64,000 nt of DNA from Alloascoidea hylecoeti (Eukaryota). Below are positions 1 to 64,000 of this stretch, piece after piece. Made by a program: the position numbers and the translations under genes. Within the stretch, counting starts at the first letter, position 1, and every line of letters starts with the position of its first letter. Where the stretch lies: the NCBI GenBank assembly GCA_001600815.1, contig BCKZ01000006.1, positions 807,048 to 871,047 on the forward strand, read 5' to 3'. The notes under the pieces were generated by a model. That model did not search any database and was not told where the DNA came from. It saw nothing but the letters and a program-made list of their open reading frames with translations.

Positions 1-415
1 AAATATAATATTTATTACTCGAGATCGATAATATTTTCAATATCAAGAATGGGTATTAAACCTGGGTAACTAAACAGACCTGGTGGTACTGCTAACACCT
101 ATATGAGCTATATACACAAGTCTAAAACTATATCCTTAGCTGGCGAATAAGCAGTGATATAGCATTACATTTAATTACAATAAAGTAGACCTTAACATTA
201 AGTTGTAAATAGTCGTGCTTCTTAATAAATAAATAACTTATATGCATGTATAAAATTTCGACATCGATGCCAATATTAGCTCATCGATATCGTAGATTAT
301 ATAAGTTGTAATGAAGTTTTTTTATATTATATTATGCTAGCTATGGCTATAGCTATAATCACAAGTACTAGTATTGAATCAATTAATATTGAATTCAATA
401 CAGGTACATGATCAT

Positions 416-950
416 TACTGCCATTCCACTTAATTTAGGCCACATATTCGGCCCCTTTTCATTAATATTAATTAAACATTTATATACGTATTATAACTCA
501 ATATATATGTCCTAAGAAGGTATAGATAGTAATTTCTTATTCACAGGGATTTCTGTATTTCAGCATCTCTGTCGTTTTTTACTTTTGATAACAATTCTAT
601 AGCTCTATCCAACTTGCTGTTTAGATCTTCAAACGTAATGGTTTCTTACCTGACATTCTTGAATTTAATTAAACAAATATTTTTCTTTTCTACGTATTAC
701 CTAAATGCTCTAGAATTATTTATTTGTATATAAATTATTATTGTTAAAATTGTTAAAGTTATATTAAATGAAAACAACAAACTAGGTTACATGTAAAGAT
801 AACTAAATTTAAATGAGGATTGAATAAGTTTTTACTTGCAAGCTAACGTTAACCTTCATGATATCAGTTTACTTGTGACAATATAATTATACTTAAGTGT
901 AGAGAAAGTAATTCATCAAGACGCGGCCGAAATTAAGTGAAATGGCTGTA
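416..950. mobile_element. Non-autonomous Tc1/mariner-superfamily element (MITE-like), 531 bp between TA dinucleotides
   Basis: 418-443 CTGCCATTCCACTTAATTTAGGCCAC and 923-948 GCGGCCGAAATTAAGTGAAATGGCTG are inverted repeats (22/26). TA flanks both ends (416-417, 949-950). No intact ORF inside. Confidence 0.75.
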
Positions 951-2718
951 TGTAAATGGAGCCATTTTAATTAGATATTCCTTACATTAATTTTAATTAT
1001 GAAGATATACCAGTATAAGCTTATAATATAATTAAAACTCAATTGCAACTTATTCATATTAATAGGTGCAGATAATAATAATAAGTATATAGGTATTAGC
1101 TTCTTAAGTAGATGTGTTAATACTAAATAAGTAATAAGTATAAATAAATATTTAATTAATCAATTATAATATGCTAAATCCATTATTATATATCATTGGA
1201 ATTATACATATTAACCAGGGAAAAAACTCTTCTCCTGAAAATTAACTCATAATTATATAACTAGTATATGTTCAAAGAATAGAAATTTCAAAATCTTGCC
1301 AACAGATGGATCCGCCGGATGCCCCTGATAATGAAAAATATATATAAGCTAAAATTTAATGACTGTATATTATTATATATATCCTTATAGCTATAGCCCT
1401 TTGCGGTCGTGAGATACTGAAATTTATAACGTTAATACTAATACTAATATATATCAACTATTATCAGAGAGTCCAATATTATATGTGATTGGAATATACT
1501 AAAAAAAGAATTTTCAAATCTCGATGCAAGTGATTACAGATAGGTAGAAATATGTGAAACACAACACATTAATCGGTACACATTTGCATTGAGTATGAAT
1601 TCCCATAATAAATTATAAGCTATAAGCTTATAATAACATCTATATAACTTATAATTATATAGATTTAACCCATATCTAGCAAGGCAAATGCAAACTTCTT
1701 CTCGGTATATAAGCCTTATAAAGCTTTAGATCAAGTACTTATCACGATTACAATCTATGCTATAAGCTTAAGCCATATATATAAATTATAGTCCATATTT
1801 GTTATAGGACTATTCCTATATAGCTACAGAATGTTTTTTTCATTTATCGACTAAAAATATATATAAATAGTAATAATTGTGTTTAATATATATATAGGTA
1901 TTGTAAGTTGTAACCGAGTATTATAGGTATATCTATGGCAAATGTAGGTATACCGGTGGTGCTGAAACTAAATCAATTATTACTTTTTTTTGTCACCTTT
2001 TACAATCAATTAATTATACCAATGATAAATCTGAAATCAATATAGTTCTGGCGATAAAATATAAGTTGATACAACCGGTACCCTTCATCTTCATAACTGG
2101 AAAAAGTTATATACCTTACTTATAACTATAAATATATAATCAATTAAGCTATAATTAAGTTTTATATATAAATTCTGTTTTTAGAAGAAATGCAGTCTAG
2201 AACTTTCAAAGTAGATATGATTAACTATTTGGCTTAATATAAGCGTAAGTAAACTTTTCCAATATTAATTAATTATAAGATGAGATTATAATTTGCAATT
2301 AGATATAATATCAATTGCAATTATAAGTTTATACTTGCAATTGGATATATATGACAAAGCACACACACACAAGGTATATACATTATACTTATAATTATAT
2401 ATAAAACTAAAACTTCATAACAAATGCATATTTTTTATTACCACGAATGCCATCTTCATCTTCGTGTCCGGTACTATTTCCAAAATAGTTTTGTTTAAAA
2501 GTTAATTGCACTTCAGAATCACAAAAATATATTCTTTTCAAGTATCTTATACTATATCATATAATTATAACTTGTAACATTAATATCCATATTTTTAGCG
2601 CAGATATTAAGAATAAGTTTATAAATACCAGTAAAATATATCGAAAGAATAACCCGTTGAGTATCTCTGTATAGGCGATAATTTCGCTTGCTGAAATCAA
2701 GATTATAGTATTTAACAT

Positions 2719-4773
2719 TTATTCAACAATAGGAATAGTATATGTTGCAGGAAACATACCCACTCTTCTATCTACTGTTTCACCAATCCACCATTTATCA
2801 TCACCTCCCTTTTTACTAATTATCTTAACCTTATCTCCTACTCTAAAACAGAGATCTCCAGGCTGTTCACCATCAAATGAATGAATCGCAACAAGGTCGA
2901 AAGATTTTTCTTGCTTTTCTTCCTGTGAATCCAATATCACGGTATTATCATCACTGATGTCATCTTCATCTTCGTCCTCAATACTATTTCCAAAATAGTT
3001 TTGATTTATGCCATTAAAACTTGATAATAACGCATCTACACTATCAAATTTGTTGTAATCCTGTTCACCAGAACCCGAATATTGGCGTAAGGATCTCAAT
3101 AGTAACACAAGTGTAGCACCCGAACAGGAAGTTAATGCTCTTGCAAGGAAGATGTTATGAGTATCATGTTTATCTTGCTCAAATGTTGTTGTTATAGGGC
3201 AATATCCCAACACAGTTTCACTTGGTTTCACTATACCAAAATTAAAGCTTCTTTCACTAATTGAAAACTTACGACCTGGACTTTTCTGCCCCACCAAAGT
3301 GATCGAAGTCTGGTCAGACTTAGGAGTTTCGTATCTGGATCTAGAGATAGGAAGAGTTCTAGGGCTGGTGGGGATTTGTATGCTAGGAAATCTCAGAGAC
3401 TTGCCATTAATAGGGGACGAGGAATTTGAAGGACTAGATGCTTTTCGAAAAATGTTCCAAGAACTTATGCTCTTACCACTTATATTGCTTACAGTGCTCG
3501 TAGTGCTACTACTAGACATGGATCTGTTTCTTGCACTTGTTCTTGGTGGCGGGACTCCTGGTAATGGAGGAGTCGAGACTTCCGGGACGTGCTTCCGAGA
3601 GGGTATTGATACCGGAGATGAATGTCCCCCCGGGAGATAAGTTGAAGTCGAACGTCTAAAATTAAATGGTTGTTGGAGAGGGTCTGCATCATTCTTAAAC
3701 ATTCCTTCAGATTGGTCAGTTGGCTCCACATTATGCGTTATAGACATCGTTTTCATATCCAAATGGACTTTGTCCTGCTTTACCGTCTTCTTGACGACAT
3801 TGGATGTAGCCGCTATAGTTGATGTCATGGCCAAAGTTAGTTCCCTTTTAATTTTGTCAGACTTCGTATGCTTCCATATCGGTGTCTTGATCACATTACC
3901 GTTGGAAATATGCTGTAGGGCTTCCGTTTTTGTTTGAATCGATTCGAAGTCATTTTCCCATTCATGGCATATATCTTCGTAGTCCTGTGGGGTCTCAGTC
4001 ATCCGATGCCCATATCGTTGAGTGTACAATTCGAAGTTTTCTTTCCATATTCTAAATATATCAACTTCAGTTTGGTAGACAATTGATGTAGTAATATACA
4101 AAAATTCGGTAATCTGACTAAAGCATTGGGGTAATCCTTTCCTCAACTTAGCATCAAGTTTGAAAAATACATCAGAAGCTTCATCCAACTCAATTTCCGC
4201 TTTTTGTAAAGATTCCTTTTCCTTGTCGGTAAGACCTTTCTCACTCTCAGACTTATCGTGCAACTTTTCGACGGTCTCGGTGAATCGTTCATAATCAATT
4301 TTTTTGTGGCCTCTTTTCTTCAGTGACTTCTCCACTTCCTGCAGATATAGTGCCATTTCCTTGCATTTTAACACTACAAGTGTTTCAAGATTCCCTAATA
4401 ACGGCTCAGTTGCTACTTTCACTGAGTTGCACATTCCCCTGTAATCTTGGAGCTGTTTCATGGTTATAGATGGAGTAATTTGGTGTTCTCGTGGGGTCTC
4501 ATTTATGCTTAAATCTTCTTTCTTGAGATCCGTAGGAAGGTCTCTGTAAAGTTCCTCGTATAACTCTAGTATTTCCTCATTGCGATTTTGCATATCTCTC
4601 CAGGCTTTAACGTGGATGCCAATTTGTCCTGTAATAAAAGTTAATCCGTTGACTGTAGTTGCTATATCTTTTGACCAATCCGTAACTACTTTGTCGTCAG
4701 TTGTCTTGTCCCCAATGTGTCTCAGTTGATGCGGTGCACGGGCTAGTGCTTTCTTTGCGCCTTTAAAAGACAT
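2719..4773 (-). CDS. Amphiphysin/Rvs167-like N-BAR + C-terminal SH3 protein (divergent paralogue), 684 aa
   Basis: N-terminus MSFKGAKKALARAP resembles Rvs167 helix 0. BAR-like KKRGHKKIDYER. C-terminal SH3: AIHSFDGEQPGDLCFRVGDKVKII...WWIG...GMFPATY. Confidence 0.85.
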   Translation of the reverse strand: MSFKGAKKALARAPHQLRHIGDKTTDDKVVTDWSKDIATTVNGLTFITGQIGIHVKAWRDMQNRNEEILELYEELYRDLPTDLKKEDLSINETPREHQITPSITMKQLQDYRGMCNSVKVATEPLLGNLETLVVLKCKEMALYLQEVEKSLKKRGHKKIDYERFTETVEKLHDKSESEKGLTDKEKESLQKAEIELDEASDVFFKLDAKLRKGLPQCFSQITEFLYITTSIVYQTEVDIFRIWKENFELYTQRYGHRMTETPQDYEDICHEWENDFESIQTKTEALQHISNGNVIKTPIWKHTKSDKIKRELTLAMTSTIAATSNVVKKTVKQDKVHLDMKTMSITHNVEPTDQSEGMFKNDADPLQQPFNFRRSTSTYLPGGHSSPVSIPSRKHVPEVSTPPLPGVPPPRTSARNRSMSSSSTTSTVSNISGKSISSWNIFRKASSPSNSSSPINGKSLRFPSIQIPTSPRTLPISRSRYETPKSDQTSITLVGQKSPGRKFSISERSFNFGIVKPSETVLGYCPITTTFEQDKHDTHNIFLARALTSCSGATLVLLLRSLRQYSGSGEQDYNKFDSVDALLSSFNGINQNYFGNSIEDEDEDDISDDNTVILDSQEEKQEKSFDLVAIHSFDGEQPGDLCFRVGDKVKIISKKGGDDKWWIGETVDRRVGMFPATYTIPIVE

Positions 4774-6077
4774 AATTTTTCCGAGGAATTAATTCTCTGC
4801 TTTGTGTTTATATTAACTAATCTATCTCAGGGGATGGACGAGATAACTCCTTGGGCACTTGTGCTTTGTAACTGAAAATATGCGTTAAACTTGGTATTAG
4901 GATTAAAGGAGAACCTCCCGAGGAGCCGAAGTGGTTACTTCCGGGACATATCGCAACTATATTAATATGCCTATTAATTAGCACTATTCTTTAAATTATT
5001 AATTATTATTAATATTCACTATAATTAACTTCTATAGGATTTATATAACTAGACATTATTTTTTTATGTATTTTTTATATTTATTTACATTTAAATATAC
5101 TTATATAAACATTATGGAGACAAGAGATAAGTTATAGGTCACAATCACCAGTATAAAGATAAACGGATATAATATACCACAAACATATGCATGTTTTAAT
5201 GGAGGAAATGACCAAAAAGAAAAGAATCCCAATTGCAAAAAAGGATCGTAGACATATCGATGCTATTCAATAGCATCCAATATTTTTTTTTTTTTTTTTT
5301 AAAAAGGCAATTATAAGTAAAGTAAACAATATTGTTAATACTAGAAAGACACATTCACAAGCAAAGATAAACCAAAAAAAACATAAAGCCCAATTAAACA
5401 ATTAAACTGTCAAAAAAATAAAAAAATAAATAATAAAAAAAATAGAGCAAATTAATAAATATAGGAATAAAAACGAGTGTATAGAGACAAGGCTCAACTA
5501 TACAAAAAAATTATTAAGAAAATTTTCATCATTTTTCTTTTGAACACCAAAATAAAAAGATTCTAAATCCCAGGAATTGAAGGCATGTATAAATTATTAG
5601 TGTAAAGTATTAATCGGTAAAACTGATAGAGTAAAAAAGATAAAGTAAATAGTATATTAAATAGGAATAAGAAAAAGTAGAGAGTTAAATCCAATGGATT
5701 TAACTGTCTTATATATGTAACTATATAGGCTAAATAATAATAAGGAGGTGGCAATAATATTAAGGGGCTTGCTGTAGTATATGAATGACCACGTAACCCC
5801 TGCATATCTAATATGCAAGGCATGTAGTTTAATATAAATCTGAAACATATGTAGATCATTTGATGATTGATCTGCACTGCATATCGGATATGTAAGCATG
5901 AAATAAGTTAATTAAAATTGAAATAACAACATAAAGCAACAATTGTTCATGATCGAAGTCCTTCCCTTCTAGAAATACAATGAAGCCGCCGAAAAAGAAA
6001 AAAGTGAGCGCAAAAATACGCTCATGGTTAGACAAACTCCAAAAGTCAGTATCAAAGTCAAAGTAAATCGGTTACAA

Positions 6078-7382
6078 TTAAGACAATCTTTCCATAATCA
6101 ACGCTTTACATCTTTTATTTTCATCAGATGTAAGTATGTGGTTTTCTAACCAGTCTTCCCCTGTGCTTCGACGACCACAATGAACACAAACACCTTCGTG
6201 ACCTAATTTAGAATTAAGGTTCTTGAATCTGTTTACGATTTTATCATAATCAAATCTGAAGTGGGTATGAAGTAAATGCTTCTTAAAGTCGTATTTTCTG
6301 TTAAATTGACCTCTCTTATGGCGACAAAGATGTCTTGGAAATGGGCACTTGAAACGTCCATCAGGTTCATGTATTCTCATATGTCGGGGCAAGTCTCTAA
6401 CCAGGTATTCGTTGCAAATAGGGCAGATATGATTGTCTGGTTTATCATGATAAGTAGATTTTCTTTTACCGCCATTTTTAGCCTTTGATATTTTACTTTT
6501 TGACTTTGTTTTGGAACCACAAGCAGACTTTGCTTTAGATTTCAAAATATCGACAACAGTAGGTTTCTCAGTAAGTGAAATACAAATTTTATTCTCATGT
6601 ACTGATTGCTCATCCAATTGAGGAGATAAACCCTCATCGCATATTGTTTTATCTCCATCTTCGAAACAAGAAACATTGGGAGAGAATACCGAACTAGATG
6701 AATCAGAAGGAGTTGAAAAGGATGAGCATGATGAGCAAGCAGGACTATTTGAGTAAGAGGAAAAGACAGACTCTCTTGAATCTGAACACGAAGACCTTAA
6801 AGAATTATTAACCAAAAATGAATTGGAAGGCTGTGAGATAAATTGAGTATCAATTGATTGTTCAGCACTATTTTGGGTGAACTGTGGAGAAACAGAGATA
6901 CTTCGATTACCACCATCCTCTGCAATTGATAGTGGATTATTAACATCACCACAGAATATAGAACCAGCCATGCTAATTGAGCCAGCCATATTGTCAAATT
7001 CGCCCAAACTAGTAGGAATCTGATAGTCATAGGAGTTATTTGAACAATAAGATATCAATTGATTACTCTCAACTCCGTAGATATTAGGTTGTTGGCCCAT
7101 AACACATTCCATCTTAGTACGGTGTTCCCCGTAATTATTATAAATTGTATGCTGATTGTTTTCACATTCAACATCATTTAAGAGGAATTCATTCAGTGGT
7201 TGGTTAGCAAGAAAATGCATATGCTGAGAGTCAAGGTTGATATCATTAGAATAGGAACCAGATGGGGTTGAGTAATAGGTTGGTGGGTTAGGAGAGACAG
7301 ATACTCCCGAGAGCATTCCATCATTTTGAGATTCCAAGAGAATCTTGTTTGTTGAATATAAAAGCGGGCAATAGGTAGTCAT
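6078..7382 (-). CDS. C2H2 zinc-finger transcription factor, 434 aa
   Basis: C-terminal CPIC...HMRIH, CPFPRHLC...FNRKYDFKKHLLHTH and CVHC...WLENH fingers; Ser/Asn-rich N-terminal region. Confidence 0.85.
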   Translation of the reverse strand: MTTYCPLLYSTNKILLESQNDGMLSGVSVSPNPPTYYSTPSGSYSNDINLDSQHMHFLANQPLNEFLLNDVECENNQHTIYNNYGEHRTKMECVMGQQPNIYGVESNQLISYCSNNSYDYQIPTSLGEFDNMAGSISMAGSIFCGDVNNPLSIAEDGGNRSISVSPQFTQNSAEQSIDTQFISQPSNSFLVNNSLRSSCSDSRESVFSSYSNSPACSSCSSFSTPSDSSSSVFSPNVSCFEDGDKTICDEGLSPQLDEQSVHENKICISLTEKPTVVDILKSKAKSACGSKTKSKSKISKAKNGGKRKSTYHDKPDNHICPICNEYLVRDLPRHMRIHEPDGRFKCPFPRHLCRHKRGQFNRKYDFKKHLLHTHFRFDYDKIVNRFKNLNSKLGHEGVCVHCGRRSTGEDWLENHILTSDENKRCKALIMERLS

Positions 7383-7659
7383 CTTAAATAACTAAATTGT
7401 TTGTATGTGTAGGTATGAATGTTAATTATATGAAATGAATTGTTTTTTGACAGCGAAGGTAGGGTGGACTTAAATAATAAGTTCAGAAAAGAAGGGAAAG
7501 CGAATAAAAGTAAAGACGGAAGGGACAAAAAAGAGGGAATATGGCATAGTTTATAAGATTTAGAGGAGTAGTATGAACAAGACGGAATTTAATATTAATA
7601 TAATTGATGAATATGATAATAACCGATAATTAAGGTAGCCCTTATCCCTTCTTCTTGTA

Positions 7660-8230
7660 ATTATATTACTCTCATATTATTCTCTGGTAATTATTCTTCG
7701 GGCTAGGTATACACCAATGTAACACAAGGCACGTATGCACTGCATTGATGCTTGTTCGTACGATGTGCTGTGATATGTATATTATAATACAACTTATGGG
7801 ACTTTTTTTTCACTAAACACTGCGTGTGCTGTAGAAAAGTATTAAAAGTATCACAATATGCATTTGAGACATACTCGCTTGCCTATTGAGGTGTCAAACA
7901 TAGTTATGGGCCATGCACCCCCTAAGTAGGGAAGAAGAGGCCAGAGCTATGATGTTATGTTCTCATTAATATGTTATCAGCCAATATTAATATTATGAAA
8001 TCTATCACGTTGTGTTTATAATAACCGATGGAGTTGGTCCTCCCTTCTCGCGTCAACGTCCGTAAGCAATTACAACTGTGTGTCTGTTCATAACTAAACA
8101 TCCAACGCTTCAGGAAACTATCCCGGTTCGTGGTCATAATATCCACCGTAGGCATTGTCTCTTCATTATGTAATCATTAGGTAGTATGTTTCATGATGCC
8201 ATGCCAAACTGCTAATTTGTGTTTGATTTT
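7660..8230 (-). mobile_element. Decayed Tc1-family transposase relic
   Basis: Minus-strand fragments in Tc1 order with frameshifts and stops: KRQCLRW (~8160-8140), KRWMFSYE (~8110-8087, cf. V-I-FSDE), RGCMAHNYV (7923-7897, cf. WGC), AYCDTF, VLHWCIPSPKNN..II* (~7725-7672, cf. WPxxSPDLNPIENIW). Boundaries approximate. Confidence 0.6.
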
Positions 8231-11200
8231 TAGTGGTACTTCCTACCAACTGTAGCCATATTCTACAACATCCATAACGTTAAATTTTATACGAGCCCTA
8301 ATTATAAATATAAATCTTATTTATAGAATTAGAACAGCGGGTATACACTTTTGTCTAGGCTCCGTCTAGACTATGGTCTGATCATCGAGTGAGGTTATAA
8401 TCTAGATCTGGAAAAATGACACTATTAATCTCAATAGGATTAGTACCATATCAGTGGTTATATTCTATAGCTATAGCTACTATAAGTTATATCGCACATT
8501 AGTAATGTGCTAATGATACCGATAGATTATACTGTTATAGTTGCTATAGCTAATAAACATGTACAATTAATATATTAATATTAATGTACTATTGTTAACG
8601 TTTGGAATTGCAATTCTTAAAAACTTATTCGGGTAAAAGTAATTATAACAATTGCAAATTCGAAGAGATTTAATATTAATATATAACTGTAATTAAGTCC
8701 AGATTTTTCCAGTAATTATAACAATTACAAATAGTCGTTTGCTTAATTGGAGAACAGACAATTAACAATATAATAATCGATAACATACTCTTAACTTAAT
8801 AGTAGGGTGATAATCAATATCGTATATTTAGTCACAATGGACCATAACACTATTATGGTAGTTTCCACAGTGTTCCCTTCTGATATAATAATGGAAATAA
8901 CTTGTATAATTAATTAATATTAATCTTTTGAAGTAATATTTCCACAGGTAAAACCCTAACTTAGTTGTCACCCCTTAATTAGGTGATAATTCAAAGACAC
9001 TATTAGCCCTATAGCTATAGATAAAAAGGAGCGCGCGGCATACAGAATATCTTTCTCATATTATAGTGTGACAAGCATTTTTATTCTTACAATTGAGATA
9101 TATAAAGAAACTGACTCGGCTAAGGTTCAAAATGCTTGAAACTTTTATAATATGCTATATTAATATATATATATTATACATTATACATATGTTCGTGTGG
9201 AGCCAGTTGCAATATTGAAAATGGGGCCTTGCACACTTGTAAAGGAATTTTTTTGTTAATTATATTTAAATTTAATGAGAAGATGTACGATGTGTATATT
9301 AGAAAATAAAATATAACTAATATAGTATATAGCATATAATTATTATAGCCAGTAACTAAATAATAAATCTATACTAGTATTATGTTTTAGATACTGATAC
9401 TGATATACTTTACCTGGGGAGTCCGAACTAACGATGAGATTATATGTAAATAATGTAATGCAATTGACAATTTTACACACACTTAGTTTAACTTATAAGG
9501 GGCTATAATTTCTAATTATTGTTGATATTATTGTAACAATACTATAGCTCTATGATCAATGCTACCTCATCGTGGCATGGTGCGTTTGATTGAGATTGTT
9601 TCACCTGAATTTTGTTACTAATACCTAAATTTGCCCTGAAATATACCGACTTTAAGCACTAGCTATATTGACTTAAATTATTCAAATAAAACTTTTAAAA
9701 AGGGTCAATTAATGCGAGCAATTAACAAGAAAGTTACATTTGAAAGATTTAAAGCTTTAAATAAGGTACATATTATAAATTCAATATACTAGCTACTATA
9801 ACTATAGGGTAAGTTGCATACGAGCTCCATAACCAATTTTTTTTAAAAATTTAACAAATTTATCTAATACCTATATGAAAGCTACTCATGTTAGGTCTAG
9901 TAGCTTTTTGTTTTGAAGATTGTACAAGCATTTGGGGTCGTTCACCAGAGATGATTTTCTGAGCTTACGGTTAAGGTTGATAGCACACTCACAGTTTTGT
10001 ATGTAACTTTCTCTATATAATAAGGTGTCCGTCATTAGGAGTTAAAATATCTTTAGCTTCAATTGTCTTGTGAGATCTATAACCAAACTCTAGTAATATA
10101 TTGAAATCAGTTGGAAAGATATTATAATTTATTGTTATCTAAGAATGTTACAACCTTTAGAAGGCACCAAAAATTACTATATACAGTATTATACACCTAC
10201 TGCAGATACTTATAATCTCAGCAGATGCTATACTGTAAATTGTATTGTGGCTGATAAACGTTAAAATTGAAGAATAAATTAAATGCTGTAGCGATACAAC
10301 AGTTACAAAAAAACTATCAGCCATAAAAAAATATTTTCGTGACATAACAAGCAAAATATTTAGCTATACATTCTAATTATAAGCCTTGATTCAATTCAAA
10401 AGTTATACATATAACTGATATTAGTATATTTAATAATAAGCCTTTTAAAATTCAAGAATTGATATATAATTGTCGCAGGTTAAGCTTAACTTAATTATAA
10501 AATGTCAATATTATTTCTCAATTGCAATGTCCTATATACAACATATATTTTACATATACGCATACGGATATATGATATATTTTCCTCTATATTCCGGGAT
10601 TATAAATATATTGATATAGTTAATGAATACTATTGAATAGAGTGATAAATCGGTAAAATTGCGGTACTATGTGCATTCTAATTAACAACCATCCGTGCTC
10701 TTAAGATTTTTTAAGAAAAGATCATAATTCAAAAATTATACCCACGTGCGTCAGGATCCTCTGTCTTAAGGATATCACCTAATATTGTGAACACATGTGT
10801 AATTATAAGGGAGCTAATAACTTGACTATTTATTAGCTACTGGTAGTGAGTCTGACATGTTGAATATTTTATAACTTAAGCTCCAATTGAGAAAAAGTTA
10901 TATAAATATTATACTAGTATATGTTACTGATTATGTTATCTTTCCTTAATTTCCTTGAGAATATAAAAGGAAAATACCTGCGTTCATTACCTGCATCTAA
11001 TATCAAATTATAATAATAATCATAATCTGTTGTATAAAACCTTCGATTAAATCTTGACTTTACGGATGCTATATATTCAGAATTCAATATTAATTGTTAA
11101 AGAATAAGTAGCTATATGTATACTGGTATATATTGATCATCGCATATAGTCGTGTATTAAAATTGATCGGGGGGTATATAGCTATGGAGTTACATATTAT

Positions 11201-14200
11201 ACTTAATTAAAGGTTATATTAATATTTGCTCATCGCATATAGTTATAATATGCATATGGCATCAAACTCGACGATGTTGCAATTTATATACTACATCTAT
11301 ATTTGCATGTCTCTTAATACTTTGAATACATGTAATTCTCATGCTATTCCCCTAATATACACCAGAGCCTTTAACTAATTTGCATCACTCACGTGGACCT
11401 CGGGGAGCAGGATAGAAACTTTAGATCAGATAATATAACTCCACAAGTAGATCAATTTTGTAAATTCCTGGTAACATTTATCCGATGTTTGCTTCCTAAA
11501 CTATTCTCGTTCAAATCTTCAATTAACTCTCTAAATTACTCAGAAATGTTATATGACAAATAACTATTAAATATACCGATATACCATAATCAATAGTGTG
11601 TACATCTCCGAGCTCGAGTGGTCTTAATATTTTATTCGCAATTGAGTGAAAGTATTTTATATTTTTCTTTCATCTTATCATTAAAGACTTATAAAGCTTA
11701 TATTAGCAATAGTGAATCTGAAACTACTTTTTGATAAAATTATGTATAATTTTAATTAATATTAATATGATAAAGGACATAATATCCAAATCTGGTGTAT
11801 TTAAATAATCAGTATATTTTTGTATTTCAAACTCACAATTTGTATAAAATCATAATCTTCAAATTAAATTTTGTAGATAGTGAGTATTTAAATATAGGTT
11901 AGGAATCTAAATTGAATATTAATCAGATATGTGGTCTATAGGCCTATATTATAGTTACATATATTTTATGTATGGCAGAATATTCTTCTTAAGATTAGAG
12001 AATGTTAATGCTGTTTGATGCCACATTATTATAATTAATAGTAATATATGATCACGATTCACGATATAGATATAACCTTATAGACTTTCATACTTTTCCT
12101 ATCAAAATGCATTTTTTCTGTAAGAAGAATTTCCCGCTCTTATCGATATGATTATCGTTATCAGCTAACGACTTACGCACGCACCTTTATACCGGTATAT
12201 AATTGTGAATTCTGATAAAAAGATCAAGTGTTGTGTATAGGCATTATTATAAGTTATATCATACCGGAGTAATCCATCTTTAATAAAGAAGAGTTCTAGT
12301 TTATGATAAAAACAAAATGAAAAATGTGGCGAAGAAGTGAACCGCTCCGCAATTGCAGGGGAATATTGGTACTCGAAAGCTGTCGACAGGGGTCGTGCAA
12401 CTTTTTGACATAACAAAATATTAATAAAATTTTAAAGAGATTCACGATAAAATAGCTCTTCACCTAATGTTTTTATTAAATGCTCAATTAATTTTCTCCT
12501 ATATATGTGAAAGAAAACAGAAAACAAATATATGATTAAACTGATGAAGAAACATGATAACAAAATAATAATAATTAAATATAAATGAACTATATTTTAC
12601 ATCAATTGCAATATACATAATATCAACAAACACAAAAGTTTCTAATTTATTACTATTTATTAGTATTATCGATCGAATTTACTCCATAGATCTATATAAA
12701 TACCAGCTTATATGAGTGATAATATATTTACTGTATGCACTTGATATATAAAACTATAGCTATACTTTTATCTACATTGCGCAATACAAATTAATTAATT
12801 TAATATACATATCGGGTTTATAATTTATATTGGAGTAACCAAAAACTGCAATTGTTGGTGTAGGTTTTCTAATTGAATACATTATGATTAATTAATTATA
12901 ACTTAAATTGTGAATTTACATTATGTAGCCGATGTGTCAATATCCATTGCATTTTTGCAAATAACAGCCGCTATGTAATGTGTTAAGTTGGCCTAATTAC
13001 CGATTTTTTTCCTTTTTATTTTCCATCTACTTCGTAATTGGATGAGATATGATGTATAGGTATGCTGCACTTTTTTTTTACACATACTGGCTACCGCCAT
13101 TAATGTAGTTCAAATATATCGGTAATCTTTGGTTATCAATTGCCAATTACAGAGTTTGACTAGACTAGCTTTATGGTAGATCATGGATTGGTAATTGTAC
13201 GTAGTGATACTAATGAGCGTGCGCCGTGTGACCACTTCATAGTACTTCATACATGTATTTCTCGGAAAAATTGTTAATAATAATTATACATCAGTAGTTG
13301 TGAAAAAAAATTCTGTTGTGTGTGTGGGGGGTTGAAATTAATTAATTATTATCAATTTATCATTATTACATTAAATTTTACTTCAGTATGATCAGTATGA
13401 AACAGTATTATCACACTAGCAAATTTTAATATATTTAAGAAAAGTAATGAAAACATTTAAAATATTTTTTCTTTGTCGAAGTTTCGATGACAAGAACACA
13501 TGTAAATCTATATCACAATTTAGGAGCTCAAAAGCTCTCCGGTTTAAACCGTAACTGATTCACTGATATATCCTTAGATAACGTTTAATAAGAGTACAAC
13601 TTAAATGTTGTAATGGATTAGTGATGACAAGGTACCAATTTCTCAGTATGGTACTGAATAATATCCTCAAGTCTTCATTGTCATTTGCCAATTGCAATAT
13701 TTATTTGAGCGATAACATCTCTCCCTTCTATAGCGAAAGAATTTATGACAATAGGCGAAATTAACAAAAAAGTAAATCATCGGATATTTCAATAATCATG
13801 AAATGAATTTCTTGTTATACCCTAGTGTCAGTACCTAGGCCCCGTTATAATTGTTAAATTTATGCTTGTAATTGCAAATGGAGTACCAACAATCGGTACT
13901 TAGAGGCATGACTGTGACTGTAGTATATGGTAGTCGTTTCATATCTATATGAATAAAAATTTTACATTTAAAAATGAAGTTGAGGTAGCTGGATCATAAG
14001 TGATATTTAGTTGGGGGTAGTTAGCTATACCTTCCAATATAAAGTCACTTAATAAGTCAATGCATCAAATTTTAGTTTTTTATTGTAGTTTGCTATTTAT
14101 TGCCTAGCTATATGCGAGTTCCAGCAAGCGTCTAAAATTCCATTTCACTTAAATAGTGTTCAATAATTTTAACATAGTTAAAAGTACTATCAGGATAACT

Positions 14201-14666
14201 AAAAGCTGTTAAATTACAATTACAATCTCATCCATTGTTGTATTCAATAGATAATAAAACTAAAAAAGTGTATTAATATTGCAATTGTTAATGAGTTAGT
14301 ATATGTAAAATATTCTGAGTTCTGATGTGAGTACTTGTAGCTGATGCCAGTAGCCGGTAGCTATACCAACCCCCCACTTTCAAAAGTAATTAATTACAAG
14401 TGCAATTGACGAGTACTCTAAACTATTTAAATTCACAATTGAATCATAAGACATAACAACTAGCAATTAAAAAGATATTGGTGATGACCTTTTCCACGTG
14501 ATGATGCTAGATCCTGTTTCATGCGTCATAAAGATCTAACAATACAAACAAACAAAGCACATAAACTTTTTTTTGATTCTCCAAATATAAGATTTCCATT
14601 TCCTCATTTTCTTTTTTTTCCTTTTCTCCATTTAACACTTTCAGTCATATTTTTTTAAGATCTAAA

Positions 14667-15715
14667 ATGAGCGCTGTCTTAAGATCCATAAGATCGATTG
14701 TTCCTCTTATTTTACTTGCAGGGTATGTGTAACATGAATATGCATATTTATTGATGTCATAATATTAATCTTTTTCAAAAGAGCAACGTTGATGCTTCTA
14801 TTCATTGTTTTGAGCGGTGGAACTGAACATCGACCATTTAATCGATGGTACTGGCTTGAAGCTGATACTTCTTCCATTGCGGGAGCACCGGATACAACAA
14901 GATGGACTACTTACAATTATTGTGATGCCACCACTGGCATTAATACGGACTGTTCACACCGTAAGGCTGGCTTTCCATTTTCTCCAAAGGACAATTTTGG
15001 CACCACCGATGGTGTTCCATCTCCCTTTGTTGATCATAGAAATGTAAGTTATGATAATGTTTAAAATTGTATTCCGAATCGAAATATGAATTGCTATTCT
15101 CGACATACATGTGTGGGAAAACAGAATTATGATATCTGAATATTGATATTAACCTGCTTTATTTATTTCTAGTATTACTATCATACGTCTAGAGCTGGAT
15201 GGGCCTTTTTTTACATTGGTCTTTTCTGTACTGTAATTGCCTTATTCATTTCTTCTTGTGCTTGCTTTACATTCTTAATTGGAATTATATCAACTATAAT
15301 AACGGCTTCAGCACTCGTTTCTACTATTATTGCCGTTGTTCTTTATACTGTTATCTACGTCAAGGGAAGGAACAAATTTAGAGATGATGGTGATCATGCT
15401 AAACTTGGTGTAAAACTATTTGCATTTGCATGGACGGCAATTGCTTGTCAATTACTATCATTAATTGCCGGTTGTTTTGGAAGTTTCTTTGGAAGGGAGA
15501 AGAAGGAACAACAAAATGAATATCCTTATGACACATATGATGATCCTGTTACTGGAAATCGTGGACCTTCATCTGATACCGATAAAGAAGGGAAATCTTC
15601 ATTTGAAAGAGAAAGCGGAAGGCATGGTAGTAGGGGTGTTTCATTCTTTAGAGTTAGAAAAATGAATGAAGCTGGCGAACAACTCGAAGAACCTCAAACT
15701 GTTGCTGTTCACTAA
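14667..15715 (+). CDS. SUR7: SUR7/PalI-family tetraspan eisosome/MCC membrane protein, 286 aa; exons 14667-14722, 14782-15043, 15173-15715
   Basis: Introns GTATGT..AAG (14723-14781) and GTAAGT..TAG (15044-15172) join in frame. Motifs WYWLEADTSSIAGAP-TRWTTYNYC, FPFSPKDNF, YYYHTSRAGW, AKLGVKLFAFAW. Confidence 0.88.
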
Positions 15716-17359
15716 ATTTAATGATCATAAAAATCAATCAACAAAAAAAAAAGGGAAATTGAAGAAACCTTAGCGCTTAGGTATAATTGAAACCAAGATT
15801 CAGAATAAGCTTTTAATTTCTTCATAGTTTGTCTGGGGTAAAAAAATATTCTTTTTAATAATCAATACAAAGTAAATCGCAAATTTCAAAATACCCTTCA
15901 ATTGATATTTGTAATTTATTTACCCCATAGTTATAACTTTTATTTTTTTTATATATTTTTCTTAATACATCCACTAATAATAACCATAAGATCTTATAAA
16001 TTTATAATTATAACGTAGGAAAACACAGACAAACTTAAAAATCTACAGGTTTGGACAAATAAGTAATATCAAGGAACCTTGGGAGGAACAAGCTTAAGGA
16101 TGGTGAGTAAACAAAAAAAATGACGTATCTATAGTATACAATTTATCGAAAATTTCAAACGATTATAGTTTCGGGAACTGTTTTATTTAACACAATATTC
16201 GTATATGTCTGCATTTGTACCCACAACATTAGTAATTAGGTTTCAACTTTAAGGTTTGATTGCTGACAAGTATGGATAAAGTAGCAATATGATTATATGG
16301 TCAGCGTGAAAACAACATGTTCAATCCCCCCGACAAGAAAGCTCTAAATCGCCGAATCAATGTTGAATGAGTTTGTCTTTCGACGGCAATATGAATATCA
16401 CATACCCAAAATTGGAGTTGTGACTGAATCATTGATATCGATATATATACCCTCAATTTATGCCATTCATTTCATATGGATTCTGACATCACCCAAACTC
16501 ATTCCTTTGAAGTTTCTATAATTATACACATGCTTTTAGATAAAGCGTAGATCTAGATATTAATCTTAAATGCCGAGTATTCAAATATACTGAGAACCAT
16601 GGCCAAAACCAAGAACAATTTGATTTCCATTAAATGTGGCGAGTTGTTTTTCAGAAGAGAAATCAACGTATAAACTTACATAACCTTTATATATGCATTC
16701 AGGATAGGCGTTAATCTGAATGTGCTACCGATTTCCGATATTTCATTTTTATTCTCTTCCTTTTCACTGCCACTCTCTTCTTTGTCATCAACTTTCTTCG
16801 CTCCATAATATTTTGTCTTCAAACTATCGAATATCATCAGCCGTCGTATCAAATAATTCTTATCTGCTTTTATTCTTCTTTTTTCTTTAACAATGAGTTA
16901 TATAGCATTATTTATGAAGGTTATTGTGAGACATGGATAGGAAATCTCTGGATAATGTATACCCAAATGCTAACAATAATAATCCTGGGTAACTAAACAA
17001 GTAGTTAGTAATGATTACATTCAATATCAAATATAAAATGTTGTTGTCTCCCAAACCTATTGTCGATTGCATTTAGAAGTGGACATTCCCAGAATAAAAT
17101 ACCTTGAAAAATATACGGTATATCTTTATAATATATTGAATGGTTATATTTTATTATACAAATGGTTACGCGCCATCTAAGCTATTAACAATTTATTCCA
17201 ATTTTGTATACATCTTCACTAATAGATTTCAATGATGACGCTAAACTGTCCAAATTTGTAAAGTCTGTTACTACATCTTTGTCAATGGAGAGAATTGAAC
17301 AAATTTCAAATTTCTATCATCTACAAGTATACTATAGGCTTATATGAAGTTATTATCAA

Positions 17360-19023
17360 TTACTCCCATTCAACAGTTGCTGGGGGTTTAGAAGTGATAT
17401 CTTGGACAACTCTTGCAACACCTGGAACTTCATTAACAATTCTTCTTGCAACTTTTCTTAAAAATTTGGTATCGAAATCATACCAATCAGCAGTCATAAA
17501 ATCCACTGTTACAACCGCTCTGAGAGCAATAACCTGATCATAGGTACGTTGATCACCCATAACACCTACTGTTTTAACTGGTAACAAACATGCAAAGGCT
17601 TGACTGATTTCTTGGTATATACCTGCAAGTTTAATTTCTTCCAAGAAAATATAGTCTGCTTTTCTTGCAATTTCAACTTGAGATGGTGTCACTTCACCAA
17701 GAACACGAATGGCAATACCAGGGCCTGGGAAAGGATGTCTCCAAACTAAATCATGAGGAATTCCTAAAATCTCACCTAATGCTCTAACTTCATCCTTAAA
17801 TAATTCACGTAATGGTTCAATCAATTTTAGTTTCATATCTTTTAATAAACCACCGACATTATGATGGGTCTTGATTGTCTGTGATGGACCTTTAAATGAG
17901 ATACTTTCAATAACATCTGGGTATAAAGTTCCTTGGAGAAGGAATTCGATTTCTTGCCCATCTTTTGGCTTGATACCAGCAGCGACCCTTTCAAAAACTT
18001 TGATAAAATTATTACCAATAATTTTTCGTTTCTTCTCTGGATCGGTAACACCTTTCAATAGACCCAAAAATTCATCAGCTGCATCAACCACAGTTAAATT
18101 GATTCCAAGACCTTCCGTTAAAGTTTTATGAACTTCTTCACGCTCATTTAACCTCATAACTCCATTATCAACGAAAATAGCATGGAATCTCTCACCAATC
18201 GCTTCTTTCATTAACTTTGCAGCTACAGTGGAATCAACACCACCAGATACAGCACCAATGACCTCAGCGGTTGGTCCAACAATAGCTCTAATTCGATTAA
18301 TTTCAGTCTCGATAAAATTAGCCATTGTCCACGTCTGTTTCGCTTTACAAATATCAACTGCAAAATTTTTCAAAAGTGTTTTTCCTTCTGCTGTATGGGT
18401 GACTTCTGGATGGAATTGAATACCATATATTTGCTCTGTTTCGTGTGAAATTCCAGCGTAAGGTGCGTTATCAGTCGTAGCAATGACTTTATAACCATTT
18501 GGTAAGGAATTGAGCTTATCTCCATGAGACATCCAGACTTGAGTGTTATCAACTCCTTTAAACAAAGGACTACTGGAGTCCTTTACATGCAAAACAGCGT
18601 GACCATACTCTCTCTTATCACTAGAAGCAACTCCCTTACCATTGAGCCATGCAATTTCTTGCATACCATAGCAGATTCCTAATATTGGAACACCCAGGTT
18701 GAAAACTTCAGGATCAGCATGAGGAGCATCATCGGCATATACAGAATATGGAGAACCGGACAAGATGATCCCTTTAGGTTTCCAAGATAATTCTGAAATT
18801 TTTTGAGTACATGGTAACATCTCAGCATATATATTAAACTCTCTTAATCGACGAGTAATTAAATGACTGTATTGAGAACCAAAATCAAGAACCAATATTG
18901 TTTCGAACACATTCGAAACCTTGATTAATGACAGTTAGTATTAAAACTTCAAATAGAACAAGAGAACAGAACAAGAAAGCAGACTGGACCTACCTCTTCA
19001 GGGGTGGATTGAGAGTTAGTCAT
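17360..19023 (-). CDS. GUA1: GMP synthase (glutamine-hydrolysing), 529 aa; exons 19023-18994, 18919-17360
   Basis: [48 protein letters not shown] 74-nt intron (GTAGGT..TACTAAC..AAG) supplies the real ATG exon [10 protein letters not shown]. Confidence 0.97.
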
Positions 19024-19073
19024 TTTTGAATGTTTTTTACGGGGCCTTTTGGTTTCCAAAGAAAAAGAAGAAG

Positions 19074-19123
19074 GAGTCATAAAAATATTTCACTTTTAAT
19101 TTTTTTTAGGTGTTGCGCACGTG
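19074..19123 (-). promoter_or_regulatory. GUA1 upstream motifs: TGACTC (Bas1/Gcn4-like), RRPE-like TGAAAATATTTT, TCACGTG (Cbf1-like)
   Basis: GAGTCA at 19074-19079, AAAATATTTTCA at 19081-19092 and CACGTG at 19118-19123, all within 100 bp of the ATG. Motif match only. Confidence 0.4.
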
Positions 19124-20846
19124 ATACACCAAATCAGACCGTTTTACTGAAATTGGGTTCATAAAAGAATAAGATACCAACACAAGTTTTATCCGGCCCG
19201 CGCAGTTTTTCGAAATGGTCTTGCTTGACCTAAACTTGTACTACTTCTGGGTGGATCTCCTCCTTAAAAGCCCCTATACTTGATCACACACGGTTCATTA
19301 CATCTCGAAGTTTTATTCCATCGAATCTATCAGATCTGAAGATGAGGATAAATTTGAGTCCATTTTCTTATTACAATTCCTCCTCACAATCTTTATCTGA
19401 ACCTACAAAAGAATTGGTTCTTCTTCCTGAGGCGCTGTATATGGAGTAAAGTGTGATAAGGCTATCGTTTCCTTTGAACATATCGCGGAGTTCGCCGACT
19501 TAAAATGAATAGTTTTTGAGTTGCGTTTATGTAGCTCCCATAGGATGTATTATAGCTATCTGCTGAGTTAGCCAGGTTTAATAAACTCTTCTTCTTTGAA
19601 TTCTTGGTATGGATATGAGAAACTAAATGACTTTGAAAACTAAGAATAATTCGCACATCTTTCACAAAACTAGTTCGCTCTATAGTTTGCCATGCAGGTC
19701 ACGTTCGACAACAAAAAATCTAATTATTATAACTTGCTGCTTAATTTATTCAAACTCAATCTCATAACTTAAGGGTTCAGTTATCCACCTTAAACACATA
19801 TATTTATAATAACGATTATAGCCGTGTTTCAACCTAAAATGTGTTTGTAATTATAAATAAATCGTAATTACATCATAGTTAGTCAAACAAGGTAAAGAAT
19901 TGATTGGTTGAAATTCACTTTTGCGATTATAATAATATAGGTTGAACCATTATTTGGAATTGTAATTGTTACCAACTGAACTAACCCTACGATTAATCAA
20001 TTCCAAGGTTATAATTGTGGCATTGGCAAATGCAATTGGGGTTTGGTTATGGATAAGAACTGACATAACAGATTAGATTGATACACATCAAGTTTTATCC
20101 TGCGTAACAAAAACTTATGGTATGATATTATGAACGATAGGATCCGATATCTACAATTATCACAAATATTACTCATTTCAAGTAATTATAAAGATCATAT
20201 GCTTGAAATAATCAGTACATACGTGACAACGTTATAATTCACAAATTCACAGGCCATGCATTATACTTAGAGTTTCTCAAGAAAAAAAGTGTGCTATATT
20301 CTGTATAAGTATAACATTAATACATTGGATATATTGGATCGGTGAAGGGTGAGAGGACCAAAGCACCAATTAGTAGTAGAATATGCCCGTTTCTCCGCTC
20401 GTAAATATTGGCCTGCGCAAAGCAGTTTTGGTTGGTTAACATGCGGTGGCTGCCTGTGCCAACAGGCTGGGTCAACACGCTCAAGCCGGTCACAACAGCA
20501 TCCATGGGGGCCGTGGAGGTCTGAACGAGTGCCACCGGACACACATCAAAGAAATCCCGCCCTGTGTCACCCCCCTTGAAGGGACATGGAGGGCCGTGGA
20601 GGGCCGTGGATGATTCTCCGAGGATGACAGCCGAGGGACAACAGAACAAAAGGACCTGTTGCAGGTTCAGATTTCGCCCCCGTGTGTGTGGAATCTACTT
20701 ATAATTACGAGCAAACTCATTCCAACATCCGTATTAGCATACCCAATTTACCATATTAGTATTGGTATTAATATTTATATATATTTGGGCTCCTCCTTCC
20801 TTTCAACTTTCAAAGTCTTTTTTTTTACTCTGCAATTTTTCACTTC

Positions 20847-22397
20847 ATGTCATTTTCAAACCCAAACGCTAATTTATCTTCTGTTGCCTCCATCCAAGGG
20901 AGACCTTCAAATCTGACCTCAAATGGTTCCATTCAAACAAAGACTTCCTATAGACGACGCAACAATAATAACCAGTCAGGTCTTTCAACTAATAATTATA
21001 CCCGTAAAAATATCCAAAATGCAAAACATCTAAATGCAAACGTTAATTCTTCACGAAAAAATTTCCCCCAACCAATTCCTTCTCCGACTGAGAATAAAAG
21101 AAAATATAATGATCGTTCTGGTTCAATAACTACTCCAAATTCCCTGGTTTCAGTTGAAATCCCTTCTCGGCTTTCTTCGGCTTCTTCAGCTTCTTCACTA
21201 CTTTCTGTATCTTCTTCTGATGACGATACTGTTGTCGACAGCCTAGCTTCGGACATCAAATCTTGGAACCCTTTGAGATCTAATTCATCCCCAACTTCAC
21301 CTCCATTGACTCCAAATAATATCAACACAAATTCCGATTTTCAATTCATGACTGATACTTTTACTAAATCATCTACTGCTTCTACGGTACCAGTCGTTAA
21401 AGAAAAACAGCTTTCTAATAGAAATCTTATTTCGGAAGGTTCATTGAATGGTCTCAGTCCTGCCGTTTTATCCTTACTTCAATCTGAAACAAGACTTTCA
21501 AATAAACCAGCTACAGCTAGTTACGATAATGCAGTGATCAGGTCTTCATCGATTAATTATGATGACTCGAATGAAAACGGAAATAATAGAAGCTCCCATA
21601 ATACAACAGGCAACGATATCCATTCTTTACTTCAAGAACTTTCATCATTTGACCCAGAAATTCAAATAACAACAGAAACTCTTAAATTATTAAAACTTGA
21701 TGATACTCATATTACTCAAAATGAAATTGAAAATTTAACAAAATCTAAAGATATTTTAAATTCTAAAATAACTCCGAACTTTAAATGGTTAACTGAAAAT
21801 ATCCAAAGTATTGATGATGAAGATAAAGTTCATAATCAATATAATGAGCAAAGAATTTTACAACGTCATCAATTACAATTGAAACAAAAACAACAATATA
21901 TACAACAGAGACAATTACTTATTAATCAACAACGACAACAAAATCAGTTACAATTTATAAATTCTGAAATGATGAGTCAAGAGCAGATGTTTAATAGACA
22001 ATTACAAACTTTTAATAATAATTCTTTCATAAACAATAACACTAATAATTACAATATTCATTCTTTTCAAGAGAATATTAAAAATTGCAATCAATTCAAT
22101 TCTTTTAACTCTTCAAATTCTTTAAACTCCTTAAATTATGACCCAAGAAATAATCAGAATTGTAATTATTCATTACCAATTGCAAGAGATTCTCAACCAG
22201 CCATGCAACCAGCATTTAATAACTTTTCCTCAAATTCTCATGTAAATAGTGCTACTATTAGTGGCCCTAATTATCGACACTTACATTTAACAGACAATAA
22301 TAATAATAGACTCACAAATTATTCAAATGTTTCCCCATTAAATAGGGCTGCTTTTATGAATAATTTAAATATGATTATTCCAAATGGACAGTTATAA
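20847..22397 (+). CDS. Uncharacterised low-complexity Ser/Asn/Gln-rich protein, 516 aa
   Basis: Long ATG ORF preceded by a TATA-like tract; Q/N-rich C-terminal third; no domain recognised. Confidence 0.75.
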   Translation: MSFSNPNANLSSVASIQGRPSNLTSNGSIQTKTSYRRRNNNNQSGLSTNNYTRKNIQNAKHLNANVNSSRKNFPQPIPSPTENKRKYNDRSGSITTPNSLVSVEIPSRLSSASSASSLLSVSSSDDDTVVDSLASDIKSWNPLRSNSSPTSPPLTPNNINTNSDFQFMTDTFTKSSTASTVPVVKEKQLSNRNLISEGSLNGLSPAVLSLLQSETRLSNKPATASYDNAVIRSSSINYDDSNENGNNRSSHNTTGNDIHSLLQELSSFDPEIQITTETLKLLKLDDTHITQNEIENLTKSKDILNSKITPNFKWLTENIQSIDDEDKVHNQYNEQRILQRHQLQLKQKQQYIQQRQLLINQQRQQNQLQFINSEMMSQEQMFNRQLQTFNNNSFINNNTNNYNIHSFQENIKNCNQFNSFNSSNSLNSLNYDPRNNQNCNYSLPIARDSQPAMQPAFNNFSSNSHVNSATISGPNYRHLHLTDNNNNRLTNYSNVSPLNRAAFMNNLNMIIPNGQL

Positions 22398-24009
22398 TTA
22401 TAACTTTTATATTGTTTATATTATAGAGTTAATAATTGAATGAACACAAATCTTAAGATGTTTCACATATATATATAAGATATATTTTATCTTACATTGA
22501 TCTCTATTACAAAAACCTCTTTAGTTTATTTTTATTTTTTTATCTTACATTTGACTTTATAGTATGTAGAAAACCATCTCTTATTTATAATCTTTTGTTT
22601 CTTTTTATATTTTCTTAGTGAAATTACAAACTCTTTGATGGACTCTATCTTTTAACTACAATTCAAGGCTTATATATATATATATATATAATTGTTTTCT
22701 ATTTTTCAGCATTCGTTGATGTTGCATGCTTAATTGAAAGCCATGGGTATACAAATAACATCATGATCATTATAATCATTTTCATATATGATGACATTTC
22801 AAATTTCTGGACTATTCTTTTGTTACTTTAGGTATATATATATATATATTTTATACTTATATGCTTTTATTTATTTTATATGATTATACTATGTAACTCT
22901 TGTGAAGATACTAATAAATAATACAGTTTATATTTGGAAAAAGACTAAGCACTAGTAGTAGCTATAATAATAACATATTTTTTTCTTCTTTAGGCTATTT
23001 CTTTCTTTCTTATACTACAAATTTAATAGAAGATGCTATTTTTTAATTTCTCACCATACATAGTGTATAGTCATGAATCATATATAGCCGAAAAGTTTAT
23101 AGTTTATAGTTAATGATATGTTAACTACGAGAATACACAACTCACATTAACACTTTTCAACAATAATCTAATTTTGGCAAAAACAAAAAGTGGTACCTGC
23201 GTCTAGGCCTATATTGAGATTTAAGTATTCTAGAGCTGTTTTTTCGATTCGAAACTTAATGTATAAAGAATTTTACAACTTGATCATGAAATGATCTACC
23301 ACGCAACTCATCAGGTTAACTAGCTAAAACTAAAGTGTAAAGCAGTCTCATTCATATTGAACTTCAACTAATATGATTATATCTTCACATACATACGTTA
23401 CATGATCACTTAAACCTATATGATCATGATCAAAGAAGAGATATATTACAAGTATACTACGGTTCTTACTACTATAAGGTCTTACACTTATGTATATATT
23501 TTGTAAATTTGAATTCCTAATTCTTGAGATTTCAATTGATCGCGATATCGCAATTGGTATAACTCGTAAATGCTTCCAGTATCTGGACTTCCGAATATGG
23601 CAGTCTATAACTGCGACTGATAATTATAGACAATAAATTCTTATTTATTGAACAAATTATTCAGTTTATGGCAACATCTACAACATTTCTAAGGAATAAT
23701 TATAATTTTAAATATCAAATGAGTTTATAATTAGTTTCATACTATTATATAATTAATTAATATTATGGAATTGAAATTAAGTGAGCTGCCCGAAAAACTC
23801 ACCAGTTGTAAATATGTTTGTTTTAATTATATTATCTCTAGGCTTTTAATGTAAATCACTTGGGCGCTCAAATTATATCATGACTAGCTAGAATTAACAA
23901 TATTTTGAAGGGGTTATTTCATTAATGGTCCATCTTGATCCATATTATACAGAAAATATAATTATTAGACCCATATGGTCCCCCAATTCATGCTATTATA
24001 TTCTACAAA

Positions 24010-24805
24010 GACTGTAGGCAGATTTTTGATAGACAAGTTAATTTCAATCTATCGACAGTATTAGACACTTCACTAAAGCCGATAAAATAAAAAGTGCAGA
24101 GAAACGATTTTGGGCCTCCTATCGCAAGATTTTTGAAAAATTAAACCCCACGCAGTGTGAATATTCTTCATGCGATTAAAAGGACAAACTCTCTTTATCC
24201 CGAACTCCGTAGCAGAAAGCCAATTGCAATAAATACTCCTATATCCACAAGGCACCTGGTAGTACGTCTAGCGCTTGCTGACCGTGATTTTCCGTTGGAA
24301 AATAACGCGAAACGATCTCCCATGCAACAGTGCCCAGATACAATGCAGGGAAGTTCATCAAATCGTAGAAACCTTTGTCCAAAAGTTTAGAAACAAGATA
24401 ATATTTATGCAAGATAATGCCCCTATTTACAATATCAAGTCGTGAGTGGTGTGAAGAGGAGGGGATTGAAGTGATGGACTGGCCTGAGGATCTGATACCT
24501 AATTGGGAGTGTGTGAAAAAATTATCAACAAAATAATCCAACTTTTATAAAACTACAAGGACGTAGAGAAAGGATGGCGAATTAACTTCAGCAATACACT
24601 AGAAGCATTTTCGATATTTTAGGTCCAAATTTCTAATTAACTCTACTCCAAAATTATGCCGTAGAATGGCGAATATGCTGGATGATCGCTTGGAGAATAG
24701 TGGTGGCCATGTATCAGCCAAAGATTCATTCTAATATGCTGTAAATGACATAATTAGATAGAGTAAATCCTTTCTTTTCCTCCATACAAAGTATTTGCCT
24801 ACATT
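24010..24805 (+). mobile_element. Decayed Tc1-family transposon, internally deleted
   Basis: ELRSRKPIAINTPISTRHLVVRLALAD (~24202-24282); IIFMQDNAPIY (24398-24430); after a frameshift REWCEEEGIEVMDWPEDLIPNWECVKK (from 24441); ENSGGHV (~24693-24713). Weak possible TIRs: TGTAGGCAGAT at ~24013 and ATTTGCCTACA at ~24793. Confidence 0.8.
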
Positions 24806-25456
24806 AACAAATTTTATGAGTGAATTAATATGTAAACGGTAGTGGTATTTGTATGTGACTGTGCTCTACTTAAACAACCACCAATATCACCAAAAAATAT
24901 GAATCCATTAACTATGGATATTTTATATATACACTACTTACCCCATTAAATCATCCTGATAATTTTCTACGAGTTCTTTTGTTTTCAATTCATGGTTGGA
25001 GTGTTTTGTCTTGATTTTACTGTGTTTTTGATGATATTTATCTCAACTTTGAGAAGTTTTCCTCTTAGTAGGCTTTTACCATGCCATCAATACTTTATAG
25101 GTTTTGTGATTCATTATTATCTCAGCGGTATAGCCTTTTTTGAGTCTTCATTGGAAGCGGCATATTTTTTTATTGGAACTTAACATTTTATTTCTGTTTT
25201 CTCTTCATAAGAGAATCTGGCATTTTAGTTATATGGGAAATATCAATATGCATAATAAATGCCGTATTCCCAACTGTCAAAAAGTCATAAGAACTATTGT
25301 CAACTGCTCTCAATGGCGGTATAATTTTAGTAGATTTCGACACCGATTATATAATTAAAAATGGGTCAAGTTAATTATCGATTGCTTATAATATATGAAT
25401 AATAAGTATAGAAACAACTACAATTTCAAGTTACGTAGTTTATGTATGAACAATGC

Positions 25457-25485
25457 GATGCAACGTGATGCAACGTGATGCAACG
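25457..25485. repeat. 10-bp tandem repeat (GATGCAACGT)x3 in the STU1 promoter
   Basis: GATGCAACGT GATGCAACGT GATGCAACG read directly. Confidence 0.85.
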
Positions 25486-25598
25486 CTTACATAATTCACA
25501 TCTTTGGAGAATTGTAAACAAATCAAATCAAAACAAAAACAAATTTGAACCTCTTTTCAACAAAACATTCCTTATCTCACAACAATATACCCCCAAAG

Positions 25599-28500
25599 AT
25601 GTCGGATGTGAATGCTCTGGATCCCAATAATATTTATAGATTAGTAGCAAAATCTAATGGTATGAGTAAATAAAGACTATCTACTAACACATTCATATCT
25701 AACATTTTCTCAGATGCAACTTTACAAGAATCTACTATTGCAACCTTGAAATCTCACGTTAAAAGAGAAATGGTCGATGTAAGCCTTTCCAAGTCACTGA
25801 CATATACATTGCATACCTAACATTTAACATTTGATTAGCTAAACTCCGTTAACTTATATTTTGAAGCGCTGGTAATAGCAGCAGACTCTCGAAATCCCCG
25901 TGTTTCTACTGTTGCACTTTCAACCATTACTAATCTCATCAAGAGAGTGAAACTTCAAGACCCAAAAGTTTTAACTCAGTCATCTGGAACCTTAGTACCC
26001 TTACTCTTACAAAAAATATCTGAACCGAAACAAGGAATTCAGTTGAATGCTTACAAAGCTTTGGAGGAATATTGGCTTTCATGCCCTTCACAAGTTGAAA
26101 AGTTAGTGAAAGATTTTGGTCTATATAACAGTGACAACAGAATAAAACAGGAATGCTTGTCTTTTATTAACAACATTCTGGAGAAGAATCTTTCACCCTC
26201 ATCATTTATTTTATTGTCAAAAGATATATTTACTCTTCAACTTAATTCTGATGATTCTGTAAGAAGTTTAGCTACACATATTATTTCAAATTACCCTCAG
26301 TTTACTAAGGATAGATCAACAAATCTTCTGGGATCTGCTATAAGGAAGACAAATAAGCTTAAACCAGGTTTTGAAAGATTAAATCCTTCTGAAAATATTG
26401 AAAATGTCAACCCTTTTTTAATACCGGAAAAGAACGTATTTTCAATTACATCTACATCCCCCAAAAGAACTCCTCTTAATCCTATCTCAAAAAATACAAA
26501 CACTCCTAGATCCAACAAACCAAATGCTCCTGGATTTGCGGATTTTGTGAAAACCCTTCCTGGTTACAAAATAGATGATCTTAAATCCGAAAATGTTCGG
26601 TCTCACCATGATCTAGAATATGATTTAGATGAGACAGATGACCCTTTCCATGGTAAAGAGACTGAATTCAATTGGGGTAAAAGAGAAAAACATATTGTTC
26701 ATATGCGCTCAATTATCAGAGGAAATGCCCCAGATGTCTACTCAGAAGCTTTAATTGGTTATTTAAAAACAATGCAAATTGGAATTGGAAAGGCTATTTG
26801 TTCGCTTCGAACAACATTATCAACAAATGCTTGTCAATTTGTAAAAGAGGCCGCCATTATACTTGAGAGAAAATTTGATTCGGTTGCCGAAGGTTATTTG
26901 GTATCTCTAATGAAAATGACCTCTGTGACTAAGAAAATCTCGTCTCAAAATGCTAACATGACAATTTGTGCTATTTTAGCAAATATCAGCTATAATTCTC
27001 GTGTTATGTCACAAATACTTTTGGCCTCCCAGGACAAAAATGTGCAACCCCGTTTATATACAGCTACGTGGATTCGTATAATCATTTTAGGACATGCTCG
27101 ACTTAGATCACAAATAGAAACAACTGGTGGTATGGAAATTATAGAGAAATGTGTTCAAAAGGGTTTGGCAGATGCCAATCCAAATGTGCGTGAAAATATG
27201 AGAAGTACATTTTGGTCTTTATATGAAATTTGGAATCAAATTGGGGAAACTGTCCTAAATAATGCTGACTCTTCAGTAAAAAAGGCACTTGAAAGATGCA
27301 GACCCAAAGAATTGAAAAATGAAGAAAAAAGTACAGTCCCCAAGGCACCAAATGCTGTTAGAAGACCTGGTGGTAGAATGGATAGAAATCGGGCGAGACC
27401 ACAATTAAGAGAGTTAATTGCTCAACGAAGGAGACAGCAACCGCATCCTCAGCCAAATGCTGAAATTTCGGTTCCTACGAAACCTCTAAATGAATTGACT
27501 ACAGCAGCTCCTTCATCCATAAATAGAAGAAGAGGTGACATTGGAACGTCTGTTAGAAGTGCCAGAAAGCCAATACTTCATCCTATTTCAAGAATCAACA
27601 ATGAAATGAACAAGAAAAGTACAATAGCTGAAACACCATCAAAACCAGCGCTATCTTCTGCTTCTAGTTTTAAACCTCAGCTAAAAAAACCAGAAAATAC
27701 ACAAGCAAAAACTCCGGTGATTGAGACCATCAAACCCCTAACAGTTGCTCCTAAGCCAAAAGTCAAGCTTTTAAACCTATTACAAAACTCAAATACTCAA
27801 CTTCAAGTAGAGGGATTTTCATGTTTGGCTCAATATCTTAACATGAAGGAACTACCAGGAGAATATTCACATATTGAGACGAACTCTTTGCCCACACCTT
27901 CTACCCTCCTAGCTTGTTCATTGGAACTACTACCCAAAAACAGGGAATCAGTCAAAGGTTTGGTAGACGAAAGGCACATATCATCATGTTCCAAACAGTT
28001 TTCATTAAATTTTACCTTTTGCTTACTATCTATTCTATGTTGTGATGATACAAGGGTGCTATCATTTATTCTTGAAACATTTTCAGAATTTGAGGTTTTA
28101 TCATCCTTATCAAAATTACTTCTAGAAATCGGATACCCTGAAAAATACGAGACTTCCAACTTTTCTAAATTATTAACAGAAGAACAAAACAAGGAAGTGT
28201 TTAGATATTGCTTAGGCTGGATAAAATTTATGATTGATCGTTATGATATATATTTTCAACAGGACATATCCAGGTACAATGACTTGTCAAAGAACATTTT
28301 ACAAGTATGGCGATATGCTGAATTAAAAGAATTAGACTCTCAAATGTTGCCTATTTTATCTATATTATATCGTGAGAGCCCCAATTTTTTTATTACAGTG
28401 TTAAATAATTCTAATTCACAAACAAAATCAAAGTTATATGAACGACTTGGAATTAAGCCCCTAGAAAAGCAGACAAATGAATTGAAATCTACTGAGCATA

Positions 28501-29744
28501 TTATAACAGCAAATCAGGGAGAGCAGAGAACATTTTCTGGTCCCAGTAATTTGAACTCTGAGCTTATTTCTCAGAAAGCCATTAAAGTGGATGATGATGG
28601 AGCAAGTAATAAAGTTATACATTCTAATATTCTAGAAATGACAACAATGAGAATTCCAGCGGCATCGACTCAGACAACTAATGAAAAGTTGGAAAATATA
28701 ACTAAGCAAAAAGAATCATCAATGGATTTAATAGAAAACAATGAGCCTGATTTTGATATAGTTATGAGTGACACCGAGATGACATGGGATAATGATGTTC
28801 AAGATAGAACAATCATAATGTCTACATTGAATGAAATAAACGATCAAAATTCCGTGGATTTCCAATATGAAGAATTGGGGCTTCAATTCAACTTTTTAGG
28901 CTTGGATGAAGGTCTAGATCCAGAATTGAAATTAATGGAAGAACCTCCAGCTTGGAATTGTTCTTGGTATGATTTAGAAATGGCTAATCAAAGATTTTAT
29001 GCAGAACCACAGTCAGAAGATGATTTTTCTTTTTCGAATATTTTACATAAATTGTCTGGAAAGGAACTTTCTGAAAAGGAAGTTAGGCAAATAATTTCAT
29101 TTACAAATCAAGCACATGATGGGCATCTCTCACAATTGCTTGATAATCTTCTGCTTTTCACCGATTTCGGGTCCGGAGAAGTTAATGAAACATGGTGTAA
29201 AAACGGTATGCTATTAATGAAACATCTATTTGTTCAATTCCCTAAGTTATTTTTTGGCCTGGAAAGTCGAGTTTGGAATATTTTGTTAGGGGTAATGGGC
29301 CATTATAGCAACACAAACCAGAGCTCTCTTGTTCCATATGCAGTCGAAGAGATTGTAATGGAGATAATAAAGATATTTTCTCCTCTTAGTGTTATCCAAT
29401 TATGTCTTGAATCTTATTACGATATAAACCAAGAAGAAGAAAAGGCAGATAACTTCGTTGTGTTTATTTTGCACGTAATAGAACGGAGTTTGCAAGCACT
29501 TAAAAATACTCGCAATAAGGTAATTACGGCCAATGAGCTCACATTTCATTTACGGCCTACATTTAAATTAACGAATACAAGTTTGTCGAGCAAAAACACT
29601 CTTGTGCGAAGAAATGGCATATCGCTCGTTGTTGCTTTGCACTCGATTTTTAAAGATAACGGTAGTAGTGAAGTTGAGTCGGAAATTTTGAAGGGATTGA
29701 GTGAAAATCAAAAGTCATTCATACTGTCATACCAATCGTCTTAA
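25599..29744 (+). CDS. STU1: CLASP-family microtubule-associated protein, about 1343 aa; exons 25599-25659, 25714-25778, 25839-29744
   Basis: CLASP-N motifs FHGKETEFNW, SLRTTLS, KKISSQ, DKNVQPR, GLADANPNVRENMR. Two short introns (GTATGA..CAG, GTAAGC..TAG) restore the N-terminus including LKSHVKR. Confidence 0.9.
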
Positions 29745-29951
29745 GTGATAATGATAATTGAATTAAAGCCACACTATTTAAATAAATATAGCAGCACCAA
29801 TATAGTAATGTAATGAGTATTGTATTTGTCTGATAATATTTAACGTAGACGAATCATTTATAATGCAATATTTAGTATCCTAGTGTTGAAAAGTCGTCAA
29901 ACCTGTGCTCATTAACGTTCGTTAATATCGTTGTCAGATTAGCACTTTAGC

Positions 29952-30386
29952 CTAATTTTTCTTCTTATCTTCGTTGCTTGCCAATACAGCGTCATTCCAT
30001 CGCTTTATAGTTGACTGATCATGTACCTTTGAAGGATCAAACTCCAATTTTCTGCTAACAGTAAAAAGTGTGCCCATGCAGATGGCAATACCAATACCAA
30101 TAAAGACAGTATTCCTTTTATAATTCTTTGGGGTATACCACCAACCACCTTATAAAATGTTAGCTATTATTGAATATTGTGAGATTTATGAATTAAAGTA
30201 AATACCTGACGGTGACCAGACATGCTAATAAAATTGTTAATAAGTTAAATTATAAGTTATCTATATATTAACTAGTATGCTTACCTTAGGATATGGGTAG
30301 TAGCCTCCACTCTAAATTATATCAATTAAATTAATTGTTAGAATTCGTTGTAACCCTCTGATGTTTTGATAGTGATTTCATACCAT
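29952..30386 (-). CDS. Small single-TM protein of the YPKHVWSPxGGW type, 81 aa; exons 30386-30384, 30311-30285, 30224-30206, 30148-29952
   Basis: Three GT..AG introns with branch-like CTAAC/TTAAC join in frame to MSGGYYPYPKHVWSPSGGWWYTPKNYKRNTVFIGIGIAICMGTLFTVSRKLEFDPSKVHDQSTIKRWNDAVLASNEDKKKN*. Absent from the ORF track. Confidence 0.85.
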
Positions 30387-31041
30387 GACTTATTATAAAG
30401 ATTTGAAAATGTTAGACTTTGAAGGTTAGGCTTGTGTTTGTAACTACAATAATCTTATTGGATAAACGCCCATGCTCAAAAATACACTGCAGAAAGGGCA
30501 AAACAGATGAAACACCCAAAGACCCAAATGAAAACTGGATTAAAGAAAACAAGAAAACATCAAAGCTTAAGTATCGATATATCAAAGACCTACTTGATTT
30601 ATTTGAGTAATTGTCTTTGATCACTCGCTCAGAAGATCGAAAGCTTCACTGGAATCTAGTACCACTATATCCTGAGATTGGTTGCATTCCTTACAGATCA
30701 GAGAAAATACTCGGGGGCACTCAAAAATGTTACATTTCAAACAAATTAAAATCTAATTAATCACATAATTTCAAAAAGTTTTCTTCATATTTTTTTTGGT
30801 TGTGGCGTGATTAATTAGATTGTAATGTTACTATTTAGACTAATTTATATTTGTTGTTGGTTTTGCAATTCGTGTTTGAAATGTGACATCTTTGAGGGTC
30901 TAAGGTAGTCAACATTGGTCCCCGTAGCGTGGACAGATGGAGGTAGAAGTACCCCATATTCTTAGAATGATGTTAAATTAATTACTATTATACCTTATAT
31001 GTAGAGGATCTCATACTGATTAATAAACTAAGCGTAAGTAT

Positions 31042-33024
31042 CTAAGCTTGTACAATATCCACTCGAGCTCGATTCCAAATATCATGCAAAACCAAATCAT
31101 CACTAGCTTCTTCATCCTTCGCTTTAGTAAGTTCGTCAATATTTGGCGGATCTATTGAAATAGTTGCAAATGTGGACATTGTGTTATTTTTCATAAGAGA
31201 TCCAGGGTTTATAAGAATGGCATTTCTGACTACTTTTACAGCATACCGTAATTTCTCAGATGGCATAATTAAAATATCTGGAACAACATCATCAAGCTCT
31301 GACAAGCCTAGATATGGCACATCAAGGTTGGAATTTTCTGAACCTGGAAAAACTGGGTAATAACGACGTTGTTCCATAACATGATCTATGGTTCTCTCAT
31401 ATCTGTTTTTCTTCTGCCATTCACCAACATTAGTATCCTTTAAATCGTACAAAATATCATTTGTAGAAACGCCAATCATTGCTTCATTCAAAGAAAATGT
31501 ACAAGGATTTGGAAAACATTTGACATTCTTTGGTAATTCTAGATATTTTCTTTCTAGTGAATCTTGGGGATAAGCAACATGCTTAGAACTGGTATCCCTA
31601 ATATGAGGAATCATAACAACTTGAATTTTAGTATCAAGGCGCTGTAGCTCTGAAGAAACACATTTCCTAAAAATATCATCAAGATTGTTAATTTCATCTT
31701 GATAACTTGAGGGAGTGGATAAAGAAGTAAGACCTTTTGAAATAAGAGGATGTGTACTGTCTATGAAAGGGCCAAGCATTATTACCACATCCGGAAGTAT
31801 AAAACCATTTAATTGATCCACAAGAGACTTTAATCCTGCGAATTCGAAATCATTAGAAGATGTATATGGGCCATTTACAACAACTATCTTTAAAGAACGG
31901 TTTCCCATCGATTCTTTGAATGATTGAAGTTCTCTTATAGGCGAAACAGCAGCTGGCAAATATGGGATATCGAGGATTTCATGAACCGAAAAATAGTCTC
32001 CATTTGCATTTCTCCCCTTTAAACCTACTATTTGACCAGGGAAAAAACTATAGTTATCCATTTTATCCAACTTAAGCAGAACTCTCTGGCCTAATCCGAA
32101 TTGTCTCGAGCTTTCTAGTGCAATGGAAGAAGTCGAAAGAGCACTTTCTATTGGGGGATTTGCCGAATCAGGAACAATACGACCAACCACAATGGTTTCT
32201 GATTGTGATACAGCAGCCGGATTTCCAAAATCTGAATAAGATAAATTGTGATGTTCTTTTAGAAGCTTGATAAATGAGTCAATTTGGTCATCTAAAACAT
32301 CAGCTGCCTCTAGAATCTTTTGCCTCATTGTTCGAAAGCCATATTTTTTCCCATCAAAATTTGCAATGATTTTAACTGTTGATTGTGAACCTTCTGTGAC
32401 TCCATTGGATTCTCTAATATGTGAATTTATCCCCTCTATGCGCTCACCAACCGAGTATTTTGAGTTTTTAAGTTGTTGCCTAGAAATATTGTTAATAAAA
32501 GTATAGAAAAATAAAAAGATACTTCATTCATCAAATGTAGAGAGTAATACATACGATTTGAATGGAGTTGATGAGATTATTGGACTTGAGAGGATAGGAG
32601 AGGATGAGAGTATGTTTCTAGAACGTTTAGAAGCTAAAGGTGTATCTTCAATATGGTTTCTTTTGATAGTTGGAGTTGATGGGAATTTAAGATCTGGACT
32701 GGAAAAATTAGTGGTCCTAACAGCAGACCTAGGTGTTGATCTTGGTATTAATCCTCGAGGTTTATGAATACTGAGATTTCCCTTTGACTGGTTTTCCTTT
32801 TCCAACTCCGCTTGAACATATGACTTTAACCGTCTCAAGCTTTCAGGTGTTATGTCAGGCACATTCATGTTCATACTATAAGCTTCCCACTTGAGTTCAA
32901 GCTCATCGATATCCAAGGTGAATATATTCATAATAGACTGCATTTCAGTAATAATCTCATCAATACCCTCTTTATTTTGAATGGAAGGGAAATGCTCTAC
33001 AAGCTCCTCCTTAGTTGCTATCAT
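31042..33024 (-). CDS. POL12: DNA polymerase alpha-primase B subunit, 635 aa; exons 33024-32555, 32479-31042
   Basis: VGRIVPDS, YSFFPGQIVGLKGRN, GPYT, GPFID, CFPNP, QRRYYPVFP, PDILIMPS, INPG. A 75-nt intron (GTATGT..TTAAC..TAG) joins the two listed ORFs. Confidence 0.95.
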
Positions 33025-33054
33025 GTCTGTAATTCTCTTTCCGTTGAAGTTGAA

Positions 33055-33073
33055 ACGCGTTTTCGTGACGCGT
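33055..33073. promoter_or_regulatory. G1/S cell-cycle module: MCB-SCB-MCB
   Basis: ACGCGT (33055-33060), TTTCGTG = CACGAAA (33061-33067) and ACGCGT (33068-33073), 30-50 bp upstream of the POL12 ATG. POL12 is an established MBF-type gene. Confidence 0.75.
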
Positions 33074-34221
33074 CCTATTTTTGTTTTTCTACCATTCCAT
33101 ATCTACATTTTACCCGGCCATATTAGACCCAATAAATATGGTGAAATTTTTAAACATCTTTGGTGTAATTTCCGAATATTTTCGTGTGTTTCCCCAAAAA
33201 TAAATAGACAAATTTTGAAAAGGTGGGGAATATCAGAAAAATAGATATTAATAATGCGTGCATTCTGAAGAAGTAGTCTGCTAATTTACAGAAATTATTT
33301 CGTTAGGTTTATAACTTATATCAAATTATTTTGCGGATTTTATATAAATTGATAAAATATTATAAAATCCGAGGCCACAAATATTATCCGGGTACGTCTA
33401 AAATGATCATTCATAACCAAAGAAAATTTCAGCAAATATTAATCAGCCAAATACCATTTCGACAAATATTTTTTCGTAATACATATACTGAAATACGTGG
33501 TAGTATTTTAGCATAATACGTAATTCATTATAAACTTGTTGTATAATGATCAGACTAATATATATATATACAAGTTATACATAATATCTAGAACCAATTG
33601 CAATACAAGTCTGAATCACCAAGAAAGAGGTTTACGACTAACGTGATCGTGATTATTTGTAATTATCACCTTAGAATGATCATGATTCATGATATGCTAC
33701 TTCTCTCCCGACCTCTTAGCAGACCAACGGAAGACTACAAGAGGTTTAAAAATATGAAGGTTATTATATACCTGAATCTATGTCCACGAATTTGATCAAC
33801 ACTAAAACCCTTAATTAATCTTTAAACCTCTATCTGCGTCAACGTCATATTCCTTCATTGGATACGTCATAAACCGAGCACATTGATCATGGATCTGTCG
33901 ATGTCGGTATCAGGTAAATTACTTCTCTATAACCTTTTTCAAGCTTGGTAATAAAACACGTACCGGTATACAACACAAATCAGCTGCGTTCTACTTGAAG
34001 TGAAGCAATTGGCACTAAATATAAATGGCATAACGGTGATTATATATGGCGATTGGAATTTGGCCACAGATCAAACCTTAGATGTACGGATGTTTTCTGG
34101 GATGTACGGCCACGGGCAGTGTCAATGGGAGAATAGTATAAAACCCCTTTTAATCGCTCGAATTTCAGTTCTCCTATTTGATTGATCTTCAAAACACTCA
34201 ATTTCATTATCTGATTTGTAA

Positions 34222-34878
34222 ATGGGAGAACCTTCTGCTGCCCCCAATGTTCCTGAGGGCTGGTTAGCCAAATGGGACGACAAATACTCAACTTATTATT
34301 ATGTGAATCTAAGCACCGGTAAATCTCAATGGGATAAGCCACAAGGAACACAAGAGCCGCCACCAAATTATTCTGAGGCTCAAGGTCCCAGAAATGGCAA
34401 TGGCTATCAACCTCAAGGACCGGGTGGTTATGGACCAGGGCCACAGAGCGGATATGGCCAAGGTGGTTACGGTGGACAAGGGTATCCTCCTCAACAAGGT
34501 GGTTACGGTGGTTATCCTCCACAGCAAGGTGGTTATCCTCCACAGGGTGGCTATCCTCCTCAAGGTGGCTACCCTCCACAGGGTGGTTATGGTGGTTATC
34601 CTCCTCAACAAGGCTACGGTGGCTATCCTCCACAACACGGAGGTTATGGTGGTTATCCTCCACAGCAGGGAGGGTACGGTGGTTACGGCGGTCAGCAACA
34701 ACAACAACCAGTTGTTATCCAGGAGCAAGCTCAAAAGAAGAGTGGTTTTGGTAAAGGAGCCCTGATAGCAGGTGCTGGCGCTGGTTTGCTGGGGGGAGTT
34801 CTGTTGGCAGATGCGCTGGATGACGATGACCGCGGTGATTACGATGGAGGAGACGATTATGGTGGAGGAGATTGGTAA
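34222..34878 (+). CDS. WWM1: WW-domain protein with GYPPQQ/GGY repeats (Wwm1-like), 218 aa
   Basis: [33 protein letters not shown] domain; G/Y/P/Q repeats; [17 protein letters not shown] and an acidic Gly-rich tail. Confidence 0.85.
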
Positions 34879-35363
34879 TATTAATAATAGGCTCTTGCAT
34901 AAACCATAAAAATGAGGTTCATAATTTTTTTTGTTTTGATCATACATATAGTTGTTCATTATTTCATGCAATTAAGATTTCTTATTTTTGATTAATAAGA
35001 TTAACGTATCTGGATTGGAAATAACCAAAGAACCGATGAAGCCGTGCCACGTGAGTGTCCTGCCCAGGAGCGATAAACCCGGCATTCGGCACTGATCTCT
35101 GCAAAGAAAATGAATCGTACTCGGAATTACAAATAATCCGGCCGCGCTATATGTCTGACTAAGTTTATTTGTGTGAATATACAATTCTATCCTATTATAT
35201 GCATGCATACATGACAAATCGAAATAGGTTCGGTAGTTCGGCGTTTTCGTTATTAATGTTGAACTGTTTTTGTCTCCGTTAAAATCTTTTTATATTAATT
35301 TATATAAGATCTGATTCTTCTCCTCCTATAGATCTTCAGGAATATTCATAACTACACCTTAAA

Positions 35364-35915
35364 ATGAAGTTATCTACATTAGTGTCTGGCCACGCTTTTT
35401 CATCAAAGAACATTGTGTCTCCTGCATACCAATCACAGAACTCATACTTAATATCACCAGAGGCCCCATCTGGTTGGTCCGTACACTACGATCCAGTTTT
35501 ACAAGAATTTTACTATGTTAATAATCAAACAGGAGTCTCACAACTAGACCATCCAGAAGAACAAATTCATATACATACGAATGAAAGGAAACATAAACGT
35601 GGTATGAGCCCCATTTTTACATCCCACAAAAAGAGTTCTCCAATAATGTCTCGGGAATTTTCCTTCTCAAGCTCCAATTCGCAGCAATCTTCACATTCAA
35701 GACATAGAAGTTTCACATTCAAGTCGAGAGATTCTTCTAGTTCGATATCTGGATCTCCACGCTCATCTACTGATTTTTCTCTACTGGAGCCAGGAAATTA
35801 TCATAGTGAACATGTTAATACCATAAATTCAGACGTTCACAAACGACTAAGTTTTCCTCACATATCTTTTGGTAAAAAACACGATAGGGCTCATTCGACA
35901 CTTATCTCAACTTGA
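35364..35915 (+). CDS. Second WW-domain protein, Ser-rich, 183 aa
   Basis: APSGWSVHYDPVLQEFYYVNNQTGVSQLDHP (second Trp replaced by Leu); TATA tract upstream. Confidence 0.7.
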   Translation: MKLSTLVSGHAFSSKNIVSPAYQSQNSYLISPEAPSGWSVHYDPVLQEFYYVNNQTGVSQLDHPEEQIHIHTNERKHKRGMSPIFTSHKKSSPIMSREFSFSSSNSQQSSHSRHRSFTFKSRDSSSSISGSPRSSTDFSLLEPGNYHSEHVNTINSDVHKRLSFPHISFGKKHDRAHSTLIST

Positions 35916-36799
35916 ATTATGTTCTGGTAAAGCCTTAAATTTAATGACAATTGTACTTATTTTATCATATATTTTATTTTATGAATTTATGTTTATTCTC
36001 ACCATAAAAATTACTTCAAACTTTTATGTTACACTACTATTTTTTACTCCTTTTATTCGTTTTGCATCTTTATTATTATCTTCATTATTCACTTGCAATT
36101 GTTATGTTTTCACATTGTTTTACTCATAAATACTATATATATTATCAGAACCAAACCAAAATTGAGTATTCTTGATGCTCCATATGCATTCAATTTAAAA
36201 ATATGTAATAATAAAAAGCTGATAACTTCTTATTTTAACTTTCAATTTCAATATGTCTGGGGTCACATTTCCATCTCCTCCGTTGATCCTATATAAACGT
36301 GTACTCTTTCTAGCATTTTCAGGTTTAATTGCTGATGATAAGCGTTGTAACATCAGTTACATTTATAAATTTAATTAAATACGTGATAATTGCCACACAT
36401 AAATATTTTTCATATGCACTTAATCATCCAAGATGTATTCATAATACCAACAACATCCACTCAATATATCTACTCAATATAAGCTTGATTTCAACTTTAA
36501 GCTTTTATATAACCTGCTATCTAACTATAACTATATAATTTCCAATCCGAATATTGAGGAGAACGCTTATAATATTTAACATAATAAGTTCAAGTAGTCA
36601 TGAATCATGATCTAACCAGACATCTAACGATATATCGCTTAATTTTCACTGGTTAGCTAGTTAACGTTATAATTAATATTATATCAACTATAATAAATAA
36701 AAAAATAGATTATAATACTCAATTAAAATTAAACGTAAATTTTAACCAAATCCAAAGATTGTATAACCTTATATACGTAAACCGGACAATTTTGTATGA

Positions 36800-37230
36800 T
36801 CTAACGAAACTAAATCATTCATCATTTATTCCTTCTTACGACAAGCCTTGTAAAGCAAGTACTCTTTTTTCGGACATCATTCCAAAGACTAACAAGAACT
36901 TAAGAACGCTTGCGACAAACCATGGATATATGGAGCATTTGCGCTATGAATGGAACATATAACGATATAGTCTAAAAATAGTTTGGGGTGCTCTAAATGT
37001 TTGGGATAGTGTTGAACGTTGTATTCAGTGACGAATGTTCGGACACTACAGGATCCGGAACCGGAACTATCAGGCAAGGTCTTTGAATCAAAAAACATTT
37101 ATAATATAAGGAAGTCTGAATATGTAAATCTTATGGTAAGTAGTCTACACTATAGACTGGAATTTGGAGAGGTGATCCTACTGCATTATAAAGAGTGGTT
37201 TAAGATCCTAATACACGATGCCTCGTAGAG
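36800..37230 (+). mobile_element. Decayed Tc1-family transposase fragment (N-terminal half)
   Basis: LRTLATNHGY (~36900-36930), then LNVVFSDECS at 37012-37041 (first catalytic Asp motif), then NLMV. Stops and frameshifts throughout. Confidence 0.6.
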
Positions 37231-37699
37231 TGGCAGCCTAAATATTTTATTAAATTTGATTAAGGTACGATGTCATTTTGTATAGACCAATAGAATCTCT
37301 AGAATTTAATTATCATCAATAGTCTAAGATTCAATTATTTCAATATAATCAATATATTGGAGAGTGCTTTTAACTATTGTAAAATGTAATAAATAGTTCA
37401 TTACTTATACCGATATATGTTATAAATCAGTAATAAATCACTAGTTTATTACATATAGATGTTATAAATATGTGATAAATATTAATAGTTGGTTTAAATA
37501 TACAGTGTATATTATATACCGAATTTCCAAATATTTGGATCTTAAATATTTGGCTGTATAAGGATATATAAATCTATTTTAAATATGGAACATTGAAAAT
37601 TCAAGTTTATCTTTAAATACAATAAAACAGATTATTTTATAAGTCAGCATATTATATTCCCTGTCATTAACTTCCACGATCTCTAGCCAACAAGGCGAA

Positions 37700-38300
37700 A
37701 TCATGGAACTCACAACCACAGATTCATTTAAAAATAAAAAATAAAACCGATCCTTGACCTTTTTGACACGACCTTCCATTCTGGCTAACTTTGGATACGT
37801 TTTTAGTCACCCTTCAAGCTTGTGCCAAACGGCTTTTAATGGGATTTAGATTGGGACTAACATAGCTGTTCCATTTGATTTTCCTCCTCTTTTTTTAGGG
37901 ATTAGAGATTGTCTTGTTGAAAAAATATCACCTTTAAAAACTTGAATAAAAGGTATTCCTACCCGTTATAATACTTCTTTGATAAGCACCTCTTCCCTGG
38001 GGCTTCTCCGTAACAGAAGAATCGAATACCGTGTGTTTTTTTATCGGATTTTTTTGTTATTCTCTTATTCAAGCCTTATTATCTCTTGAAGATAACTTTG
38101 GTGGCCTGTCACTTGGTTTGGTGTACTAGTAACTACGGTTCAAGATGTATTATAATGATTCTAGATGCATCTCGCGGTATTTTGTGGGCTACCTACAAAC
38201 CCATGCTTTTAACGTAAGTATGGCCTGACCCGAGGAAACAGACGGGAGATTACTTTTGTTCTTTGGTCAGCCAAGTTATTCAAAATCTATTAAGATTTCT
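37700..38300 (-). mobile_element. Decayed Tc1-family transposase relic
   Basis: Minus strand, in order: VKSMGL*VAHKIP (~38210-38170), KEVL*RVGIPFIQ, FQQDN (~37922-37908), SPNLNPIK (37858-37835), a frameshift to VWHKL, then MEGRVKKV (37779; cf. MPRRxxAV). Confidence 0.78.
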
Positions 38301-39961
38301 ATGAATAAAGTTTAAAAACAGGTTTGCAAAAAAAGTCGGAAACTTCCGTTCTCCTACTGAATAACCGAGCTTGTTTCACTTGATTGACTCTAGTATATAA
38401 TATTCCCGTATGTCTTATTTTTTTTTTATTTAATGGTAATTAATAATTCTATTACCTGTCAGAAATAGATAAATATACATCAACCTATAACATTGAGATA
38501 GGAAAACATTTTTTCAAAATTTCGAACCCAAATTCACTTTTGGACTAATCGTATCTAAAATTTCTACTCTCGATCGATATCTCTTCTTTTTGAAACGAAA
38601 TAGCGCTTCAACACAATCGGCCTGAAGTTACTCACACTTACATATATAAAATCTTATGTATAGTTCAAGCCGTGCGCCCCATTTATTAACTAACTCCCTT
38701 CACATCTTTTTAAAGTCTAAAATAAATACTATTATAATGGTAGAGAGTATTTCTTATTAATAGATATATAGTAGTACTCCTAATCTAAGCGCTGTATATT
38801 ATTCTTAATAATAGACATTTGAATTTTATTAATAAACAAACCATACAGGCTAACTATGATGCATATGTGGTAAATTACCACACGTGACTGATAGTTATCA
38901 ACAAAAACTTTTTGGTAATCTCTAATTTTGTGTGTAGTATGCCAATCTCGGCCACCACGAAAGTACAGCAGGGGTGGATTTGTCTCTGTCCGACGTTTGG
39001 TTGACATTGGCATGTACTGTACAATGTAACTTAATAATCCTTAGTGTAGTAGATAAAATTCCAATAATAATCATGAAGGTCTATGAAAATATTATAGCAG
39101 ATTACTCAATCGAAATACATATGTGTATAATCGATATATATAATTATAATTAATATTGTATAATTCATTAGCAAACTGTAATAGTTTGAATAAATGTGCC
39201 ATGCACATGATCAGAACAATAAAATAAGAATTCCTGAAGCCATTCCATTATTTGCGCGTATCTCAATTACTAAGCTTAACATCTGAAAATAAATAAGTAG
39301 CTGTAAAACTTAAAGAAGATTGTAAGATTGGTGTCATGGTTTTGAGTTATGATCTAGATGAGAAGATTCCTGGATATGATAATAAAGCTATGGGGTTTGG
39401 ACTAATAGACTTGGTATATTTTATCTAGCTCAACACTGTAACTATTTAAGTAAGTAACTAAATGGCAAAATCTTACAATTGATCTAATTCAATTCACCTG
39501 AGCTTCACATTACACATGTATAATGTTAATGGTAGTTATTTGTTAAGAATTCTCTTGTATGCGGAGATGAAGTTTGTTAAAAATACAGTAGTCCTAACAT
39601 TACAGCATATTATTTTTGTATTAGCTTTCAACTTTAATTATATATAAGAGTTTCTCAATAATTATATTAATTAGTAATCATAAATTTCATTGATTCTTGG
39701 CGTTACGAAAGTTAACCTCACATGTATTCTCTTATTACTAATACATCTTGATTATATGTCAAAAGAATGAAATGTTAGTGCATCATAAAATGTACAAATA
39801 TAGAGATAAAATGAGTATAATGTAGTGTAAATCTGCTATTCGGAATATACTTGGGTGATATCTATATAAAGTGATACAACTCCTTCCTGATTTCAAAATC
39901 ATTATCAATAATCAATTACAATTGAAATCTCGATATTTAGTTTAAGATATACAAATTAACA

Positions 39962-41514
39962 ATGCCAGCCACAGAAAACACAAAAGTTATAATTAATGAA
40001 GGTGTTGAAGGTGTAAGTTATAATCAATAGTTAAACATGGCTGATGATACAATATTGGCACTCAAAATACATTTAGTGGTAATCAATTGATGATACTGGA
40101 GCTCTAACATTGAATTTTTTTAATCTAGCTTTCTTATTTCACTCCAAAACAAGGTAATTAGCACAATATTCAATGGATATTATGACAATTAGAAATATAC
40201 GATTAACATTAATGTTTATAGTTGGGCCTCCTGGATCTGCAGTTATTCCTCAACCAACTGGTGCAGAGATTCCCAAGCTCTTCAAACCATTGAAGATTCG
40301 TGGAGTTACTCTTCATAACAGAATAACAGTAAGTAATTATAAGTGCTAGCACAAGAACAAATTATAAATCATTCTTAATCTCCCTCTAACATGAATATAA
40401 ATAGGTTTCACCAATGACTCAATATTCAGCCAAAGATGGTATTGCAACTGCGTGGCATCTCCAGAACTATGGCTCTCTTGCTGCTCGTGGTACCGCGCTT
40501 ATCATTGTTGAAGCTACTGCAGTTTCTCCCGAGGGAAGATGTTCACCGGAAGATCTTGGACTTTGGAATGATGAACAAGCAAAAGAATTAAAAAAGGTTG
40601 TTGATTTTGTTCATTCTCAAGGACAATATATTGGAGTTCAACTGCAACATGCAGGAAGAAAAGCAAGTGGGGTTGCACTATATCTTAGTTTCAAAGATAC
40701 AGCAACTAAAGAAGCAGGTGGATGGCCAGATGATATAGTTGCACCATCAGCAATTAGTTATGCAGAAGGATTCCCAACTCCTAAAGAGTTATTATTGGAA
40801 GATATTGAGAGAATTGAAAATGATTTCTATTCAGCAGCTAAGAGAGCAACAGATATTGGGTTTGATGTTATTGAGGTTCATGGTGCTCATGGTTTTCTTA
40901 CCAGTCAGTTTTTATCACCAATAACAAACAAAAGAACTGATAAATATGGAGGATCATTTGAGAATAGAACAAGATTTATGTTTAAAGTGATCGATCGTAT
41001 TAGAGAAGCTATTCCTGAGACTACACCATTATTTCTCCGTATTTCAGCTACAGAAGGTTTAGAGTACGATAGAGAAAGATTTCCAGAATCTTGGGATTTG
41101 GAAGCTACTAAGAAAGTGGCATTAAGAATGGCAGACGAAGGTAAAGTCGATCTTATTGATGTATCAGCATTGGGAAATAGTCCGGATCAGAAACTACCAA
41201 CTACTAAGAAGACAGCATATCAAGCACATTATTCATTGGAGATTAAGAAAGTTGTTGGGGATAGATTGCTTATCTCAGCGGTTGGAAGTATTAATGATCC
41301 TAAGGTGGCGGAATCATTACTTCAAGATGGACTTGATTTAATATTGGTTGGACGATATTTTTTAAGAAATCCAGGATTGATTTGGACTTGGTCTGATGAA
41401 CTAGGTATTAGACTTCATCAAGCTAATCAATATTCATGGGGATTTTATGGCAGAAAAGGTAAAAGTAATAAAGCTCCAACTGAAAAGTTACTTGACTTAT
41501 ATACCATGAAATAA
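39962..41514 (+). CDS. NADH:flavin oxidoreductase / old yellow enzyme (YqjM-like subgroup), 430 aa; exons 39962-40012, 40129-40153, 40222-40328, 40405-41514
   Basis: Three introns join in frame giving YFTPKQ..LFKPLKIRGVTLHNRITVSPMTQYSA; QLQHAGRKAS, EVHGAHGFL, NKRTDKYGGSFENRTR. Confidence 0.92.
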
Positions 41515-42044
41515 GTTTAAAGGCCGCTAAATAATCAGTTAGAATTATACACTTTAATACAATCTTAGCGAATACTGTTTCAAGACATAATATTTCATTA
41601 CAAGCTTCTTTAGGTCGAGCAATAAAGCCTTGGAAACATGGTTATATAATTAAAATGTCAGTTACTGTAGTTAGTAAAAATCAATCGGAAGAACTAAAAT
41701 AAGGCTTATAGCTATAAGTTAGTCTGATACGTATAATCAGATATCACCGTACCGTATAATAATGGTCAATGATATATAATATTAATATATCATGTTTCTT
41801 CTTTCAATTGGTCCTAAGACCATACAATACTTCCCCGAGCTAAAATTATTATTTAATCAATTCATACATTTAATATTATTATGATGAGAAGTTACATAAA
41901 TTTTGGAATAATTCTAATTGTGATTGTGGGTGTCATAAAGATTATCAAATTAATTACAATAATAATCACGATGAGAAAACAATCAATGTATAATGCAATT
42001 AATCAGAAGACTATCTTTCATTTCCCATAATTTGGGCTTTGTTC

Positions 42045-42344
42045 CTACTTTGTTTTATCCGTTTCTAGTAATAAGCTATCATCATTCTCCTCCTCACCTT
42101 TTGCTAATTTTGCAACTCTAATCCTCTCTTTTTCTAACTCCACTTCATGTATGAACCAGGTTATAGCTCCCCATAAGCCACTCGCTATAACACTTAATGC
42201 CAAAAAGTGAAGATTATAAGTCAAAAATAATAGAACAACTAATGTTAACAACAATGCTCCGAAAGATAAATGAGTTGCAAGAACAAGAGCTGGTGTAGTT
42301 CCAGGTGTAAGGATTGATTGCCATAAGTCTGTTATAAAGTCCAT
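42045..42344 (-). CDS. PKR1: V-ATPase assembly factor Pkr1, 99 aa
   Basis: FITDLWQSILTPGTTPALVLATHLSF...HFLALSVIASGLWGAITWFIHE: two TM helices typical of Pkr1. Confidence 0.9.
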   Translation of the reverse strand: MDFITDLWQSILTPGTTPALVLATHLSFGALLLTLVVLLFLTYNLHFLALSVIASGLWGAITWFIHEVELEKERIRVAKLAKGEEENDDSLLLETDKTK

Positions 42345-43647
42345 TTATGTATTTATGTTTTATGTTGTGTGTTTCTTGAGTTAAGATTGAATTTTTGAAT
42401 TCTTGATATCTAATGTGGATTGAATTGTTTAAACTGTTGGTTGGTGAGTTGTTAACATTTAATTATTAATAAGTGAAAAATAAAAATTTCAAACAATCAA
42501 TTCTTATTTAGGTTTTACCATAAAAATAACTTTGTAATAGAAGCCTAGGTGAAAGTAGTGGTCGCGCAGATATACCCTTTGTAATAACATGAAATGAAAT
42601 ATATCATAAAGTCCAATTTTCTTGTTGTCCGTAAAGATTTCATATAAAAAAATTTAGTAGCCCACAACTACTAATTGCAATTGTGTTTGTGGATAACAAT
42701 TTCATAACAAAGAATACTCTACCAGATTCAAACTAAGCGACTTACACAGATGGACGACGGAATTCATCCAGAGTTAAGCCTGTGGGTTATGTTTTACTAC
42801 CTCTACTACTTCTTAATAATAAAATATTACTTATTTGAAGGAATCACTGCACGAAAAAGGTTAATAAAATTTTGTGGTATTATAATTAATACTACTTGAA
42901 GCTAATTCCGATATAAAATTCAAAGATTTATATATTATAATCAGTTTATTCCATATAGGTTCATGTTATGAAGTTCTAGAGTTTTTAGTGTGAGGAAATC
43001 TTTTTGATTCACCTTGATCATGAATGAAATATAATCTATCGGCAATTATGATGGCCAGACACTTGGGGTGACACACGAAAGAAACCATTGGCTAAATAAG
43101 ACTGTATAGCTATAATAGTTCTCAATGATCGAACTACTGATGATCTTGGACCACTACCTATAAGCATAAAAGGGTGGAATACAAGTAGTTATACCATAGC
43201 AAGTTTTATATGACACAAACCTAGTTTTAATTAATTTGATATATGAGTCAGAATTAGCATTCAATTTCAAGTATAGCAACACTTATTAAGTTTAAGATTG
43301 TCTGAAAAGTGGCTAATTATTATTTGCATATAACCTCTGTGGCCTAGAAGAGCAATTAAGATTTGGGAAAGAAACTAGCTGAGCTAAAGAAAAATAGAAA
43401 ACAGAAAAATAGAATCATCTTATAATTATGTCAATTGGGATCTACCTTATAACAATGAAGTAAATTTACAATTGAAGTTCAATTGGCAAAGAATTTTTTG
43501 AAGTGCTAATTATGATGATCATCATCGGAGTTCAAAAATAAGCCAATGAGGTAATTGAAAGGTAAGCGGAATAAAGGAGCAAGTATTCATATAAATTATA
43601 TAAATGATCTAGTTATCCTTCAAACTCAAATTTGAGTTAGCTATAAA

Positions 43648-44113
43648 ATGTCATCATTTTCGATCCATAATAAGATTGAGCCTTCAACACCAGTTAAATT
43701 GGCCGCGCCAAAATCAACTCCAATTTCCAAGTCTGAGTTGGCTAAGAAAGATGGTAAGTGGAGATTATTACAAACTATTAATATATTTGTTTCAATATTA
43801 TGTTAATATGTTGAATTATGAATTCTAAGACCGACATTACAAGTAATTAGGAATACAAAGTTCTAAAATTTACGTTGGTGTTAAGGGGAAAGTTTTTGAC
43901 GTTACCCCCAATCCTGGTGCATATGGCCCAGGAGGGAAATATCACCTATTTGCAGGTAGGGACGGCAGCAGAGCATTAGCACTTCCAAGCTTGAATCCCA
44001 GCGACGCGACGGACGATTTGTCAGGATTGGGTTCCAAACAGTTGGCCGAGCTGGACGATTGGTTTAAATACTTCTCTAAAAGGTACAATATTGTTGGAAG
44101 TGTGTCCAGATAA
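43648..44113 (+). CDS. Cytochrome b5-like haem/steroid-binding (MAPR/Dap1-family) protein without N-terminal TM, 122 aa; exons 43648-43753, 43851-44113
   Basis: ELAKKDG|IQSSKIYVGVKGKVFDVT..YGPGGKYHLFAGRDGSRALA..LDDWFKYFSKRYNIVG. 97-nt intron GTAAGT..TAG. Absent from the ORF track. Confidence 0.9.
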
Positions 44114-44334
44114 GATAAGTAAAGCTATAATGAGGCCGTGTCACGTGTGCATTTGAAATAATAAGATTTATATACGATAAGAATTTAAATATAAACATCT
44201 GCGTGCTGGGTTTCAGCCTTTAAATATGTGCATGCCCCTTAAGATTTTTCTTTCCTCCTACTAAGCTTTTTTCTTCGTTCGTTCTAATAGAAAAACTCAC
44301 ATTCGCTCCTCTTTCTGTTTGATACATCAGAGTC

Positions 44335-47300
44335 ATGAGTTCCGACCCTATGTACGAGGCCGAATTGTTGATCAAGGGAAACAGAAATGTCGCAAAAGCA
44401 CCCGATCCAGTAGTTTCAAACAGACGAAGTGGGTACAACTACCAACCGTCTCAGAATACCTATAGATCGGGTCCTGGGGGTCCTTTGTCTTTGTCTGAGA
44501 TGCCTGTTGGCGAACCAAATCCAAATCCGCAGAATACAACAATTCCTCGACGAAACTTTAATCCAAACCAACACATTCTCTCTTCTCCTCCAAGGCCCTT
44601 TTCTTCCGACTCGTCCATTAGATCTTCTCTTCATAATCCAAGTATGACCTCATTATCAGGTCAACAGCCACCACATAGAGGTTCAACTTCAAAAAATTTC
44701 TTTCACAGAAAACATAAAAATAAAGTTGTTTTTGATATGGACGATGGTGATGAAGAAATGGTTCCTATAGATGCCGGATTTCAAGATCAATATCTTTCCG
44801 ATATTCACAGTCTAGGAGGGAATAGTTCATCCAATGCATCTCTTGGTTCGGTTCCCGGTGGTGGGCTTAAATCAAGTTTTAAAAGAGGCTCTAATACAAA
44901 TGTCAGTTCAAGACTTGTTGGCACAATGATTGGTGCCGTTGATACTGTTCCTTTTGTTCCTACTTATGTTGCTGGAACTGCAAGCAATACGAATACTAAT
45001 ACTGAATACAGGAGACAACTTATTAATCAGAAGAAAATGATGATGGTTGCTGCTGGAAACATGAATGCCAATATGAATATGTTAAATTCAATGAACTCAA
45101 GTGATGATGTTTCCACAAGATCTTTTGGAAATCAAAGACCAATGTCTATGAAAAGTATGCATATGGGAATCGGAGGAGCAAATAGAAACTCTTTTATGAA
45201 TGGCTCTAAACCTTCAAGACCATTAAGTGTTCCTTTAGAAAGTTTCATAAATGATGATGCTTATGCCCAAAGGCGTGTACAACCAACATTTTCGAATCCT
45301 AAGATCCCTCGAAGTCAGCAATTTACAAACAACTGCAGGTCACAATCACAGGTCAGATTTGTACAACCTGAACCACAAATATCTCCTAATTGCAATAATA
45401 ACTTTAGACCACCAAGTCGAGTTAGTTTTCAAAATCTTCCAATTTCAAATAGTGGCAGGGTGTCTACAACACTTGAAAATAATAATTGCAATTCAGGTAT
45501 GGTGGTTGATAACAATAGTAATAATTATAATTCTAAACAATATGAAAATGGTAACCGACCAGCTGGCCGATATTTACCCGACAACCAATACCAAAATGGC
45601 AATAATGATATTCCATCACAACAGCGGATAAGCCATCCAAATTTAGGTTTACGAGATGTTGCTCCAGTTAAGGGTTCTCCAGCTGTATCTGCCGATTCTG
45701 CCTACAATTGTAAATCTCAGATTCGATTGCAAGAACCTGTTGCTGCAGTTTCTGGCGCAAATAGGCCTATAAATGGTCAATTTTTAGCTGGACGTGAAAT
45801 TACCTCACCAAGACCAGACACAAGCTATTCCTCATCATCTACTTCATCTGGAAGTATCTTTTCTTCCCAAGGTAATGAAAATTCATTAGGTTCTACAACA
45901 ACAAATACTTTTTCTGATACTTCTTTAACTAATATTTCATCTAAAGTAAATCAAATTGATAACGCTGAAGATCAGAATATACCAAATAAAAATATTATAA
46001 GTCAACAATTTCAGTTACCCGAGAAAATATCAGAAAATTCTTCCGATAATAGTAGCCATGATAATGAAATAAACAGGTTTCACACTTATTTGCAAGCTAC
46101 TAATTCTAATGTAATTCTGCATCAACAAAAATCACCCGAGCCCGAAGCTGCTCATTTAGTTGTAAAACCGCCTGCAGCTACTAATCTGAATAGACAGGCA
46201 TCGGTTTTAACTTCTGTCTCTATGACTTCTTCTCATTACAGTGGCGTTAGTAACCCTTCAAATATCAGCACAGGTAAAAAGTCAACAGATAATTATATAA
46301 TGGATAGATTATCTAATGATATGACCGAGTTAAATTTCAACGCGGGAAAGAATCTCGAAAAACCTGCTATGTTTATGGTGAAAGAAAACAATAAAACTAT
46401 GAATAATGTTGTTCAATCTGAAGTTGATTCTGCTTCTAAAAATATACACCGGTTCACTACTTCAAATAACTCCTCTGTATCCCCTATAAAGGTGAATTTT
46501 GATTTTGAGGCAAGTGAAGGTGATATTGATGGATTTAACTCCAACTTGATGTCTTCCTTTGATCAATTAAGCAAAAGCCTTGAGCCCAGTGTTCTCGATG
46601 ATTTTATTATAAATACGAACGATCAAGATAGTCTGAATAATACAGTTGATGATGACACTATAGATACCAATGGTGATGATGATATGAATAATACAGCTAC
46701 ACTTGATGGTGATGATAAATCACAGGACAAATTATCAAATTTGAAGGTGAATGTGAATATTGCACAACAATCACAACAGACGAATTTGAAGACTCCAACT
46801 CAAAATGAAAATATGACTGTATATTCTTGCTACTCTTCTCCTTCTGAATCAAATCGAAGTCCTACCGCTGTTTCATCTTCTATTAATCATACTCCACGAT
46901 CTTCAATACTTCCTCCTATTTCTAAAGTTTTAACAAACCAATCTTTGACAACAGCAATTAAGGGTTCAAGAGCAGAAACACATAATCCAAAAGTTATTAT
47001 TAATGTACCTCCTCAATTAAAGGATTCAATACATAGTAATAGTGTTGAAGTTTCAATACGTAGAAAGTCTTCAAAACTTTTAAAGAAACAAAAATCAATG
47101 AGTAAAAAATCTGGACATGGAGGTCTTTTCAAATGGGCCAAAAAATTAAATATAGGTGATAAGAATCACGAAAAACATAATAACAATGTTCATGAAAATA
47201 ACGATAAGAAAGCTGATCAAGAATTTAAAAGAAATTTTTCAGATCGTTCTACTATTCCATCATCTTCAACCCAATCTACTCTAGGAAGTACGGTTTCTAA

Positions 47301-48879
47301 TGCATCAAAAGCACAAGATTCTATGTATTCACAATCCAATCCTTCCAAAACTAGTATTATTGATAATGAAACGAATTCAATCACTCAAACTCCTAAGGAC
47401 ATAAATGCTACTAGTGAACTGTCATCTATTGTTACTGATCCTGTAAATAATGGTTCTTCTATATCAGTAAAGCAAGATGAACCAAAGCCAAAAATTTTAA
47501 GTTCCGAGCAATTAGGTCTTCTCAATTGCAATCAATCTTTAATGGATGAATTATCTTTGATGTCAAAAAAATTGGCATCTTCTCTTTCTCGTGAACTTGA
47601 TTTGGAAGAGAAATTTAAACGTATTCAATCTCCAACAAATAGTGATTTTGCTTTAGCTCTTGAAGTTGCAATTGCACAACAACAAAAGTTGAAAAGTAAA
47701 GGAAGTTTAACACCTGTTAGTCAAAGTGAACAAATTGTTAAATTAATTAATCAAATTAATGAAGAAAGAAGTAAACGTTATGTTGCTGAACGATATGTAC
47801 TTAAATTACAAAATGGTGAAAATGTTTCTTCTTTAAAAGATGGTTATAAAATTGAATCCTTAGAAAAAGAGTTACGTGAAAAGGATAAAATATTGGGGAT
47901 GTTAAAGGATGATTATAAAGAAGTGACTGATGAGTTAGCGAATATACGACAGAAATACCACGCTTTAAAAGGGGAATTTACTGAAGTTAAAGATAGACTA
48001 GAGGCTGTAGGTCTAGAGGACACAGGTAAGTTTTCTGAATTTGATGATGCTGTTGAGGAGCAAGATACGGATTCTGACGAGTCTGCTCATAAGGTTGAGG
48101 GAGGTAGTATCAGAAGAAATGTTTCCCAAAGAAATGCTTTAAAGGGTGTTATCAAAATTGCAAAAGAATCAAGTGATGATAATAAGTATGAAGAACAGAT
48201 TAGAGATTTAGAAAAGAAGATGGAAAGCGATGATAACTCCAACAGATTACAACCAATTTCTTATAAAGATAGACGAAGTATTTCACAATTATTTGATTCT
48301 GAGAGTTGTATATCAAGTAGCCCCAATGCTACATCTTTCAAAGAATCTGAATCGAGATCAACTTCTACATATTCTAAGCGAACAGCACAGACTCAAAGTC
48401 CACATGATCAGTCAAGGAACAGTATGACAAACTCTAGTATCTCATCATCAGCTCCTACAATAACATTAAATAGGGCACCATCGACTAATCTTAGAAGAGT
48501 TCCAGAACCAATTGATACATCATTAGCCAATAGTAACGATGATTATAAATTTTCATCTTTATTCAGTGGTATAGCCGATTTTCTTTCTCCTCAATTAGAA
48601 AATGAACAGTCTTTAAGTTCAACACCAGAATCAAAACAAACTAATAATTTGAACAATATACAACAGCCAAGGGCGGCACATAATTTACCAAAATATGATA
48701 CCCTAACCTCTAAGAATGGTAATTATAACAACTCAACAATGAAGGGACAGGGAAAAGTCATTGATGATCAAGATGAAACAACAATAACACTTTCAAATAG
48801 AACAACATCACAAGAAGAAATAATAGTACTTGATGATTCAAATTCATTGGAGTCTTTTTATCCCTTCATTGATTTTTAA
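44335..48879 (+). CDS. Large, mostly disordered Ser/Asn-rich protein with a C-terminal coiled coil, 1514 aa
   Basis: Uninterrupted 4.5-kb ORF; heptad-rich segment from NQSLMDELSLMSKKLASSLSRELDLEEK to EVKDRLE. No family recognised with confidence. Confidence 0.85.
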   Translation: MSSDPMYEAELLIKGNRNVAKAPDPVVSNRRSGYNYQPSQNTYRSGPGGPLSLSEMPVGEPNPNPQNTTIPRRNFNPNQHILSSPPRPFSSDSSIRSSLHNPSMTSLSGQQPPHRGSTSKNFFHRKHKNKVVFDMDDGDEEMVPIDAGFQDQYLSDIHSLGGNSSSNASLGSVPGGGLKSSFKRGSNTNVSSRLVGTMIGAVDTVPFVPTYVAGTASNTNTNTEYRRQLINQKKMMMVAAGNMNANMNMLNSMNSSDDVSTRSFGNQRPMSMKSMHMGIGGANRNSFMNGSKPSRPLSVPLESFINDDAYAQRRVQPTFSNPKIPRSQQFTNNCRSQSQVRFVQPEPQISPNCNNNFRPPSRVSFQNLPISNSGRVSTTLENNNCNSGMVVDNNSNNYNSKQYENGNRPAGRYLPDNQYQNGNNDIPSQQRISHPNLGLRDVAPVKGSPAVSADSAYNCKSQIRLQEPVAAVSGANRPINGQFLAGREITSPRPDTSYSSSSTSSGSIFSSQGNENSLGSTTTNTFSDTSLTNISSKVNQIDNAEDQNIPNKNIISQQFQLPEKISENSSDNSSHDNEINRFHTYLQATNSNVILHQQKSPEPEAAHLVVKPPAATNLNRQASVLTSVSMTSSHYSGVSNPSNISTGKKSTDNYIMDRLSNDMTELNFNAGKNLEKPAMFMVKENNKTMNNVVQSEVDSASKNIHRFTTSNNSSVSPIKVNFDFEASEGDIDGFNSNLMSSFDQLSKSLEPSVLDDFIINTNDQDSLNNTVDDDTIDTNGDDDMNNTATLDGDDKSQDKLSNLKVNVNIAQQSQQTNLKTPTQNENMTVYSCYSSPSESNRSPTAVSSSINHTPRSSILPPISKVLTNQSLTTAIKGSRAETHNPKVIINVPPQLKDSIHSNSVEVSIRRKSSKLLKKQKSMSKKSGHGGLFKWAKKLNIGDKNHEKHNNNVHENNDKKADQEFKRNFSDRSTIPSSSTQSTLGSTVSNASKAQDSMYSQSNPSKTSIIDNETNSITQTPKDINATSELSSIVTDPVNNGSSISVKQDEPKPKILSSEQLGLLNCNQSLMDELSLMSKKLASSLSRELDLEEKFKRIQSPTNSDFALALEVAIAQQQKLKSKGSLTPVSQSEQIVKLINQINEERSKRYVAERYVLKLQNGENVSSLKDGYKIESLEKELREKDKILGMLKDDYKEVTDELANIRQKYHALKGEFTEVKDRLEAVGLEDTGKFSEFDDAVEEQDTDSDESAHKVEGGSIRRNVSQRNALKGVIKIAKESSDDNKYEEQIRDLEKKMESDDNSNRLQPISYKDRRSISQLFDSESCISSSPNATSFKESESRSTSTYSKRTAQTQSPHDQSRNSMTNSSISSSAPTITLNRAPSTNLRRVPEPIDTSLANSNDDYKFSSLFSGIADFLSPQLENEQSLSSTPESKQTNNLNNIQQPRAAHNLPKYDTLTSKNGNYNNSTMKGQGKVIDDQDETTITLSNRTTSQEEIIVLDDSNSLESFYPFIDF

Positions 48880-49940
48880 ATTTTAAATTTCATTATATTG
48901 CAATTTATTATTAGTTATATTAAATTAATAACTGAATTGATTCTTGTTTATCGATAATAGCTGATAAATTTTTATTTTTTTAATTATTTGTTTCTCTTGT
49001 TTGTTCATTTCTGTTGCATTTCAATTGCAAGTTTTTATATTTATATTTTTTTTAATTATCGATTAATTATATAATTGAGCTACTACCTAAGTAAGCTTTT
49101 GGTTTTTGTTATTGCATATACCGCATTTTTTGTTTTAGTAAATTTAGACGAACGAATTAATTAAATTAGTAGATAATACATATAGTTATATAATATACAG
49201 GTATAACTATAAATATTGTTACAAAGTATTTAGTAGCCAATGCTAGCCATAGCTACAACATTTATTTGCAATTGTGTTCTTATAATATTTTAGTTTCAAA
49301 TATTAATTTCAGTGGGGATTTTAGAGGCTCATGAACCAATATTGGCTTTCCAGTAGTGTTACATAATTATAATTAGCTATTAATTGCATAACAAGCTGAA
49401 GACTAAATTTGCACACCAAGCCAAGACTATCACTTGCACTTTAACTGAATATCCTAAAACACCAGCTATATCATAATCGCCAAATAAAACGAGTCAATTG
49501 CAACAGAATATAAGATATCTATATGAAGTTTAAGATGGAGTCTAGATTTTTAACTCAATTGTTTAAAATGTGGTTGTATTTGAACGATGTTTATTTACCC
49601 CACGCATAATAGCTTATAATCAGTAATGCAAGTGAATATATATGGCAATGCAGGAGTACTTTTGTGGAGAGGATCGCCTACATTCACACATACAATTTCC
49701 GGCAACCTTCCGTAAAATTCGTTTCAAAATATTCAATTCATGAAAACAAAATTCAAAATGAAGAATATATTGATAAAAGAAGAGTTTTTTAAATCTACCG
49801 AAAATACTCATTTATTGTTTATGAAAAAACAATTTCATTCAAACATTAACTACATACAAAATACTTTCTCGTAATTTATCAAATCTATCCTTATATAAGA
49901 GTGTAAAACATCAATCAATATTTAGCATTTAGTTCATAAT

Positions 49941-50960
49941 TTATGGGTTTTGTTTAACAAAGTCGACACCCTTTTGAATGTTCTTCTTTAATGTTTCTTT
50001 AGCAGCAGCAATTAACTTTTCTTCATAGTCAGAAAGTTCACCTAATCCATGAACAGTTTCAACACCTTCTGGACCTAAAGTAACTCTGGTAGAGAAGAAT
50101 TCAACACCTTCATCCTTGAATAATGGAGAATCGACAAAAGTTGCTTCAACAATGTCAGTCTCACCCTTCAAACCGGCTAAGACGGAACCAGCCATACGGG
50201 CACCAGCTCTAGCCATGGATAAAGTGGCAGAACCAGCACCATCTTTGGCTTGGACGACTTCATCACCACCGAATTGGATTCTGTGTGTTAAAGCATCTAA
50301 AGTTTCACCTGTAATGTCCTTGTGTTTAGATTGGGAAATCAATGGAACGATGGTAACACCAGAGTGACCACCGACAACAGTGACAGGTTCTTGAGTTGGG
50401 TCAGTTGACTTAACTTCAGAAATAAATCTTGAAGCTCTCAAAACATCGAGGGTGGTAACACCAAACAATTTCTTTGGATTGTAAACACCCTTAGATTTAA
50501 AAACCTCGGCAACAATTGGGACAGTTGAATTGACTGGGTTAGAGATGATCAAAACAGCGGCATTTGGGGCATGGTCGGCGACAGCCTTGGCCAAATCACG
50601 AACAATTGAAGCATTTGTATTGAACAAATCGTCTCTGCTCATACCAGGTTTTCTTGGAACACCAGCTGGGATCAAGACAACATCAGCACCAGTCAAGGCA
50701 GATTTCAATCCATCAGCATCCGGGGTGTAACCCTTAACAGTTGAGTTTGTTGGGACGTGGGAAACATCAGCAGCAACACCTGGAGCACCACGCAAATCGT
50801 ACAAAGCCAAGTCAGTAACCTTTGAATCCAACTTCAAGAGTAAAGACAAAGGTTGACCGATACCACCATTGGCACCGAGAACAGTAACCTTTGAGAGGTT
50901 TTGGGCGGAGACAGAGAAGGCTCGTCTTTGGACAGAATTGAAAGCAGATCTGAAGGACAT
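49941..50960 (-). CDS. MDH1: Mitochondrial malate dehydrogenase, 339 aa
   Basis: Presequence [64 protein letters not shown]; strongly biased codons. Confidence 0.97.
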
Positions 50961-51019
50961 TGCAATTGTGAAGTTGAAGAAGAAAGTGACGAATAGACAG
51001 GATTATATATTTATACAGT

Positions 51020-51200
51020 GGGCCGACCATTTACCCGGCCGATATGGCGACTAGTTCCGAGACCTGCAAAAGTGCCGTCGGCCAATCAGCAGCCAGGAAA
51101 GTGTCGATTTGGGTTTGGTCCGGGGTTGTTACGGTTCGGTCAGGGAAAATTGCGCGGCTTCTCTGAAATAAGGGAAATACGGATCCGGTACGGTTCGGGA
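51020..51200 (-). promoter_or_regulatory. GC-rich MDH1 upstream region with CCAAT box and CGG triplets
   Basis: CCAATCA at 51083-51089 (Hap2/3/4/5-type); several CGG/CCG triplets (possible zinc-cluster sites). Motif match only. Confidence 0.45.
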
Positions 51201-51260
51201 TATTAGGACTCAGGAATATATTATAAGTGATTAATTATACAATATTAATTATAAATGCAA

Positions 51261-51620
51261 TTATGGAAAGAAGCTGTTCACACTTTCTCCAACATATAAC
51301 TTCAACTGCTTCTTGGTGATTGGCAGGATTTTGGCTCTGACTTTCACGTCATCTGAATCCTTGTTTTCCTCCTTAGCCAGACGCTCGTAGGCTTGAAATC
51401 GATGACAGCCACCAAAGCCAAAGTAGTATGTTTCTCCATCTCGACGGACTGCGAGCACATCAATTGGAGGTAGCTGCGAATCCGACCCGTCTTTTTCCTT
51501 CAGTGTTTCGATCATCCTTGCTATTTTGGCCTCATCAAGAACTGGAACAATGGGACGAATGATCTTCGAGAGTGGAAGGTCTTCGATTCGCTGTAGAGAC
51601 TTGGACTGAATTGATGTCAT
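51261..51620 (-). CDS. SRX1: Sulfiredoxin, 119 aa (true start at 51620)
   Basis: MTSIQS..PLSKIIRPIVPVLDEAKI..LPPIDV..YFGFGGCHRFQAY. A TATATATAAA tract lies just upstream of ATG 51620. Confidence 0.95.
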   Translation of the reverse strand: MTSIQSKSLQRIEDLPLSKIIRPIVPVLDEAKIARMIETLKEKDGSDSQLPPIDVLAVRRDGETYYFGFGGCHRFQAYERLAKEENKDSDDVKVRAKILPITKKQLKLYVGESVNSFFP

Positions 51621-51679
51621 TTTGGCTTTATATATATACAATAAACGCCGGGATTTGGCATCTTTTATAACCAAGCAGC

Positions 51680-51735
51680 TGAGTAATGCTTTTGTCATGC
51701 TCAAAGTCTAGATTCTGTTACTAATTGCTTAGTAA
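51680..51735. promoter_or_regulatory. Three Yap1-response elements upstream of SRX1
   Basis: TGAGTAA (51680-51686), TTACTAA (51718-51724), TTAGTAA (51729-51735). SRX1 is an established Yap1/Pap1 target. Confidence 0.75.
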
Positions 51736-52146
51736 TACTTATCAAAAAACTTTAAACTTGGAAATACATGAAACATAGGCAAACCTCTTTTTCGCTTCCT
51801 TCAAGTATATTTCGGGTGTCTCAACACGTGAACACTTGCTGAATACCCAGCAAAAGTAGCAGTAGCAGCAAAAACTTCAGAAGTCTCAGCAGCCTTCAGA
51901 TCCAAAAAATTCATTTGGAAGTGTCTTCTTTAACGGGAGCATGATAATAACCGCCCTAACCTGAAGTTTCCAAAACACTCTCAAAATTGTTTCAGCCTTC
52001 TATCGCATAACATTACATTTCACATTTTATCGCAATATAATTATAACACTATTACCAGTGTAGTCATTCAACTTCAATCTACTTCTATTCATAACATCAT
52101 TCCTCATAATTTTTTATATATTTTGTAAAACATTCTTCATATCAAC

Positions 52147-55071
52147 ATGTCCCGAAAAACAATCATTAAGATCCCAGCTATAGATGACTCTCCTGACAGC
52201 CCGGATTCCATATCAAAGTTCCCAGACCATGAAATGGCATTTGACGAGTTAGATACAGGAATAGAAAACTTAATGAGAACACGGCAATCTTATCTAACCT
52301 CCTGGAATGATGATTTCTTCACTGTCAAGCGGCCAAATAAGAATGCCACTACCTCAAATTTAGATGATGATAATTTATCCCATAAAAGGCACTCTTCTCT
52401 AACTTCATCATCTTTACATTCTTTAAAAAGATTATCTGTTTATTCTGATTATTCAAGACATTCCAAAATATCAACAAAATCAAATGGTTCTAATCAACTA
52501 GGTCAATCACAATTTAACGATATCGATTCTTCAGAATTTATAGCCGAAGCAAGTTCTCCAAGTGTAGAATCCTTCCATTCAGCTCCTATTCCCAGAACTT
52601 CTTATCTTTTTATTGACCCAAAACCAAATCGTTATGATAGTGATTTGAAAAACAAAGACCCCGGCAATGGAAATAACGTTAACCTTATATTTGAAGATAC
52701 ATCTATTGAGATTGAAGGGAATACTTCTGATAATGATAAAGATGAAGACCCTTTAATTAGTACTACAACTACAACCACACAAGTAAATGAAAATGAAAAG
52801 GAAAAGGACCCTTTACTAGATTCAGCTCTTCCAATGAACCCAACAAAACATACGGCCATCCCTCAATATGCAACTGAAATTCTACCCTCAACAGTACTAC
52901 ATACCCGATTTCCTTATAACTCCGATGAAGATAATTCAAGTTTTCTGACTGTAATTTCATCTGGAACAAAAAAAGAATTAGTACCAGAGTGTAAAATTAC
53001 TACCTCAATTGATAATAATTCAAAAAATAACCCAAGTATATTTAGTCTTGGTGGTTCAAGTGACTTATCACTGAAAACAAATGAGACGAGTCATATTACC
53101 GAAAGACTAATAGATGTAGTCGAAAACTCCGTCGGAGGTCCCCACTCAAAGGACAAATCTAATAATATAAAGCCAACATCTCCCCATAATTTAAGATCAC
53201 CAAAGGCTGAATTGGCTCATTCTAGAAATTCATCTTTAACTTCCTCACCACATCCTATAGATTCAAAAGAAAGAGAAAAGGATAAAAATAAACCACTATC
53301 AAGAAGTTCATTGAGTAGATCTAGGAAAAGGCTTAGTCTTGTCCGTGCTATTAAAATAAATCGTTCAAGTACTGTTTATTCTGGTGATGATATAATTATA
53401 CCACAATCAAAACGTGAATCTATAAATTATATTGAATCTGGTAACATTTTAAAATTTAATGAAGATAAAAGTGATATGTCTAATGAATTTAAAATTGTTC
53501 CACCAAATGATTCAAAATTATATTCTCAATGGTTTTTTAAAAAAATAATCTCAACTACCTATGCTGATCCTTATAATGATAATCATATATGTGAAGGACA
53601 ATTCTTAACTCCGAAATTATTTATTCCAGTTAGTATATGGACAACAAAAGCATATGGAATAAAAGATGCTGAATATAAAATTAATATTTGTAAATATATT
53701 AATGAAGAATTTAGAAATTTCTTAACATTTGCAACATCAACGATTGAATCTGTTAATATTAATAATACTGAACAATTAATATATGATGAATTAATTAAAT
53801 TAAATGAAAAACTGCCACCTTTTGAACGAATTTTTAAAGCATTTAAAGTTTATAAGATTCAAGAAACTGAAGAACCAACAATTAATAATCCAATAATTAG
53901 TGACATTCCAATAAGTCCAATAACAACTAATATTAATGATAAATCTAATAGTCCTGTTATAAACGTTTGTGAGATTGAAAAAGTTGAAAATTCAAATAAA
54001 TCCAATTTAAAGGCTTATATTCCAAAAATAGGTCACGATAGTAATATTGATGGACTTACACGAACATTATCGACATCACATTCAAATTCTCAATATAAAG
54101 CAATTAGTAAATTAAAAAGTATTAAGAGTCATATGAGACCTTCTTTACATACACATTCAAATAATAGCAATATCAATAATACTAACAGTAATAACAAAAA
54201 TGATAATACTAATAACAAAAATAATAGCAAAAATGATAATATTAATTACAAAAATAACAACAACAATAACAAAAATAATAATATCAACAATGTCAACAAT
54301 ATCAACACTATTAACAAAAACCTTAAACCAGATACTTCAATTCAAATCACCCCACAGAAATCTGGGAATCAGACTATGGAAATGGATTCTAGGTTTGTCT
54401 TTCAAGTTTCAATGAAAACAATGCTATTCAAAAAATTTAAAAACATTAGAATTAAAAGGCAAGGCACTGGAATCCCTACAAGTCGTTCATTATCAAAAGG
54501 GAGAAACTTCAGTAATCCAGATCTTCGTTCTCATTATCGTTTACATCTTCATACAGGTTCTGTTACTCATGGTGGGCTAAGTGGTTCAAGATCAAGTACT
54601 TTTATAGAAGCAGGAGCAATTGGACTTCGTGATACAAGTGGTAATCTTCACAGATCTTCCTCAAGAAGAATTAGTGGTTTAAGTTTCTTCCATCAAACAC
54701 CACCAAATATTGATGATCTTAATGCTCCTATTCCAGAACAACCTACGTATCTAGTAGAGAAAAAAAATTATATTGAAGTTATAAAAGATGTATCTGAAAT
54801 TGTTGATCAATTAATAATCATGATTAGAAATAATGAAAGGATTTTATTTGGTATAAATTTGGAATCTAAACCCGTTTCGGAGGAAATTCAATCACCTAAT
54901 GCTGAAGAAAAAGCTACAAATTTGAAGAAATTAATGGAAATTAATGATGAATTAGAGAAAGTTCTTAATTTTATTACAAAAGTTTTATGTCGATTATTCC
55001 TTTCTGATATTCATTCATTAGTTATAATGCATTTAGATAATTTCAAAAATGATCTACTACAATATTCATAA
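52147..55071 (+). CDS. Uncharacterised 974-aa Ser/Asn-rich protein; ordered segments resemble the C-terminal region of fungal MIT-domain-containing proteins
   Basis: Long ATG ORF; GQFLTPKLFIPVSIW..IKDAEYKINIC and C-terminal LEKVLNFITKVLCRLFLSDIHSL; poly-Asn tract at ~54160-54310. The family resemblance is from memory only. Confidence 0.75.
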   Translation: MSRKTIIKIPAIDDSPDSPDSISKFPDHEMAFDELDTGIENLMRTRQSYLTSWNDDFFTVKRPNKNATTSNLDDDNLSHKRHSSLTSSSLHSLKRLSVYSDYSRHSKISTKSNGSNQLGQSQFNDIDSSEFIAEASSPSVESFHSAPIPRTSYLFIDPKPNRYDSDLKNKDPGNGNNVNLIFEDTSIEIEGNTSDNDKDEDPLISTTTTTTQVNENEKEKDPLLDSALPMNPTKHTAIPQYATEILPSTVLHTRFPYNSDEDNSSFLTVISSGTKKELVPECKITTSIDNNSKNNPSIFSLGGSSDLSLKTNETSHITERLIDVVENSVGGPHSKDKSNNIKPTSPHNLRSPKAELAHSRNSSLTSSPHPIDSKEREKDKNKPLSRSSLSRSRKRLSLVRAIKINRSSTVYSGDDIIIPQSKRESINYIESGNILKFNEDKSDMSNEFKIVPPNDSKLYSQWFFKKIISTTYADPYNDNHICEGQFLTPKLFIPVSIWTTKAYGIKDAEYKINICKYINEEFRNFLTFATSTIESVNINNTEQLIYDELIKLNEKLPPFERIFKAFKVYKIQETEEPTINNPIISDIPISPITTNINDKSNSPVINVCEIEKVENSNKSNLKAYIPKIGHDSNIDGLTRTLSTSHSNSQYKAISKLKSIKSHMRPSLHTHSNNSNINNTNSNNKNDNTNNKNNSKNDNINYKNNNNNNKNNNINNVNNINTINKNLKPDTSIQITPQKSGNQTMEMDSRFVFQVSMKTMLFKKFKNIRIKRQGTGIPTSRSLSKGRNFSNPDLRSHYRLHLHTGSVTHGGLSGSRSSTFIEAGAIGLRDTSGNLHRSSSRRISGLSFFHQTPPNIDDLNAPIPEQPTYLVEKKNYIEVIKDVSEIVDQLIIMIRNNERILFGINLESKPVSEEIQSPNAEEKATNLKKLMEINDELEKVLNFITKVLCRLFLSDIHSLVIMHLDNFKNDLLQYS

Positions 55072-55253
55072 TAATAACAGCAATAATAATAATTGTTAAT
55101 TAATATCGTTTTTTAACTTTTTATAAGTTTAACAAGTTATGGTAAGCGATGCTACTATTTATCATTTTACTAATCCCTGTTTAAGATTTCTTTAAGATAA
55201 TATACATACCTTTATCAATACTTTCGTGCACACGCCCACGGGAGAACTTTTTT

Positions 55254-55293
55254 TTTTCTGATTTTCTGATTTTCTGATTTTCCGATTTTCTGA
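55254..55293. repeat. 8-bp tandem repeat (TTTTCTGA)x5
   Basis: TTTTCTGA units read directly, with one TTTTCCGA variant. Confidence 0.8.
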
Positions 55294-56936
55294 TTTTTTT
55301 TGATTTTATTGCATGACATCAAACATTGTTTTCTATATAATTCTTCATGATTAGTTGCATTAACTGCAATTATTTAATAATTTGATTTCTAATTTTTACT
55401 CCATGTTATTGCAAAATTACTTAAGCTTATCTTTCTTTCTCCCGAATTCTTTGTCCTCTTCTGCAGTCTTAAGCTTCTTACTAATTACAAATTTACTTTA
55501 ATGGTATTAATGTTAAGATCATGGAACTTACCGAGGTAATCGCATTTTATTTTCAATTTAAGTCGGCTATATTAAATCTATATATTTTAAATTATTACAA
55601 TGTGTTGTCACTTTGATTCAAATGTTAATTTTCGGTCTGGGTATAGAAGTCAATACAAATCTAAATTTCTTGCTTATAAACTTGTAGTTGATATAATGAG
55701 CTGACTGATTTAGACTACAATTACAAGCTTGATTATAACCTGGTATCGAAATTTTAAAGGTATTATTAACTCCATTCAATGAAAAAGTTTTAATGTTCAT
55801 GCCTTGATAAATTAAATTGGAATTATAATGAAATTATCGTTTTCATATTCATCATACACCTATATGGTCTTTGTTATGTTGATTAATGTTATCATCATCA
55901 TCACAATTATCATTTGCTTCAATATAATATGCATTCCACTTTTCTGCCACTTTTTAAGCTGAAAATTTGGCACACTTGGTGCACTAATATTCGGTCACGT
56001 TGGATAATTATCAGCAGCCTTTTCACTAACTAAAATTTATGTAAGCTTCAGCCGTATTACAAAGTAAAATATATCGATCATGATTGCATGGTGTATGCGA
56101 ATATATACATATAATAAGTGGTTTAAATTAAGTGGAATAACTACCAGTTTTTCCGACGCACCTGCACAGTTGCATATCTTAGGGTCAAGACGTTAACGTT
56201 TTAATTTTTGTGCCATGGCCAGGAATCGCATTTTACCAGCTATGCCTATTACCTACGGTATAGAAAAATTAATTATTGAATGGGGTAATCGATAATCTAT
56301 AATTATGATGGCGGAATATTTAATCCATCAACTTGAAAATTATTTGAAGAAAGTCTGATCTATAAACTGAAACATATCCAATGCAGTGGTGATCGATTTT
56401 TGCAATGGGTTGTAGGTAATCAAGTCACCCGTGTGAGCAACAAAACTTCCAATCCTACCTCTTAACTTGTAATTTCAATACTATAATTAATGCTTGTTAA
56501 TGTATCAGGGGATTATGTCTATGGATCTATTGGTAATATCTTTGATTCTTCAATGGCGTTTGAATAACGATTATAATACATATTTCAAATAAATGCACAT
56601 TTACCACACATTTTTGAAGTTAAGACAATGATAAGAATTTAATAGGTTATATTAGAGACAGAAGCTTTCACCTCTNATTGTACGTATATAGGGTTTACAT
56701 TGAAAATTATCTGCAATATATCTATAACAGCCTTATATATTGACCAAACTTAAAGGTCATGGAGAATGTGTTAGAATATAAATGTATGAAGAGAAAAAAC
56801 ATAAAAAACAATTAGCAACATCATGATAAATCGTATACTCATAAGCATGTCTTAGAAATAAAAACATCATAGTTGGCAGAACAGTTAAAAAATTATTCTA
56901 ACAGTATAATTCCTAGCTCAAAAAGTTTGAATTCGT

Positions 56937-57860
56937 TTAAACATGCTCAGCGGCAACTTTAGATGGATCAGGAGTTTCATGATCACCAACAGCAGTTTCG
57001 CCAGAAGCACGACCTTCATCCTCTGGGAATGAGTTTACATTATTCTCTGGTTTTGAAGAGTATGAAATTTTGGAGGTAGTGAATAAAAAGATTGCTGGAT
57101 AAATAACAAAAAGGCATACATCCAAAACACCATAAAACACAGCTTCAGAATCTGGCTGAATAACATTACCACCCTCAGAAAGACCAAAACAAATTGGGTA
57201 AATAAACCATAAGAAAGCTACAAGAGCAGTATTAATTGTAAATGTCTTTCTAACGTCATTACCTTCGGCGGCAGCTGATTGTCTTGTAAATGAGAATAAG
57301 TTGAAAACTGTTAGAAAATAGGAAGCAACTGCAAATGAAAAGTAACCCCATTTATAGGTGGAACGGATTAGAGATCCAATAAGCAAACCAAGAACGTAAA
57401 TTTCCGTTGAAATAATGTTCAAGACGATATGGGGCCAATCCAATTTTGCTAGTAAAGACAAATTAGTGATGATGAATGGCCATGATAAGAACCAACCAAC
57501 ATATCTGGCATAGAATATTTGTCGAACACCTGGATGCTCGTCAGTAATTGACTTATCAACAGTGACATGATTAAACTCAGCTTGGATATCGGTCCAACCT
57601 AAATCTGAAGCCATGGTAAAGTAGGTAAAGAATAAGATCGCAGAAAGAGCTAAGGAATTATAGTAGAAAGCACGCTTCTGCAATTCACGAGAGTAGGTTA
57701 AAACTAGATAAACCAAAGAAGCAACACCGAATAAACAAAACGCTGCCCATAACCAATCAGAACCATGGTCCGTAATATGGAAATCGACATCCGCAGTAGG
57801 ATTGAGCTCAATGGCTTCATTGCCAGACCTTCTTAAAAGTTCAAGATTAATAGCAGCCAT
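56937..57860 (-). CDS. Opsin-related 7-TM plasma-membrane protein (Hsp30/Yro2/Mrh1 family), 307 aa
   Basis: HITDHGSDWLWA, YFTMASDLGW, RQIFYARYVGW, YKWGY, GLSEGGNVIQPDSE. Helix G (LDVCLFV) lacks the retinal-binding Lys. Confidence 0.92.
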   Translation of the reverse strand: MAAINLELLRRSGNEAIELNPTADVDFHITDHGSDWLWAAFCLFGVASLVYLVLTYSRELQKRAFYYNSLALSAILFFTYFTMASDLGWTDIQAEFNHVTVDKSITDEHPGVRQIFYARYVGWFLSWPFIITNLSLLAKLDWPHIVLNIISTEIYVLGLLIGSLIRSTYKWGYFSFAVASYFLTVFNLFSFTRQSAAAEGNDVRKTFTINTALVAFLWFIYPICFGLSEGGNVIQPDSEAVFYGVLDVCLFVIYPAIFLFTTSKISYSSKPENNVNSFPEDEGRASGETAVGDHETPDPSKVAAEHV

Positions 57861-58592
57861 TGTAATATGTATTCAATTTAATGGTTTAAGTCTCAAAAAA
57901 GTTTAATGAATAAAAACCTGAGATTCGAGATGTTATTTGAATGAATATTTTGAAATCTCAAAATGGTAACCGAACCATTTATATATGCTTTGAATTCCAT
58001 GTTATCCGAGTATTAATTACTCAATTGAAGCCATGATGGATCTAGATCTTAATATTCACATAAGCTCAGGTGTCATTCAATTCTTTTCGATCCGACCACC
58101 GGTAGTTGTAAATCTTATTCCAGAATACTCTATGGGTAATTATAAACATAATTAAGGAGTTGATACGGAATATGCGGGATACCCAAATGTGATAAACATG
58201 ACCAGCCGCACCAAATTTAAACTTTTCTTCCCGTTAGGTGCCGGGGAACCTGCATATGAATATTCATAAGAATCATAACCTTTAATTATATTATATCCGG
58301 TTATTTCGGATTGTCAGTGTTTGTCACATAAACCACCTGTCGTCCTGGTTTTGTAATTTAAAATAATTCAACTAATCTATCTGGAGAAACACATCTTAAA
58401 CATTTCCTTATGTGATTAGATCCGATTACCGCTACCAACCTCAAACTCTCGGATTCAGTTTACCACATTACTTTATAATTATACTATAACTTCATTCTAT
58501 ATCTATAATAGATGTTAACTTCAACTTCTTTCTTGATTATCTATATCTATCTATAATCTCCATCTAATTCAAGATCTCACTATCTAACAAGA

Positions 58593-60158
58593 TTAATCCC
58601 ATGATTCTATCCTCATTGTACCCTTTTCTTCTAGATTTCTATGTAATTTGAACGCATCTCTCAAAATGTGAGGTTCATGTAAACTTACTTTCTTTTTGCA
58701 AGCAAATTCTGCTCTTGAAACATACTCCTCCAAAATTGGTTTATAAACAGGATGTGCAATTTTATTAATTATTTCTCTTGATCTTTCTCTAGGTGATAAT
58801 CCTCTCAAGTCTGCAAGGCCCTGTTCAGTGACGATAACATCTAGATCATGCTCTGTTTGGTCGACATGAGTTGCAAATGGAACAACACATGATAAACCTA
58901 ATTTATCTGTCTTTGTTGGTCTAGCAGAAGGTGTGTGCATGATTGAGAGCTTAGCGTTTCTTAAGAAATCAGCAGAACCACCAAGACCATTCAGCATTCT
59001 TGAGCCGTTAACATTTGTGGAATTAGCATGTGCATAAATATCAACTTCAACTGGAGTGTTCATTGCTATTACACCCAACCTTCTAATAATTTCTGGTGAA
59101 TTAGAAACAACTTGTGAACGAAGTAAAAGCTTATCTTTGTATGTATCCCAGTTCTTATAAAATCTTTCAAATCCTTCATCTGTTAATCTAATTGATGTTG
59201 ATGTTGCAAAATCTAATTTTCCAGAATCAAAAAAATCAAGGAATGAATCTTGTAGCACCTCGGTCCATACATTTAAATTTTTGAAGTCAGCATTGGCAAG
59301 ACCTTCAACAACAGCATTGGCAATGTTTCCAATTCCAGACTGTAATGGCAATAAATTAGACGGTAGTCTACCCATTTTGACTTCATGTTCAAAAAAGGCA
59401 ATCAAGTGGGATGCGATTGCTTTTGACGTATCATCAGATGGTGTGTTTGGGCCTACAACATCTGGTTGAGTGGTTTCAATAATTGCTAATACTTTTTCGG
59501 GATCAATTGGAATACCAACTGTCCCTGTTCTTTGATCAACTTTTGTGATTTGGTAAGGCTGACGAAATGGCGGATTGACAGGCATGTTAATATCATGGAA
59601 ACCTTCAAAAGATGGCGTATGTGTATTTAGTTCAATAATAACTTTGTCAGAATAGTCAATCAGTTCAGGAGAACCCCCAACCGCTGGGCCAGGAATAATA
59701 GATCCATCTTCGGTAATAGCAGTAGCCTCAATTATTGTAATATCTAACTTTTTAGAACCTTCTTTCTCCTTTGTATAAAAACCATAAGTAAGGTCCTGTG
59801 GCCACATTGATAAATGTTTATCAAAAAATTGTGTTCTTCCTTCATTTATAGCCTTGGAAATTGGCTTTCCAACCTGATGAGGAGATCTTCTTAAGATCAT
59901 ATCCAAATCGGCCCAGTTTGACTCCTCTGGTCCAGCAGAAGCACCAACAAACAAATTAAAGGCCAGCTTCCCCTGCAACTTATTATCTGATACATGTTTA
60001 GCCAAGGCCTGTGGAACAGCTTTGGGGGCACCTACACCAGTAAAACCGGACCAACCAAGATATTGACCATGCTTAAAGTACGGAATGACCTCTTCAACGG
60101 TTCGAACTTTCTGTAGATAAGGTGCATATCTTACCCGCGACTTTAAGATGGATGACAT
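58593..60158 (-). CDS. ACH1: Acetyl-CoA hydrolase / CoA-transferase, 521 aa (true start at 60158)
   Basis: [58 protein letters not shown]. Confidence 0.96.
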
Positions 60159-60268
60159 ATTTAAATTTTTTTTTTGTTTTTTGAATTTGGAGAGTACCCC
60201 ACCAGTATTTATTATGACCGCCACTTCAGCCGCACTTACTAATCGAGACATGTAAATATGTAAGAGGA

Positions 60269-60279
60269 CCCCGCTTTTA
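60269..60279 (-). promoter_or_regulatory. Mig1/CreA-type glucose-repression site upstream of ACH1
   Basis: Minus strand TAAAAGCGGGG (AT box + SYGGGG), about 110 bp upstream of the ATG. Confidence 0.45.
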
Positions 60280-60558
60280 CTAGATTCAGAAGTGCCCCTC
60301 GTTTTCAGTGAAGCTACCAATTCGGACACATGGCAAACACAAACTATTTTCCTAAAATCATTATATATGGCATGATTTTTGGTCTACAGATCGCTCGAGT
60401 TGAAAGTTGTAGTAGAAGTTACTCGATTTAAAGCTCGGACGAAAGAAAGTATTTTCGTTTTGTAGGTCTCTGTATAGCTATTTTGTTAAAAATTAGAAAG
60501 ATTAATTATATATATTATGAGCTCCGATAGTTAAAGACATAGTAGCTATAGCTGTAAT

Positions 60559-61660
60559 TATAATGGTTGTTCCAAAGCTTATGACTGGTCCAAGGTTTCT
60601 GGCACCCTTCTTCAAAAAGGTCCACTCGGTGTTCTTTTCATGATCACCACTCCACAACTACCAATAATGGTGAAATCCACAAGATCACTCAAAGCCCTTG
60701 CTTAAAGTGACAAGGATAAGAGAGTAGTAAATACCATGGCAAGAAGTCATCTTGAGCAAAATACATTGATTAGCTAGATTTCTAGGGACACCGCGAGCCT
60801 GTACAATTATCATTTATCTTATCAATGATGTACAATCCAGATCAGCAGCTAAATAAACGTTCTCAACTTGGACTAACTCCGAAGATAATCGGATAACTAC
60901 GGTGCCATTTTATTGTTTTATTAATCAAGTTGGTGGACCGAGGAAATTCAGAGGAATGAGCACCCTCAACCCACCACAAAACCAACCAAGAACCACTCTA
61001 TAGGCCATTATGTGAATTATTATGGGTGGTTGGATTTCTCAAGCGGAATCTAAGGATCGCTGTCTAAAAACCTAAGGAATACCAGCGTATAGTTTCTTCA
61101 ACAGTTACCCCTTCCACAGGTTCAACAAAAAGAACCTTCACGCACATAAATCAAGTCAACGGGCGAAAAAAATAACTTCATACCGGCGATAATATATCTA
61201 AGGAGTAAGTGATTAACTTCTATCATCATCTAGGGATTCAGGAAAACTGAGATTTGGCCGCTTGATCGGAGGATGAAGGCGAAGTCTGTTTCTATGGATA
61301 CATCACCACCATAAGATAACTTAAGCTCGATGAATAAGTTGAAAGAGATTATACCAATTCAGATGCAGTGGGAGAATTAGATTGAAAACTAGATCTTTTG
61401 GTGGCAAGAATGGCTGATAACTCACGGTAAGCAAAATATCTCTGCATAAAACAGGGTGAAAAAGAAAAATAAACCCCCAACTTGAAAATAGAAGAGCGCG
61501 TAAAACTATGTCAGGAAAATTTAATCGGCAAAGTAGTTTATTAACCGTATACCTAGTGAATTCATATTTTTTGATGATGTTGAAGGTTGTTTCGTTAAAC
61601 TCCTGTTTTTCAGGTATTAAAAACCTTGGACCTGTCAGAAGCTTTGGCATAACCTTTATA
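60559..61660 (+). mobile_element. Tc1/mariner transposon remnant with both TIRs, about 1.1 kb
   Basis: 60559-60606 and 61613-61660 are inverted repeats (35/40 over the outer 40 bp, 39/48 overall), each ending in TA. Internal decayed fragments: SDKDKRVVNTMARSH (60706-60750), IMGGWIS, QQ/NLHAHKS (61123-61153). Confidence 0.82.
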
Positions 61661-62439
61661 GCTTCCATAACTCAGTTGATGAAAATTAGTAAAACTTTAG
61701 CTAGCTATTTGTATCTAGCTATATCTAGAATGTTATTTATACAAAATATTGTAAAATTTCTGCTTGTTATGAGTTGATAGTTTTGTAATTGTAGTGTACC
61801 AGTCACGCCAGTTACAAACCGTCATAATATAAGTCTATAGCTTAAGAATATCAATAGTAATAATTGAAAGTTTAAGCTTATTTAATTTAGACATTTTCAT
61901 GTTTAGCTATAGCAAACATTTGAACGACTAAGATTCCTGTCCCTTAATTCAAATTTAGTTTACAATTAATTGATGATATCACAGCCATTATTTTCGCAAA
62001 TAATTCAAGGCTCTATATATTTTTAATGCCCTGTAATCGCTATTGTAATTAACGCTCGTGCTAGAAATCTTAAAATAATTCATTAATATGACATATGCAT
62101 ATATTTTGGTTTGTACGGCTGGAGTGCGGCTGAATATGCTGCATGAAATAATTTGATTTTAGATCTTTCTTATATTGGGCTAGCGCTAATTAATCAATAA
62201 TCAAATAAAATCTCCGATGAGAAAGCTTTTAAAATCGAAAATTAATTAATGAATAATCGCAAAGTTTTGAAGTGCAACAGAACACTCTATATATGCATGG
62301 AAGTTTAGCCAACGGTATTTAACTACAGTGCATACATCTAGGTATAAGATCTTATAATTATAAGATTATACCAGTATAGAGTATAAGTTTATACCTTAAG
62401 ATTATATCAATTATACCGGCGCCGGATTGTGATTTGAAA

Positions 62440-63110
62440 TGTTAACGCCTGGAAATGAACCAAACTTATAAAGTAATATTTATTATAATTATGACATGAG
62501 TAGTTCTAGCTACTAGTTCCTATTATAACTCCTAAGAGTTGGGACTCGGGAGTGTACATGTAATTAATGAGATTATCAAATATAAAGCGGCCATGGCCCA
62601 TGATTATAATTATAAATTATCATGCGAAAGGCGTCGGATTCTGATTGAAATTGTTAATGGTAAATGCAGCTTGCGCTATATAAGGCTTATAAGGTCCATA
62701 TTGATCAAGTTAAAATTAATATTTGACCCATATATTACATTGTTAATTGGGGCCCAATTTGGGGGTAACCAAGGTTTGTGAATATTAATATAAAACGGTC
62801 TAGATCCGAAACTCATATCTGATAACTGTGTTGATGAAGGATATTAAAATACTCTTAACTTATTAATTAACGTTAGTAACTTAGTATGATATCATGATAG
62901 TACTGTACATGTATAATCTCTCATTCGAAAAATTTGAATATAAATTGTGTATCTAGTTATACACTATTTGAGAGCAATAAAATATAAATTTTAAATTTAG
63001 CTATGTTTTGTGTTCTATGATTATAATAGTTCTGATCACCCGAAGATGCCTGAGACTAACGATCCCGTGAAGCACCTACAAAAAAGGCTACAATTATTAT
63101 GCATAGTACA
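62440..63110 (+). mobile_element. Heavily decayed Tc1-like transposase relic
   Basis: AKGVGF (~62625-62642), IVNGKCSLRYIRLI, LDPKLIS (~62800-62820; cf. DNDPKHTS), MPE...GY (~63047-63090), in Tc1 order. Confidence 0.45.
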
Positions 63111-64000
63111 ATATACCCTATATAATTACCTTGCAATTGGAAGAAAATAAACGTTACCATTAAATACATACGACAATAATGTTTATCAGCTGTGCCATAT
63201 AATTGTAATTCACATATATATATATATACATCGATATCGATTACAAGTACTAATATCTCTATATAATGTTCTAATTAGAAATATATACTAATTATGATAT
63301 TAGTAGCAAGCATATGCATATAACTATTCTTTCAGTTAAGTAATGTAACCTATATAGAAATCAAACATGTGTTTTAATTACAAAAATTCTAGAGATCCTG
63401 AAAGACTGATTGACTGCCTTAAGTTTTCAAATCGTTTATAAGGTCTTAAACCTACAACGAGGGAGCAAAGACAGTATATATACCAGCCACAGGTAGCAAC
63501 TATCGTGCTGTGTAACGGACAATATATAATCTATTATTATTCCTTTGGCTAGAGGAGATGTGTCCCAGTATTAATATTTAATTATAAGCTCAAACTCAAA
63601 AAGCCTGAGATACTGATATCGATGTCGATATTAACATAAAATATTGTCATAAATACAATAGAAAGCCTTTAATTATAAGACAAGTTTAAGAGAACTATAT
63701 ATAGTATGCATATACGTAATTATAAAAGAGTCTCATATCTAAACTCTCATTCCACTTCAACTATATATATTGTTTTATTCTTTTGATATTTTCCTAAACG
63801 TTAACACTTCTTACTCAGATTTGATTTTAAGTTCAAGTGTAGTTAATCTATAAAGATATGCTCAACATATTTTCTATTTGTACAACTGGCTCGGTTATAT
63901 GCACCATCATCGCAGGAACGTTCCAACCTCGTTTGAACTATGTAAACAAGTCTGTTGCTGGGATAAGCCCCGCATTTCTTTCTTGTTGGATTATTGGAGA

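What the first reader, a model, noticed from the sequence alone, without database searches (positions are those of the whole stretch)
330..63650. Intergenic DNA appears saturated with chains of overlapping short perfect palindromes
Seen: non-coding DNA repeatedly runs through interlocking palindromes, many with GC-containing cores. Examples: TATTGAATTCAATA (387-400), TATAAGCTTATA (1014 and 1621), CTATAGCTATAG (8465), GAATTGCAATTC (8605), GTTAAGCTTAAC (10479), TATACTAGTATA (10910), TGATCATGATCA (23421), GCGATATCGC (23542), the chain TAGCTAGTTAACGTTATAATTAATATTA (from 36654), ATCTTATAATTATAAGAT (62349-62366) and ATCGATATCGAT (63230). My rough manual count of TAGCTA is 35-40 copies, against roughly 10-12 expected from base composition alone. 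Inference: a lineage-specific process that converts neutral DNA into palindromes, such as fold-back/template-switch mutagenesis, hairpin-end repair after breaks or transposon excision, or context-biased deamination. Selection for protein or nucleosome binding is the alternative. Individual 12-18-mers are not significant on their own at this AT content.
Basis: partly seen in the sequence, partly recalled or inferred. Interest (0 to 1): 0.7.

Follow-up and report, generated by a model that had tools for sequence, protein, structure and literature searches.

The report
Yeast genome peppered with transposon scars
The excess of short palindromes between the genes of this yeast is real and comes from one 9-letter pattern (three letters, their reverse complement, the same three again) created by 6-letter insertions, most likely scars left where a RAG-like jumping gene cut itself out, in numbers large enough to have reshaped the DNA between genes.

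Summary
Confirmed and resolved to one motif. Non-coding palindromic hexamers are 1.26-1.44x enriched, coding ones not; the excess is genome-wide and only at zero spacer. 93% of the G/C-containing excess lies in a 9-mer u-rc(u)-u with |u|=3 or its decay: 473 vs 48 expected in 287 kb of own non-coding DNA, 69 vs 6.2 in the window, 6 vs 5.9 in other yeast-like loci. Alignments of old repeat copies show birth by 6-bp insertion, u to u-rc(u)-u. The genome holds an EnSpm/CMC-type transposon with CAC..GTG ends, 3-bp TSDs in 4 of 7 copies and a RAG1-like predicted fold. Hairpin-capped flanks joined through the 3-nt microhomology give exactly this product (inferred, about 65%). No element-to-scar transition at one site was seen, and young repeats nearly lack the motif. 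Extrapolated: about 30,000 intact copies, perhaps 9-12% of non-coding bases (model-dependent). Not found in ten paper searches or in four look-ups of this scan's notes.

The parts
283..63805 (.). 82 exact G/C-containing 9-mers u-rc(u)-u across the window, 69 of them in non-coding DNA (6.2 expected)
   Evidence: list with coordinates
1040..1048 (.). Typical isolated 9-mer CAA-TTG-CAA, the commonest G/C-containing class
8465..8479 (.). 15-bp period-6 array CTA-TAG-CTA-TAG-CTA (repeat hit or later slippage)
9009..9020 (.). 12-bp form, u=CTA
23421..23432 (.).
36660..36668 (.).
62352..62360 (.).
63230..63241 (.).
37743..38182 (.). Old Tc1-like relic; one of the copies against which 6-bp insertions in other copies were polarised
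   Evidence: 63-74% to other copies, among them DDE_3 loci
24368..24988 (.). Old Tc1-like relic (60-63% to L108 and L239); its end resembles 61482-61592

Best explanation
The motif is an excision footprint. An EnSpm/CMC-type cut-and-paste transposon inserts and duplicates a 3-bp target u (SHOWN for 4 of 7 present copies). On excision its RAG1-like transposase seals both host flanks as hairpins exactly at the element border (INFERRED from fold and clade). Host nucleases open the hairpins off-centre, so the left end carries u+rc(u) and the right end rc(u)+u; both overhangs share the rc(u) register, anneal, are filled in and ligated, giving L-u-rc(u)-u-R, a net 6-bp insertion with two palindrome centres 3 bp apart (product SHOWN, route INFERRED). 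Over a long period, lately slower, of the order of 10^5 such scars fixed by drift in non-coding DNA, fewer in-frame in proteins, and then decayed by point mutation.
For: Only the exact form abc-CBA-abc is strongly enriched, 473 vs 47.8; unit 2 is 1.04x, unit 4 3.8x (19 vs 5), odd-centred hAT-type forms 0.96-1.4x. One-mismatch excess is even over the 9 positions (76-133) with a C>T, C>A, A>G spectrum, as for decay of perfect 9-mers. In alignments under 82% identity, 6 of 37 six-bp gaps carry an exact 9-mer against 5 of 442 gaps of other lengths, p=5e-5; polarised cases L005:8900 (1 of 7 copies), L160:1339, L163:1817, L163:1720 (one mismatch), L183:2764, and a clean two-copy case L207:6493. Element: G000 C39:80794-85746 and six more end pairs; TSD 3 bp in 4, 4 bp in 2, 5 bp in 1; PF02992 match below cut-off, 14 of its 15 best homologs scanned carry PF02992 above cut-off; D152, D246, C265xxC268, H360, H515xxxH519, E539; model pLDDT 83 matches RAG1 first (E 2.7e-11), then ProtoRAG and HzTransib; VIA Z 16.8 RAG1 vs 6.6 Hermes. 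Older relics at 57-88% protein identity exist. Papers: CMCT clade with RAG1 (PMC12730594, passages), RAG-like cleavage and hairpin formation by HzTransib (10.64898/2026.08.26.747230, passages), hairpins on flanking DNA (PMC2803484, passages).
Against: No site was seen both with the element and with the scar. Present TSDs are 4-5 bp in 3 of 7 copies, yet unit-4 and unit-5 motifs show excesses of only 14 and 0 against 425. The product is far more uniform than Ac/Ds footprints (28 types among 128 in C. albicans, PMC5873905 passages); one- and two-base P forms are at 1.0x. Young repeats nearly lack it (0 in 7.4 kb, 2 in 16 kb, both apparently by substitution) and only 1 of 79 polarised young insertions is a 6-bp inverted triplication, although young element copies (93-100% protein identity) exist. 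The four 3-bp TSDs (AGG, ACA, TAT, TTG) fit the motif's trimer spectrum no better than background (my arithmetic, likelihood ratio about 0.4). 12- and 15-mers (64, 23) exceed independent hits (17-46, 1-8 in simulations). I found no paper giving CACTA/EnSpm footprints or chemistry.
Confidence: 0.65

Rival explanations
1. Short-range replication template switching: the polymerase copies 3 nt of the opposite strand and returns with a 3-nt slip, giving a micro inverted triplication without any transposon.
For: Gives the same product on paper; short switches that make inverted repeats are documented (PMC7954356, passages). Needs no high transposon load. Earlier notes report many fold-back palindromes in this genome (unchecked).
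Against: Nothing known fixes the length at 3; that paper models a mean switched length of 10 nt. Unit 2 is not enriched and spaced inverted repeats are at background. Empty-site copies show no pre-existing inverted repeat at the site.
Confidence: 0.13
2. A host enzyme or repair quirk: breaks with a 3-nt stagger are filled in and hairpin-capped (a domesticated or unknown nuclease, altered hairpin opening), then joined through the same microhomology.
For: Would explain the very large count and uniform product; 3-4 bp tandem duplications are the commonest young insertions over 2 bp in one repeat family (8 of 10 and 6 of 7); long imperfect palindromes occur in several loci.
Against: Both ends must carry u and both must be hairpinned, which a TSD plus RAG-type excision gives for free; no such host enzyme was identified (not searched).
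Confidence: 0.11
3. Footprints of another 3-bp-TSD element, such as the Harbinger-type element noted earlier in this genome or an extinct Transib-like family.
Against: PIF/Harbinger elements excise precisely (PMC4561436, passages); the spectrum is broad with CAA/TTG on top; PF13359 found no candidate in G000 (loose first look).
Confidence: 0.07
4. Selection keeps the palindromes as protein or nucleosome sites.
For: CACGTG is enriched as a lone hexamer (8 vs 1.9), as a bHLH site might be (recalled).
Against: Over 20 of 32 trimer classes take part; density is equal in promoter-free regions and rises away from genes; the motif decays evenly.
Confidence: 0.03

Closest known systems
Ac/Ds (hAT) hairpin excision footprints in plants and yeasts (PMC5873905, PMC4561436; passages read)
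   Same: Palindromic P-nucleotide additions copied from flanking DNA, joined with microhomology
   Different: hAT palindromes are centred on the complement of the border base (odd centre), heterogeneous, and studied at single donor sites; here even-centred, one 9-bp product, genome-wide
RAG1 / ProtoRAG / HzTransib hairpin coding ends
   Same: Top structural matches of the element's transposase; CAC termini; hairpins on flanking DNA; even-centred P nucleotides (recalled)
   Different: 5-bp TSD; no report found of fixed germline scars accumulating across a genome
Fungal EnSpm/CACTA elements of the CMCT clade (PMC12730594; CNIRT6 in 10.1101/2025.05.19.654958; passages read)
   Same: CAC..GTG ends, 3-bp TSD, DDE with C(2)C and H(3-4)H, PF02992
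   Different: Described mainly from basidiomycetes and Mucoromycotina (PMC5751038, passages); nearest proteins only 23-37% identical in the top rows; TSD 3-5 bp within one family; footprints not given in the passages read
Short-range template switching and inverted triplications (PMC7954356 passages; ODIRA papers seen as search listings only)
   Same: Local copy of the opposite strand; direct-inverted-direct layout
   Different: Variable length, tens of bases to kilobases, usually seeded by an existing inverted repeat; not a fixed 3-bp unit at 1-4 per kb

Membership tests
EnSpm/CACTA (CMCT clade), for the element outside the window | DDE transposase with C(2)C and H(3-4)H motifs | tested here: met
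   D152, D246, C265xxC268, H360, H515xxxH519, E539; criterion from PMC12730594
EnSpm/CACTA (CMCT clade), for the element outside the window | TIRs with 5'-CAC..GTG-3' termini | tested here: met
   7 end pairs among 17 pattern matches
EnSpm/CACTA (CMCT clade), for the element outside the window | 3-bp TSD | tested here: inconclusive
   3 bp in 4 of 7, 4 bp in 2, 5 bp in 1; clade range 2-5 bp
EnSpm/CACTA (CMCT clade), for the element outside the window | Transposase_21 (PF02992) domain | tested here: inconclusive
   23.7 bits, cut-off 28.6; 14 of 15 scanned homologs pass
EnSpm/CACTA (CMCT clade), for the element outside the window | Second (TnpA-like) protein | tested here: inconclusive
   252-aa upstream ORF without Pfam match
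RAG/Transib-type hairpin excision footprint | Even-centred palindrome copied from flanking DNA, unit equal to a TSD, born by insertion | tested here: met
RAG/Transib-type hairpin excision footprint | Same site seen with element and with footprint; hairpin intermediate | not testable with these tools
   Isolates near-identical over the one stretch laid, which holds no element
hAT footprint | Odd-centred palindrome, 8-bp TSD | tested here: not met
   odd-centred forms for units 3, 4, 5, 8: 0.96x, 1.14x, 8 vs 5.7, 0
Tc1/mariner footprint | TA duplication around 2-3 element bases | tested here: not met
   motif is not TA-bounded; unit-2 form 1.04x
PIF/Harbinger footprint | Precise excision; TWA target (target recalled) | tested here: not met
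   net 6-bp insertion, broad trimer spectrum; PMC4561436
Quasi-palindrome correction by template switch | Perfected inverted repeats with loops, seeded by a near-perfect repeat | tested here: not met
   spacers 1-12 at 0.91-1.05x; empty sites lack the repeat

The most novel reading that the evidence does not exclude
A RAG1-like EnSpm transposon has left of the order of 10^5 identical-type excision scars in one yeast lineage, building about a tenth of its non-coding DNA and some in-frame two-residue insertions in proteins. The 9-mer would then be a k-mer fossil record of past CMCT activity that can be read in any genome, and indirect evidence that EnSpm/CACTA transposases cut like RAG1.
Probability: 0.55. 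Interest if true: 0.85.

Novelty: new variant of a known kind. Interest (0 to 1): 0.76.

Why it matters
It defines a sharp, countable indel signature (u to u-rc(u)-u) that I did not find described in ten searches. If it is a footprint, it measures lifetime transposition by its scars instead of by surviving copies, shows that excision repair alone can enlarge a compact yeast genome, and makes the cleavage chemistry of CACTA/EnSpm elements testable with an apparently intact fungal transposase. If it is not, it points to an undescribed fixed-geometry mutation process. Either way motif finders would mistake these palindromes for regulatory sites.

Tried and rejected
Polymorphism test: runs X3, X4, X5, X1 laid on window 7401-27400 gave three small indel rows, none of this type, and mostly paralogue differences; uninformative. 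No RNA holder listed. Fold-back with loops, hAT-type, P1/P2 and spaced forms: background. Mirror control 1.76x, direct 2.6x; the complement control (4.1x) overlaps the true motif when the trimer's first and last bases are equal. Templated substitution at synonymous sites: long ORFs hold 100 G/C 9-mers vs 71.8 (synonymous shuffle) and 54.4 (codon-order shuffle); this also fits about 46 in-frame insertions, so I did not adopt it; no orthologue check was possible. An apparent three-base templated change in L176 proved to be one substitution. A sharp burst: the first simulation rejected steady state, but the corrected one gave ratio 0.46 for long steady state, 0.53 for ages 0.05-0.5 and 0.64 for 0.1-0.4 against 0.57 observed, so only 'long-running, lately slower' is kept; no run matched the small one-of-three class (0.11 observed). 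Of 13 candidate sites realigned, one gave no rows and L234 (two), L238 and L176 were ambiguous or negative. PF13359: no candidate; PF05699: two weak matches. Sequence search of solved structures: nothing. De novo CAC..GTG scan in held loci found no further family with a TSD of 3 or more. Flank logo shows only weak signals (A at -3, z 4.2). PMC321453 was not held; its content is known only through citing passages. Older CACTA footprint papers and supplements were not seen and may bear on the mechanism.

Full report
Setting. The window is contig C6:807048-871047 of G000, 24.8 Mb in 136 contigs. Its malate dehydrogenase is at most 82% identical to any other listed protein, the best named ones being budding yeasts of several orders: a Saccharomycotina yeast without a close annotated relative. 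Holders are coded organism A and a wood-decay metagenome.

Observation. All quoted strings are present. Palindromic hexamers are enriched 1.44x (order 2) and 1.26x (order 4) in non-coding but not coding DNA, in 20 of 20 other stretches, and not in the 8 closest control loci. Independent runs confirm the sequence.

Anatomy. The excess is confined to spacer 0; exact spacers 1-12 give 0.91-1.05x. Palindrome centres lie 3 bp apart 4.7x too often, and period-6 duplications of self-complementary units are 26 vs 0.7. The unit is a 9-mer u-rc(u)-u with |u|=3. In 286,721 non-coding bases from 61 stretches (window plus 60 of 10 kb; coding masked by long ORFs) G/C-containing copies number 473 vs 48; unit 2 gives 1.04x, unit 4 24 vs 7. 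53 of 61 stretches exceed expectation, the window has 69 vs 6.2, intron-like segments (loose pattern) 26 vs 2.2, control yeast-like loci 6 vs 5.9 in 40.7 kb. Of the 1332 excess G/C palindromic hexamers, 787 have an exact and 448 a two-of-three third copy.

Origin by insertion. One-mismatch copies are in excess evenly over all nine positions, with an ordinary AT-biased spectrum. In old repeat and paralogue alignments, 6-bp gaps carry an exact 9-mer in 6 of 37 cases against 5 of 442 for other lengths. Multiple alignments polarise several: TAA-TTA-TAA in 1 of 7 Tc1-like relics, TCT-AGA-TCT, CTA-TAG-CTA, TTA-TAA-TTA, and CTT to CTT-AAG-CTT in a two-copy pair; two young AAA to AAA-TTT-AAA cases could also be slippage plus one substitution. 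Long ORFs hold 100 vs 54 (codon-order shuffle), many in low-complexity stretches, as tolerated in-frame insertions would give (not verified with orthologues). Density rises away from genes and ignores promoter orientation, which argues for drift, not function.

Amount and age. Exact excess over all trimers is 972, about 800 without ATA/TAT; with 43% non-coding DNA that is about 30,000 intact copies genome-wide (my extrapolation). Simulations fit 0.015-0.02 events per base over a long interval, or 160,000-210,000 events and 9-12% of non-coding bases; this is model-dependent. Young repeats nearly lack the motif, so the rate has dropped or such repeats are spared. With a recalled yeast substitution rate near 2e-10, this needs only about 1e-4 events per genome per generation (my arithmetic), within reach of a few active copies.

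Candidate cause. G000 encodes a PF02992-like transposase in a 4,953-bp element (C39:80794-85746) with shorter derivatives. Seven end pairs have CAC..GTG termini and TSDs of 3 (4), 4 (2) and 5 bp (1). The protein has the DDE, C(2)C and H(3-4)H residues that define the CMCT clade of EnSpm, Transib and RAG1 (PMC12730594, passages); its model matches RAG1, ProtoRAG and HzTransib ahead of unrelated folds (in one search RAG1 Z 16.8, P element 11.2, HzTransib 9.9, Hermes 6.6). These enzymes hairpin the flanking DNA (PMC2803484; 10.64898/2026.08.26.747230; passages). With a TSD u on both flanks, border-exact hairpins opened i and j bases off the tip overlap in the rc(u) register whenever i+j is at least 4, and all such joins give u-rc(u)-u; longer TSDs need longer openings (my derivation). 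hAT geometry would give odd-centred motifs (PMC5873905, passages), which are absent; Harbinger elements excise precisely (PMC4561436, passages). No copy of the element lies in the window.

Against. No site is seen in both states; TSD lengths of present copies are more mixed than the scars; the product is more uniform than known footprints; young element copies coexist with few young scars; the four 3-bp TSDs do not favour the scar spectrum; long arrays need repeat hits or slippage; and no CACTA footprint data were found in the library. Template switching or a host hairpin pathway remain open (about 24% together).

Novelty. Hairpin footprints, RAG-type chemistry and short template switches are known in kind. 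A genome-wide fixed 3-bp inverted triplication was not found in ten searches (most papers seen as listings only) nor in this scan's notes. Verdict: real; new variant of a known kind; mechanism about 65%; interest 0.76.

Noticed in passing
window 17360-18934: GUA1-like gene (name recalled from sequence) has a second copy about 87% identical in all laid runs; 40103-41455 has a 73% paralogue in L213.
   Followed up: no
window 5608-5931: 324 bp identical to L011:4654-4977 on another contig: a very young repeat of unknown class.
   Followed up: no
window 2435-2496: 82% copy of 2945-3006, a fragment of the neighbouring SH3-like gene lying just downstream of it.
   Followed up: no
L103:1093-3405 (G000 C39), residues 587-755: C-terminal part of the transposase aligns weakly with BAH domains (DNMT1, ZMET2, ORC1; Z 5.9-6.9): possible chromatin reader.
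   Followed up: no
L173-L202: An 825-bp repeat family with a T-run at one end, 49 matches; in L173 it lies next to a tRNA-like sequence. Its young insertions are mostly 3-4 bp tandem duplications, unexplained.
   Followed up: partly
L110, L112, L113, L114: Four open 432-445 aa DDE_3 frames, 73-81% identical in DNA: possibly a domesticated Tc1-type gene family.
   Followed up: no
L121, L122-L123 (G000 C17, C41): Broken copies of the CMC element are folded back into 300-760 bp inverted repeats beside assembly gaps; other long imperfect palindromes in L016, L022, L106.
   Followed up: no
L128 and L133, right flanks: 2 of 14 element flanks have a G/C 9-mer or 15-mer within 15 bp of the end, hinting at repeated hits at the same spots.
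   Followed up: partly
L117 (G000 C11): A 1007-aa open frame with a weak hAT dimerisation match, possibly domesticated.
   Followed up: no
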